Program-made: the position numbers and the translations under genes
Source: Stegostoma tigrinum
Taxonomy: Eukaryota
Reading direction: 5' to 3'
NCBI RefSeq assembly: GCF_030684315.1
Contig: NC_081370.1
Coordinates: 10,237,148-10,301,147, forward strand
Length of the DNA: 64,000 nucleotides
Notes under the pieces: generated by a model
Told to the model about the DNA's origin: nothing
Seen by the model: only the letters and a program-made list of their open reading frames with translations
Database searches by the model: none
Shown: piece by piece, positions 1-64,000 of the stretch
Numbering within the stretch: the stretch's first letter is position 1
Layout of the letters: each line of letters starts with the position of its first letter

Positions 1-108
1 GGAGATGTGTGGATTGGGTATGTTTTGGAGGGATGGGTCTGGGTGGGATGCTGTGGGGGTTGGTGTGGACTTGTTGGGTGGAAGGGCCTGTTTCCACACT
101 GTTGGGAT
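1..108 (+). mobile_element. HE1-like SINE 3' tail, cut by the window edge
   Basis: GGGTCTGGGTGGGATG...GGCCTGTTTCCACACTG. Confidence 0.75.
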
Positions 109-109
109 T

Positions 110-789
110 CTTGGCAGTCATAGTCCAGGATTCTCTTGAGGTAAACTTGCAGGTTGCATTGGTAGTTAGGAAGACAAATACAATGTTGACATTATTTCGA
201 GAAGACTAGAATGTGAAAGCAGTGAAGTACTTTTAAGGCTTTATAGGGTTCTGGTCAGATCACAGTTTTGTGAGTAGTTTTGGTCTCCATACCTCAGGGA
301 GGATGTGCTAGCCCTGGAGTGGATCCAGAAAGATTTATGAGAATGATCCCAGGTAAGAAAAAAGGAGGAACGTTTGAGGACCTTGTGTCTGTAAATCAAT
401 GGAGTTTTCAAGAATGAGAGGGGATCTAATTGAAACTTTCAGAATACTGAACAGCCTGGAGAGAGTGGATGTTGGGAAGATGCTTCCATTAGCCGGAAAG
501 ACTAGGACCTGAGAGCACAGCCTTAGAGTAACGGGAAGACCCTTTAGAATGGAGATGAAGAGAAATGTTTTCAGCCAGAAATTGGTGAATCTATGGAATT
601 CATTGCCACAGAAGGTTCTGAAGGTCAGGTGATTGAGTATATTTAAGACACAGACAGATAAGTTCTTATTGTCAAGGGGATCAAAGGTTTTGGGAGAACA
701 GGGTTAAGAAACTTATCAGCCATGATTGAATTGCAGAACAGACTCGTTGGGTGGAGTGGCTTAATTTCTGCTCCTATATCTTATGGTCC
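110..789 (+). mobile_element. CR1 LINE 3' fragment
   Basis: Degenerate ORF2 C-terminus and 3' UTR similar to other CR1 copies in the window. Confidence 0.75.
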
Positions 790-1554
790 TGTGGACACGG
801 TTTGTTTTGCTTTCCATTGACCAATGTGGTGGATGTGAGAGAACTCCACTTAATAACAATATTGAGATTAGCCTCTGAGAAGGAGACTGGTTCTGAGTAA
901 GCAACAGCAGCAAACAGAACCTCACTTCTGAAGGAAAAGTATCAAGATGTAGCTTGTCTCCCTCCTGTGTGAAAGGTACCAGAAAATTCAGATCCTTCCA
1001 GCTGTTCTAACCAAAGTTTACCTGTAACTGCTTTTTCTACGGCTCTGCCGAAAGAAGAATATAGAAGGCCTTACACATAGTCAAAGGATTAGTTCTCAAG
1101 CAGTATCTGAAAGGCTGTACTTTGCTGCAAACGACCTAGTGTCTTCAGCAAGTGACCTAAAAAGGATTGAAGAAAACTGAAAGTCATCAAATTAAAACCA
1201 TTCATCAATTCTTGTCATCCAGATTCGCATTACTGAACTGATTCATTTCTTTGTTAATCACTTAAAAACTGTCTTTATGTGCATGTCAATTTGTGTGTCT
1301 GTGTAATGAAGAAGCGTTAGAATTATCAAGTTTTAAATTAGTAATTCATAATGTTTTGTTACTGTTAGTTAAAGGCAATCTATCCATAATAAATAGGGAT
1401 TTTTTTCTGATTAAGTACACAAATTTGGTGCCACATACTTTTTTGAGGTGTGTTTGTAAGTTAGATAAATTGGATAGTATAATTACATCTTTTCACATTT
1501 GTTGCGACTCCGGGAATATTTATTTCTAGCATACTACACCAGTGGGTCGTGACA
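790..1554 (+). repeat. Possible solo LTR
   Basis: TGT...ACA ends, internal AATAAA, no ORF. No clear TSD was found. Confidence 0.3.
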
Positions 1555-2596
1555 GTGATTTAGTTTATTCCACCACATCTTCATTTCTTTTGCAAAGCAA
1601 TCTTCTGTTTTATTGTTAAAACCAAACCTACTGCATTGTTCACATTTCTATCAGAGATCACCTCATTAAAGCAAAAAATAAAAATGATCTATCAAACCAA
1701 ATTTCAATCTGGGATTTGACTTGTCTAGTAATTGCATCAGTTGAGTTTTAAAAGTAGGGCACCAGGGGATTGGCAAGAGAATGCTGGAACTTTTCTGTTA
1801 ACCATGGAATCTATGTGGTGAACAGCTATTCTCAGCCAAGCTATATCATAATTTGTTCTATGCTGATAACACTAGCATTAGCTAGACATCATCTTCACCA
1901 GCAAAACAATCCTCATCTGTAGTTGAGTGACATAGGACTGACTATGACTCATGCCATTGTCTGGTAGCAAGGTCAAGCTTAAACTATACCAATCCAAGAA
2001 GCGAGGCAGTCCACAGATCAATATTTATTGTACCACTGTCCCAGAAAGGACCCAGGAATAAGTTAGCAGTACCAAGTTTTTTTGATGACAGTGTCCAAGG
2101 TCAGAATGTGATGGTAAATTGGGATCATCTGTGGAATCCTGTAATTCTGCATGCACTGTGTAAAGAAACAAAGATCATGTAAATGCTAGCTGGATTGAGA
2201 GTTGTTGAGCTGAATTGGACCACAAGAAGAGCCTTAATTAACTACAAGTGAGTTCTTAGCAAATAAAAAAAAGTACATATTTTTGTGATGTGGTGCAATA
2301 ATAACAGTCTCTCTCTCAATCTTGACAAAACAACTGATCATTGACTTCAGAAAGTAAAAAGGAGAACACGCCTCCATATACATCAATGGAACGGAGGTTG
2401 AGAGAGTTGAGCACATCAAGCTCCTAAGATCGACGGTAATTCCTGCTTAAATCTAGTTCATTGCTGCATGTGACTAACATATTGCTCAAAATGCATTCAA
2501 GGATGTCCAGGTGAGGAGCAGCTCCATTGATATTTGTACTTGTATTTATGGCCACATAACAATTCAATAACAAAATAATACAATTTGTCTTTGCAG

Positions 2597-2691
2597 GTAT
2601 GTTTGCTGAGTCACATTGTTCCATACTGATGAATAAATCCAGCATTTTTGGACAGTGTCATTGTAGGGTGGATCCCACAGATTATTATGAG
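2597..2691 (+). CDS. MUC6: Mucin-6-like gel-forming mucin, internal exon 1 of 10 in window (start of C8 domain)
   Basis: Acceptor ttgcAG at 2595-96, donor GTattt at 2692. Translates MFAESHCSILMNKSSIFGQCHCRVDPTDYYE and ends in phase 0, matching the next exon. The symbol rests on recalled similarity to human MUC6. Confidence 0.85.
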
Positions 2692-2859
2692 GTATTTTTT
2701 TTATTTTGGAGAATATAGCAGCCTTATTACTGAGTTTTTAGAACCTAAGTAACAACTTTACTGTTGGTGGGGGAGATACCCTGCCTCCAGAAAATATCAC
2801 ACCTTTTTTGATCCATGTAAATAATCTTTTGATTACTACCTCAGCCATGGGCAAACTGG

Positions 2860-5460
2860 CACAGGCTAAATAAAATCAAGGAGTTAAATGTGTGGCTCGA
2901 AGATTGGTGTGGTTGGAATGGATTTCAGTTCATAGAGTACTGGTTTCAATACTGAGGTAGAAGAAAATTGTTTTGGTGGGAATGGACTTCACCTGAACCA
3001 TGTTAGGACCAGTGTCCTGGCAAATCAAATAACTAAGTTTGTTCTGAGGACTTCAAAACAGGTGGGATTTTGGGGGTGGTAGTAGCAGAGAAGGGTTTGA
3101 GAGATGGAAATGTATGCTTACATGGTAAAATGATATGGTAGCCTTAAAAGTCATCTATTTGGTTAATTACACGCAGAGGGGGACAGAGTACAGAAACATA
3201 ATAAAACCGCAAGAAGTGGGATCAAAGTGGAAGAAGTGGTAAAAAGGCAAAATCAATAGCCATTCCCTTGAATGCACATGGAAATTGGAAAAAAAATAAA
3301 CGAATTAATGCCAAAATACCGGTTAATTAGAATGATCTTATAGTCATTACATACTCATGATTACGAGCAGATCAAAGTTGTGAACTCAATATTAAGGGTA
3401 AGATTGAGAACAAATCAGGAGATAATGAGGGCATGTTACAAAAAGACACTACATTAGTCATGACTGATTTGAATGTTCTTGTAGATTAAGAAAATTAAAC
3501 TGGCAGAAGGTGCCATAGAAAGAATTTACAGAGTGTATTTAGGACTGTTTCCTAGAAAATATTTTGTGAATCCAGCAGGGATTAGGCTCTTTTGAGTCTG
3601 TTGATGTGAACTGAGGCAGATTTTCTAAATGATCTCCGAGGAAAGATTCCCTAGAAAATGGTGACCATAGTATTATAGAATTTAGCGTTCCCTCTACAGA
3701 GGGAGAAAGCTGTGTTGAAAATTATTGTGATAAACCTAAATCACATCAATTACAAAGGAATTAGGACAGAACAACCAGGAGTGGACTATGAAAGGATCAA
3801 TGGTGGTCCACAATTAATTATTAATGACTTGGATGAGAAAAAGTGAATGGACGCTGGCTAAGTTTGTGAATGAAAAATAAGTGAGAAGCCAAGTGATGAA
3901 GATGACCATAGACAGTCTGCAATGGAATATAAATAGGTTAAATAATTGAGCTAAAACGTGATTGATGATAGATAATGTGGGATAATGTGAGGGTATGCAC
4001 TTTGGCAGAAAGAATGGAGGAGCTGAGTACTACTTAAATGAACAAAGACTTTGTGAAACTGATCTGGATGAAGGTATAGATGGTCTGATTAGCAAGTTTG
4101 CAGACGACCCTAAGTAGCAGATAGTGAAGGGGACTGTCGGAGAATGCAGCAGAGCATAGATAGATTGGAGAGTTGGACGGAGAAATGGCAGATGAAGTTC
4201 AATCAGGCAAATGTGATGTGATGCATTTTGGAAGATCCAATTCAAGAGCAAACTATACGGTAAATGGAAAAGCCTTTGGGAAAATTGATGCACAGAGAGA
4301 TCTGGGTGTTCAGGTCCATTGTACCCTGAAGGTGGCAACGCAGGTGGACAGAGTGGTCAAGAAGGCGTACGGCATTCTTTCATTCATTGGACGGGGTATT
4401 GAGTACAAGAGTTGGCTGGTCATGTTACAGTTGTATAGGACTTTGGTTCAACCACATTTGGAATACAGTGTACAGTTCTGGTTGCAACATTACCAAAAGG
4501 ATGTGGATGCTTTGGAGAGAGTGCAGAGGAGGCTCATCAGGTGTTGCCTGGTATGGAGGACACTAACTCTGAAGAGAGATTGAGTAGATTAGGATTATTT
4601 ACATTTGAAAGACGGAGGTTGAGGGGGGACCTGATTGAGGTCTAAAAAATCATGAGAGATATAGACAGGATAGATAGCAAGAAGCTTTCTTTCCCAGAGT
4701 GGGGGACTCAATTACTAGGGGTCACAATTTCAAGGTGAGAGGGGAAAAGTTTAAGGGAGATATGCGTGGAAAGTTCTTTGTGCAGAGGGTGGTGGGTGCC
4801 TGGAATGCGTTGCCAGTGGAGGTGGTAGAGACAGGCACGATAGCATCATTTAAGATATATCTAGACAGATACATGAATGGGCAGGGAGCAGAGGGATACA
4901 GATCCTTGGAAAATAGGCGTCAGATTTAGATAGAGGATCTGGATCGGCACAGGCTTAGAGGGCCAAACGGCCTGTTCCTGTGTTTTAATTTTCTTTGTTC
5001 TTTGTTCTTTGTTCTAATACAGCAAGGATTCAGGACTCTGTGCATAAACCAGAAAAAATCTGGCATCCAAGTTTAGTGGATAATAGGGTAGGAAGTAGAA
5101 TGTTGGCCTTTTGTCAAAGTGAATAGTATATAAAAACAGGAAAGTCTTGCTACAACTATGCAAGGCATTAGTTAGACTATGCTCAGAATATATGAAAATT
5201 TTTGATCCCCTTATCTAAGGAATTATGTGCTGGTGTTGGGGGCAGCTCAGAGAATATTCACTTGGTTGATCCCAGATTTTGAGGGATTGTCTTGCAAAGA
5301 GAGGTTGAGTAGTTTTTGCTGTATTCAATGGAGTTTAAAAGAATGAGAGGTCCCCTAATTGAAACATACCAGAATTCTTATTAGTGGACTTGACAGGGTA
5401 GATGTGGAGAGGTTAATTCCCCTTGAGGGAGAGTCTAGAACTAGACAGCATAAACAGAGA
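2860..5460 (+). mobile_element. Old CR1 relic with a younger CR1 3' end (about 4062-5015) nested inside
   Basis: SKFADD; KCDVMHFG...RDLGVQV...LYRTLVQPHLEYSVQFW; (TTCTTTG)n tail near 4991-5015. Confidence 0.85.
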
Positions 5461-5923
5461 GAGTATTGAGGGGCAGCTGAGGATAAAGTGGCGTCTAGGG
5501 GGTTTCGAATATGGCTCCATAAATACCATGTGTATTGAGACAATTGTTGGCAGCTGGAGGTGTGGAGCAGAGTGAAATGGGGATGGATGTTGAACTGGGT
5601 ACTGGTGCAGGCCCAGTCAGACCACATGTGGAAGCACCTTGCGCAACTCTATTGCAATATTTATCCTTTTAATTTTATTTACTTTCTAACTTATTCTATG
5701 AATCGCTGAAAGGTAATGTAACTTTTTTTATTTCTCTATTTAGTATCCAGGTACTTTGTACCTAGGATGGTGCCATGAGGTAGTGACATTGTAAGCTTTT
5801 CACTGTACTTCTATACTTCTGTATTTGAATATGAGTGACAATAAACCTAGTTCTAATTGTTCCGTCCAACCTCAGCCTGGACCAGTGTATCACCTCATCC
5901 AACTGTTGCCAGTAGCTGTTAAA

Positions 5924-6231
5924 ATTAGATTAGATTTCCTATAGTCTGGAAGCAGGCCCTTCGACCCAACAAGTCCACACTTCCCCTTGATATATCCCAC
6001 CCAGACCCATCCCCCTATAACCCACACACCCCTGAATACTACGGGCAATTTAGCATGGCCAATCCACCTAGCCTGCACATTTTTCAACTGTGGGAATAAA
6101 CCGGAGGAAACCCATGCAGACACAAGGAGAATGTGCAAGCTCCGCACAGACAGTCGCCTGAGGCTGGACTTGAACCCGGGTCCTTGGTGCTGTGAGGCTG
6201 CAGTGCTAACCACTGAGCTACCGTGCTGCCC
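5924..6231 (-). mobile_element. tRNA-derived V-SINE (HE1-like)
   Basis: A box GTAGCTCAGTGG, B box GGTTCAAGTCC, central TGTCTGTG.GGAG.TTGCACATTCTCC domain, CR1-like tail. Confidence 0.88.
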
Positions 6232-6299
6232 TCAATGTTTACTTCAGCTGATGTATATGAAAAGACAACACTGCTAACTAGATACACTGCTGTTAAGTG

Positions 6300-6790
6300 C
6301 TGTATGTCTGTAAAGTGGACTTAATTGCCCACTCCTTAACCAGAAACAAGTAGGAGGACTGGCTACTTGCCTTTGCCGGTTTGGTGAAATTCACAATAGT
6401 ACAGGAAACCATTCACTGAATGCAGACTTCCCTGCAGTTGTCACAAGTGAGTAGGAGATATACTATACCACAAGGGTTTACTGCTCCCTGAATGTGCAGT
6501 TGCTCTGTAATTGTGCACACAACATTGGATTGACAAATAGCTGTTATCTTCACAGCATATTCCTACTTTAACCATTCACACCACATTTGAGCAGCCACAA
6601 TGAAGCAGAGGCTTGGTAACAACACCTACTCATTCTACACCAGCCAAATAACTGTTTTGTGTGCTAGGTTGGCCTACTGTGAGAGTCTTGCTTCCAATAG
6701 GATCATTATAGGGCAATTTGTCTGTGTTCTAAACTAACAGAAAAACTGCCAGGTCACTCATGCAACCTTTCCAGTATTCACTGGCAAGTG
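6300..6790 (+). mobile_element. PIF/Harbinger transposase relic
   Basis: KG.YCSLNVQLLC near 6470-6510, resembling RKGYHSLNVQLVCD; upstream FAGLVKFTIVQETI. Confidence 0.4.
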
Positions 6791-6807
6791 GCTTCATATT
6801 TCTGGTG

Positions 6808-6909
6808 CTTGGCTTTTGTGCTCCTGAGATGCTGCTTGGCCTGCTGTGTTCATCCAGCCTCACATTTTATTATCTTGGAATCTCCAGCATCTGCAGTTCC
6901 CATTATCTC
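6808..6909 (+). mobile_element. Single Penelope-terminus copy without ribozyme core
   Basis: Homology starts at GCTTTTGTG (6812). TSD TCATATTTCTGGTG at 6794-6807 and 6910-6923. Confidence 0.85.
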
Positions 6910-7869
6910 TCATATTTCTGGTGGTCTTTTGTGTCCTTCACAAACTTGGTCTCCTGAAATGGTTCAGAGGGAGCAGGCATTTATTTTTCTCTTTATTCTG
7001 TAATAAGATACTTAGTCATTAACAAATCTGTTATTTGTTGCCAAATTCTAATTGCTGTTAAACTGGTAGCATTCTAAGCCATTTCAGAGGACAGTTAAGA
7101 GTAATTTACATTGCTATCGATCACACGTAGACTAGATAAGGACAGCAGGTTTTCTTCCCAAAAGGACATTAGTAAACCAGTTGGGTTTTACAGCAAGGGG
7201 AATCATTACTGAGATTAACTTTATGTTCTCGGTTTATTAATTAACTTAAGTCCCATCAGCTGCAGTGCTCAATGCCCATCCAAGTATCTATGTTGAAACC
7301 TATTCTCACCTTGAACAAGTCCTCAAATGTGACCTTGATTTTCTTTGCTCCAAGGAGAGCAACCTAGGCATCTTCAACCTTGTAGATGGAATCCCTAATC
7401 TGTGAAACCATTGGGGTAAATCTTATTATGGCTCACTGAGATAGGCTGCTGAAAATCAGGCTCCACCATACCCAGTGTTGTCACAAAAATTAGAGATTTT
7501 AAAAGTATGCAAAGTTCCCCGATTTGCCTGATTTTCAGAAATTCCTGGAAAAGGTCATCAGGTCTGAGGAAGGTTCACTTGATCTGAAACATTAATTCTG
7601 ATTTCTCTTCACAGATGCTGCCAGGCCTGTTGAGCTTTTCCAGTAATTTCTATTTTTGTTTCTGATTTATGCAGCATTCATAGTTCACTGAGTTTTTACC
7701 TGATTTTTAGACCCTGCTTAATAGAAGGCATGGACCAGGTTCCTGCTCTAAAGCAGCATTATTATTTATGACAGGGAACTAGACCGTTGTCATATAACAC
7801 TTGTAATTAAAATTCTATCCCCTTATACCACTCTCCTTAGACTGAGACAGACAGGGTAAGCTATGTCAC

Positions 7870-10700
7870 ATCCTCAAAAAATTCCAGAAGATTTGTCAAG
7901 CATGATTTTCCTTTAATGATCTATGCTGACTTGAACCAATCCTGTCACCATTTTCCAAATGCGAGTTATTACATCCTTGTTAATTGACTCTGGCATTTTC
8001 CCCACCACTGATAGCCAGGTTAACCAGCCTATAATTCCCCTTGTTCTTTCTCCCTCCTCTTTTTTAAAAATGTGGGGTTACATTAGCTATATTCCAGGCC
8101 ATTGGATCTCTTCCAGAGTCAATAGAATGCTGGAAGATGATTAGCTATTTGTCCACTATTTTAAGCACCACTTTCCTAAGCAATCTTCAAGCCCTGGGGA
8201 CTTATCAGGTTTTAATCTCAAGAATTTCTGCAAGACCATTTCCTGACTAATGAGGATCTCCTTCAGTTTCTTCTTCATGCTTGATCATCTGTCCTACAGC
8301 ATTCCTGAAAGGTTATTTGTGTCCTCCCTAATGAAGACCAATCCAAAGTATTTGTTCAACTGGTTTGCCATCTATTTGCTGCCCTTTATGAATTCACCTG
8401 ACTCTATCTGAAGGGACCTACATTTGTCTTCACTGGACTTTTTGCCTTCACAGTTTTTATGTTTTCCACAATCTTATTCTTGTATTCTATTTTCCCTTTG
8501 CAAATTAAACCCTTTGACCTGCTCTGCTGAATTTTAAATTTCTCCCAGTCCTCAGGTTTGCTGCCTTTTTTGGCCAATTTATATGCCTTCTCTTTGGCTT
8601 TGACACTATTCGTGATTTCCCATGTAAGCCATTTTTGAGCCACCTTCCCTCCTTTACTTTTATGCCAAACAGGGATATCCCATTTTGGAAGTTCATCCAT
8701 GTGTTCTTTAAATGTCTGCCATTGCCTATCCACCATCAACCCCTTAAGTATCCTTGGCCAGCTTAACCTAGCCAATTGATATTTCATATCATCAAAGTCA
8801 GTTTTATTTAAGGTGAGGACCCAAGCCTCAGATTTAACTGGTACTCTCCATTTCAATGAAGAATTCTACCATATTATGGTCAGTCTTCCCCAATAGATCT
8901 GTCACCACAAAGTTGCTAATTAATCCTCTCATTACACAATACCCAGTCTAGAGTGGCTTGCTCTTAGTTGGTTCCTTGACACAAGCTTGTGTTTCCAGAT
9001 TGACCTGTTGGACTTTAACCTGGTATCATGTGATTTCTGACCTTTTCTACCCGAGTCCTACACCAACATCTCCACATCTTCACATATTTGTCGAGGAAAC
9101 CATCCCTCATACACTACGTGAAATCTTCCTCCATCACATTACTTCCTGTTTAGTTAATTCAGTCAATGTGCAGATTGAAGTTACATATAATAACTGCATT
9201 CATCTCTAATTTTCTGTTTGATGCCAACCTTACAACTACCGTTTAGTGATCTGTACACAACTCCCACTCATGTTTCTTTTTCCTTTGGTGTTCTGCAGCT
9301 CCACCTATTCAGATTCCATATCATTAAGGCTAATGTCCTCCATTAGTATTGTATTAATCCCCTCCTTAACCAGCAACTGCACCACACCTCCCTTTCTTTT
9401 CCATCTATCTTTCCTGAAAATTGAATACCCCTGGATGTTGAGTTTCCATACTTGTATCACCCTGAACCCTGGTCTCTGTGATCCCAATTACATCCTATCA
9501 ATTAATAACTGTCTACACAGTTAAATTCATTACAAATGCTCCTTATATTGAGAAACAGAGCCTTCAGGCTCATTTTTTTGACATGCATTGCCCTTTTAGA
9601 ATTATGATGTAACGTGCCCTTTTTGATTTTTGTTTTTGCTTTCTCTGTCCACCACTTTCACAATCCCTCTTACTTTCCTTTGTTTCTGTCTCCACTTTAC
9701 TTCCCTCCGACTTCCTATACTGGTTCCCATACCCTCTGCCATATTAGTTTACACCTTCCCCAACAGCACTCACAACCAATCCCTCGGGACATTGGTTGAA
9801 GACCTGCCCAGATGCAGACTGTCCAGTTTATATTGGTCCTACCTCCCCCAGAATCGGTTCCAGTGCCCCAGGAAATTTGAATCCCTTGCTCTTGCACCTT
9901 CCTTCAATCTGTGTATTCGTCTTATTCATCTTGTCATTCTTACTCTAGCATGTGGCACAGGAAGCAATCCTGAGATTAATATCTTTTGAGGCGCTACTTT
10001 TTAGTTTAACTCCTAATTCCCTAAATTCAGCTTGTAGGACCTCATCCTTTTTATTTATCTCTATCATTTGGGCCTGTGTGCACTACCACAGCTGGCTGTT
10101 TACCCTTTTTGACCAGAATGTACTCCAGCTGCTCGAAGATACCCTTGACCCTTGCATCATGGAGGCGACATACTTTCCTGGACTTTTGTGGCTGAAGAAA
10201 TGCCTATCTATTCCCCTTATAATTGAATCACTTATCACTGTAACTGTGCCACTTTTTTTTCCTGCTCTCCTGTGCAGCAGAGCCAGCTATGGTGTCATGA
10301 ACCTGACTGCTGCCGCCTTTCCCTAGCAAGCCATCTCCCCAGTAGTACCCAAAACGGTATACCGGTTTTGCACAGAGATGACTGCAGGGAACTGCATTGC
10401 CTTTCGGCTTTTCCTCTGATTGGAGATCACCCATTCTTGATCTCCCTCAGTAATGTTTAGCTACTGTGTGACCAACTTATTGAACATGCTATCCGTGATC
10501 ACGGATACTCCGAAGTGAATCCAGCTGCAGCTCCAAAGCCTATCAAGCGGTCAGACAGGAGGTACAGCTAGACAGAATTCCTGCACATGAAGAAGTCTGG
10601 GACATCAGATGGGCCCCTAAATTCCTACATTGCACAGGGGGAGCATTACACAGGTCTGGGATCTTCTGCCATGACTTAATCCTTAAGTTAACTTAACACT
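7870..10700 (-). mobile_element. CR1 LINE 5' portion (ORF1 and endonuclease), degenerate
   Basis: LNIQGYSIFRKDR.KRKGGVV..LVKE (APE domain); linker peptides in ORF 8404..8856. Confidence 0.8.
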
Positions 10701-11004
10701 AGTAGCAAAGCCAAGAGAAAATGAGAGAAAAGAAAAACTGCTTATAAGTCTCCCACCACTCGCTAACCTCCTGGCTTTGACTTCACAGTTCAATTTCTTT
10801 CTACTTCTCCTTTACCCTTGTGCCTTCAGCAGTTGTGGTAGCTCACTTCTCCTCCAACTGCCTTACTTCATTGCTGGTCACCGTCCTCACCAAAGTCCGG
10901 TATTCACCAAAGACTAAGCTTAATTTTTTTAATATCAAAATGTATTTTATTCATAAAATATATCTTGGTATATCTTTGCTGCGAGTGCTGGATAGGTTGT
11001 CCCA

Positions 11005-12985
11005 CTGAGGCAAGGAAAGGATGGTAAAGTGAAGGAACCTTGGAAGACAAGACATGTGGAACATCTAATCAAGAGGAAGAAGGAAGCTTATTTAAGGTTG
11101 AGGAAGCAAGGATTGGACAGGGCTGTAGAGGGTTACAAGGTAGCCAGGAAGGAACAGAAGAATAGACTTAGGAGAGCTAGAAGAGAGCATGAAAATGCCT
11201 TGGTGAATCGAATTAAGGAAAATCCTGAGGCATTCTTTACTTATGTGAGGAGCAAGAGGATGGCCAGAGTGAGGCTAGGGCTGATCAGGGATAGTGGAGG
11301 GAACTTGTGCCTGGAGTCGGAGGCGGTAGGGGAGGTCCCTAATGAATACTTTGTTTCAGTATTCACCAGTGAGAGGGACCTTGTAGTTTGTGAGGACAGT
11401 GTGAAACAGGCTGATATGCTCGTACAGGTCAATGTTGGGAAGGAGGATTTGCTAGAAATTTTGAAAAACATGAGGATAGATAAGACCCCTGGGCCAGATG
11501 GGATATACCCAAAGTTGGTACAGGAAATGAGGGAAGAGATTGCTGTGCCTTTGGCAATGATCTTTGCGTCCTCACTATCCACTGGAGTAGTACCAGATGA
11601 TTGGAGGGTTACAAATGTTATTCCTTGCTTAAGAAAGGGAATAGGGATAGTCTTAGGAATTACAGACCAGTCAGTCTTACTTCTGTGCTGGGCAAATTAT
11701 TGGAGTGGATTCCGAGAAATAGTATTTATGATTATTTGGAAAAGCATTTTTTGATTAGAAATAGTCAGCATGGCTTTGTGGGGGGCAGGTCATGCCTCAC
11801 AAAACTTACTGAATTGTTTAAGGATGTGACAAAACACATTGATGAAGGTAGAGCAGTGGATGTGGTGTATATGGATTTTAGCAAGGTATTTGGTAATGAG
11901 GCATGAGATTCAGTGAAATGTGGCTGTCTGGATGCAGAATTGGCTGTCCAATAGAAGACAAAGGGTGGTCATAGACGGAAAGTAATCAGCCTGGTGCTCG
12001 GTGACCAGTGGTGTTCCGCAGGGTTCTGTTCTGGAAACTCAGTTGTTTGCGATCTTTATAAATGACTTAGGTGAGGAAGTGGAAGTGTGGGTTAGTAAGT
12101 TTGCCAATGACACGGAGGTTGGTAGAGTTGTGGATAGTGTGAAGGGCTGTTGTAGGTTGCAGTGGGACATTGACAGGATGCAGAGCTGGGCAAAGAAGTG
12201 GCGTATGGAATTCAAAGCAGAAAAGTGTGAAATGGTTCATTTTGGAAGCTTGAGTTTGAATGCAGGGTAGTGGCAGGATACTTGGCATTGTGGAGGTACA
12301 GAGGGATCTTGGGGTGCACATCCATAGACCCCTCAAAGTTGTGACCCAAGTTGATAGGGTTGTTAAGAAGATGTATGGTGTATGGCTTTCATTGGCAGGG
12401 CGATTGAGTTGAAGAGCAGTGAGGTTATGCTGCAGCTCTACAAAACCCTAGTTAGACCACACTTGAAATATTGTGTTCCGTTCTGGTCACCTCATTATAG
12501 GCAGTATGTGAAAGCTTTAGCAAGGGTGTGGAGGAGATTTACCAGGATGCTACCTGGACTGGAGGACAGGTCTTTTAAGGAAAGGTTGAGGGAGCTAGGG
12601 CTTTTCTCATTGGAGTGAAGAAGGATGAGAGCTGACTTGATAGTGGTGTACAAGATGATGAGAGGCATAGATAGAGTGGATACCCCGAGACTTTTTCCCA
12701 GGGCAGAAATGACTATAACAAGGGGGCATAATTTTAAGGTGATTGGAGGAAGGTATAGCGGAAATGTCAGACGTAGATTCTTTACTCAGAATGGTGGGTG
12801 CGTGGAAAGCATTGCCAGCTGTGGTAGTGAAGTCAGATACATTGGGGATATTTAAGTGCCTCCTGGATAGGCAAATGGATGATAGTAAAATGTAGGGTTT
12901 GCAGGTAAGTTTGATCTTAGAGTGAGATAGTAGGTAGGCACAACATCATAGACCGAAGGGCCTGTACTGTTCTATGCTCTATATA
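11005..12985 (+). mobile_element. CR1 LINE ORF2 (RT) and 3' UTR, frameshifted
   Basis: KTPGPDGIYP, NYRPVSLTS, QHGFVGGRSCLT, SGVPQGSVL, SKFAND. Confidence 0.92.
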
Positions 12986-13661
12986 TACATAATCACAAAC
13001 ACAGTTCTGCTGCATATCAAGGAAACAAACAAACAATTGATTCTGTCCAAAAAACTAGACTTATCTTAAACATAAAAGACTATATTTATGTAAATTTGAG
13101 GCACTAAGAAGGTCTGATAACTGAATGGACCCCCATTTACTTTCAGCAGGAAGACCTCAAACAGTGGTCTTTCCCCATTATGCATTGTTGACAGCTGCCC
13201 CGAGTTTTAGTGCATCCCTCAGCATGTTGTCCTGGATCTTTGGAATGTGGCAGTCTGCAACACTCAGTTGAGGTCAACTCCTTGTTCTGGAAAACCAACA
13301 AGTTTCAGGCAGACCAAAGACCATCTTTCATTGAATTGAAGATCCTCTAGGTGCAGTTGATGTTTGTCACACTGTGTCCCCCAGGGAACAGACTATAGAA
13401 CGCACAGTCCCATGTCACAGAGCTGTACACACTCAGACGTCCAGCAGCATTTCCACCACAGAGCAGCCCTTCTAAAACTAGTTGCTCCACTATATTTTGC
13501 TCCCCTTTTATTCGTTCCCCTCCTCAGTTGCTGTAACTGAGCCTACTTGTCCCAGAATACTTCTCAGCAGTGCCCTCTGTTTGATGCTTGAACTGTTCAC
13601 TGACACTAACTCTTCTGTGCCCCCCCTCCTCGGTTGCAGTGACTGAGCCAATTCCTTTGTT

Positions 13662-13810
13662 AGATAACAAAGTGTGGAGCTGGATGAACACAGCAGGCCA
13701 AACAGCATCTCAGGAGCACAAAAGCTAGATGCTGCTTGGCCTGCTGTGTTCATCCAGCTCCACACTTCGTTATCTTGGATTCTCCAGCAACTGCAGTTCC
13801 CATTATCTCT
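13662..13810. mobile_element. Penelope-terminus fold-back mini-element lacking the ribozyme core
   Basis: The left arm ends at AAAAGCT (13726) and joins an inverted right arm. Confidence 0.85.
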
Positions 13811-14140
13811 CTCCCTCCAAGAAACCACCTCAGTTGCTTCTCCGTAGCGCCCCCTATTTCCCTCTTGAATAAGAGTGTTGCAGCAGCAGTTTGCCAATGT
13901 TCTGGGACATTTTTAGAATCTAAGGATTCTGAGAAAGATTGCTTTCAGTGCATCCACATTCTCTATAGCTACCTCCTTTAAAATCCTAGGATGTAATCCT
14001 TTGGGTCCAGGCGACAGTGACTTCTAGCCCTGTTGATTTCCCTGTTACTTTTTCCTCCAGTAATAGTTATTGTGTTTCTTTCCTCCTCAACTCCCTTTAT
14101 ATCCTTGATGGGTGGGAAATTTCAGTGAAGCTAAATGCAT

Positions 14141-14237
14141 TTCTGAAGAAGGGTCTCAGCCCAAAACATCAGCCTTCCTGCTCTTCTGATGCTGCTTGGC
14201 CTGCTATGTTGATCCAGCTCTACACTTTGTTATCTCA
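14141..14237 (+). mobile_element. Single Penelope-terminus copy (degenerate hammerhead)
   Basis: CTGAAGAAGGGTCTCAGCCCAAAACATCAGCC... followed by the family body. Confidence 0.8.
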
Positions 14238-14914
14238 AATTCATTGACCTTGTCCACATGTGAAATAATTGAACTTCCATCAGTCTGCTACCTCTTGGCC
14301 CTTATCCCTCAAAACCTCTCCTATGCATGTGCCAGTCCAAATATCTTTTAAATGTTGTAATTGTACCTGCCTCTGCCATTTCCTCTGGCAGCTAGTTAGG
14401 TATGCACTTTGCATGAAAAAGTTGCCCCTCAAGTCCCAATTAAACTTTTCCCCTCCCAATTAAACCCATGTCCTCTTGTTTTGGACTCCCCTAACTTTGG
14501 GAAAAGACCTTGGCAATTCAGCTTATCTGTGCCCTTCATGATTTAATAAACCTCTGTAAGGTCACCCCTCAGCCTCCTATAGTCTAGGGAAAAGAATCCC
14601 AGCCTATCCAGCTGCTCACTATAACACAAACAAGTAGGTCCTTTCAATTTGCATTGTGGGATAAGTTCATGCACAGTTCTGAAGTGTCAATAAAATATTG
14701 AAACCTGTAATTCATTTTTAATTTATTTGTAACAATGAAGAACAATCATTGGCTTCTATGAAGGGCAAATGATTGCAGAAACAGATTATTATCCAAACGA
14801 TGAAAGCAGTAATATCCCTCAGAATGCTTTTGTGTGCAGCATTTGGTGAAATTCTCATACATTATTTTGTCTTTTTAAAATGTCTTTTTCTGTACTGACA
14901 TTTTTTCCCTTCAG

Positions 14915-15047
14915 AGGTGTAAATTTGAAACTTGCAACTATGAGAAAAGCCAAGATTTTATGTGCAATTCTCTTGGAGTGTATGCTCGTGCTTGTGCCAT
15001 AAAAGGCCTAATATTGACAAACTGGAGAAATGCTGTGGATGAATGCA
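14915..15047 (+). CDS. MUC6: Mucin-6-like exon 2 (C8 domain)
   Basis: Polypyrimidine tract + cAG, donor GTAAGT. RCKFETCNYEKSQDFMCNSLGVYARACAIKGLILTNWRNAVDEC, resembling MUC6 RCVYQACNYEE...GWRSSVDNC. Phase 0 to 1. Confidence 0.92.
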
Positions 15048-16201
15048 GTAAGTGTTCACTAGCCACTATTTTATTCTGGCTTCAAACTCTTACGAGTACT
15101 CATAATTGTTCTTTGTATTCTTTGCATGTGAGTACTGCGGGCAAGGTCAAGATTTCCTGCTCCTCCCTAATTGCCCTTGATTAAATAGTGGTATCCAACT
15201 TCTTGAATTGCTACAATTCATGTAGTGTGTACAAACTCACAATTACATTAGGGAGGGACTTGCAGATATTTTGATAGTGAAAGAACAGTGATCTAGTCTA
15301 AATGAGGACAGTGTGCAACTTAGAAGGGAACATGTAGATATTGCTGTTCTCAAACATTTGTTACCCTTCTCTTTGGTTTTAGAGGCTGCAGGTTTGCAAA
15401 GTACTGTTCAAGAGGCCCTGGCGAGTTGCTGCTGTATATCTAGTACATTGCTGCACTATATGGCACTTATAAAACAGATGAATTTATAAAGTGGTGGATT
15501 GGGTTGGGAGTTAAGCAACCTGGTTTGAGTTGGATGCTATCAAACTTCTTAAATGCGGTCAAGCAAGTACTGGTTAAATTTCTTAGTTGAGGTTCACCTG
15601 AATAGCTTATGCCTAACAAACCAGTTTAAGAGTCACATTCCTATTTTGTTGTTGATAACTATAGCATGAAACATTACAGCCAGTTGTATCCAAGTTAGAC
15701 CGGCAGTTGAAAATCTGACTTTAACCCAAAAGAGACATATCCAAAGGGCAACAGTATTCACCATTTTGGATTACAGCCAATTGAGCATAGAAAGTGGAGA
15801 CAGACGTTTGATATTTTCTGCACATTTAAACATTCTGAGGTAAATTTACAAGGAGGTTAGGAGATTTTAGGCAAAGCCAGAACACCTTTCAAGCCGGATT
15901 TTGCATCATTTCGCTGTTGTGCTGTCCATGTTGTAGACCTGTGAACCAGACTGTCAAGATTTTTTGATGTTGGAGTTTCATACGTCCCTGAAGTCAGATT
16001 TAGAGCTAACATTCTTTCAGCAATGTGCAACCAAAAACCGTTTCTCGTTGTAACGAAACTGTTTTTAGATGTTTTTGCATTGCTTGAAATTCCTTAGATA
16101 TGTTTTATAATTCTCAAGTTGTCATGTAACCAATCAAAAAAGTTTTTTTTGTGTTGTGCTGTACCTTAGTCTAGTTCATAAACTGTGTTTTCTGCTTTCA
16201 G

Positions 16202-16451
16202 AAATTTCTTGCCGTGGCCTTCAAGTTTACAGTTATGATTCCAAAGCGTGCAACCGCACCTGCTTTTCATTGTCGAATTCAATGTTTGAATGCACTGAGA
16301 GTGGAGTTCCTGTAGAAGGATGCAATTGCCCACAGGATACTTTCCTGGATAATACCAGTACTTGTGTGAAGGCATCCAGCTGTCCATGTTTTTTGCAAGA
16401 TGGTACAATTATACCTGCTGACAAAAGTGTTAACATTTTTGAGCAACTATG
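16202..16451 (+). CDS. MUC6: Mucin-6-like exon 3 (TIL domain)
   Basis: tttcAG / GTGAGT. ISCRGLQVYSYDSKACNRTCFSLSNSMFECTESGVPVEGCNCPQDTFLDNTSTCVKASSCPCFLQDG...; TIL cysteine pattern. Phase 1 to 2. Confidence 0.93.
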
Positions 16452-16699
16452 GTGAGTTGAATAATTAATATAGTTTGCTTGGTTCAAGGAACAACCGTTA
16501 AAATGTGAATCTTCTTGACTTATCAAACAGGTACAAATGTAATTGAGCCATTGTGAGCAAATTAAGCAGCTAATAGCCATCATAAATTAGGACCTTGACC
16601 TGTTGCTCTGTTGTTCTGCACATGAGGTGGCTTATGAAATATTCCCCAGTTACCTTTCTATTGCATCAAAAAAGTAATTTTGTAGTATATAGCTTGAGT

Positions 16700-17368
16700 A
16701 TTGCTGAAAAAGACATGTTGTCAAAATGTTTTGTCTTGCACTGATCAGGACTTATGCAAGAATTTAAGGGGGTCAGTGTTTTATGTTCTGTGAAAAGAGA
16801 GTGGTCAGTAGACTCTGACATTGCTCAGTGAAATGAACCAGCGAATGACTGTCACTTGTTTTCTTAAATGGAAGCTTAGGTAATGTGTGTACATGTTCTT
16901 TCTGTCTGTGAAGAACAAGACCCTGTGTTTTAATATTTGTAGCTACGAGTAAGTTCAGGTGCATCACACTACGAGCTCAACTACTCATGATCATTTTGTA
17001 AACGTCCAATCGAGGAATCTCATTTGATGTCAGACACTGTGTTATATATTTTGACTGTACAGATTGGTTTTATACACTTAGAACTTTGCCTGTTGCAAGT
17101 ATCTGAAGATGTTCTGTTCGTCAAACAAATCAGTAAACCTGGTCGAGATAGTAGGAACTGCAGATGCTGGAGGATCTGAGATAACAAGTTGTAGAGCTGG
17201 AGGAACACAGCAGGTGAAACAGCATCAGAGGAGCAGGAAGGCTAAAGCACAGTCAGCAGTCTGTTCACATGTGATATAAAACTTTCCCCTTTACATTAGC
17301 AGTTGTATGAATGTCTTGATGAGTAAAAGGTGAGAAACTTTGACAAAATGTGCTCCTTTTTCAGCAAT
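16700..17368 (-). mobile_element. Old Penelope-like relic with inverted terminal segments
   Basis: Inverted similarity between 16700-16751 and 17313-17368. Internal minus-strand peptide HLNLLVATNIKTQGLVLHRQKEHVHTL resembles GIY-YIG C-termini. Confidence 0.55.
17145..17243 (-). mobile_element. Single Penelope-terminus copy without ribozyme core
   Basis: Family homology stops at GGAAGGCT (17243). Confidence 0.8.
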
Positions 17369-19149
17369 GGATTAAAGAGTTTGAAAGATATTAGTCATTT
17401 TTATCAATAATGATCTAAAGTGATTATTTTTGGTGCAACAAGGAGAGATGATTTTCATGTATTTACCACTTCATGAGTTTCTGTGATGGGATACGCAGCC
17501 TATTGAAAAGCTTGAAACACTTATGAGAACCCGAAAGGAGCAGACTTGGGTTGTCATATTGGATTGTCCTTCTTGTTGCCAAGTATAACCACCAATGACC
17601 AGAAAGTGATTTTTCAGTGAATTTCTGCAGAGAGAGAAATCTATTTCTTTTCCCTTTTACCAAAAACGTGTGCTTAGGATTGTTTAAAGGGATAAACATT
17701 TACGTTTTCACATTATATGTTTTGTTTGGTTTGACCAACTATGTATTCTCATTGGATGAGTTTTATTTTATAATGAATAAATAATGCTGTATTTTTTTAA
17801 AAAGCTTGGTTGAAATTGTGCATTATACCTTGGAGTAGCTAGCAGGACTCTGCACCACAGGCATTGAATCACAGTTAATACAATGGTGGAGATTGAGTGG
17901 ACAGTCGAAAAATTGAATCTGGTTCTGACGGTGAGGAATGCTGAAGCAGCTGCAGCTCTCGGTGAGGCTTTACAGGGTGAATCTCAGAGACAAAGTGGTA
18001 GCCAGGATGCAGTGTCCAGTGAGATCTCCGTTAACATAGCTGAAGCCGTTCACCTTATCCTTTCACAGGCACTCTGACTGCCACTGGGTAAAGACCACAT
18101 CAGGTTTGGGTAAGACTAGAAGTATTCAACAACCAGTGGCCAAGGGCTGGATTGAGATTACAAGTGATCATGGTAATCTGGGCTTCAATGAAATGGAGCA
18201 GGTAAAATTTGTAATGAAATATCTATGTGAGAAAGCTTGTTGAAAAATACTGGGTGGAGGAACAAATATTCAAAGAAATCAACAGAGAATCTTTGAGGTT
18301 CTGGGAAGGGTGTTTAGGGACAGTGTCAGTCTGTCCCAGCTGCAATACAGTTTTGATGACTATTTGCAAGTCAAAGGGAAGGATCTGGTCTTTGCTTCCC
18401 TGGAACTGATGAAGTTAATCAGTCCTCTAAACTTGAATCTTTCCTGCCCACCATCCAGGTACATACTGCAGAAAATTTGTCTATCCAAATCAGTGAGTGA
18501 TTAAGATATCTGAATGGAGATGAGGAGGGTCAACAGTATCAAACCATGGTGGTCTTTCTATGATGCATTGATTATATCATTAAGATCAGTGGGAAAAGGT
18601 GCACTTCTAAGATGAGGAAAGAGCCCACCATCAGGGAGATGACTGTAGATGTAGATCAAATGTTGATCTTAGTCTGAAGAGACAGGCAAAACGGATTGCA
18701 TTGCAATTGCAGATCCATGTCTTGCTGCCCTATTGTGACAGTAAAATCAAGCCTGAGCCTGCAAGAGGAATACCCCAAAAATATTCTGCAAACGGAATGG
18801 GACTGGGTACTTCAAAAGAGGCTGTCTTCAGCAACACAAGCACTACTGATTATAGGGAGTGATCCCCATACGTTGCACCTCAATTTCTGTCCCCTCACAA
18901 GCCTGGCAAGAGTAATGGAAACACTGAGCCAGCCACAGGCTTTTAACAAATGAAAGGATTCACATCCCAAGTCTTTTTGGAATGTGGGTAGGAAATCATC
19001 AAAGACTCACCAGTGCACTTATGAGGGTACTCCAAATCTGATCCAGAGGGTTAGAGTGCATATAGGTTCACCTTTGCATTCCATCTCATTAGAGGACCTC
19101 ATGCACTTCATTTGGTTGCTGAGTACATTGGGAGATTTCACAACCAATT

Positions 19150-19895
19150 CTACATAAAAGAAAAGAGTCCAGTCTGGCATGTACATTTCTGTCATGCTGA
19201 AAACCCCTGTCTACATTAACAGAGCTGAGGTGGAGGGGTTCAAGAACGATGATAACCAGCGATCTGTCTGGACCACCCACGTATATGTGACGGTCAACAA
19301 GGCACAACAACACATCTTCTTCCTCAGGAGGCTTAAGAAATTCAGCATCCCCATAAGGACGCTCACCAACTTTTGCAGATGTACCATAGAAAACATTTTA
19401 TCTGGGTGCATAATGGCTTGGTTTGGCAACTTCTCTCCCCAGGACTGTAAGAAAGTACAGAAAGTTGTATGTACAGCTCAGACCATCACGGAAGCCAACC
19501 TCCCATCCATGGACTCAATTTACACTTCTTGTTGCTGCAGAAAAGCTGCCAACATCATCAAAGATCCCACCCACCACAGTACTCCTCTCTTCCGACCTCT
19601 TCTGTTGGGCAGAAGATACAGAAGCTTGAACTCACAGCGACGGGTTCAAGAACATCTTTGTCCTTGCTGTTATTAAACTGCTGAATGGGCTGCTTTAACT
19701 TTAATCTAATGTTGATGTTGCATTTGTGCACATCTTGTGCAGTCATAACGTTGTATGCCTCGCCGTGCCTAAGCACGCCTTGATCTGTATGTCCTTGTTT
19801 GTTACAATCTGCCTGCACTGCATTCAAATCAAAACTTGTCTCTGTACTTAGGTACATGTGATGACAATAAATCAAATTATATCAAATCAAATCGA
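19150..19895 (+). mobile_element. Rex1/Babar-like LINE 3' end
   Basis: KAQQHIFFLRRLKKF...TLTNFCRCTIENILSGCIMAWFGN...ANIIKDPTH; AATAAA followed by (ATCAA)n tail. A related scrap lies at about 2330-2425. Confidence 0.8.
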
Positions 19896-20099
19896 AAGAG
19901 GATCAAGCAGAAAGATGGCAATCATTTATGGCTGATCCATGACACCAAGAAGGAGGCAACTCATTCTTCCTGGCAGTTTCAAGCTTCACATGTTGGAAAC
20001 CATCCACAAATAAGGTGGATCATCAAGTATTGGAGAAGGCAACTGCATCTACATGAATGTGGTGTTAGTGTGAAGGATGATTGCTGATATTGCCAAATG

Positions 20100-23000
20100 T
20101 TACAATTAAAAACAAAATAAGTCATAGTGAGGAGGATGGTTATAAAGGGAACAAAGAGATGGCAAATGAATTAAATATGTAGAGATAGCAAGAACTACAG
20201 ATGGTGGAGTCAAAGACAACAAAGTGTGGAAGTGGAGGAACATAGCAGGCCAGGTAGCATCACATTTTGGCTTGGGAACCTTCTTCGAAAAGAAAAGTAC
20301 AGAAAGTTGTGTGTACAGCCCACCCGAAACATCAGCTTTCCTGTTCCTCTGATGCTGCCTGACCTGCTGTGTTCCTCCAGCTCCACACTGTGTTATCTCA
20401 ATTAAATATGTAGTTTGGTTCTGTCTTCACAAAGGAGGATACAAGTAATATCTCAAAAAATGTTGGGGAATGCAGGGTCTAGTGAGAAGGAGGAACTGAA
20501 AAATCAGTATTAGGGAAACAGTTTCGAGGAAATTGATGGGATTAAAGACTGATAATCGACACCTCAGAGTACTTAAAAAAATAGTGGATGCATTGATGGT
20601 GATTTTTCAAGATTCTATAGACTCTGGAACTGTTCCAATGGATTGGAGATTTACTAATGTGACCCCACTATTTAAAAGAGGTGGTAGATGGAACATTGTG
20701 ACTTATAGACTATTGCTCGTGCGAAAAATGCTACAGTCCAGAATAAAAGATTTAATAGCAGAGTACTTAGAAAACTGAGACAAGACCAGACAGAGTCAGC
20801 ATGGATTTACAATAGGACAGCTGTGCTTGACAAGTCGACTGGAATTTATTGAGGATATGACTAGTAGATATTGATAAGGGTGAGCCAGAAGATGTGTTTA
20901 CTTAGACTTACAGAAAACCTTCAATATGGTCGTATAAAAGAGGTTGAAAATAGTATGCTGATAGGAAACAAAGAGTAGAAATAAATAGGGCATTTTCCAA
21001 GTGACTGCCAGTGACTAGTGGGTTATCATAAGGGTTAGTGCTTGTACCCCAGGTATGCATTAATAATATACATTAATAATTCAAATGAGGGAACCAAATG
21101 TAATCCCTCCAGGTTTGAGTGGAAGGGTGAACTCTGAGGAGTGATTTGAACAAGTTGGTTGAGTGGGCAAATACATGGCGGATGAAGCATAATGTGGATA
21201 TATGTGGGTTTATCCACTTTGGTAGCAAAACCAGTGCAGAGATTTGGTTTTCAATCAGTAATTTTCTAATTTTGTGGTGGTTCAAATCACTCCCAGACCC
21301 CTGGTTATAGACACTGGACTTATTTAGGGAATGTGAAGCAAAGCAGGCAGTAACCAAGTGCTTCAGGGCAAAAAATCTGTGTTTATTTAAAAATATAAAA
21401 GGTAAGTATAAAGAAGAAATACAGGAAATACAGGTAAATGCAATAGACAGGGAAATTGATACAATCAACAATACCGACGAGAGTAATACCGACGATTAGC
21501 CAGATCAAATACTATTAGACCTTAAAAACAATGGTTTTAATTACAGAAACTTTAATCAAGCTTCCTATTCTTGGGATCCCAATACACTGTAACCACCTGT
21601 CTTCCCCTCCCAGCTAGCTAAGTCAGAACTTTGGGGTCTGGGGAGTTTCAGTTCAACACTCAGGAAAACGTGGTCTTGAAATGTGTCTGGCTGTTCCTGC
21701 TCACCACACCAAGAGCCTGGATGAAGACTGCATAGGCTTTTCGCTTGGGTTTAATCCGCTGATACAGTAAGATACGTAGTGAATATATAAAGTAAGTGCT
21801 TAGTTTTCTTTACTTTCTGCTGGTTTTGAGGGTCCGGTTTTCACCTCAGAATGTGTCTAAGGCTTTGTGGTGTTGGTCGGATCATTTGGTTTTCAGAGTT
21901 TGTCAGTTCTTGGATCTACTGGTTGTCTGCTGTGTTTCCCCTGGTTCTGAATGGGTCCGTGTCTCATAGCTCTTACTTGGAAGCTCTCAGAACATTCTTG
22001 GACTGTTCTTGGGAATCACTATTGGAATCCCTCTTGGAAATAGCCATTGGAATTAGCTATTGGGATTATCCTTGAAAAATAGCTGCTGGAATTGCTGTTG
22101 GAATTTCTCGCCAAAAATAGCTGCTGGAATTGCTGTTTTAAGTGAGATTGGGTTCTCCATTTATACTGATTGTGGCCCCTTATTTTCGTGCCAAATCTGT
22201 GTCCCTCCGAAATCAATTGTTTTCCTGATCACTGTTTGTAGGCCCCACACTGTCTGTGCTTATAACTTGAGGTGTAAAAGCTATCTTGGGTAGAGTCTTG
22301 TTAGTATCAGTTGATTGTTCTTTTAGAGTGGAGGTGTAAAATGGAATTTCAGGTTGAACTATAGTCCCAGTCAGAAATCCCCATTCTGTTGGCTCTGTTC
22401 TGTTTTTGCTGCAGCTTCAGCCCAGAGTTTTTGCCTGGTATTTTAGATGACTGGGCAAGTTTAGGATCTTGTCCAGCATTTAAGACGATGACGATTTTTG
22501 CTTGATCTTATGGCAGGTAGGTAGATTATTATCTAAAAGGAAATAATTTGGAAAGTAGGAGGTGCAACGAGATCTCAGAATCCTTGTGTACCTTGTATAC
22601 CAGTAATTGAAGGTACACATGCAGGTGCAGCAGCTGGTAAAGAAGGCAAATGGTATATAGGTCTTTTTACGACAGGATTTGACTACAAGAGCAGGGATGA
22701 CTTGCCGAAATTATACCAGACCTTGGTGAGTGTTGAGTGCTTTTTTGGTCTCCTTATCTGAGGAAGGATGTTCTGGTTATGGGGGTAGTTGAACAAAGCT
22801 TTACCAGACTGAATCCTGGGATGTGACGGACGTATTGAGAGACTGGATTAGTTAGGTCTGTATTTGCTAGTGTTAGAAGAACAGTATGTATAGGTGGGAG
22901 GTACAATCTCATTGAAATCTATAAAATTTCAACAGGACAAGACTGGGTAAATGCTGGAAGAATGTTCCGGAACAAGGTGACATAGTTTAAGAATACAGGC

Positions 23001-23255
23001 TAGGTTATGTAGGGTTAAAATAAGAGGAAATTTCTTCACCTGGATAGTGTGATCCAGTGGAATTCTCTGCCACAGAAGGTGGTTGAGGCCAAAACATTGA
23101 ATGTTTTCAAGAAGGGGATAGATATAGATCTTAGGGCTAATGGGATCAACATCTATGCAGCAAGACCCTGACCAGGATATTGAACCAAATGATCAGTCAT
23201 GTCTATATTGAATGGGGGAGCAGGCTTGAAAGGCCAAATGTCCTACTCCTGTTTT
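20100..23255 (+). mobile_element. CR1 LINE ORF2/3' end with two nested insertions
   Basis: GTVPMDWRFTNVTPLFKRG; SQHGF; CR1-type 3' UTR near 23180-23255. Confidence 0.8.
20183..20399. mobile_element. Penelope-terminus fold-back mini-element (diverged) with foreign spacer
   Basis: Inverted arms. TSD AATTAAATATGTAG at 20169-20182 and 20400-20413. Inserted in a CR1. Confidence 0.85.
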
Positions 23256-24159
23256 TTTTGTACATTAATCACTGGTGTAGTGTCCTAGATGATTGCAGAG
23301 GAGCAGGGAATTTGGGTATCTCTCTTTTCATGGGGTTCTTAGGTGATCCAAACTTCTAACTGTCTTCACATAACTGACTAACTTGTCCTAGGTCACTATT
23401 GTACACACTCAATGTGCTACAGATTGATGGCTGGATCTTCTCCCTCTGATTAGAGTTTTTGATTACAGACATGACGACTTTCAGAAGGAGATTTGCTTGA
23501 TACTAATTCTTTGTTGAAATTCTTTTAATTCTTTGTTTATCTGCTCCCTACAAAGCCCTTGTTATACCCTCCTCTAATTCCCTGAGCAGGCCTTTTGTCC
23601 TAAGAACTAGCTCAGTTCTTTTTTTTGAGGCATAGGAGCAGGCAACTAAGAGAATCTATTTGAAAATGTCAGTCTCTAACTTTGAGTGTGAGATTCTAAA
23701 CATTTCCTGTTCTGGCATGTGGACAACATTAGAAATCATCCATTATCATGCCTAGTTCTTCCCTCAAGGCCTTAACCTGAACTACTGGTAGGGGTGTGTG
23801 CATAGCTGTGAACTTTTTAATCATAGCAGGACAGTGTTCTCTCCTCACTTTCCACTTGCTCAGTTTTCTTTATGGTTCGTGTAACTGTACACTCAGTTGT
23901 GCAAGAAAGGCGAGGCAAGGGAGTACTTGTTTTCTGTTGCAATAGCTCAACAAAGCCCACGATCACCCAAGAAACTATCCTTACACTAGCTTTCCCAATG
24001 CATATTAAGGTTACTTATTCTCCTCGGAGAAAAGGCATGGCTCATTGCTGGCTAGTTTATGTCTATTTGGTTATGGCTATCCACTGAATATCGTCAGCTT
24101 CTGGATCGGGAAGACTTCTTGTCAAATTAATTCCCTCATTCTCCCCTCAACCTTGCCTT

Positions 24160-25935
24160 TTCTGCTCATCTTTCAGTGCTTTATTCCAAAATCTATCTGT
24201 TTATTTTTACAGCCATTCCTTTAGGATAGCTATGAACAAGCTATGATAAGCCATGAACTTGTGGCAAGGTACTAAATTGGGGGAGGGAAAATTTATGTCA
24301 ATATTAGGCAAGAGCCAAGGATTGTTAATCAGGAGGAGCTGTTATCAGACATGTCCACTTTTGACGCATGGGGATTGTTTAAAGACTGCTGATGAGAGTT
24401 CAGGACCGACATGTTCAAGTAAGGAGGAAGGACAAGGATAGCAGGGTGAGGGACCCTTGGATAACGGGGGGTGGTTGTGAATTTAGTCAGAAAGAGAAAG
24501 AGGGTTTAGGAAGCTAATATCAGTCAGGGCCTGTGAGGAATACAAAGAAAGCAGGAAAGAACTCAAACAGGGAATTAGGAGAGCAAGGAGAGCCATGAAA
24601 TGAAATTTGCAAGTAGGGTTAAAGAGAATCCAAAGCATTCTATACATACGTTAAAAACAAGAAGATAGCTGGGGAGAAGGCATGACCACTCAAGGATGAA
24701 GGAGGCAGAGGATGTCAGTGAGATCCTAAGTGAGTACCTTGTGTCACCCAGGAGAAGGATATGGAGGATAGTGCAATTTGTGTGGAGCCTGCTAATATGC
24801 CACAACATTTTGAGATCAAGAAAGAAGTGGTGTTGGGTTTCTTGAAGAGCATTAAGGTGGATGAGTCCCCAGACTTGATGGTATCTATCCCAAGTTATTG
24901 AGAGAGCCAAGAGAGAAGATTGCTGGTGCCTTGACCAAGATCTTTGTGTCTTCATTAGCCACTGGAGAGGCCTCGGAAGACTGGCGAGTAGCTAATGTTG
25001 TTCTGTATTCAAGAAAAGAAATCGGGTTAATCCAGAGAAGTATAGATCAGTGAGTCTTGCATTAGTGGTTTTAGATTTAGATTATATTCCCTACAGTGTG
25101 GAAACAGGCCCTTCAGCCCAACAAGTCCACACTGCCCCTTGGAGCATCCCATCCCCTTATAATCTTCACATCCCAGAACACTATGGGCAATTTAGCATGG
25201 CCAATCCACCTAGCCTGCACATCCTCGGACTGTGGGAGGAAACTGGAGCACCTGGAGGAAACCCACGCAGACACGGGGAGAATGTGCAAACTCCACACAA
25301 ACAGTTACCCGAGGCTGGAATCAAACCTGGGTCCCTGGTGCTGTGAGGTTGCAGCACTAACCACTGAGCCACTGTGCCGCCCGGGAAGCAATTGAAGAGA
25401 ATTCTGAGGGATAGGACTTACGTGCATTTGGGAAAGCATGGCCTTATTAGGGACAGTCAGCATGACTTTGTGCAGGACAGGTCATATCTTATTGACTTGA
25501 TTGAATTTTTTGAGGAGGCAACAAAGGTGGTTGATGAGGGTAGAGCAGTGGATGTTGTCTGCATGGATTTAGTAGTTTGACAAAGTCCCTCATGGTAGGC
25601 TTATTCTTAAGAATAAGACGCATGGTTTCACAGTGACTTGTCAAAGTGGATTCAGAATTTGTTTGCTCACAGAAGGCTGACAATAGTGATGGAAGGCAGG
25701 TCTATGACCAGGAGTGTCCTGCATAAGCTGCTGTTTGTGATGTATATAAATGACTTGGATGAAAATGCTGATGGGTGGGTTAGTAAGTTTGCAGATGATA
25801 CAAAGATCATCTTTGGATAGTGTAGAAGGTTGCCAAAAGATACAGTGGGATGTAGATCAGTTGCAAACATGGGCAGAGAAATGGTAGGTGGAGTTTAATC
25901 TGTGTAAGTGTGAGGTGCTGCACTTTGGGGGATCA
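24160..25935 (+). mobile_element. CR1 LINE ORF2 fragment with SINE insertion
   Basis: GLIRDSQHDFVQDRS, DEGRAVDVV, YINDLDENADGWVSKFADDTK. Confidence 0.85.
25070..25382 (-). mobile_element. HE1-like V-SINE
   Basis: Same head, central domain and tail as 5924-6231. Confidence 0.88.
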
Positions 25936-25936
25936 A

Positions 25937-26294
25937 ATCATAGAATCCCTCGGTTGTGGGAACAGGCCATTTGGCCGAACAAGTTCATACCACCCCGCCA
26001 ATCAGCATTCCACCCAGGCCCATTCCCCTACCCTTTCCCAGAAACCCTGCATTTCCCATGTCTAATCCACCTTAATATATACACCCCTGGTCACTACAGG
26101 CAATTTAGCATGGCCAATCTGCCTAACCTGCATATCTTTGGACTGTGGGAGGAAACTGGAGCACCTGGAGGAAATCCACGCAGACAAAGGGAGAATATGC
26201 AAACTCCATACAGACAGTCACCCGAGGGTGGAATTGAACCCGGGTCCCTGGTGCTGTGAGGCAGCAGTGCTAACCACTGAGCCAATGTGCCACC
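25937..26294 (-). mobile_element. HE1-like V-SINE
   Basis: Same head and central domain. Confidence 0.85.
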
Positions 26295-26341
26295 CTGAAA
26301 GTGAGACTTTCCAAGGCTCGCCACTTACTTCACCAGGAAGA

Positions 26342-26414
26342 AGGCTACACCTAGATTTGAACTCGGATAACAGAGTTCAGATACCAGCGCGCTCAGCACT
26401 ACACCATGGTAACC
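26342..26414 (-). pseudogene. tRNA-Gln(CTG)-derived pseudo-tRNA or SINE head
   Basis: GGTTACCATGGTGTAGTGCTGAGCGCGCTGGTATCTGAACTCTGTTATCCGAGTTCAAATCTAGGTGTAGCCT aligns end to end with vertebrate tRNA-Gln-CTG as recalled. The anticodon stem is broken. Confidence 0.65.
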
Positions 26415-26559
26415 AGAGCCAAGTTACATAGTCACCATTAGGATAGCCTTTTATTTCCATTTCTTTACTGAATTCAAATTTCGCCATCTTTTGTGGGATT
26501 TGAACTCGGGTCTCCCGAACATTTGCCTGTCCAGTGCCATTACCACTATGCCACTGCCT

Positions 26560-26843
26560 TTCTAAAGAGCATCGCACCAAGACCTATTCCCTTAACCCTG
26601 CATTTCCCATGTCTGACACACTCAACCTGAACATTCCTGGGCACAATGGGCAATTTAGCATGGCCAATCCACCTACCATACACATCTTTGGACTGTGGGA
26701 GGAAACTGGAGCACCCAGAGGAAACTGGCAGACACTGGGAGAATGTGCAAACTCCACACAGACAGTCGCCCGAGGGTGGAATTGAACGCGAGTCCCTGGT
26801 GCTGTGAGGCAGCAGTGCTAACCACTGAGCCACCATGCCGCCC
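26560..26843 (-). mobile_element. HE1-like V-SINE, tail truncated
   Basis: Same head and central domain. Confidence 0.85.
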
Positions 26844-29800
26844 TCCAAAGGTAAGGTACTGCTGTGACCTTTGTGCTGCACAGAAAATACTAAATTTGAA
26901 ATCTTAAAAAGAGGTCAGTTCTAAATAGGATTCCGATTTCTAACACGTCATCATCCAAGTTGCAAGTACGCAATGAAAATGACTGCCACCACCCCTGGAG
27001 GGGGCAGAGTAAGTGTTTCCTTCTCTGACGGAGGGGACTTGACTTTTGTGCAATCTGAAGCTCTTCAAAGGCAATAGTATTAAACAGAAATGCACCCATT
27101 AAGCTGAAAGACCCTTATAATCACAAAATTATTTAAATGAACCTTATACATGGATGACTGTGTTGACAAAAAGTCCTGACACTGAGCTCCCTTGGCATCA
27201 TCATGTAACATTACAAATCAATTTAACTAATAGCCATGATGCACAAACAATGGCCTGGAACCATTCACCTTAGTTGCAAAAATAGCATAATCTTCCAAAA
27301 TCCCAGAATTTACACAAGGATTAGGAGCTGCTCACATTAAGTAGCCATTTGTTTTTTTTATCTGCAGTGCTGCCTTTCTTGGGTGATGGGGAAGTGCCAG
27401 AGTGTTAGGAGAGTTTCTTAGTGCTGCCAATGTGTGCCAAAAGACTAGAGCAACAGTTGTCTGAGTCAGAGCAGTGATGTACAATGTCAAAGTAGAAGCA
27501 TCCCATTAGCCTCCTTGTCAGGGTCCTCCAGTCCTAATGTTAAGAGAATGCTGTTAGTTATGTATGCTACGACAATGATTACATTGCTGAGGAGCTGTTT
27601 GTTTTCAGTTTTGCCCACATGGCCAGTGAAACCATCCCTAGTGGATCCAGGTACAGAAGCAGTTGTCTCTGTGGCTGCTGCACTAGGGGCTTTTATGCGT
27701 ATTGTTGAGGAGCACAAATGTCCACACGCCCAGGACCAGCATCAGATTATAGCTGATGTAAAGTTTACCCCTACTACAGAATTTGTAGCCCTCATTATGC
27801 AGTAAAGATTCAAGGAGTCACAACTGCTTTCCTTTCATGGAATACTGTGCAGATGAGAGAGGAGCTAGAGTTCAAAAGCCCATATTATGCTAACAACAGT
27901 TCTGTAACGAAACATCTTCTTCCACTGGGACTGACAATAGATATAGAGTGGCTCCTCCACATTAGGTTTCTGTGCAGGCCAACGAAAGGAGAAATTATTA
28001 GAGAAACTTAGCAGGTCTGGTAGCATCTGTTAAGAGAAACAGTTAACACTTTGGGTCCAGTGACTCTTCATTAGAACTAGACCTAAAATGTTGACCCACC
28101 TTTCTCTCCCCTTTGTAATCTCACTTACAAATGCAGTTTAATGCTTTGCTCTTTCTGTGTTTAATTAGTTAAGGCTACAAGATGAATTGAAGCCTTCACA
28201 ATGTCCAATTCTACCTCATTCAATTCTGACAAGGGAACATGGTAGTTTGGAACATGGAGTTTCAACAATCACTCACATAGGATTAAAACATTGAGTAATG
28301 GTAAGGGTGGCCAGTGTCTATCGCTTTATTTTTGTAGTGATAGCTAAAATGGCATTCACTCAGTCAGATGGGTGAACATATATTTACAAATGTGATTAAA
28401 GCAGAAATTCTGTTGTCAACATAGCTTTTGTTCTCCCTCTTGTCCCCAGAGTGATTGCCAGACTTGAGTTTCTTTGCTCATCTGTTTATTTCAGGAATTT
28501 GCAAGGGGAACTATACATATCCAAACATGCACAGTTCTATTGATCAATTACATAGTGTTCTGGTAATACTATTCCAGTATTTTGGGATTGGTAGAATTAT
28601 CCAGTTATGTAAGCATACCATATACACCTCATACTACCCAATCACAATTCATCTTATTGACATCATTAACACTTCTTATTTCACATAAGGTGCTAAATTA
28701 ATTATTAATCTCTTTCATGCCAGCTAGACATTGAAAACATACAGGTAGTAACCAGTTTCTTAGTGCCGGTATTTGAACTGTTTCTGAACCTTGATGTATT
28801 TTCTCCTTTCAGTGATGGTGTATTGAAAATGAAATGTCACTCATCCTGTCAATGTGCCCTCAGAAGGTTGCCTTCTTTCTTTTCCTCTAACAATGCCCAA
28901 ATGCAAGGTTGGACTATGCAACTGGGTGGAAGGACTCCTACAGTGGATTCTTTTGGCTTTTGAGTTCTGAGAGTTTGTAACTAGAGCCCAAATGTGCAGA
29001 GTGTGTCCTGCCTGGATGCAGATTACCTTCCTTGGGTTTGAACTCCCATAGTGGGGGTGGAAATGGAAAGCCTAGCCGCCTCTGGAGTAGACTTTCAGAG
29101 GCCTGTATCATCCAGCTGGGTGCTTACTGGCACCAGCTAGTCTGCTTGCGAGGAAGGGGAACCCAGAGTAAAGTTCCCTCGGCCCCACCACTTTGTTGTG
29201 CTGTACTGCCAAGCAATTATTTAAGAAATTCCTTTTTAAAAGTTCTTAAAATACACAGAAGGGTTTAAAACAAAATAGGGGAGTTGTGACTCCTGTTCAC
29301 TTATTTGTAACCCAGGTGACTTCTCTAGTTTGAGGATTGCCAGTCTTTATGATCTTATTGTGTCAGTACACTTCCTTCACCACTGTCACATGCAGGCTCC
29401 AGCTTGAGACTTGAAGACCTTCAAATCCTGAGGGATGCACGACTCTGCCAGTGATTCAATATTCTAAGGCATGGTACTTTGTTTGGAAAGCCTCTGTGTT
29501 ACCGAATGAGTCAAAACCAGACCTGGGTCACATGTAAACTGTATAAACCATGTTGTATTGGCTGCAGAAGAGGGGATTCCCTAGGGATTGGACAGTATGT
29601 GAGAAACTGCCTCTTCAACTTCAGGTTCTTTCTTTCATGAAGATAGGATAACAAGACTGCCTTACCTGCTTTAACCTCTTAATTTACCTACTGATAATGT
29701 AGGAACAGTGCCAGAAAGCAGCCAAGGTCATCCACTTCAGTAGGTCTCAGGCAGCTAGTAATGGCCGTGTGGGTAACAGAATTCAAATTAGCAAAAGAGG

Positions 29801-30559
29801 CCATTCTGAGATTCAAAGGGTATATTCAACATTGAACAGCACAAGCCATGATTAGGTCTTTGCAGTATTGTTTGTTCTGCTACCGCTCCCCACCACCCCC
29901 CCTAACCCCTTTAGGGTTGGTCACCTTGTTTAGATCTTGTTCTGACAGCCACCTTCTCCTTAACTTATGTGATGTGATGTTTGAACTTTAGGGTACAATT
30001 TACCATCACTGCATCATATAGGTATGTTCTCACTACATCTTTCGTCTTGAGATGGAAATAGTCGTTTGTGTCTTTCCACATTGGCCCACAGATGATACAT
30101 CACATAATAATGTATTGCCAAGACAATTCTGCACTCTCTCTCAAAAGATTGGTCCTGAGATATTACTTTATAAATACATCCTCTAACTATTTTTCTTCTA
30201 TCCTATGTTGCTACTGCCTCATCATTTACTAATAAAGTGGCAACATCCTGTTGTCTGGATGTGGAAACAGAAGCTCAGTCGGAGGAGGAGACACTGGAAG
30301 ATATTGAGCTGTATCAGTTGGGAGCCCCTACATGTTCTTGTATCTCAATGAGGAGTGGTACTTCAGGATTTTTAGTAAGGAAATTGTCAGGGAGCTATAC
30401 AATCTTACAACTCATTTGAGCACTGAGTACAACTGACAAGAAAAATCACAATGAAATCATGTATCCATACCATTTAAGGAGACAACATTGAGACACAGCG
30501 AGCGTCAGCTTGTTTGCTGACCAGTGGTATAGTTGATAGACACACAAACCTGGTTTAAT

Positions 30560-31050
30560 AAGGTGAACTAATATATCTGAAATCATAGATGGAAGTATTT
30601 TTTGACCTTGTGTTCCTTTGGAAAGAATACTCATTGCATGAAGGGAGAAGAGTAATATTCCAGAAAACACATCAAAAATGTTTTTGACTAGAGCATAAAA
30701 ATAAAAAAAAAATGCCAGACCCTCATTGCTGACATGCCTCATCTACCCTAAGGCAAGTTACCATCCCACGAATGTTTAAAGGAGGGCAATGATTGTATTG
30801 TTGATTTAGGGAATCATGGCTACCTATGGTTGCCAAGATCGAAGATGCTATCAAGTGCACTTTTCAGTGCAATTGAGCAGCATTATAAGAAAGCTCTTAT
30901 GTACATGAAAGTACAATAGAAAGCATCTTTGGAATGCTGAAGCAGGGACTACTTAGTTGGACAATTCCAAAGGGATACTTTAGTATAAGCATTTAGGAGA
31001 TTTCTAGAATAATTGCAATATGTAGTGTGAAGCACAATAATAATTTGTAG
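30560..31050 (+). mobile_element. PIF/Harbinger transposase relic
   Basis: Fragmentary IESIFGMLKQ...ISRIIAICSVKHN and LGNHGY, resembling Harbinger IERxFGxLKxRF...IxACCxLHN and LLGDSGY. Confidence 0.5.
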
Positions 31051-31450
31051 TTGGCTGTTAAACACTTTTTTCTTGCAAAACTGTTATTTCTGATGTGGAT
31101 AATTCATAGTTAGTTGTTAAACACTGTATCTTCATGCAAAAATGTTGTTTCTGATACCCTTCATGAGTGAAATCAGTAAACCTGAGATCTCTGTTTGAGT
31201 TTTATCCCTATGCTAAGTATGAAGAATTTCCTATCTTGACATAGAACAATAAAATCCTTTCAATATGAAGGTCTATGTAGTCTTTCGAATCCATACCGTC
31301 CTTGGTTTTGGTTTTTCAGTAACATCAGAAGATATTGGGGTTTCAGAAGAATTGGAAGCTTCAGTGAATGTCTCTTGGATCCTACTCTATCTGAATTTAT
31401 TCTTGATGTTTTTCCTCCTGAAATGGAGAAGTGCATGTGAAAATCTTCAT

Positions 31451-31583
31451 TTCCAAAGAAGGATCTAGGCCCGAAACGTTAGTAGCCTTCCTGCTCCTCT
31501 GATGCTGCTTGGCCTGCTGTGTTCATTCAGCGCTACACCTTGTTATCTCAGATTCTCCAGCATCTGCAGTTCCTGCTATCTCT
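31451..31583 (+). mobile_element. Single Penelope-terminus copy
   Basis: ...TCTAGGCCCGAAACGTTAGTAGCCTTCCTGCTCC... followed by the family body. Confidence 0.8.
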
Positions 31584-31832
31584 GAATCTCCTTTTTGTGT
31601 TTCTGGGATGTTCCTTTATTGGAGCAGTTAACTAACAATTACTGTATCTGGATTTTAACTACAGCTTTTAAATAAATTGTGTTTTGCTTAACATCAAATA
31701 GCTTGATCAATGGTATTGCATCTGCGACACATTACATTTGCCTTCTAAATAAGAAAAAGTTACGGTCTAGCCTACCTTCTTTAAATATTTTTGAAGGGGT
31801 CTGATCTGGTCCATAACAAGGTTGCTTCAATA

Positions 31833-32143
31833 TGGGCAGCATGGTGGCTCAGTGGTTAGTACTGCAGCCTCACAGCGCCAAGTACCCGGGCTCGATTCCC
31901 ACCTCCGGGCGACTGTCTGTGTGGAGTTTGCACATTCTCCCCGTGTCTGCGTGGGTTTTCTCTGGGTGCTCCGGTTTCCTCTCTCAGTCCAAAGATGTGT
32001 AGGTTAGGTGGATTGGACATTGCTAAATTGCCCGTAGTGTTCAGGGGTGTGTGGGTTATGGGGGTTGGGTCTGGGTGGGATGCTTCATGAGTCGGTGTGG
32101 GCTTGTTGGGCCGAGGGGCCTGTTTCCACACTGTAGGGATTCT
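31833..32143 (+). mobile_element. HE1-like V-SINE
   Basis: GGTGGCTCAGTGG A box, GGCTCGATTCCC B box, tail GGCCTGTTTCCACACTGTAGGGATTCT. Confidence 0.9.
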
Positions 32144-32318
32144 AATCACTGCAGGGAATCTAATCAATATCAGATTTTCTGAACAAATGTTGGGGAGACA
32201 TTCTTAGGTGAGAAGGCAGTTCTGATGGATACCACTATTTCATTTAAAGAGAGGACATTATTATATGAAAGAAACAGTAGAGATCAACTAAAAGGTCAAA
32301 ACACTGATGTCACCCTTG

Positions 32319-32448
32319 GAGACAGCAAGAACTGCAGATGCTGGAGGCTTCAGCCCATCCTGATGAAGGATCATGAGCTGAAACGTCAACTTTCCTGCTC
32401 TTCCGATGCTGCCTGACCTGCTGTGTTCCTCCAGCTCCACACTGTATT
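32319..32448. mobile_element. Penelope-terminus copy with short inverted piece
   Basis: CTGATGAAGGATCATGAGCTGAAACGTC at 32360-32387 plus the family body. Confidence 0.75.
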
Positions 32449-32613
32449 AACTATGTCATCCTTCCTGTACTTTTCCTCCACTGATATTATGTTTCTTTCT
32501 ATATTATGACCCCATCCTGTGGACAGAACTGCTAGAGTTGATTTACCATGTTCTCTAAGACAGTCTTCACAACTTTCCTTAAATGACAGGCAAACAGGCA
32601 TTCCCTACAATAT

Positions 32614-32814
32614 GAGACAACAAGGTGTAGAGCTAGATGAACACAGCAGGACAAGCAGAATCAGAGAAGCAGGAAAGCTGACATTTCAGGTCTAGAGCCC
32701 ATTTCTGAAGAAAGGTCTAGACCTGAAAAGTCAGCTTTCCAGTTCCTCTGATGTTGCTTGGCTCTACACCTTGCTGTCTCAGATTCTCCAGCATCGGCAG
32801 TTCCTACTATCTCT
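32614..32814. mobile_element. Penelope-terminus fold-back mini-element (diverged)
   Basis: Inverted arms; CTGAAGA-A-AGGTCTAGACCT-GAAAAGTC on the + strand. Imperfect flanking direct repeat CAT.CCCTAC.ATAT. Confidence 0.8.
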
Positions 32815-33298
32815 AACAATTTCATCCCCTACGATATATTCACTTTATCATTAGGTTAAGCAATACTTATGTGACTGGCCTTGCTGTCTGATGACATATT
32901 TCACAGTTTTTTAAATCAATCTTTATTACTTGACAATGTCAGATCAAATCTAATGGCAGGAAGAACTTTTCAGATTTGACCCGATGGTCCTTGTAACAAA
33001 GCTATTGGCTTTTCCTTGGTGCACATTCTTTGGGGCTCCACCATTTTCTACAGCAGCTTTACAACATAGATAAAATAACAAGAAGGAATCATTAAAGCAG
33101 TAATTGACAATGTGCACCAGGTAGATATCATTTGTGATTAAACAACTTTTCCGTGTGAGTACTATCAAGGGCAAATTTCTAATTAGCACAACTTTCCTTC
33201 AATTTTTCTTTGTTTTCTAACTTTACAGCTGAACAAAAGTGGAAGTTAAAAGATACATTACATAATTACTACAATTCTCATTTTATTTCTCTTCCCAG

Positions 33299-33351
33299 CC
33301 TTTGTAGAAATGGAAAAGTTGATTGCTCTGACAAATATTTTACCCCTGAAG
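33299..33351 (+). CDS. MUC6: Mucin-6-like exon 4 (E module)
   Basis: ttcccAG / GTATGA. (C)LCRNGKVDCSDKYFTPE, a CxCxNGxxxC motif. Phase 2 to 1 fits both neighbours. Confidence 0.88.
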
Positions 33352-33638
33352 GTATGAATCATTTCATTTGAATTACTCTAAAATCAGATGAGTATATGAA
33401 ATACACAATATGAAAGTAATCTACCTGTTGTATCTTGCATCTAAATTTTGAATTTTAACTCCTCTCTCAATATCTAATCCAAAGTGCTTGAAATATGGCA
33501 ATCCTGATTGTTGATGGAGTAACACTAATAATTTTAAACTGAAATGAGTCATTAGCCATTTTAATGTATTAATTTGACTTGCTATGAGATATCATTGTAC
33601 GTATTTTAGTAACATAAATGTTAAATATATTTCCGTAG

Positions 33639-33748
33639 AAATGTGTCAGCATCCTAAGATTTACTTCAATTGTGCAAATGCAAAAAATGGTGAATATGGA
33701 GCAGCTTACCAACCAACATGCCAGATGCATGCTACAGAAACGCTTTGT
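33639..33748 (+). CDS. MUC6: Mucin-6-like exon 5 (TIL' N-terminal half)
   Basis: ccgtAG / GTGAGT. MCQHPKIYFNCANAKNGEYGAAYQPTCQMHATETLC, resembling MUC6 CQAPKTFKSC...FGAACAPTCQMLATGVAC. Phase 1 to 0. Confidence 0.9.
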
Positions 33749-35504
33749 GTGAGTAAAATGTAGTATAGAACTTTAGGGCTTATTCTGAAAAAAATAAAGA
33801 AAAAGAGCCAAATCACAAAAACAGATTATCTGGTCATTATTACAGTGCTGTTTATGGAAATTTGCTGTGATGAATTGCTATATGTCTTTTCTACATGACA
33901 ACAGTCCAAAATGATGTCATCATTTGAGAGTGAACTCAGGTCTTGAACTGTGACTGTTCTAAAAAAATGTAAAAATGTTCTGTAATTTCTTTTCTCCCTT
34001 AATCCATATTTTATTCTTGTAGCTTTGATCACAATAACAAGGTTAGTACTAAAACAGCTACTCTTCTGCTGGAGATGAAAATGCTGAAGATACTCATAAA
34101 GATAAAAATTCAGCCTAATATTTAGAGTAGATACTATATAAGATCATTGTTCCATTGCTAATTTCTTATTAATATCCTCTTTAGTTTAGACTTATTCTTT
34201 CTTAAGTACTGACCAAAAAAACTTTGTCTTACTTACATTAAACAAGCCCCTTATCTGATCGTGATATAAGGAGCAATCTACAATCCATGCTAATATATTT
34301 CCCCTGATCCATGAACTGTAATTTTGTATAACTCCTTGTCTGGTATCTTAAGAAACCATTTTTTGAAATTGCAAAATGCACCTTTGTCTACACAAGAAAT
34401 TACAACCTCAAAAATCTTTAACAATTACATTAATGGCAACATCCCCATCACAAATTTGTTTCAAATCTGCCTGTTCATAAAATGCTGTTCCATGTGTTCT
34501 ATTATCATATCTCTGTTAATAAATTCCCGCATTTCTTAACGGCTGGTATCAGGCTGACAAGCCTAGAGTTTCTGCTTTCTTTCCCCTCTTTCTTGAATAG
34601 AAGAGTTACATTTGCTATCTTCTAATTCATGGGGTTGTCCTGGAATCATAGGAAAACTGGAAGATCAAATCCAGTGTATCCACAATTTCTGTAACCAGCT
34701 TCTTTAAAGTCCAAGAATTGTTCAAAACCTTTGGCCATCAAGTTTGGGGAATTTGTCAGCTTTTAGTTTAATCCACTTCTCTAGTACTGTTCCTTTGTTC
34801 GTACTAATTTCTCTTAAATTCTTCAATCTCATTATATACTTAGTTATTTACTGTTTCTAGAATATGTTTTGACCACTGCAAAGTGTGTACCCTGTCTCTG
34901 ACATTTTCTTATTTATTATAATTTTTTTCTGTCTCTGCCTACAAGGAATGCATGTTCACTTTTCCTCATTGCTTCCTTTTTACATGTCTTTGGAAACTTT
35001 TTCTTATTTTTTATTTGCTATTTTTCTTGCTTTTTAGCTCTCACTTTCTATTTTCTTCTGTTTCAAAATTTCTTGTCATTTTTACTGAATTCTAAGTACT
35101 CCCAGTCCTCAAACTTGTGCACCCTTATGGCAGTATTGCAAGTACTTTAATCTAATACGATCATTAACATCCCTTATGTAAACCAAAGAACTGTGGATGC
35201 TGAAAACCTGAAACAAAAAACAGAAATTTCTGGAGAAAGTTCAGCAGATCTTGCAGCCGCTGTGGAGAGGAAGCAGAGTTTCAGGCCGGGTGATCCTTCA
35301 GTTTTTAATATCTCTTGCCAGTCACAGTTGCTCTTCTTTCAAAGTGTGATTTTATTCCTTATGAAAGTTTAGTTGTTATGAATTAAATGTTTGAATGTTT
35401 CTTTTAGTTTCTTAGGTAACCTTTGCTATCTTGTCCTTCCCATCTGCAGAGTTTGCTTTGTTCAGATTTAAAACTCTGGTTAAAGAATTAATTAAATGAC
35501 CTTC

Positions 35505-35700
35505 AAAAGCAAAAACAGAAATTGCTTGAAAAGTTCAGCAGGTCTGGCAGCATCTGTGAAAAGAAATCAGAGTTACTGAGTCACTGGACCAAAAATATTA
35601 ATTCTGATTTCTCTTCATAGATGCTGTCAGGCCTGATGGGTTTTTCTAGCATTTTTTGTTACTGCTTTTGTTTCTGATTTACAGCAGTTCTTGTGGTTTA
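35505..35700. mobile_element. Second Penelope-terminus-like family, fold-back copy (relatives near 7560-7700, 27980-28110, 35180-35300, 42660-42790, 45740-45840)
   Basis: Shared body ACAGATGCTGCCAG.CCTG.TGAGCTTTTCCAG; inverted arrangement here. Confidence 0.65.
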
Positions 35701-35834
35701 TAAATAACTTGCAAATTTAAAATAAAATTCGATCAGGTTATTTTCACTTCTTTCCGAGAAACTCCTTTACTAGATTGCCATTACAACGATACTGTTTTGT
35801 TATGCAACACTAAATCTAAAGGAACCTGTTTCCC

Positions 35835-36058
35835 AGATAACAAAGTGTGGGGCTGGATGAACAGAGCAGGCCGAGCAGCATTTTAGGAGCAGAAAAGCTG
35901 ACGTTTCGGGCCTAGGCCCTTCATCAGAAAATGATGAAGCATCTCGGCCTGAAACGTCAGCTTTTGTGCTCCTAAGATGCTGCTGGGCCTGCTCTGTTCA
36001 TCCAGCCCCACACTTTGTTACCTTGGATTCTCCAGCATCTGCAGTTCCCATTATCTCT
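35835..36058. mobile_element. Penelope-terminus fold-back mini-element
   Basis: Inverted arms, intact hammerhead core on the - strand. TSD GAACCTGTTTCCC at 35822-35834 and 36059-36071. Confidence 0.9.
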
Positions 36059-36899
36059 GAACCTGTTTCCCGTTTGGCTACTTTAAATACTTATACAGAA
36101 GATTATTTTAAATTCATTCGATGAACTCATCCTGCATACTATTATTGTAAATTTGGTTTGCCTGGCCCATATGAAAACGGCATAGGGCATATAAATTATT
36201 CATTCCAGTACTTCAACCCTTCGTTGCTTACAGGCCAATTTGATTGTAACTTTTAAGTTCCATAACTAGCATCATTTCCACTTACTAGCTTTGATCTATC
36301 TTGTATAATCAGGAAGTCTTCGCCCTCTTTCCCTAGTGTTGGTGCCAGGAAATAAAATTTCCCTGCCTCCCAGTATCACTCTTGCAATCACATATTTGAC
36401 CTAATAATATTACATGTTATGTTTTTGGGTTTCTGCTTCTACTTTTATCTCTGCCATGCCCTTGTTTTTTGTTGCTGTTGCTGTGCTCTTGATCTAGTGC
36501 TGTTCCTTTTTACCTACCAACGTCTTGGCTCTCCACTCATTTCTGTCTATGTTCTCCAGGCCAAGGCTTTCTGCCAGTCTCATTGATCTCACATACCTCA
36601 TTTATTATTTTTATTCCAGCTGTGTTATTTGTTTAATATATTCATGCTGTTTGTTTGTCTCCCATCACCTTTATTGTGCTCTCAGACATCAGCCACTACT
36701 AGTCTTATCCTTGTAGTGCTGTCAGGTCTTTAGCAGTAATGCTTTTAGGTATCTGCTGCTGTCTTCTGTGCATCAGTCCCTGTGTTTTTTTAAAGTGGTC
36801 TTTGCTCATCCCTAATGCCAATATGTGGATTCCTACATTATCACATTTTTCAATTAAATGCACTTGATTCTGATTGTCAATTCACTTCTTCTTCATTAG

Positions 36900-37051
36900 T
36901 TAGCAACCAAATGTATTTCCGGCTGTATATGTCCATACGGAATGGTATTGAATGAGAGAGAGCAATGTGTCTATCTTCAAGACTGCTCTTGTGAATTCAG
37001 TGGTGTGTACTATCATCCCCGTGAGACAATAGTGAAAGAATGCCAGAAATG
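36900..37051 (+). CDS. MUC6: Mucin-6-like exon 6 (TIL'/E')
   Basis: cattAG / GTAAGG. LATKCISGCICPYGMVLNEREQCVYLQDCSCEFSGVYYHPRETIVKECQK(C). Phase 0 to 2. Confidence 0.9.
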
Positions 37052-37273
37052 GTAAGGACCTATACATTGTACTTAAGTAATGTAAAACTGCTGTCTTAAG
37101 TGACTACTATAATAAGTGCGTTAGTTTCACTAGCAACATAGTGTTCTCCTGAATTGATGTTTCTTTTAACTTGCTGTTAAATACACAACAATATTTAAAA
37201 TTGCTTCAAAGATTCACTTGAGTGGCCAAAATTACTTGGGCTTGGAGTGGAAAATAGATATACTGAATTTTAT

Positions 37274-37487
37274 AGATAACAAAGTGTGAAGTTGGATGAA
37301 CACAGCAGGCCAAGCAGCATCTCAGGACTGAGATGCTGCTTGGCCAGCTGTGTAGCTTTTGTGCTCCTGAAATGCTGCTTGGCCTGCTGTGTAGCTTTTG
37401 TGCTCCTGAGATGCTGCTTGGCCTGCTGTGTTCATCCAGCTTCACACTTTGTTATCTTGGATTCTCCAGCATCTGCAGTTTCCCCTA
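37274..37487. mobile_element. Penelope-terminus fold-back mini-element with internal 39-bp tandem units
   Basis: Inverted arms; units AGCTTTTGTGCTCCTGA.ATGCTGCTTGGCCTGCTGTGT start at 37354 and 37393. TSD ATACTGAATTTT at 37260-37271 and 37488-37499. Confidence 0.88.
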
Positions 37488-38299
37488 ATACTGAATTTTT
37501 TCTTTTGGCCAACAGTTATTGAGGATTTTTATTGCCACACTTCCTTCAGACACATTTTCTTACTTCTGTTATTGTGCCCTTTGACAAAGTTACATTTGTG
37601 TTTTTGAGATCTTTCCTACCTGTGTACCCATAATCTCTCCCATCTGGAATAACAAGATGCATGGAAGTCCTCCAAGCCGTTCACCATCCTAACTTGGAAA
37701 TGTATTCTTCTTCAGTGTCAAGGATTCAAAAGCTTGGAAGTCCCCTCCTATAGCACTTTCCTAACACCCCAAAGACTGCCACAGTTCACACCCTCATCAG
37801 TACCGTCTCAGGGCAGTTAGTGAATGGGCAAGGGTGCTACCTAGCCAGTGCTGCCAACATCCTATGAGTTCATAAAACAAGAAGTGGAGCTTTATGAGAG
37901 TCTGCTGATGAAGCAATCTGCTCCCTGTGTCATGTGGTATGAATTGTTATTCTCTTTGATATTCCTGCAATTCTGTCCTGATGCAAAGTTTTTTGAAGAG
38001 AAAAGTTTCAAAAGGATGTTTCAAAATATATCTGTCCTCATTCTAATGTAGTGGGTTCATTTTGTCACAAGAATTGAGGCCATCTGATCAGCTGCTTTTT
38101 GGCTTCCATGCTTTTCCCTCTCCCACTGAATCAGACTTTCTCTAAAATTCTCTCTTGTGTTGGCCCTGAAGTTGTATCTTTCTGTACTTTCTGTCATGGC
38201 TCCCATCCTGACTTTTTCAAGGTCATCCTATCCACGTGAACAATTCCTGATATTCTAGCTCTGTTCACTCCAAAGGATTAACCACCCGATTAGCTGATG

Positions 38300-39170
38300 T
38301 TATAAGTTTGTCTTCTCAGACACTTATATTTAAATCTGCTTTCACCCCCTCATCAAAAAATTCAGGGCTGAATTATGAACTAGTGTCATTATATTATTTG
38401 TTGTCTCTGTAGTTTGTGCCTATTTTTCCAAAACTCTACTGATTATTTCCATTCAGGTTCCTCCCCTTCCCTCAGTACTTAAACAGCCGTTATCAGTGTC
38501 AAAAATTATGTTCTGTTCTTCTGTGACCACAGTAAACAATTTCTCCTCATACATTTCAATGACAGTCTTTGGCATTGTTCACCACATATCTCCTTTTCAT
38601 GACTCTCCATCATCATTTAGCAGGGTGGAACTGCCCTTAGCTGATTCCAATCGTAATTATCCACCTGTAGCCAGAAAACTTCTGTGGATGGCTATCTTCC
38701 TGCTCTGTAATATTGTCTCAATCAAGAGACCTACCCCTGGCCCTCTTTTATTTCTTATTTACATGCCAAATATCAGTGGCACCATCCGAAAGTATAACAA
38801 TAATCATGGCAACCAGTTGTATCTCACCAGCACCTCTCACAAATCCTCTATTTTCTTTGAATTGCCAGATTGTATGTTTGACATCCATTACTGGCAAAGG
38901 TTTGATTTATTTTAACTAACTGTTGGAAATTCAAAACTCATGTCTTTGGACTGTGCCATAATGTTAGTTCCTACCCACCAACTCTAACAAGCTGTCTGGA
39001 AATTATCTGAGGCAGAACCACACCACCTGCAACCTTGATCTTGTATTTGACATCCAGTTAACATTCCAACAACATATCCCCTTCATCCAGGCTACTTAGC
39101 TCTGCCTCTGCAACTTTGTCTGAATTGGCTCCTGTCTTGACCCTCCAGTTGCTGAAACTCTTGTCCATGC
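38300..39170 (+). mobile_element. L2-clade LINE RT relic
   Basis: PGPLLFLIYMPNISGTIRKY, resembling the L2 LGPLLFLIYMLPLG motif. Confidence 0.6.
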
Positions 39171-39403
39171 TCTTTAGTTGGTTCCTCAACATATTGGTCG
39201 AGGAAACCATCCCTCATACATTCTGGAAAATCCTCCTCCATCACATTGCTACCAGTTTGGTTGGCCTAATCAATACATAGATTGAAGTCACCCATAATAC
39301 CTGCTGTCCCCTTACTGCATGCATCCCTATTATCCTGTTTGTTACAGTCCACAACATTGCAACTACTGTTTGGTGGTCTGCACACAACCCCTTCTAACAT
39401 GTG

Positions 39404-39629
39404 ATAATGGGAACTGCAGATGCTGGAGAATCCAAGATAATAAAATGTGAGGCTGGATGAACACAGCAGGCCCAGCAGCATCTCAGGAGCACAAAAGCTG
39501 ACGTTTCGGGCCTAGACCCTTCATCAGAGAAGCTCTCTGACGAAGGGTCTAGGCCCGAAACGTCAGCTTTTGTGCTCCTGAGATGCTGCTGGGCCTGCTG
39601 TGTTCATCCAGCCTCACATTTTATTATCT
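39404..39629. mobile_element. Penelope-terminus fold-back mini-element
   Basis: 96-bp inverted arms 39435-39530 and 39534-39629. TSD CCTTCTAACATGTG at 39390-39403 and 39630-39643. Confidence 0.9.
39537..39564 (+). ncRNA. Minimal hammerhead ribozyme core (a mirror copy lies on the - strand at 39500-39527)
   Basis: CTGACGA-A-GGGTCTAGGCCC-GAAACGTC. Confidence 0.7.
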
Positions 39630-39719
39630 CCTTCTAACATGTGTTTCCCTTTGGTGTTCCACAGCTCCAACCATATCAATTCCGCATCGTCCAGGATAAT
39701 GGTTTCCCTTATCACATGG

Positions 39720-41390
39720 ACACTTTACAGATGGTCTCTTAGCCTGCCTTCTATTCTGCACCCGACGTAAATTTAAATTCAGCAGAAACTGCAGCCAGTA
39801 TTGTAACTTGTACAAAGTCTCCTCTCAGATTAGAGCCAATGTCCTGGGGGAGTGTTTGCTGGTGCTGCTGGGGAGCGTTTAAATTAATATGGCAAGGGGA
39901 TGGGAACCAATGCAGGAAGTTGGAGGGAGGCAAAGTGGGATCAGAAACAAAGGACATTAAGGTTGAAAAGTAAAAGTGGAAGGCAGAGAAACTGAAGACA
40001 AAAATCAAAAAGGGCACTCATTATCTCATAATTCTAAAAGACAATAATGTCAAAAAATGAGCCTGAAGGCCCTGTGTCTCAATGCAAGGAGCTTTTGTAA
40101 TAAGGTGGATGAATTAAGTGCACAAACAATTATTAATGGATATGATGTAATTGGGATCACAGAGACCTGGCACTGGGGTGGCCAAGGATGGGAACTCAAC
40201 ATCAATTTTAATTTTAAAATTTTTCAATTTTAGGAAAGGGTAAATGGAAAGGAAAGGGAGGTCAGGTAGCATTGCTGCCTATGAAAGAGATTAATACAAT
40301 AGTAAAGGAAAGCATTACCCTGGAAGATGTGGAATTGGTATGGATGGAGCAGTGGAACACCAGAGGGAAACACATGTTAGAAGGAGTTGTGTGCAGACCA
40401 CCAAACAGTGGCTACAATGTTGGGGACTGTATCAACAGGATAATAGAGATGCATGCAGTAAGGGTACAGCAGTTATTGTGGGTGACTTCAATCTATGTAT
40501 TGATTAGACCAACCAAACTGGTAGCAATGTGATGGAGGAGGATTTTCCAGAATGTATGAGGGATGGTTTCCTCGACCAATATGTTGAGGAACCAGCTAAA
40601 GAACACAGTATCCTAGACTGGGTATTTTTTGATGAAAGAGGATTAATTAGCAACCTTGTGGTGAGAGATCTTCAATACAGTAGAATTCTTCATTAAGATT
40701 GAGAGTGACATAATTGCATCTGAATCTAGGGTCCTGAACTTAAATAAATCTAATTTTGCTGGTATGAGGCATGCATTGGCTAGGATTAGCTGGCCATGGA
40801 TACTTAAGGGGTTGACAGTAGATATGCAATGGCAGACATTTAAAGAACACATGGATGAACTTCCACAATTGTACATCCCGGTCTGCCGTAAAACAGGGAC
40901 GGTGAAGGTTCACCAGATTGATTCCCAGGATGGCAGGTCTGACATTTGAAGAAAGACGGGATCAACTGGGTTGTGCTCACTGAAATTTAGAAAAATGAGG
41001 GAGGACCTCATAGAAATGCATAAAATCCTGATGGGACTGGACAGGCTATAGATGTGGGAAGAATGTTCCTGATGTTGGGCAAGTCCAGAACTAGAAGTTA
41101 CAGCCTAAGAATAAGAGGTAGGCCGTTCAGGACTGAGGTGAGAAAGAATTTGTTCACTCAGAGAGCTGTGAATCTGTGGAATTCTCTCCCACAGGAAGTT
41201 GTTGGGGTCAGTTTATTAGATATATTCAAGAGGGAGCTGGGCATGGCCCCTGCGGCTAAAGAAATCAATGGGTATGGGGAGAGAGTGGGAATGGGATACT
41301 GACATTGCATGATCAGCAATGATCATATTGAATGGTGGTGTGGGCTCAAAGGGTCCACACCTGCACTTATTTCCTATATATTTTCTATAT
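39720..41390 (+). mobile_element. Internally deleted CR1 (ORF1 end and endonuclease joined to the 3' end near 40900)
   Basis: CLNARS..NK..EL / GITETW endonuclease motifs, then SRTRSYSLRIRGRPFRTEVRKNLFTQR...NLWNSLP. Confidence 0.8.
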
Positions 41391-41877
41391 TTCAAAATTC
41401 ATAGACTTACTTTGGTTTATAAATGTGGAAAGTTTGTATCTTCCATTCTTGTTTTTTTTTACTCCTTTGACAGCCTATAGTTTGTTTTAACCCTTCAGTT
41501 CTTCCTTGACACTCCCTTCAATTTAGTACTTTTTTGAAGTTTAATTGCTGCACAACTGGCAGCTGGGTGGCCAGCTTTCAGATCCTAAGTTCTGAAATTT
41601 CCTAAATCTTTGCTTTTTTGCTTCTCTCTTTTTAAGATCTTTCTTAAAACCAAGACGTTGACTAGTTGTCATCTGTTCTGATAGCTCCTTTGTCACTTGG
41701 TATGAAATTTTATTTCATGATTTTCTTGGGAAGTGCCTTGAGTTGTTAAATAGGCCATGCTAAATAAACCAGAGAAGTGGCAATTTGCTACTAGAGTTCT
41801 GTTTTTACAGTTGGAATAATTTTGAGCAGAGGTTTGTAATCTCAATTCAATCTCTCTAAAATTTTATATTTGAATAG

Positions 41878-42019
41878 TATCTGCATTGGAGGTAAATGGG
41901 AATGCACAGGAGATGCAAAGTGCCCTTCAACCTGCATAATTAATGGAGAAGGACATGTTACCACATTCGATGGGAATCAATATGTGTTTGACGGCAGTTG
42001 TGAATATACTTTAGTTCAG
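41878..42019 (+). CDS. MUC6: Mucin-6-like exon 7 (E' end and start of VWD3)
   Basis: aatAG / GTAAAA. ICIGGKWECTGDAKCPSTCIINGEGHVTTFDGNQYVFDGSCEYTLVQ carries the VWD 'TFDG' signature. GEGHV is MUC6-like. Confidence 0.94.
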
Positions 42020-42128
42020 GTAAAAATCAAAAGTTTTTCTTTTATAAATAATTTATGTGTTCATGTATCTGACTGCATTTACTTTCATTCTTTGTATCTT
42101 AACCAATCTGCACAATTTGTTTGTTTAG

Positions 42129-42239
42129 GATGCTTGTTCTGTTGATTCCAGACAGCCATCATTCAAAATAGTCTCAGAAAATATTATTTGCGGTAAAACA
42201 GGAGTGGTCTGCACTAAGTCCATTAAGATCTACTTTCAG
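42129..42239 (+). CDS. MUC6: Mucin-6-like exon 8 (VWD3)
   Basis: tttAG / GTAACG. DACSVDSRQPSFKIVSENIICGKTGVVCTKSIKIYFQ, 37 codons, phase 0 to 0. Confidence 0.93.
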
Positions 42240-42852
42240 GTAACGAAGTTTAGCATTGCAGTATAATTTCAGTTATTTCAATTCGCACATTTATCTCAGT
42301 TGATTCAAGTGTAAACCCCTTTTCCATTAAATTGTTTTAATCTTACATGAGATGAAAATGTTGTTGGCAAAACCACCATTTAGTTTTCATCCCAAAATGA
42401 CCCTGTAAAGGTAACCAATTTCTTAAATAATTATTTATTTGTTGTACATGCTTTTCCTAGCAATGTTGATATTGTTCAAAACTGACTGAACACAACATTC
42501 TTCTTTATCTTTAGCCTTCAACTACTGCTACAACCATAATATTATACTGAAATGATACAAGTAAAAGAAAAGTTAATTATTGAATAGGATGTTGGAAATT
42601 AAGTGTTGGTGTACCCAAGGTTTAATCAAGGCTGAACGTAAAAGTAAAATTTTATTGATGATGGAAATCTGCCAAAAATAGAAAATTCAGAAATACTCAG
42701 CATGTCAGGTAGTATCTGTGGAGAAAGAGAAAGTCGTTGGTAACACGTGAAGTTGATGACCTTTCATCGGAATAATGAAATGTTGACTCTTTCTGTCTAT
42801 TATTGTTTTTACATTGTCATTTAATCTTTTTCTGTATTTTTTTTGGTATAAT

Positions 42853-43165
42853 GAGCACGGGGTGGCTCAGTGGTTAGCACTGCTGCCTCACGGTGCCAGG
42901 GACGGGTTCGATTATGGCACTGGTCGACTGTCTGTGTGGAGTTTGCACATTCTCCTCATGTCTGTGTGGGTTTCCTCCAGGTGTTCCTGTTTCCCCCCAA
43001 CAATCCATAGATGTGCAGTCTAGGCAGATTGGTCACATTAAATTGCCTGTTGTGTTCAGGGATGTGAAGAGTAGGTTGGTTGAAGGGGATGGGTCTGGGC
43101 CGGATGCTCAGAGGGTTGAAGTGGACTTGTTGGGCTGAAGGGCCTGTTTCCACACTGTAGGAATT
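42853..43165 (+). mobile_element. HE1-like V-SINE
   Basis: Same structure as 31833-32143. Confidence 0.85.
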
Positions 43166-43169
43166 TGAT

Positions 43170-44240
43170 GATGAATTTGGGCAAACTGGGCTGTGAGGAT
43201 TACAAGTGAGCATATGTACAACTTCAACAAATTGAAGTGACAAAGTCTTCAAGGACATAGCTGTCCAATTGCAAGAGCCAACACAAGGAACAAACCTACT
43301 TGACCTCACCTTCACTAACCTACCCATTCCTGTTGCAAATGCTCATGATACTATTAGCAGGAGTAACCAAGGCACAGTTCTAGTGGAGACAAATTTCCAT
43401 CTTAATTCTGAGGACACACTTCATCATGTATTCAGTTGCAGCTCCTCAGACAGGAAGCAAGTTACATCTGTATTCAGCAAGATTTGAATAATATTTAGCT
43501 TGGCCTGATAGTTAATATGTAACAGTCCAAACCCACAATGCCTGGCAAAGACTATCCAAAAAGGGGTAGTCAAACACCAACTAACTTTCAATGATAAAAT
43601 TACCAAATTCTCCAGTGCTAATCTCTTACAGTCAACTTCTAATGGGATTCTAGTTGGACAAGCCACAATTACCATGGCTACAAGAATAACTTTGAGGTGG
43701 AGATTTCTGTAGCGAGAAACTCCCAATGACTGCTAAACTAAAACATGTGCGCCATTTTCAGGACACTAATCAAGGATTTGTTGGATTACTCTATTGTTGC
43801 CTGAATGATTGAAGTTTCACTAACATGAAAGAAGCCCAGGACAAAACAATCTTGTTGACTGACACCTTTTCCACCACTTAAACATTTACTCCCTCCACCA
43901 TGTAGACACAGTGTATACTACATGCACACAACACTGCAGTAATTCACCGAGCATTTCTTGATAGTGCCTTCCAAAGCACAATCTGTACTATCTGCAAGGA
44001 TTTGAACAATCGCACACATAGGCACACCACCACCTGCCAGCTACACTTTAAGCTACACAGCAGCCTGACTTAGAGCTGTGTTGCTATCTTCATTGCCACT
44101 ATATCAAAATTGTAGAACCCCTGTTTAAACAGCCATCCTACACCACATGGACAGCAGCAATGTCACCGTCCAAATGGCAATTATGATTGGCAATAAATGT
44201 TTGCCTTGCTGAGACACTCACATACCAGGAATCAATAAAA
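43170..44240 (+). mobile_element. Degenerate L2/CR1-group LINE relic
   Basis: EPTQGTNLLDLTFTN endonuclease motif. The 3' tail GGCAATAAATG...GCC is shared with the SINE at 44297-44654. Confidence 0.55.
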
Positions 44241-44296
44241 GCCCAAACACACCTGCTGGAAGTACTTCTCCAAACCACATACCATCCTAACTTCTT

Positions 44297-44654
44297 TTTT
44301 TAACTTATTCATTTATGGGATGAGGGTGTCACTGGCTAGGCAGCATTTATTTCCCATCCCTAATTGCCCAGAGGGCAGTTAAGAGTCAACCACATTGCTG
44401 TGGGTCTAGAGTCACATGTAAGCTAGACCAGGTAAGGATGGCAGTTTTCTTTCCTAAAGGACATTAGTGAACCAGATGGGTTTTTCCCCAACAATCGACA
44501 ATGGATTCACAGTCATCATTAGACCCTTAATTCTAGATATTTAATTCAAATTCCAACAACTGCCATGGCAGGATTTGAACCCAGGTCCCCAGAACATTAT
44601 CTGGGTCTTTAGATTAACAGTCCAGTGATAATGACACTAGGCTATCGCCTCCCC
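44297..44654 (-). mobile_element. Second tRNA-derived SINE family with L2-like tail (older relatives near 7020-7265 and 26420-26558)
   Basis: Minus strand head ...TAGCCTAGTG...GGGTTCAAATCC; tail GGGCAATTAGGGATGGGAAATAAATGC followed by an A-run. Confidence 0.75.
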
Positions 44655-45937
44655 AATGAATTTGAAATTATATGACCAAAGTTTCATTGTTACTGGATCA
44701 AATTCCTGGAACTTTTCACTGAAGAGCACAATGAGCTGCCGCAATTCCAGGAAGCACAGGAATTGGAGTAGACCATTCAGCACCTCAAACCTGTTCCATC
44801 TTTCAGTGAGATGATAGCCAATCTGTGGTCTGACTTCATATATTTGCCTTTGGCCCATATTGCTTAATACATTTGCTTATCAAAAAATTATCTAACCAGT
44901 AATTAACAACTGATCTAGCATCCACTGCTGTTCATGGAAGAGAGTTTCAAATATCTACCATCCTTTATGTATAGATGCCCTTCCTAATATCTCTCCTGAA
45001 TGGTCTAGCCCTAAATCTCAGACTACACCCGCTAGTTCTGGAATCCCCAACCAGTGGAAATAGTTTGTCTTTATCTATCCTGTCTTTTCCTGCCAACATC
45101 TTGAAGATTTTAATCGGATTACCCCTAAAACTTCTTAATTCTAGAGAAAACAGCATAATTTATGCAATCTCTCCCTACAACTTAACCCCTGAAGTTCAGG
45201 TTTTATTCTTGTAAACCTACATTTGAGCTCCCTCTAAAACCAATATATCCTCCCCAAGGTGTGGTGCTCAGATCTTCTCACTGTAATCCAGGTGGGCCTT
45301 ACTGAAGTTTTGTATAACTTTAGCACTATTTCTGCATCCTCGTACTCCATTTCTCTCAATATAAAAGCTAGCATTGCATTAGCCACCTTGATTATTTTCT
45401 GCTACTGTTTGTGACATTTTAAAAATCAATGTACCTAAGATCTCAAGTGTCTTTGGGCATCCACTGTATTTAACTTTATACTCTCTAGGAAATACCTGAT
45501 CTATCTTTTTTTGGTCCAAAATGGATAACCTCTCACTTGCTTACACGGAACTCTATCTGTCAAAGTTTTGCCCGTTCACTTAGTCTGTCAATATCCCTTT
45601 GTAATTTAATGCAATCATCTACACTTTCTACCTAACTTTGTGTCATCAGCAAATTTGGATATATGACTTTCAGTGGCATTATTCAATTTGTTAATACATA
45701 ATGTGATTGATTGAGGCCCTAACCCAGATCCTTGTAGGTTGCACAAAATGAAATTGCTGGAAAAGCTCAGTAGATCTGGCAGCATTGGGTGGAGAGAAGT
45801 CAGAATTATTAGTTTGGTTCAAGGGACCCTTCCTCAGAACCTTGTGGGACACTGCTGGTCAGGTCCTGTCTATTTGAGTACCTACCCATTATCCCCACTT
45901 TCTGTTACCCGCTACTCAGCAAATTCCCCAGCCATTA

Positions 45938-46246
45938 GATGGCACGGTGGCTCAGTGGTTAGCACTTCTGCCTCACAGAATCAGGGGCCCGGCTTTGATT
46001 CCACCCTCGGGCAACTGTCTGTGTGGAGTTTGCACATTCTCCCCATGTCTGTGTGGGTTTCCTCTGGCTTTCCTCTCACAATCCAAAGATTTGCAGGTGA
46101 GGTGGCTTGGCTATGCTAAATTGCCCACAGTGTTTAGGGAAGTGTAAATTAGGGGGATGGGTCTGGGTGGGATGCTCTGAGTGTCAGTGTTGGCTTATTG
46201 GGTCAAAGAGCCTGTTTCCACACTGTAGGAAATCTATGATTCTATG
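45938..46246 (+). mobile_element. HE1-like V-SINE
   Basis: Same structure as 31833-32143. Confidence 0.85.
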
Positions 46247-46438
46247 TTGTCAGTAATTTGCCCTCAACTCCATGGGCTTCTACTGTATTTAATAGTGTTT
46301 AATATTGGACTTTATCAAAAGCCTTCTGGAAGTCTATATAAACGCACCCATAGACATTCCCCTGTCCCATTACTTCAGTCACCTGTTCAAAAAAATTTAG
46401 AGTTTTGTCAGGCATGACCTACCTGTCATGAATCCATG

Positions 46439-46533
46439 ATAATAAAATGTGAGGCTGGATGAACACAGCAGGCCCAGCAGCATCTCAGGAGCACAAAAGC
46501 TGATGTTTCAGGCCTAGACCCTTCATCAGAGAG
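46439..46533 (-). mobile_element. Single Penelope-terminus copy with hammerhead core
   Basis: Near-identical to 59761-59855. 16-bp TSD CTGTCA(T/A)GAATCCATG at 46423-46438 and 46534-46549. Confidence 0.87.
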
Positions 46534-48819
46534 CTGTCAAGAATCCATGCTGGCTCTCCCTGATTAACTGAAATGTTTCAAAGTGTCTTGTTAGCCTGTC
46601 CTTGATTACAGACTATTTCTCCACCACAGACACTTGACTAACTTGTATTTAATTCCCTGGTTTTCCTCTTTCATTCTTCTTTAAAAAAGATTGGTGTGCA
46701 ATTTTCAATCCAGAGGGATTCCCTGTATTCAAGGAACTCTGAAAGATTATAGTTAGGGCCTTTACAATGTGCTCCTGTATTTATTTTAACACCCTCGGAT
46801 GGGTTGAGATTTAGCCCTCTTTAATTCCATTAATTACCTTATATCCAGTGTTTTACTTACATTAATTTAATTTAGTCCATTCCCTGTACGCCGTAAGTTC
46901 AGTGGAAATAAAATTATGAATATGTCTGCCGTTTTCCCATGGTTATTGGTATATTCCCACAAACAGTTTTAAGTGAGCCAGCAGTGCTCTTGATAACCTG
47001 CTTTCCCTTTTTGACTTTGATATCCCTGAAAAATTTCCCTTTTGTAGCACTCATAAGCTGTTTTGTAACCCTTTGCTCGTCTTTGTATCTTCCCTCTTCA
47101 GCAGAATCTGAGTTTTTTTTTTGCGTTTTTGTAACCTCTTTCATTTAGTTTTATGCTGCTTAATTGTCTGTTTAATTCTCCATAGCTGTTTCTTTTCTGT
47201 GAAGTGGAGCTTTTCCCTCTCAAGAGTATGAGCTGGTTTTGTTTGTGTTAATGCTTCTTTAACCGTCCTCTACTGTTCTTCACGTGTTTAACTATAAGTA
47301 GATATATTGTTGACAGTCTCTGTCTCCGCTTATATTGCTGTAGGAAACTATCCCGGAAACACTCCAGAAGTTCACACACTTTCTGACAAACTCTTGATTG
47401 CCTCTCCCGGTCGATGTTAGACTTAAAATCCCCCATTGATACTTGTCTGGCTTTGCTGCACACTTGCCTAATTTCTCCATTTATACAATGTAACACTTGA
47501 GAACTGCTACTAGTAGGTCTGTACACAATATTCATTACAGTTTTAGATCCTCTACTGTTCCTGAGGACCATGAATATGGTCTCCACTGGATGTGTGACCC
47601 TCATTTAATCCCCCATTTAATATATTGCAATATATTCGTTTATCATCAATAAGATTACTCCACCTCCCCCGCCATTTTGCCTCTCCATTCTGTAAACCAT
47701 ATAACTTGGTATATTTAGTCCCCAGTCTCAGCCATCTTGCAGTCACACCTCAGTAATTGCTACTTTATGATTACCTCCAAATTGGATTTGTGCAGCTCAT
47801 TTAATTTAATCCTTACACTCCGCGCAGTTGTATATAGAATTCTTATTTGGGACATACAGTGTAACCTATCCCTCAGCACTGATATTTTATTCACCTGTTC
47901 AGTATTTCTCTTCTCAGTTTATTCTATACACTTATAGTTTGTGCTGTACCTCAAAGTAGGATTCCTACCTGATTTTTACTGTCTGATTTTGAAACTGTAT
48001 AGGCTTCTGCCTGAGCACTTACCCTCGATTTGCTAGTTTAAAATCATTGTGACTGCATGATTTAGCCTTTTAACTGGGATGTTGATCCCAGATTGGTTCA
48101 GGTAGAACCCATTCTGTTGGTACAGTTCCTAGATGTTCCAATACTGCTGCCAGTGTCCCACAAAATGGAACCCTTCTTTCCTGCACCACTCCTTAGCTTA
48201 CATTTTTACTTCCCTACTTTTCATATTTCTGTGTCAGTTTGCATATGGTTTGGGTAACACCAGAGATTATAACCCTTGAGGTCCTGTTCTTTAGTTTCCT
48301 AATTTCTGACATTCCCAAAACAGGAACTCTTGCCTATGTTATTGGTCACGTGGACCACAACAACTGGATTGTACCCCTCTTACTCTAATATCCTTTCACA
48401 AATAAATCAACACTGACACTGCATTCTATGAATGAGTGTAAACAAAATATGTTTTGGCTTAAAAATAGTTAAAATTCGGAAAAAGGATAAAATATTTTAA
48501 AAGCAAATAACAATTGATCTGCATTTGATTACTTGCAGTACAGATTGAATCTAGTCTGACACTCTTTAGTTCAGCAATCCCAGTGGCTTGGCACTCACAG
48601 TACCTCAGTTTTCCCTATGGTGTTATATAGTGACTCAGTGATGATTGTTCATCTTATTTTTTTATTACTCTTTACGCAGTTTGCATGTAACCTTATTAAG
48701 TAACATCAGATACCAATCCTAAATATCACTTAAACTGCTTTTGACTTGGTTCACTTGGATACTGGAACTTCCAGTTTCAAAAGCACTGTACGGAGATTTA
48801 CCTACCAAGGAGGGGAAGC

Positions 48820-49280
48820 TTTGGGTGGTGGGGGAAATGGTCTACAGGGGCATTAAATACCTGGAAAGTTAAACCCAATGTTAGGGAGTCACGCATTTAA
48901 GATATACATGGGAGGATTGTTTTTTTCTCTCAGAGGTAGTGCACCTATAGAATTCTTTACAGCAGAGGGCTGTCAAGGCTGTGATAGACAGATTTTTAAT
49001 CAACAATGATGCGGAGGTGCCAGTGTTGGATGGTGGGGGGTGGGGGAGTGGGGGTGTGGGTGGGGAGATGGACAAGGTCAGAAGTCACATGACACCAGGT
49101 TATAGTCCAACAGGTTTATTTGAAATCACAATTTGAAATACTTTAATCAGTAAGATATCAAGGGCTATGGGAATTAAATAAACAAGTGGAGTTCAAGATC
49201 ATCAGATCAGCCATGCTGCCACTGAATGACGGAGCAGACTTGAGGAGCTGAATAACCTACTCTGTTCCTACATTTTATGG
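48820..49280 (+). mobile_element. CR1 3' end fragment interrupted by another short repeat
   Basis: CR1-type ORF2 end (TCTCAGAGG...AATTCTTTAC.GCAGAGGGCTG) and 3' UTR. Confidence 0.6.
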
Positions 49281-50450
49281 AAACCTCCACACTGTAAAAC
49301 TCAATACTTGCAGCCATGCCTATGTCAAAGTGTACTCTTACTGCTTGACTGGTGATTTCCAACTTTTTTGAAATCAGTTTACCTATCCCTAACTTCACTT
49401 TCCTCAATCTGCATTTCCTGACTCTCAGCCTTTTTTGTGGCATAGGAACAGTTTATGCAACTCTAACTTCCATTGCTGATGAGAAACCATATGAAATTAA
49501 ACTCCAAAATCAATTGTGTTAAAAGCCATGGGAGCAATTGTATTAACAGTAGGATTAATTGCCTTCTCCTCAACAACATGTAGCTGTTCCACAGACAGGG
49601 GGGATGAACGCCAATTGACTTTGCAATAGTCGTAACCCTGAATACAGGCAAAGACTCACATCTATCGATATCTTTGAGTATCAGTATTGTTCTGGTAATG
49701 AAGCACAATATTGGAGTCAGTATGTACACACTTTAATAGGTTTTTGTTTACAGAGATAAATGTGACAAACCTGCACATCCCAACTCAATCCTGACAATTT
49801 CAATTTGTCCTATCTTCAATTTCTGTTCAAAAAAAGACTTGCTTATCTGGGCAATCTTATTCTCATACTGTAATGATCACTGCGTTTACAAAATTAAACA
49901 CAGTTAACATACATTGACAGTCATTGTCCCATGAGGCTCAGTTTTTCACAGCACGTTGCTACTGCTATCTACATTCTTCTAGATCAGGGCCTTTACCCCA
50001 GAGGATCAGAAGGGTAGATATTGTCTGTAGCTATCAAGGTAGCTAACATTAGAGACTTCCTATTTCCTTGGTTCTCTACCTTTCCTTGAAGTTTTGCACT
50101 TTCCCATCTTTTAAGGGGAGAGAATATAGAATTATTAGTGTGAGAAATGGACTGAGCGCACTGAAGGAATGACAATATTTGTGGAGAATAAATCAATATG
50201 AGATGTCATAAATGTGATGGTGTGAATGCAAGTTTTGGTTGTTCCATTAAGGACATGAAGGAGATGGATTAATGGATGTGCATGAATTTAAATTCGATGA
50301 ATTAATAAGCAAACTTTTATCAGAACAGTTTATTGTTTTACTGAAAGATAATCAAGCTGAAATATTAACAGTTTCTCTCACCACAGATATTGTTTGACGT
50401 GAGTAGTTCAAAAAATTCTTATTTCAGAATCCCATCTTAATCAGAGCTTT

Positions 50451-50580
50451 GAGATAGCAGGAACTGCGGATGCTGGAGAATTTGATCTAACAATGTGTAG
50501 AGCTAGATGAACACAGCAGGCCAAGCAGCATTAGAGGAGCAGGAAAGCTGATGTTTTGGGTCTGGACCCTTCTTCAGAAA
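50451..50580 (-). mobile_element. Single Penelope-terminus copy
   Basis: Family body; minus strand CTGAAGAAGGGTCCAGACCCAAAACATC. Flanked by CAGAGCTTTG on both sides. Confidence 0.8.
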
Positions 50581-50694
50581 AAATCAGCAGAGCTTTGCTT
50601 TTGTACTGATGGAAAGTTAGTTTATTTAATATGATAAATTCCATCCATCACTAGCTTCACAATAATCAATGTGCATGCTCTCTTTTTCTTTCAG

Positions 50695-50880
50695 GATACT
50701 CTAATTAAGCTGACTAATGGGCACTATCAAATAACACCTCCAAATGCAGCAAGAGGACTCAAAGTCATTAATAATCCACTGTATTTAAAATTTGATTTAA
50801 AAATCAGTTCAAAACTTGAGCTAACTATTATATGGAACAAGAACATGAATGCTTACATCTCAATTACTAGACTGTCAGAG
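50695..50880 (+). CDS. MUC6: Mucin-6-like exon 9 (VWD3)
   Basis: Long pyrimidine tract + cAG / GTAACT. DTLIKLTNGHYQITPP...KLELTIIWNKNMNAYISITRLSE, resembling MUC6 NLTLIWNRHMTILIRIARASQ. 62 codons. Confidence 0.9.
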
Positions 50881-52019
50881 GTAACTTAACATCAAACTCC
50901 TGATGATAGTTTGGCTTTCTTATAGATGGAAGTAATCTGAAAATATCAAAGTGAAACTAGTTTGGGCCAGTTTGTAAAATAATTGCACTATCAACTCAAA
51001 AATATTTTGTTTCAATCTACAGCTTGATTCAATAACAATCATGTAGTCATTGGCTTCCCAGAATTTCTAACTCTCTTGTATCTGAATTGTCTCTTTATTT
51101 TTCATTTGAAATGTTTATTATCAAATATTTGATCAGTTTTCCTTCCAATTATACCAAAGTCTCCTTGTGTCTTTTCCATTTTATTCTAGAAATAGTTTGT
51201 TATTTTGAGGAAGTTGCTGTAAATGTTTAATCTTTACAGAATCAGGATGAGGTTCAGAATAGTATTTATTGCAAAGGTTGTTGAAATGTCTAAATGGAGG
51301 GAAATCTAAAGTTTTGTCCTTGAATGGTTTCCATATATTTGGATGTATTTACTCAGAAGTATTATTTATGTCTGGATGTTTAAGCTTCACTAACAATGCA
51401 ATAGAAGTGTGTTGAAAAAATGATGTTGCTGAAACTTTCAATGCTATGAATCATTTCTAATATTTAGTAATGTCATTTATGGACTAGTAAATTTGACAAC
51501 TGTGCTGCCAGCAATAGTCTTGGTTATTAAAATAACATCAAATAGAAAGTTTAAAAGCATGTATCAATTTACAAAAAAAACTAATTTATCTCACTTTAAA
51601 AGAATTTCTTCAACACTAGTTTATTTTGTAAGAATTAAATATAAAAGAGGCAAGATCATGAATGGACACTCATTTCCATGTTTTAAATACATTCAGCCAT
51701 TCTTCATTGTTCTGTATTCTAACATATAGTTTACAATTCTCATTCATTTTTTGCCAACATTCCCTCCTGCTCTGTTACTGTTTAAGACTAATTCACTGTT
51801 TAGGGTGAGATTGCACAACAGCTGGTAAATATTACTTACATATTTGATGACACATTGTCTTGAGTATGAGTGGTACGGTGGCCCAGTGCTTTGCACTGCT
51901 GTCTCACAGTGCGAGAGAGATGGGTTTGAATCCAGCCTTGAGTAACTGTCTGTGTGAATGTGGCTCATGACATTAACCCACACAGATGTGATGAAAATCA
52001 GTTCTTTGTGATGATTGGA

Positions 52020-55000
52020 AGCACCCTGGATTCAACTTACTTGTGCCTCTCATGATTTTATAAATTTCTATAAGGTCACCTCTCAGCCTCCTACTCTCCA
52101 GTGAAAGAAGTTCCAACCTATCCAGCCTATTTTGTATAACTCAAACCCTCCATTCCTGGCAACATTCTGGTAAATCCATTCTGAACCCATTCCAATTTCA
52201 TAATATCCTTCCTATAGAAGGACAACCAGAACTGTACACAGTACTTAGCAACATCCTACACAACCTCAACCTGACATCCTAACTCCTATACTCTCAGGTC
52301 TGAGCAATGAAGGCAAGTGTGCTAAATGCCTTCTTAACCACCCTGTCTATGCAAATTTATGAGAATTATGTACCTGAACCCCTAGGTCTCTTTGTTCTAT
52401 AACATTACCTCAGATTCTATCATTAATTGTATGAGTCCTGTCCTTGTTTGTTTTATGAAAAAGCAATATCTCACATTCATCTGAATTAAACTCCGTCTGC
52501 CACTCCTCAGCCCATTGACTCATTTGTTTAAGATCTCTTTGTCATCTTAGAATACCTTCTTCTCTGTCCACTATACCACCAATTTTGGTGTCATCCGCAA
52601 ATTTACTAACCATGCCTCCTATATTCTCATCCAAATTGTTAATTTAGATGTCAAACAAACATAGTCCCCATGGAATACTGCTGGTCATAGGCCTCTCATC
52701 TGGAAAACAGCCCACCACCACCCTCTGTCTCCTACTGTCAAGCCAATTTTGATTCCAGTTGGCAAGCTCACCCCAAATCCCACGTAATCCAACTTAACTA
52801 ATTAGCCTACCTTGTAGAACTGTGTCAAAGGCTTTACTGGAGTCCATGTAGACAATGTCTACTGCTTTGCCCTCATCAATCTTTTAGGTTAATTTCTCAA
52901 AAAACTCGATAAAGTTTGTGAGACAAGATTTCCCTCACTGCCTATCCTTTATCATTCCTAGCCTCTCCAACTGCATGTAAATCCTATCTTTCAGAATCAC
53001 CTCCAACAACATATCCACCATTGATGTCAGGCTCACAGGCCTATAGACCCCAGCCTTCTCCTTATAGGCTTTCTTAAATAAAGGCATAACATTAGCCACC
53101 CTTCAGTCCTCCAAGTCACCACCAGTGGTTATTCATTATACAAATATTTCCGCTAAGGGACATTTAATTTCTTCCCTAACTTCCCAGAACATTCTAGGGT
53201 ACACTTGAAAAGGTCCCAGAGATTTATCTACCTTTATGCCTTCTAAGACCCCCAACACTTACTCTTCTGTAATGTGAACTGTTTTCAAAGAGTAGATATT
53301 TATTTTCCTGAGTTTTCTAGCCTTCAACTGTTTCTCCACAATAAAAACTGATGCAAAATATTAATTTAATGTGTCTCCCATCTCCTGAGGTTCAGCACAT
53401 AGGTGACCTCATTAATCATTAAGGCGCCCTATTCTCTCTCTTGTTGCTTTTTTGCTCTTAACGTACTTGTAGAATCTCTTTGGATTATTAACTTTATTTG
53501 CCAAGGCTATCTTCTTTGCCGTCCTGATTTCCTTCTTCAGAATTCCTCTACATTCTTTATACTCCTGAAGAAATTCATTTAATCTCAGTTGTCTACATCT
53601 GATATATGATTCTTTCTCATCCTTGACTGGAACCTTGATTTCTTTATGCATTCATGTTTCCTAATTTTACCAGTCGTATACTTCACTCTAATATGAACTT
53701 GATGCCTCTGAATTCTTGTCATCACACTTTTGAAAAAGTCACTTGTCCTGTGATCAGTGTACTCCAATCAACTTTTGAAAGTTCCTGTCTCATACCATTA
53801 AAATTTACCTTACTCCAATTAAAAACTTTAACTTCTGTGGAAAGCTTAACCTTTTCTATAAATATTTTAAAACTAATAGAATTATGATCACTCGTCGCAA
53901 AGTTTTCCACTACGAAAACTTCAGTCACTTTCCCTGCCTTATTTCACAAGAGAAGGTCAGGTTTTGCTCCTTCTCTAGTAGGTATATTTACATATTCGTA
54001 AAGAAAATTTTCTTGGAACACATTCAACAAATTCCTCACCATTCAAGCTTTAACACTGTGGCAGCCTCAGGCAATGTTTGGAAAAATTTAAATCCCCTAC
54101 TATTACAAGCCTATTGCTGTTACATATATCTGAGATTTCTCTACATCTTTGCTTCTCCATTTCCCTCTGACTACTGGGGGGCCTATAGTACCATCTCATC
54201 AAGGTGACCATCCCTTTCTTGTTTCTAATTTCTACTCACATAGTCTCACTGGACAGTCCTTTAGAAATATAATCTCTAATTACAGTTGTAATGTTTTCCT
54301 TCATCAAAAGCGCCACTCAATCTGCTCTCGTGCTTCTCTTTCTATCCTTTTTAAGCATTGAAAACCCAGAACTTTGAACTGCCAGCCCTGTCCTTCCTTC
54401 AGCCAAGTTTTTGTAATAGCTATGATATCCAAGTTCCATGTTCCCAGACATATCCTGAGTTCATCAGCCTTATCTGTAAGACCCCTTGTATTGAAATAAA
54501 TGTAGTTTAATTCTTCAGTTACCTCATTTTTGGACTTGCTTTTGTCTGTTTTTTCTACATTGCCCTTTTCTGATTCAAAGAAATATCCTCATCTGTCTTT
54601 CAGTTTTTATTGCTGTTTAGGAACCACCCACCCCACTTCTCTGCTAGTTTAAGAGCTCCCGAAATAGTACTGGAAAATCTCCCTGCCAGGATTTAGATCC
54701 CTTCCCAGTTCAGGTGAAATTCATCCCTTTTTAACAGGTCTTTACTGCCCAGAAGACATTCCAATGATCCTTGCATATTGCACCATTTCTTCAGCAGTTG
54801 ATTCATCAGCCCTATCTTTTTACTCTGACTCTTATTCAAGTGTGGCACTCGGAGTACACCAGTGATTACTATCTCTGAGGTTCTGTATTTTAGCCTCTTA
54901 TTCATTCTGCGAAGCCTTAACCCTTTCCTTAATTATGCTGGTCTGTATAATGTGTATAACTTCTGGCTTCTCACTCTCTTTGTCAACATGATTTAGCTGT

Positions 55001-55370
55001 TTTGGGATGTCCTTAATTCTAGCACCATACTATTCCTAGATTCATGCTCAGGCTGCAGAATCTCCTGTCTGTGCCCCTGATAGGAGCGTTCCCTGTAACA
55101 ATTATTCTTTTGAATCTTCACAAACCCCACTTGATATAAAATTCATTCTTGGTGCCCAAGATCTGACTGCCCCTTCTGTTTGCCTCTGAGAGGCTATCCC
55201 CTTCAACAGTATCCAAAATGGAATATCGTTTGACAGTGGAAGAGCCACAGGAGACTTCTGAACTATCTTGTTACCTTTCTTAACAATCACTCATCTATCT
55301 GACTGATCTAGCTGTATAACCATCTCTCTGAATATACTATCACACTCTGTATCTCTTGCATGTCCTCAGT
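52020..55370 (-). mobile_element. Long degenerate CR1 LINE
   Basis: SKFADDTKIGG near 52585-52612; NPKRFYKYVKSK; SDHNSISF; ORF1-like peptide at 54693-54905. Confidence 0.85.
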
Positions 55371-55645
55371 GAAATCAATCCTAAAAAGAAGAAATTCCGA
55401 AAAGCACCTTATATATACAAAAAACTTCCTTATCCACAAATTTTTATCTTCAGTATGCTAAAGATAAAAAAAGGCAAAATCTTAAAATAAAAGCAAACAG
55501 CTGAAACTCTCAACCAAAATAAAAAATTAACTGCCATATTGGTTAAGCTGTATACTTTGTTAAGCTCATTAATTGATTTCAATTCTTAGGCATATGATCA
55601 CAATGTTTTAGTGTTTGAAAAAATTATGTTCTATCACTTTTCCAG

Positions 55646-55885
55646 TTCGCAGTGTGTGGACTATGTGGTAATTACAATGGTAATGCAGACGATGAATATG
55701 TAACACAGAATAAATACTTAGTTTCCAATGTACTGACCTTCGCGAATTCTTGGAAGGAAGATCCTACATGCAGAGATGTAACGGAGGTTGTATTTCCATG
55801 TCGCAAAAATCCATATCGTTTGGCCAGAGCTGAAAAAATGTGTGCTATAATTAACAGTAAGGTGTTTGAGCCATGTCACAAGCTG
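55646..55885 (+). CDS. MUC6: Mucin-6-like exon 10 (VWD3 end, start of C8-3)
   Basis: ttccAG / GTGAGT. FAVCGLCGNYNGNADDEYVTQNKY...ANSWKEDPTC...AEKMCAIINSKVFEPCHKL, with the CGLCGN VWD signature. 80 codons. Confidence 0.95.
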
Positions 55886-58800
55886 GTGAGTGTATTATGA
55901 GTTATATATCGTCTTGTAGTATTTTATTACTGTGTGAAAATGAGCATTTTTAGGGGTGAAGTTTGTCAATTTTTCTCATTTTGTCCCTGTAACTTTGGAA
56001 ATTGGATGAAAAAAACAAACATCCAGCTATGTGCATAAATAGGGTTTCCACAAAGCTTCTGGTTAAATTCAGCTGGTGGAGTGGATACAACCCTGAGAAC
56101 ATCACCCCTTTTATCTGTTAGTTTACAGTTTGGACTCTTCATTTTTACCCACAGGATTTTTAGCTATGTTGACAGGGTGTAGGTAAAGACTGTTGAAAAA
56201 TGGGTGAAGCGTTATCTAGTAGAGATCTTTAAAATTAGTGTGGATATGGAAAAAAAAACTTTCCTGTTGTGAGGAAGAACATATCTAGCAGCCGTCAATA
56301 TTAGGTACTCATCGAGAAATCCAAATCAAAATTCAGAAGAAAGAAAGCATCTTTACCCAGAGAGCAGTAAGAATGTGCCAAAGGTGTGGTCCAAGTAAAT
56401 ACTATTGATGCATTGAAAGGGAAGTTTAGCAGAGTATCTGCAGGAGATGATTACAACTATAGAGTTAAATGAGAAAAAATAGGAAGAAATCTGAGTAACA
56501 GTGTGCATGCATTTTAGGCTAATTGATCTGGTTCTCATTTAAACTTGCATACTCTTGAAAGCAGCAACTTTGGAGAGAGAGAGAAAAACAAGTCATGTTA
56601 CATGCCTTTCACCTGAAGTGAGGCAAGTTGCAAATTTGACAATACAGAGATAGGATGAGAAAGAAGAGAAGGACGGGAGATCCAATGGATAGAAGGTGGG
56701 AGAGTTTAAATTTCAGATATCCTTTGAAACATCCTGTGATGTGAAAAGCACCATGTAAATGCAAGTCCTTTCTTTTAAACATAATGGTGCAAAAGGGGAT
56801 GTTAAGTTTTAAAAAACAAAATGGAAGGAGCTTGAAGTACCAATTACAGGTACCTGCTGCAAGAAAAATAGAAGAAATAGCTGTGATCTGAACTTATTAA
56901 ACTTATTGAGGATGGAGCATCATAAAGCACCTCAGGTTTTCAGCATCCATGGTATTCTAGTTTTGTTCGTTAAAATGCCCAATTCCAGCTGCAGTGAATT
57001 GTAAAATTCAATGAGATGTGAAAGGGAACAAAGCATCAAAATGTGAGGTTACCCCTTGTCCATGGCTTACAATGCAAGTACTATATGCACTTTGTTCTGC
57101 CTGCTCATTTGAATGATTGCAATGTCCAGCATGAAGCATGGCATTCAGTGCTGATGTGCCGATACTAGATCCCAGGTTTACGCTAGTTAAATCTAGCCTG
57201 CAATTCTTAAAACCAGACTCCATCTCTTAGTCGGGAGTTGCATTACCACTGAAGTGAATGTTTGAACTGGTTGTGAAGAGAGTGTGAGCAAGGAGAAGAG
57301 TGAATTATGGCACAGTATGGCAGAGAACAGCCTTTTGGATATTCCACTGTTCCATTTAATGCCTTAGTTTAGGAGGTACAGCGAAGGGGAGGTGTCATCC
57401 ATCTACAAGAGAACAGAAGACTCTCCAAACACACTAAAAAGAAGCAAAGGATTACAGATAGCTGCAGTGAGTAATGCCACAGCTCTAACTTGGAGGAATT
57501 GAATTCATATGCCTCAAGAAATTGGGTGACGCTCATTCTTTTCGGAATGACAAATTGCAGATGGTGGAAATGTGTATCTTTTGTTTTCCTCACCTCTCTT
57601 CACCACATCCAGAGCCTTGCAACGTTTCTCTTTTCAGATTTCTGAGAATTGCAACCTAACCAGGAAGATTGATGTGAAGGGGCAGAAGAACAATGATGAA
57701 GAGGATACATAGTTATGCACTCACATATACAGTTGCCAGCACAAATATTGACAGTGTGTAGTATAGAGGATACCTTGGAGGCAGTAACTTCAAGTGATAA
57801 AATACTGGGCATAAATGGTCTGCAACTAGAGCAAGAGATAAGCATGATACAAATTCCAACTCACTGAAGAATAAGGTTGCACACAGGTCTTGCTGTAGAG
57901 AACTGTGATTCGAACTATGTTTGGGTGGCCTACAGAAGTGGTCTGATAAATATGTGCTTAGAAATGCTTGATTCGTTGGCATGCCTGACAGAAAGCCTAG
58001 GGAAAAGTCAAAAATATGGTGATATCCAGCACGAACTTGGCATAGGGCATGTCATTGAACTTGAAACACACACTGTTTAGTGAGGGCATGATGACCAACA
58101 TGACAGCAGACTGTTCTATACTACAGTACCAATGGCTGATATTTCCACTTCCATTCAATTCAAACTGAACTCATGCATCCTCTACTTCTGTCAAAAATAT
58201 TTGACTTGCTGTCGTCATTGTTGTAGATGCCAGCGTTCAGAGACGTTTGCAATCTATTCTAAAATACACAGCTAGGATTGCCTGTGAGAGTAGATGTTAA
58301 TGACAACATTAGTTGTGTTCGTTTATATGCTGATGACTGGGCATTAACTGGGCTTTCACTTCTACCCCTTAATAGATACAGATTGAAAGGTGATTGTTGG
58401 TATAGAAGCCATATGTTTGTAATGTGTAAACCTGTAAATAAATTATATAAATATAACATTATACATTTAATAATGTTGGTAAAAATTGTTCTCAATTCTA
58501 TCTTTCATGAGTTGACTTTCTGGATTAAAACATTTTTGCAAGGATAGTTATATAAAGGCGAGGGTTGGAAACTAAGAAAAATAATTTCAGCTGAAAGTAC
58601 GGATTCAGCGGTTGCTGTAGAAAGTGTAATGAAGAAGTGTAAGTTCTTGGGAGATGATTACATCTTAATGTTCTCTGCTTTGGGATCTTATGAGAATTTG
58701 AAGAATGGAACAAGTGTATGGGCAATAGTTAGAAGGAGTATGATCTGAAGTATTTTGAGAGATGGAAGCCATTTGTCAGACAGTGATAAAAGTTCCGATA

Positions 58801-59823
58801 TTCTATTAGATTTCTTGCAGGAAATTTACATGGAGATGATCGCTTAAATGTCCATGTATAATGTTATTATAAATGTGGTAAAATCGTAGGCTGTGTGCCT
58901 TCAAAGTTTAGATTACTCTTTCTGCTAGACCAATGCATGATGGATGGTATGGAGCTATCCTTATACATCTAATACCATTTGACTTTAGGAAATACTCAAA
59001 TTCCCTGCTGGTAAACAGTGGCCTGTTAGCTATGGCTGACACTTCTAGGAGACCAGATATTGCAAAAGATGCATGCAATTTTTCCATTGTCATCCTTGTG
59101 TTTGATAAGTGAACTCTGTGCACATTCTGACATTTTCAACAGGTGACCACAATGACTAAGAAGATTGAGACCATGAAAGGACCTGCCATGTCAATATGTA
59201 ACTGAGTCCAGTTTTTACCCAAACATTCTCACAAATATGGGGTTGTTGCTGGCTGTAAGCTTTGTCCTTGCAGGCCCTCTGGGCACGGTCCGACAAAGCA
59301 GCCATGTCTGCATCCGATCCTGGCAACCAGACATAACTTGTTGCCAATATTTTCATTTTGGACACCCCTGAATGACCCTGGTGGTGTTCAGCCAGTATCT
59401 GGTAGTGACCTTTGCTTGGAACAATCATTCTTGCTTCCCATAATCATATGGCATCCTCCAATATGACCTGTTCTTTCCGTGTCCATAAAGGTTCCGGTTG
59501 TGATAGATTTTTGGTTTCTACCATCACCACCAGCTGTTACACTTTTGCCAAGTCTAGAACTGTGTCCAGAACATTTAAAACCATTACAGACTCTTCCAGT
59601 GACGGCACCACTCGCATCTGTATTTGCTACTTGGCCTCCCAGACAATGATCCAACCGTAATTATACACACTTATTATCAGAATCAACCACTGAATTCAGC
59701 CTGAAGCAATTGACAACATTACATTGTTCTCTTTAAGTTGATCTAGCAGGGATTTGTAGGATAATAAAATGTGAGGCTGGATGAACACAGCAGGCCAAGC
59801 AGCATCTCAGGAGCACAAAAGCT

Positions 59824-59851
59824 GACGTTTCGGGCCTAGACCCTTCATCAG
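59824..59851 (-). ncRNA. Minimal hammerhead ribozyme core in the Penelope terminus
   Basis: Minus strand CTGATGA-A-GGGT(CTAG)GCCC-GAAACGTC: conserved core boxes, 4-bp stem II, palindromic ACGT stem III and GUC cleavage triplet. Stem I is very short. Confidence 0.75.
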
Positions 59852-60075
59852 AGAGGGGGATGGGGAGAGGGAACTGGAATAAATAGGGAGAGAGGGGGAG
59901 GCGGACCGAAGATGGAGAGTAAAGAAGATAGGTGGAGAGAGTATAGGTGGGGAGGTAGGGAGGGGATAGGTCAGTCCAGGGAAGACGGACAGGTCAAGGA
60001 GGTGGGATGAGGTTAGTAGGTAGCTGGGGGTGCGGTTTGGGGTGGGAGGAAGGGATGGGTGAGAGGAAGAGCCGG

Positions 60076-60906
60076 TTAGGGAGACAGAGACAGGTTGGAC
60101 TGATTTTGGGATGCAGTGGGTGGCCGGGAAGAGCTGGGCTGGTTGTGTGGTGCAGTGGGGGGAGGGGACGAACTAGGCTGGTTTAGGGATGCAGTAGGGG
60201 AAGGGGAGATTTTGAAACTGGTGAAGTCCACATTGATACCATTAGGCTGCAGGGTTCCCAGGCGGAATATGAGTTGCTGTTCCTGCAACCTTCGGGTGGC
60301 ATCATTGTGGCAGTGCAGGAGGCCCATGATGGACATGTCATCTAGAGAATGGGAGGGGGAGTGGAAATGGTTTGCAACTGGGAGGTGCAGTTGTTTGTTG
60401 CGAACTGAGCGGAGGTGTTCTGCAAAGCGGTCCCCAAGCCTCCGCTTGGTTTCCCCAATGTAGAGGAAGCCGCACTGGGTACAGTGGATGCAGTATACCA
60501 CATTGGCAGATGTGCAGGTGAACCTCTGCTTAATGTGGAATGTCATCTTGGGGCCTGGGATAGGGGTGAGGGAGGAGGTGTGGGGGCAAGTGTAGCATTT
60601 CCTGCGGTTGCAGGGGAAGGCGCCGGGTGTGGTGGGGTTGGAGGGCAGTCTGGAGCGAACAAGGGAGTCACGGAGAGAGTGGTCTCTCCGGAAAGCAGAC
60701 AGGGGTAGGGATAGAAAAATGTCTTGGGTGGTGGGGTCGGATTGTAAATGGCGGAAGTGTCGGAGGATGATGCGTTGTATCTGGAGGTTGGTAGGGTGGT
60801 GTGTGAGAACGAGGGGGATCCTCTTTTGGCGGTTGTGGCGGGGGTGGGGTGTGAGGGATGTGTTGCGGGAAATACGGGAGACGCGGTCAAGGGCGTTCTC
60901 GATCAC
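60076..60906 (-). CDS. Penelope-like element polyprotein C-terminal part (Cys linker + GIY-YIG endonuclease), 5'-truncated
   Basis: Stop-free 276 aa: CNRRKCYTC cysteine linker, NVVYCIHC...LYIGETKRRLGDRFAEH, RRLQEQQLIFRLGTLQPNGIN. No RT catalytic core present. Confidence 0.88.
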   Translation of the reverse strand: MIENALDRVSRISRNTSLTPHPRHNRQKRIPLVLTHHPTNLQIQRIILRHFRHLQSDPTTQDIFLSLPLSAFRRDHSLRDSLVRSRLPSNPTTPGAFPCNRRKCYTCPHTSSLTPIPGPKMTFHIKQRFTCTSANVVYCIHCTQCGFLYIGETKRRLGDRFAEHLRSVRNKQLHLPVANHFHSPSHSLDDMSIMGLLHCHNDATRRLQEQQLIFRLGTLQPNGINVDFTSFKISPSPTASLNQPSSSPPPTAPHNQPSSSRPPTASQNQSNLSLSP

Positions 60907-62622
60907 TGTGGGGGGAAAGTTGCGGTCCTTGAAGAATTTGTAGTCCGTTATTATTACAAATTTTCATCAGTAAAGGTATTAGTGGAACTTCCTGCCTCCA
61001 AATATAGTCACCAAGCCTTCCTTCTCTACTTGGGTGTATTTACACTCTGCCTTAGCCAAAGCCCTGGATGCACATACTATTGGGTGTTCCTCTCCATTGG
61101 GCAACCTCAGAGCTGATACTACCCCAATACCATACAAGGAGGTATTGCATGTCAGTACCAAATCTCACTTGGGATAATAGTGTGCCAATACCTTCAAGGA
61201 TGATAGCTGTTTATTCACTTCACTGAAAGCTATTGCTTGGCTATGCGACCATTTCCATGGCTGACTGTTTTTTATGAGTTGATGCAAAGATGCCATGGCG
61301 GAGGCCAGGTTATGCATTAACTTTACATCATAATTCAGCAGCCCAAGGAAAGACCTCAGCTCCGGCATAGATGTGGGAGCCAGGGCACCTTTGGTAGCCC
61401 TCACTTTATCTTCCAGCAGGTCTAGTTGACTGTGTGGCGTATGTAGGTCACTTGGGATGTCTAGAACACATATATTTCCCTTCTAAGGCACATGCCCATC
61501 TAGAAAAAAAATCCAAGGACCATGTCCGAGTTGTCAAAGTTCTTTTTATTAATCTTCCCTGTGATTAGCATGTTATCTAGATAAATGGTGACCTGGGGTA
61601 GCCCATGTAAAATGTTATCCATCATTTGCTGAAATATGGTACAGGCTAAAGACACCCCAAGTGGTAATCTCATGTATTGGCACAAATACTTATAGCAATT
61701 CATTATAGCATACTTCTGGGAATCCTCAAGTAATTGCAATTGCATGGCTCATGTACAGCTTTGTGAAGGACAGCCTCTTGCTAAATTTGTGTGTAAGTAG
61801 TCTGTGAAAGGGTTTGGGTATTTGTCCAGTTGTGAAAAGCATTTTACTGTTTGTTTAAAATCCCCACAAAGGCAAACCAATCATTAGGCTTCACAATCAG
61901 TACGACTGGTGATGCCCATTCTGCAATCTAGACTGATGATTTCTTTGTTTTTCAGCCTGCTGATTTTTACTTTAGGTTTTGCCTCTAAGACAAATGGCAC
62001 TGGGCAGGCTTTGCAGAAATGTGGAATTGCTTCTTGGTCAGCATGTAAGGTGATCTTGGTTTGTTTGGTAGTCCCTAGACCTTTCTGAATAGCTTCCAGG
62101 TATTTAATCAGGATTTAACTCAGGTAGCCATTCTCTAATCAAAAAATATTAAGCCAATCTGGATGAATCTTTCTCAATCAATTTTGCACTATCAAGCTTG
62201 GGCCTGAGCCTTTTATATCAATAAGTGGTAATTGAGCCAACTTCCTTAGCATAGGTTCTCAGTCTTGCCAATGTCTTGTACAAGCTCAAAGGTTGAATTC
62301 CAGAGCAAATGTTGTTAAAGACTGCTTTTGCGATCACTGAAATGGCTGTGTCATATCAGCCTCCATTAGAACAGGGTGACCATTTAACCAGATGTTGATT
62401 TTGATTTGTTCTGATTTCGATATTGCTAAGCAATTGAACTGTTCCAAACCAGATGTGGGTGCACTTTCGAGGGCGTGCACTTACCTGGATACCAGCCTCA
62501 GAGAAGATTGTCTTAAAGTTCAAAAGATTCATATTAATCTTGCTTGTCAGATGTTAAAATCTCTCGAAAGATTCGGACTATACTTGATGGAACCTCATTG
62601 AAGAGACTAGTGAGGAAAGTGA

Positions 62623-62849
62623 GAGATGGTAGGAACTGCAGATGCTGGAGAATCCAAGGTAACAAGGTATAGAGCTGGATGAGCACAGCAGGCCAAGCAG
62701 CATCAGAGGAGCAGGAAGGCTGATGTTTCGGGCCTAGACCCTTCTTCAGAAAAGAAAGGAAGGGTCTAGGCCCGAAACGTCAGCCTTCCTGCTCCTCTGA
62801 TGCTGCTTGGCCTGCTGTGTTCATCCAGCTCTACACCTTGTTATCTCAA
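62623..62849. mobile_element. Penelope-terminus fold-back mini-element
   Basis: Inverted arms with partial hammerhead cores. Imperfect TSD TGAGGA(A/G)AGTGA at 62611-62622 and 62850-62861. Confidence 0.85.
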
Positions 62850-64000
62850 TGAGGAGAGTGAAAACTGTTAAAAAAATAAGTTCCGGCATGTCTTATTGTT
62901 GTCTTTCTATTGCCAGGTATCATGGACCTGATGGTATGGGACAAAGACAGAAATATTTTCTTGCCATGTTTGGTAGATTAGTCTCTCTACATTGATAACT
63001 AGTAAGGACAAAACAATTGTTATCAATAAAATCAGAGAGACATGGTTAGGAACTAGGTGTGGGGCACGAATGAAGTTTATTCAACTGATAATAGAGGGAT
63101 ATTTGAGTGATAAGCTCAGAATGTTATGGTAGGGATTGGACCAATGCATTGTCTTTCCATAGCCCAATTACTCCATAACCTAAAACATACTAATGGACTC
63201 ATATACAATCTCTCTCTCCAGAGAATCACTTTGGGCTGGGAGGGTAAAAAAAATCTTTTTGGCAATATATTTGATATCCAAGGGCAAAAACTATAAGGTT
63301 CAAGATGTCAGATCACTGTCAACTTAATGTGTGTAGGTGGATACCACCAAGCATAGGCAGTTATCTCTGGGATCTTGGTAGCAACAGCTTTCTCAGGAAC
63401 AGACTGTTTCAAAAAGCCTTCCAGTCTTCAAGAGGATAGTCTTGTTTTACACTGGATTCACAACAAACATGCTTCAGAAATGGGAGACACAAGCCTTTTC
63501 CTTAGAAGGCCTACCCCAAATGAAAAGTTCTCTTATGTGGGAAACAGAACAGTTCCTTGATAATATGAGCATTCATGTCACACACAAATTATAGTTTAGA
63601 ATAGCCCTTGATAAAGTAGGTCATGGAGGGCTCCAACAAACAGGGCCATGGAATATGTGGACCCTTGATGTTCTGATAATGTCACACAAGCCCTACCATA
63701 AAAATATGACAGTAAATTGTAACTGCAGTCAGATTGCTGAAACTTTGTCCTCCAACACCCTCACCCCTATATCAACCAAGATTACATTACACAGAAGTTC
63801 ATGTTGACAAATACTTCCAGTTTTAAGGTGGGACATGGATTCTTGACATGGATGTCTGAGGTCCATTTGAAATGCCGGTGACAAGGTCAAAGTTGCTTGT
63901 GACCAGGATTTGTATTCCATGTAGTTGATGGCTGCTTGTGTTTGACACAAAGAATTTACTGATTTCCAGCTATTTGAAACTTGTACTGTGTAACAACCTG

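Follow-up and report, generated by a model that had tools for sequence, protein, structure and literature searches.

What are the short, ribozyme-bearing repeats scattered through the 64-kb window (the whole stretch of DNA analyzed here): a family that amplifies itself, or the by-products of a larger element? All 14 loci that had been listed besides the one at 59760 were matched by a 200-nt query around 59760, at 76–99% identity. In a wider sample of 1.514 Mb, we found 303 module matches, against 0 in shuffled controls. This is a nonrandom sample of 14 blocks, placed at round coordinates or next to the window; block C5 (150 kb of simple-repeat DNA, zero matches) was left out of density figures, which refer to the remaining 1.364 Mb. 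Short loci occur there at ~100 per Mb, and solo repeat insertions (~140 of 212 sampled loci) outnumber long ones.

Terminal repeats of an abundant Penelope element

The claim that about half of the short copies are fold-backs agrees with our count of 8 head-to-head arrangements among the 14 short loci (13662, 20183, 32319, 32614, 35835, 37274, 39404, and 62623). At 32319, the left arm consists of tail only. Target site duplications (TSDs) of 12–16 bp, said to be frequent, flank 8 of the 15 loci and TSDs of 8–11 bp flank 3 more, with no convincing TSD at the other 4 of 15. The module had also been said to begin at the CTGA core. This fails for four of the 14 short loci (6808, 13662, 17145, and 37274), which have no hammerhead core and whose arms begin at the predicted cleavage site or 1 nt past it: numbering the first base after GUC as 0 and core C3 as −28, the arms at 13726, 17243, 37354, and 37393 begin at 0 and that at 6812 at +1. 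A minimal-hammerhead descriptor matches at only 5 of the 15 loci (6 arms).

The locus at 59760 is a Penelope copy, as the sequence-only reading proposed, but not a full element. It is a 1,181-bp, 5′-truncated, tail-less insertion with an 8-bp TSD (59752–59759/60936–60943), comprising the 3′-terminal third of the ORF, including GIY-YIG (PF01541, E 8e-4, below the cut-off), the 3′ UTR, and the hammerhead module. Its core combines CUGAUGA, an extra A, a 4-bp stem II, and GAAAC-GUC, with the predicted cut between 59824 and 59823.

Table 1. Module-bearing features of the 64-kb window.
Feature	Coordinates	Strand	Remarks
5′-truncated young Penelope copy	59760..60940	-	aligns with intact unit (97%) across 1,181 bp
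Predicted minimal type-I hammerhead core	59824..59851	-	descriptor match; stem I and II covariation
Single arm, +1 through tail	6808..6909	+	coreless; 14-bp TSD
Fold-back: tail-less arm from predicted cleavage site (13726) and tailed arm from +16	13662..13810	.	TSD not found
Older single tail-less arm	14140..14237	+	begins few nt 5′ of core
Older single tailed arm from exact predicted cleavage site	17145..17243	-	non-palindromic AGCC subtype
Old fold-back	20183..20399	.	degenerate core; 14-bp TSD
Older single tailed arm	31450..31585	+	decayed core
Old locus: short inverted tail piece and core-bearing tail-less arm	32319..32452	.	11-bp TSD (1 mismatch)
Old fold-back	32614..32815	.	15-bp TSD (2 mismatches)
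Fold-back	35835..36058	.	core reached by both arms; 13-bp TSD
Fold-back, two successive 39-nt restarts	37274..37487	.	each from exact predicted cleavage site (37354, 37393); 12-bp TSD
Youngest fold-back	39404..39629	.	tailed arm from −31, tail-less from −32 after G; 14-bp TSD
Single tail-less arm from −32	46439..46533	-	junction G = last base of 16-bp TSD
Older single tailed arm	50451..50583	-	begins just 5′ of core; 10-bp TSD
Older fold-back	62623..62849	.	12-bp TSD (1 mismatch)

The Penelope origin claimed for the short loci is borne out: they correspond to the pseudo-LTR (pLTR; hammerhead plus tail) of an intact RT/GIY-YIG Penelope element. The intact unit is ~3.66 kb long and stands in tandem at two sampled loci (L013 and L014), a partial tandem that forms the pLTRs. 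It holds one ORF of ~1,090 aa (1,092 aa) with RT followed by GIY-YIG, both scoring below Pfam cut-offs (RVT_1, E 2.8e-5; GIY-YIG, E 0.004). The module occurs twice, immediately upstream of the ORF and ~230 nt past the stop; the first ATG is at +138, that is, downstream of the module. The very high copy number that had been claimed is likewise seen, with >63,000 exact ribozyme-region matches genome-wide. The element, which we take to resemble a shark repeat, is of a known kind with an unusually informative fossil record of insertions. The sequence-only reading attributed mobilization to a Neptune RT/GIY-YIG protein. Mobilization by the RT/GIY-YIG protein that the element itself encodes is supported, and one feature points to the Neptune clade, a CX4CxxC linker between RT and EN read from the 1,092-aa ORF; a CX2-5CxxC linker at this place defines Neptune and is shared with Nematis (PMC8557442).

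A predicted hammerhead and two peaks of 5′ ends

The minimal hammerhead with palindromic stem III that had been claimed is recognizable in the module, with core boxes, stem II, and an extra base after position 9 all present. A hammerhead descriptor gave 112 matches in 1.514 Mb, compared with 0.3 for shuffled sequence. In stem II, the fourth pair is variable (U-G, U-A, or C-G), and stem I flanking the cut, only 2 bp long, covaries across three families (U-A/C-G, U-A/U-A/G-C, and A-U/C-G). The covariance-model check suggested earlier gave 11 Rfam matches at E ≤ 1, none of them to a hammerhead family. Our ribozyme call is based on the motif, its covariation, and published features of minimal hammerheads. 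Sub-threshold Rfam matches to miRNA precursors and SRP were rejected as identities, as they are caused by the inverted repeats. The whole module has no more stable a fold than its shuffled versions (z 0.01), and the predicted fold of the monomer is an inactive hairpin in which −28..−23 pairs with −4..+1; its 3′ base lies at +1, a possible RT stall site. Judged from sequence, self-cleavage after GUC, at position 0, is likely in living cells.

Arm 5′ ends peak at −32/−31, 4 nt upstream of the core, and at 0. The boundaries had been said to track the ribozyme; they are indeed nonrandom, but the boundary a few nucleotides 5′ of CTGA is not the edge of the ribozyme, since cutting is predicted 28 nt downstream of C3. 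In the sampled blocks, 20 of 147 young arms end at −32/−31, against ~1 per position nearby. Whole-genome exact counts of the 42-mer from −32 (preceding G, A, and C tallied, T left out) gave 4,528 after G, 724 after A, and 58,089 after C, the read-through base. This is a G:A ratio of 6.3:1, with ~92% of the counted arms that reach −32 reading on past it. Among 30 inspected G loci, the G is an extra base of neither partner in 5, and 2 are read-through variants. Three joints listed in run X3, which may be the assembly's own source, also fall on −32 and have the additional G. The G excess must be generic in part, since G is over-represented at the +1 control class as well (G 49, T 37, and C 14 in a hand tally of the first 100 listed). 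In older subtypes, whose upstream sequence differs, arms stop equally far from the core, often after G. An extra 5′ G in L1 and SVA insertions has been attributed to the cap (PMC3287187). The −32 boundary likely behaves as a capped transcription start.

The human TCT consensus is YC+1TYTYY. The young −32 start fits this form and not the YYCTTTYY form of PMC4102762, while older subtypes have CA+1TTT at the start, an Inr match (PMC5287114). Because the TCT fit depends on the form of the consensus, and older subtypes match Inr, we claim no promoter type.

The second class of 5′ ends, absent from the earlier reading, begins at the predicted cleavage site. Genome-wide, 2,634 starts fall at 0, compared with 618 at −1 and 507 at +1; read-through variants account for 11 of 20 in the −1 class, 4 of 20 in the +1 class, and 1 of 30 in the 0 class. 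Symmetric fold-backs number 566 on the cleavage-site palindrome, against 31 and 21 on two control 4-nt palindromes. Eight of the 281 arms in sampled blocks end at 0 (background 1.6 per position, p 3e-4), and none at +2. In the older subtype, 5 of 66 arms end at 0 (two probably being one locally duplicated event) and none at −5..−1 or +1..+3. A G precedes position 0 in 17 of 100 listed rows. The junctions of approximately 60% of the 0 class are palindromic, and an end at +1 or +2 could equally have produced them; unambiguous ends at 0 (~7 of 30, ~600 when scaled) exceed those at +1 (~330) only about twofold. The two base-exact peaks are likely to record the RNA start and the ribozyme cut. A search of mainly open-access literature found no published description of genomic 5′ ends peaking at the ribozyme cut of a PLE, nor of a cap G in PLEs.

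Alternatively, both peaks could reflect stalling of the RT on longer RNA that had not been cut, where the core-sequestering hairpin has its base (+1/+2) and at a pyrimidine tract (−32), with an untemplated C giving the G. The predicted pairing, the ambiguity of symmetric junctions among 0, +1, and +2, the G excess at the +1 control, and the predominance of read-through at −32 all suit such stalling. We nevertheless consider it unlikely: unambiguous ends favor 0 over +1, no sampled arm ends at +2, and the strong G preference at −32 is set against the few G-preceded rows at 0. The constant stop distance in older subtypes with different upstream sequence also speaks against it, and stalling leaves the scarcity of short-plus-long arm pairs (below) unexplained. 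For part of the cleavage-site peak, hairpin stalling remains a rival.

Fold-back architecture and its origin

The tail is 36 nt long, and arm 3′ ends lie at about +64 or +100. Among 69 head-to-head loci, 61 combine a tailed with a tail-less arm, and no tail-to-tail pair was found. TSDs of 11–17 bp (mostly 13–17 bp) flank 31 of 38 young fold-backs, against 3 of 100 random positions; the TSD finder detected one in only 23 of 79 young single arms. In 27 of the 61 loci, the 5′ reach of the tail-less arm exceeds that of the tailed arm by at least 5 nt, so neither arm was copied from the other. Short and long arms are paired at 4 of 69 loci, against 19.8 expected (p 2e-6), and in 37 of 55 short-short loci an arm lies within the start zone or at position 0 or +1. 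No two of the 38 young fold-backs share a junction, and the one junction repeat in the 69 head-to-head loci is probably a local duplication. Kilobase insertions share the architecture of the short loci. In 43 of 65 loci, the arms resemble each other more closely than age-matched arms do.

We think it probable, on this genomic evidence, that the short loci are terminal-repeat insertions arising from RT run-off on the 5′ repeat of Penelope mRNA, at its capped or ribozyme-cut end. Pol II would start at −32 and the RNA would be capped, the cap being copied as an extra C that is seen as G; a minority of templates would already be ribozyme-cut. The enzyme, probably a dimer, would nick both strands ~15 bp apart, and two cDNAs would be primed, one at either boundary of the tail. 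Both would exhaust their template after 64–133 nt on the 5′ repeat, giving mini-elements, while on the 3′ repeat they would give long arms. The two cDNA 3′ ends would then join, often by microhomology, producing head-to-head repeats. The mini-element copies are likely dead ends, not a self-amplifying family. Less firmly, we lean toward the broader view that thousands of insertions derive from ribozyme-cut as well as capped RNA, which would be direct genomic evidence for germline cleavage, a sense-mRNA template, and a dimeric enzyme joining two cDNAs from two starts, with template jumps at RNA ends yielding short ribozyme tandems and possible retrozyme seeds.

A self-propagating, non-autonomous retrozyme-like family, whose copies would be transcribed, cleaved as dimers or circularized, and reinserted by the Penelope protein, would account for the density of short loci, and PLE-derived retrozymes have been proposed (10.64898/2026.07.22.740005). 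Also in keeping with it are some loci with short head-to-tail repeats, built of core-bearing units at L165/L166, L188, and L190 or of a 0..+98 unit at L243 and L244. However, tail side and arm length vary freely, many copies lack the core, and the module is 98–99% identical to the repeat of the autonomous element, with no private mini-family variants seen. Head-to-tail units each with a complete ribozyme are absent from the window, as are tandem arrays, and 30 inspected loci included a few short jump-made repeats. The separate unit favored by the sequence-only reading is thus quite unlikely: no shared master junction was found, the window holds no tandems, and kilobase insertions look alike.

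Origin of fold-backs from one molecule, by snap-back of a single cDNA or by antisense-template self-priming as for rotifer Penelopes, has been put forward (PMC3846280), and it agrees with the likeness of same-locus arms and the common palindromic junctions. It is very improbable and largely refuted, as each arm has sequence absent from the other, up to ~1 kb, in the 27 loci noted above, and the peaks fall at sense-strand landmarks (the extra G and the ribozyme cut). Plain random 5′ truncation of long cDNAs, without special ends, matches the low-frequency ends at most positions and the 70 of 147 young arms that reach beyond −45, but the sampled and genome-wide peaks refute it, leaving it virtually no chance of being right.

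Relation to known elements

The element has much in common with EN+ Neptune PLEs (Craig et al. 2021, PMC8557442): an ORF with RT, CX4CxxC linker, and C-terminal GIY-YIG, pLTR partial tandems, an inverted 5′-truncated copy, a hammerhead in the pLTR, and a tail at one end (30–40 bp there, 36 nt here). Unlike in the description given there, solo repeats here outnumber long insertions and TSDs are clear; that description, as far as it goes, includes no counterpart of the two base-exact peaks. PAc, a Poseidon element of Anolis carolinensis (Frangieh et al. 2024, PMC11167929), shares the two tail-bounding RT start sites proposed here, along with priming of both strands, a predicted dimer, and a hammerhead at the pLTR-ORF junction. 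It belongs to a different clade, and the module described here is placed upstream of the first ATG. Cleavage in PAc is dispensable in vitro and no RNA-seq reads begin at the cut (PMC11167929), whereas here genomic ends peak at the predicted cut.

Minimal PLE hammerheads (Cervera and de la Pena 2014, PMC4209133) show the same core boxes, extra base before stem II, G10.1-C11.1, and palindromic 15.2-16.2; stem II here is 4 bp and stem I 2–3 bp, as short as in D. virilis. Opposite-strand dual hammerhead motifs 100–700 bp apart were already noted in that account, which presents no in vivo evidence for minimal PLE hammerheads. For the element class, hammerhead cleavage of Penelope RNA in living cells has so far only been inferred. 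Non-LTR retrozymes (PMC7229834; 10.64898/2026.07.22.740005) are likewise non-coding, hammerhead-bearing, and pLTR-related, with large TSDs, but they are head-to-tail tandems, whereas here we find head-to-head or single arms of 64–133 nt with unique junctions. The retrozymes of PMC7229834 have canonical type-I ribozymes and circular RNAs. Full-length L1 and SVA insertions (PMC3287187) share the extra G at a fixed 5′ end and microhomology joins; unlike theirs, the run-off product here would be only ~100–130 nt, because reverse transcription would start internally.

The role of the hammerhead in Penelope elements has been called unclear (PMC8557442), the only element so far reconstituted worked without cleavage (PMC11167929), and the origin of head-to-head repeats, including whether the template is sense or antisense, was left open (PMC3846280). 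The tens of thousands of near-identical copies described here yield base-level predictions on the role of the hammerhead, the need for cleavage, and the head-to-head origin. They also caution against labeling a solo pLTR copy with a ribozyme as a retrozyme, or as a MITE-like or miRNA-like hairpin, in annotation. If true, joining of two cDNAs from two starts would explain the head-to-head repeats found across the Penelope class.

Loci in the window and their parent element

We number the module from the first base after GUC (position 0; window 59823, minus strand), which places core C3 at -28. A similarity search of the window with a query around 59760 recovered all 14 further loci that the sequence-only reading had matched to the module there, at 76-99% identity. 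Its estimate that about half are head-to-head agrees with our count of 8 of the 14 short loci, while its TSDs of 12-16 bp are present in 8 of 15 loci, another three having 8-11 bp. Its statement that the module begins with the core fails for four short loci, which lack any core and whose arms (copied stretches of the element) begin at 0 or +1. Locus 37274 contains two 39-nt segments, both restarting precisely at 0. The 59760 copy is itself a truncated insertion of 1,181 bp.

Next to the 39404 fold-back (two arms head-to-head) lies a duplication of 236 bp (39168-39403 and 40371-40605; 94%, inverted). Because an exon of a vWF D-domain protein (PF00094) lies at 55643-55885, some of the Penelope insertions are probably located in host introns. 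A second hammerhead-bearing family had been overlooked in the first reading.

Other repeat features of the window
Feature	Window coordinates	Characteristics
Second hammerhead-bearing repeat family	7564-7676; related pieces 35503-35686, 45745-45838	Different stem II, GUU cut triplet, 3-bp stem I
Dispersed repeat family, ~300 bp	5919-6238, 25071-25388, 26043-26845, 31834-32147, 42854-43172, 45940-46240	At least 7 copies; SINE-like by size
Decayed frames resembling LINE fragments	4164-4583, 8404-9795, 10996-11754, 19158-19676, 39836-40893	One with an ALKBH8_N match

Genome-wide, the GIY-YIG-bearing frame gave 133 scored matches at 94-100% identity among 314,934 first-look candidates. Three fetched loci carry ORFs of 1,092-1,101 aa with a CX4CxxC linker and with RT and GIY-YIG matches, both below Pfam cut-offs. 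One locus, L013, has a unit of 3.66 kb in which the module with a 36-nt tail lies directly 5' of the ORF and is repeated ~230 nt past its stop. The whole insertion comprises an inverted arm with the tail at its end and a forward arm without one, flanked by a 15-bp duplication. The mini-elements share this arrangement, but their arms are very short. Template jumps enter the ORF within its first 100-200 nt (L213, L214), a stretch that may mark the protein-bound region; in the contig run X3, contig depth over the ORF-start stretch L013:5240-5340 exceeds that of the rest of the ORF start.

Preferred 5' ends and the hammerhead

Our sample, made up of the window and 14 blocks (1.514 Mb in all), contains 281 arms in 212 loci, or ~155 per Mb (short ones ~100 per Mb); one 150-kb block of simple tandem repeat without any Penelope copy (G000:C5:60000001-60150000) was excluded from densities. 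Arm 3' ends concentrate near +64 and +100. The 5' ends show peaks at -32/-31 and 0, contradicting the even spread expected from random truncation. A literature search of incomplete coverage, with two key papers outside it, found no prior report of these peaks.

Of the 147 young arms, 14 have their 5' end at -32 and 6 at -31, while neighbouring positions have about one each; 70 continue past -45. In exact counts across the genome, the base before the 42-mer that begins at -32 is C (read-through) in 58,089 copies, G in 4,528 and A in 724, T being left out of the count. Of 30 G-preceded loci inspected, two were read-through variants, five had a single extra G foreign to both donors and five had longer extra sequence ending in G; in the remainder, the G was the last TSD base or partner-ambiguous. 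Arms starting at -31 number 1,860, and by hand tally of the first 100 matches listed the preceding base is G in 54, A in 23 and T in 23, although the control position +1 likewise leans to G (G 49, T 37, C 14 of 100 listed, also tallied by hand), a caveat for any cap reading. In run X3, which may be the assembly's own source, 3 of 12 joints listed arrive at -32 with an intervening G. In older subtypes with different upstream sequence, ~26 of 31 core-reaching arms stop, by eye, within a few bases of the core, often after G. Since an extra 5' G is ascribed to cap copying in L1 and SVA in the relevant part of PMC3287187, and an internal promoter is described for Penelope (PMC2377424, in part), we infer from these genomic ends that the -32 zone would be a capped transcription start. 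Most core-reaching arms of older subfamilies stop at this zone, whereas ~92% of the exact young matches continue past it; either the balance between mini and long products may have shifted with time, or old long arms may be detected less completely.

At the second peak, counting only starts with two mismatching flank bases, 2,634 arms begin at 0, against 618 at -1 and 507 at +1. Mutated read-through copies made up 11/20 of the inspected -1 class, 4/20 of the +1 class and 1/30 of the 0 class. Joins without microhomology were about 7/30 (~600) for 0 and about 13/20 (~330) for +1. The palindrome at 0 lies at the centre of 566 symmetric fold-backs, compared with 31 and 21 for another two of the module's 4-nt palindromes, although such a junction is compatible with ends at 0, +1 or +2 alike. 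The sampled blocks have eight arms ending at 0 (P = 3e-4 versus background) and two at +1, while no arm ends at -1 or +2. In the older subtype, 5/66 arms end at 0, two probably representing one duplicated event and some having 2-nt microhomology. G precedes 0 in just 17 of 100 matches listed (hand tally), fitting the expectation for an uncapped end.

A minimal hammerhead descriptor found 112 motifs in 1.514 Mb, versus 0.3 in shuffles; the covariance-model search proposed earlier found no Rfam hammerhead match in the window. Three families are present, the third (A-U stem I) in sampled blocks, and stem I shows covariation among them (U-A/C-G or U-G; U-A/U-A/G-C; A-U/C-G). Motif features agree with the minimal hammerheads described in part of PMC4209133. 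Two features count against activity: stem I of this family is 2 bp, and the predicted monomer fold is a hairpin in which the cleavage region is paired to the first core box. Cleavage is thus probably rare or protein-assisted, paralleling that reported for an Anolis element (PMC11167929). Ribozyme cleavage appears the likeliest cause of the peak at 0, a reading we favor with moderate confidence; stalling of reverse transcriptase at the predicted hairpin is a live rival.

Fold-back assembly and known systems

A tailed and a tail-less arm are paired in 61 of 69 head-to-head loci, and tail-to-tail pairs are absent. TSDs of 11-17 bp flank 31 of 38 young head-to-head loci, versus 3 of 100 random positions. 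Young unpaired arms, with TSDs detected by our finder in just 23 of 79, are a less well understood class. Because the tail-less arm reaches at least 5 nt further 5' in 27 of the 61 tail-plus-no-tail loci, the arms are not nested and two cDNAs are needed. Pairs of short and long arms are depleted (4/69 observed versus 19.8 expected), which suggests that the two cDNAs of a locus begin within one and the same repeat of a single RNA. Self-priming on an antisense template, favored in the relevant part of PMC3846280, would also yield fold-backs; here, non-nested arms and sense-strand landmarks at arm ends speak against it.

The proposal of a retrozyme-like, self-propagating family is not supported. 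No junction recurs among the 38 young fold-back loci, which disfavors a master mini-element. Furthermore, retrozymes are defined, in the relevant passages of PMC7229834 and 10.64898/2026.07.22.740005, as head-to-tail tandems; the mini-elements are not. Short tandems made by template jumps do occur. Those of core-bearing units at L165/L166, L188 and L190 resume at -32 behind an extra G, and are possible retrozyme seeds. At the separate loci L243 (G000:C1:4383691-4384125) and L244, exact 0..+98 units repeat head-to-tail with an identical junction bearing one extra C; possible explanations are several rounds of re-initiation or a circle of ~100 nt.

In the Penelope class, a one-sided tail on inverted truncated copies is standard (PMC8557442, in part), and hammerhead pairs on opposite strands were already noted in 2014 (PMC4209133). 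The element belongs to a known Penelope type, and its copies here are a testable record of the Penelope mechanism.

Follow-up and report, generated by a model that had tools for sequence, protein, structure and literature searches.

Minimal type I hammerhead ribozymes have been described in the terminal repeats of metazoan Penelope-like elements, and self-cleavage of the precursor RNA was proposed (Cervera and De la Pena 2014, PMC4209133); that paper gives in vitro activity as low and in vivo evidence as absent, and the role of these ribozymes is elsewhere described as unclear (PMC8557442). In PAc, a Poseidon element of the anole (Frangieh et al. 2024, PMC11167929), two internal starts of reverse transcription give rise to the tail, uncut RNA is the main substrate, the ribozyme is protein-assisted and cleavage is dispensable in vitro; the main text reports no RNA-seq reads ending at the cut site and no reiteration or scars. 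Genomic 5' junctions of R2 reflect the site where its HDV-like ribozyme cuts (Eickbush et al. 2013, PMC3774820), and R2 template jumping has been tied to untemplated additions (PMC8857657). The non-LTR retrozymes (PMC7229834; bioRxiv 10.64898/2026.07.22.740005) are tandem repeats that derive from Penelope terminal repeats and carry type I hammerheads, with each unit retaining the ribozyme and passing through circles. In the tandem-repeat synthesis by DRT2/DRT10, a reverse transcriptase repeatedly copies one bounded RNA segment. Such repeated copying of a bounded RNA segment is also the mechanism of telomerase, of which the Penelope enzymes are the sister group.

The window analysed here, a stretch of 64,000 nucleotides from contig NC_081370.1 of Stegostoma tigrinum, contains a repeat family that is a Neptune-like Penelope element, with a predicted minimal hammerhead in the terminal repeat. 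Positions are numbered from the A after GUC (+1), so that the predicted cut bond, after hammerhead C17, is -1/+1. The reverse transcriptase is represented by a 947-aa stop-free single frame with a YIDD motif in locus L062 (Pfam RVT_1, E = 5e-5, under the curated cut-off), and the C-terminal GIY-YIG endonuclease is encoded in the window at 60079-60963 (Pfam GIY-YIG, E = 8e-4, under the cut-off, with the motif visible in the translation). Between the two domains, the translations contain the CX2-5CxxC zinc-finger linker that is named as a feature of EN+ Penelope-like elements (PMC8557442). Genome-wide, the sample of 373 arms comes from 147 segments, each 10 kb long and set at arbitrary but regularly spaced positions, with 1.46 Mb of readable sequence; the other genome-wide figures are exact-pattern match counts, with junctions inspected among the first 100 matches listed. 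Inverted 5'-truncated copies are another EN+ Penelope-like feature, and 171 of the 373 sampled arms are inverted. The 3' ends of the arms are bimodal, ~35 nt apart (+62..+68 and +97..+100), which fits the optional 30-40-bp tail of EN+ Penelope-like elements and resembles the tail produced by the two internal starts in PAc.

Column counts over 219 copies reveal the core elements CUGANGA, GAAA and NUH, the extra base before 10.1, the G10.1-C11.1 pair and the palindromic 15.2-16.2 stub of helix III, all of which, along with the location in the terminal repeat, are shared with the ribozymes described in PMC4209133. Helix II comprises 4-5 pairs, with 196-211 of the 219 copies paired per position and one pair varying among U-G, U-A and C-G. 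Helix I consists of 2 bp, short of the 4-5 bp of minimal type I, with a third pair formed in 19/219 copies; a 2-bp helix I is described for a D. virilis variant in PMC4209133. Rfam models produced no match to the window at the gathering score, and the lowest-energy fold is an inactive form that pairs -28..-23 with -4..+2, that is, the core with the cut site, with the stem base at +2.

The copies in the window that are relevant here, and the parent element, are the following.

6794..6923, plus strand: solo copy +2..+100 (6812-6910) with a 4-nt filler (6808-6811) and a 14-bp target duplication (6794-6807 / 6910-6923)
13662..13726, minus strand: inverted arm +1..+65, whose first base directly follows the predicted cut
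13727..13810, plus strand: second arm of that head-to-head insertion, +17..+100
17145..17243, minus strand: subfamily B copy +1..+99, starting with AGCC, without the AGCT palindrome
31448..31583, plus strand: subfamily B copy with full core, start ~-33, and 3 duplicated nt close to the cut site (weak evidence)
37260..37499, no single strand: composite single insertion in a 12-bp target duplication, belonging to the reiterated class
39533..39630, plus strand: contrast copy keeping the ribozyme region; an extra G precedes its start at -32, which is likely a capped start
59760..60963, minus strand: 3' part of the parent Penelope-like element, with the zinc-finger linker and GIY-YIG coding end (60076-60963), a pyrimidine-rich 3' region and the hammerhead

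The composite insertion consists of an inverted arm (+12..+65), a partial unit (+14..+39), a unit +1..+39 at 37354 and a unit +1..+91 at 37393; in DNA contigs aligned to 37100-37650, the signal is dominated by other copies. No target duplication is seen around the copy at 17145..17243. In the contrast copy, the core occupies ~39537-39564 and the predicted cut falls between 39564 and 39565. An earlier note on this DNA had reported that several copies begin where the hammerhead would cut, and on re-inspection its coordinates hold for every copy: the left arm 13662-13726 ends with AAAAGCT, hence a minus-strand start at +1, the copy 17145-17243 and both tandem units (37354 and 37393) likewise begin at +1, and the copy at 6812 begins at +2, after four unmatched bases directly inside its target duplication. 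The insertion at 31451 does comprise three extra bases but was discarded as a cut-site scar because these simply repeat TAG in tandem, beside a C-to-T change.

Among the 25 arms in the window, four start at +1 and one at +2, a richer yield than in the genome sample, where 6/373 arms start at +1 versus 138/373 just upstream of an intact core. The principal 5' end is found 23-35 nt upstream of the cut site, with the ribozyme retained. Junctions at +1 are enriched nevertheless: of the 373 sampled arms, six start there, where the local average per position is 1.34 (Poisson P = 0.003). The +1 position is an enriched but minor class among all 5' ends, and the claim that 5' ends fall on the cut site stands as an excess beyond chance but fails as a general rule, with ~2% of arms involved.

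Head-to-tail junctions are one of three genome-wide signatures that pick out this bond, alongside the missing extra G and the untemplated insertions described below. When a unit ending in the +68 tail is followed by another, the restart is at +1 in 87 of 100 listed junctions (128 exist in total) and in 55 of 64 separate loci, with an A shared at many junctions that makes +1 versus +2 ambiguous for at least 28 of the 55. Behind the +100 tail, 44/62 junctions (31/48 loci) restart at +1. Tail junctions elsewhere total 10 for starts at -17..-2 and 45 for starts at +9..+24, ~11 of the latter from another family; in older subfamilies, the +1 restart is weaker (0/13 and 6/17 tail junctions). The arrays sit inside one target duplication, with variable 3' ends of the units and a fixed +1, as in locus L292, where five units with four different 3' end points all restart at +1. 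Units are 31-107 nt long, and the hammerhead core is lost in the +1 arrays. Instead of the identical junctions by which retrozymes copied from a circular template are recognized, 13 of the 27 fetched multi-unit loci (23 independent insertions) contain mixed junctions, which disfavours a rolling-circle origin of the arrays. A set of 253 matches was not treated as independent events because five fetched loci proved to be one insertion in a duplicated region. For the 38-nt array, a function as telomeric or satellite DNA is unsupported; this array is a paralogous insertion.

Another of the signatures comes from copies that are intact on both sides of the bond. Untemplated insertions of 2-8 nt, mostly A-rich, lie exactly between -1 and +1 in 21/35 cases, compared to 0/33 at the control position +16/+17 and 0/4 at +45/+46, which has the same C^AGC context (pool of ~96,000, versus 21 in ~142,000 at -1/+1). 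When a 13-nt window is used, 27 of 100 listed insertions are at the cut, versus 2/100 in the control window. Few copies terminate at -1, with a raw count of 8 matches.

The minority of copies that start or are scarred at the bond after GUC are probably best explained by a hammerhead that cuts some germ-line RNAs; the reverse transcriptase would leave its template at the cut end and continue on another RNA end. Against this explanation count the small share of arms at +1, the 2-bp helix I, the inactive lowest-energy fold, the lack of an Rfam match in the window, the weaker restart in older subfamilies, the ambiguity between +1 and +2 at many tail junctions, the growth of some arrays after insertion, the scarcity of copies ending at -1 and the anole findings on dispensable cleavage and RNA-seq reads. 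An alternative that needs no cut appears unlikely: a hairpin with its 3' strand ending at +2 would halt the reverse transcriptase at the hairpin base, where the enzyme would add bases before resuming synthesis or jumping. The predicted fold offers such a stem, helix I of the hammerhead also spans +1 and +2, and in 7 of the 27 scars found with the 13-nt window, the element sequence continues from -2, -3 or -5 instead of -1. However, few stops fall at +3 and +2 (113 exact-pattern matches at +2 versus 751 at +1; 1/64 tail loci at +2), at most four tail junctions lie at the stronger stem II (-9), and a pause does not readily yield 3-8 untemplated bases between an intact -1 and +1. It is very unlikely that a protein, either a host nuclease with a preference for C^A steps or one directed by the RNA fold, cuts the RNA at this bond in place of the ribozyme. 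C^A steps are labile, and the catalyst cannot be named from genomic data. The anole ribozyme, moreover, needed protein (PMC11167929). The identical step at +45/+46, however, is free of scars, and the bond coincides with hammerhead C17.

Microhomology combined with DNA-level events, whereby AG, AGC and AGCT attract the junctions of randomly truncated cDNA and unequal exchange grows the arrays, is highly improbable as the full account. Among the 100 listed +1 junctions, 33 represent one fold-back with a 3-nt AGC overlap in inverted arms, and the AG-start controls (724 and 497 matches) reach ~40% of the +1 rate, so that a large part of the excess of inverted arms at +1 is accounted for by AG microhomology; because of these controls, raw +1 counts were abandoned as proof. 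For solo copies alone, ~5/30 loci are at +1 versus 2-5/30 at controls, with few loci involved. Symmetric AGCT joins occur in 7/20 array loci, and some arrays grew after insertion, one insertion having 9-17 units at five paralogous places. In contrast, the head-to-tail class includes 7/30 loci at +1 versus 0/60 at the two AG controls, and the A at -5..-7, which gives equal overlap, yields 1/100 listed junctions; mixed junctions in arrays are unaccounted for as well. The caveat of the earlier note on the AGCT palindrome thus applies to inverted arms, where microhomology remains a contributor, but is contradicted as a full account by the blunt tail/+1 junctions and the untemplated scars.

The two classes of 5' ends also differ in an extra G before the start, a likely mark of the cap. 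This G is present in 79/100 listed ends at -32 and in 25/40 tail junctions to -35..-20, compared to 0/87 listed tail junctions at +1 and 12/64 non-fold-back ends at +1. In the random sample, G is not enriched over the whole -35..-23 range (subfamilies A 15/52, B 5/28 and C 5/46), so the cap reading is based on subfamily A starts at -32, -30 and -26. The upstream start, around -32, is likely a capped transcription start. That +1 is a second, TC/AG initiator-like start, as the pyrimidine-purine step at -1/+1 and the promoters noted in Penelope terminal repeats (PMC2377424) might suggest, is extremely improbable considering the scarcity of the extra G at +1 and the scars with intact upstream sequence, which would be left unexplained.

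From the observed junction positions, arrays, spacers and G counts, we infer the following course for hammerhead cleavage. Most RNAs would have a capped start at ~-32, remain uncut and be the source of the common core-containing copies, and cleavage of some RNAs would produce an uncapped 5' terminus at +1 and a 3' terminus at -1. Reverse transcription would initiate internally, near +65 or +100, and halt at +1, after which the enzyme could jump back repeatedly to a downstream point of the same fragment, a somewhat telomerase-like reiteration that would produce +1-anchored arrays; alternatively, a jump onto the end of the 5' fragment would produce an intact-looking copy with a scar. The A-rich spacers could stem from oligo(A) carried by RNA 3' ends or have been added without a template. 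The view of the earlier note that these insertions are fossils of self-cleaved RNAs is borne out with respect to a discrete uncapped end at the predicted bond (head-to-tail restarts, no cap-G, scars), with the ribozyme as the putative cutter.

Compared to the known systems, this element differs from the hammerheads covered in PMC4209133 in that genomic junctions mark the bond, and from PAc in being Neptune-like. In R2, the cut defines the full-length 5' end, whereas here it is a minor internal end, is attributed to a hammerhead and seeds tandem arrays. Unlike in retrozymes, the +1 array units lack the core and junctions vary within an array. With respect to telomerase and DRT2/DRT10, the boundary here would be the cut RNA end, the re-entry point varies by insertion, and the arrays would be a rare by-product of transposition. 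No published report of the junction, cap-G and scar signatures was found in the main texts of the open literature.

Altogether, it appears somewhat more plausible than not that the genome holds a germ-line fossil record of minimal hammerhead cleavage and of repeat addition by a telomerase-related reverse transcriptase, in which a ribozyme-bounded RNA segment would be copied up to nine times or more per insertion, the cut stitched with oligo(A) and new minisatellites seeded, with caps and cuts distinguishable from DNA alone. The scar and cap-G tests are applicable to any genome. The junctions are a sign of genuine, though incomplete, cleavage, and since they pinpoint the bond, the likely start site and the places of re-entry, the role of the hammerhead becomes directly testable. 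Reiterative synthesis by an enzyme group that is sister to telomerase would bear on the origin of repeat addition and would provide a one-step path from a transposon to tandem repeats.

The repeat belongs to a Penelope-like element as its 3' terminal repeat; long copies extend into a coding frame that passes from a reverse transcriptase through a cysteine linker to a GIY-YIG end (both Pfam matches are under the curated cut-offs). By sequence features given in the accessible text of PMC8557442, the element fits the Neptune type. By extrapolation from the sample described below, the 3.2-Gb genome would contain about 800,000 arms. One locus outside the window (L062:6123-8966, minus strand) carries a parent-element frame of 947 aa that is 5'-truncated and free of stops; the family looks young. 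At about -57 in the same locus, upstream of the core, a pyrimidine tract with a terminal CAG resembles a 3' splice site. The Penelope intron, according to the accessible part of PMC4209133, ends close to its hammerhead. The core here shows the minimal-hammerhead features described in that part, with a helix II of 4-5 bp and a helix I of just 2 bp; a search of the window against Rfam gave no match at gathering score, and in the lowest-energy predicted fold the core pairs with the cut site, which is an inactive form. The 3' ends form two groups, +62 to +68 and +97 to +100, in agreement with the two internal reverse transcription starts reported for the anole element Poseidon PAc (PMC11167929). 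Elsewhere in the window, disrupted frames at 61165-61748 (minus strand) resemble by eye an LTR-retrotransposon reverse transcriptase region. From 31836 onward lies a tRNA-like SINE head that may resemble shark HE1, which would point to a cartilaginous fish as host.

Positions are numbered from the A that follows GUC (+1), the C being -1 (hammerhead C17). Pattern-search counts are exact matches across the whole genome; junction classes were assigned by hand among the matches listed (the first 100, in contig order and not a random draw). A sample of 147 arbitrary 10-kb stretches yielded 402 arms including those of the window, of which 373 were kept, leaving out window copies, scores below 30 and stretch edges.

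The first signature is the head-to-tail restart. An upstream sense-strand piece adjoins the start in seven of 30 fetched +1 loci and in 0/60 loci at the control positions (P = 3e-4). When the upstream tail was held constant and the restart position left free, the +68 tail led to +1 in 87 of 100 junctions and 55 of 64 loci among the matches listed, many of them ambiguous between +1 and +2 because of a shared A; junctions with T, G or C preceding the A are frequent and unambiguous +2 starts rare. Other restarts from this tail number 10 in all at -17 to -2, 40 at -35 to -20 and 45 at +9 to +24, the last with a secondary peak at +11 (about 12 of 45, on several contigs). The +100 tail restarts at +1 in 44 of 62 junctions (31 of 48 loci) and is joined to the upstream region 54 times, about half with a long overlap. 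In older subfamilies, the +1 restart is rarer (0/13 and 6/17 tail junctions). Arrays sit within one target duplication in the fetched loci, for example:

L268: nine-unit array, single target duplication
L292: five units, ends at +98 to +102, single target duplication

The window insertion at 37260-37499 belongs to this class. Mixed junctions occur in 13 of 27 multi-unit loci. Some array growth is secondary, because five of the 27 represent one insertion whose unit number changed later; in L288-L291 and L305 (G000 C9, C10, C81 and C82), a single 38-nt-unit insertion in a duplicated region has 9-17 units across paralogues and is a minisatellite born from one insertion. L151, L164, L183 and L202 show, in both subfamilies, one more region of re-entry that joins to +1; it lies downstream of the cut site by about 170-190 nt.

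The second signature is the lack, at +1, of an extra G that would mark a cap. Short copies have their main 5' end at -32, with 2736 filtered junctions across the genome (39533 and 46533 are examples in the window). The ribozyme core then has just four bases ahead of it, and the -32 start fits a TCT-type initiator. G precedes 79 of 100 ends at -32 among the matches listed (55 of 76 without cases templatable by the partner arm) and is found at 25 of 40 tail junctions to upstream starts (-35 to -20); the excess was not seen across the entire -35 to -23 range, nor in older subfamilies. At +1, the extra G is absent from all 87 tail junctions and present at 12 of 64 non-fold-back ends, among the matches listed. 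Thus, -32 is likely the capped start, whereas RNA ending at +1 would carry no cap; for insertions of L1 and SVA, the accessible text of PMC3287187 ascribes an untemplated G to cap copying. Tandem units starting at -32 in L302 and L303 show the extra G again at every junction, so that capped ends can be reiterated too.

The third signature consists of scars at the bond itself. Insertions that separate an intact -1 from an intact +1 occur in 35 copies: 21 are untemplated and 2-8 nt long (20 of them A-rich), nine are single bases and five are duplications. At control sites with comparable copy pools, all insertions are duplications or single bases (33/33 at +16/+17; 4/4 at +45/+46, which shares the C^AGC context). 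When insertions were allowed anywhere in a 13-nt span, 27 of 100 among the matches listed lay at the cut, 20 resuming at -1 and seven at -2, -3 or -5; A-rich insertions in the control span number two of 100 among the matches listed, about 40 rows of which are other subfamilies or unrelated. The scars mark both sides of a single bond, which is the expectation if the enzyme crossed an RNA break.

The earlier note had claimed that genomic 5' ends fall on the predicted cut site GUC^AGC. The copies that it named are all as described, and window arms start at +1 in 4/25 cases and at +2 in 1/25; the insertion at 31451 turned out to be a TAG duplication and counts for little. At 6808-6811 and in L296, an identical 4-nt filler, CTTG, precedes a near-+1 start; it could have been left behind when copying from the tail went through a second round. 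Among the 373 sampled arms, 138 begin at -35 to -23, 105 extend beyond -60 and six begin at +1, neighbouring positions having a mean of 1.34 (P = 0.003). Genome-wide junctions number 751 at +1, 113 at +2 and 164 at -1 in subfamily A, and 67 at +1 and 22 at +2 in subfamily B. The control AG starts at +17 and -14 gave 724 (1-nt indel variants being 29 of 100 among the matches listed) and 497 matches; once filter strength and pool size are allowed for by estimate, the +1 rate is about 2.3 times that of these controls and five times that of +2. One fold-back with a 3-nt overlap makes up a third of the +1 junctions among the matches listed. Taken alone, raw +1 counts make a weak case for the cut site.

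It appears quite likely that the predicted hammerhead cuts a minority of the RNAs, probably when assisted by protein or when dimeric, and that the reverse transcriptase would begin internally, run off at +1 and jump onto the same fragment again or onto the 5' fragment. The re-entry point is nearly constant inside an array and varies between arrays (+31, +38, +42, +46, +68, about +100); the fragment end thus seems to be fixed within each event. The scar As read on the sense strand, and thus may represent oligo(A) on RNA ends paired with the last T of the cDNA. Stalling of the reverse transcriptase at the hairpin base, to be set against scars on both sides of the bond, is unlikely, and a cut made by a protein nuclease at the same bond still less probable. 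Microhomology alone is very improbable, and a second start site, given ends that lack the extra G at tail junctions, hardly credible.

As far as the accessible parts of PMC3774820 and PMC8857657 go, R2 works alike, its ribozyme cut being visible in genomic junctions and its jumping accompanied by untemplated additions; unlike in R2, the cut end here is minor and internal. Telomerase-type repeat addition is similar in outline only, and a retrozyme identity was rejected because units lack the core. The signatures were not found reported in the freely accessible paper texts searched. The putative hammerhead is the probable catalyst, and the cut-site interpretation, backed by signatures absent from the evidence of the earlier note, is on sequence grounds right for a minority class of insertions.
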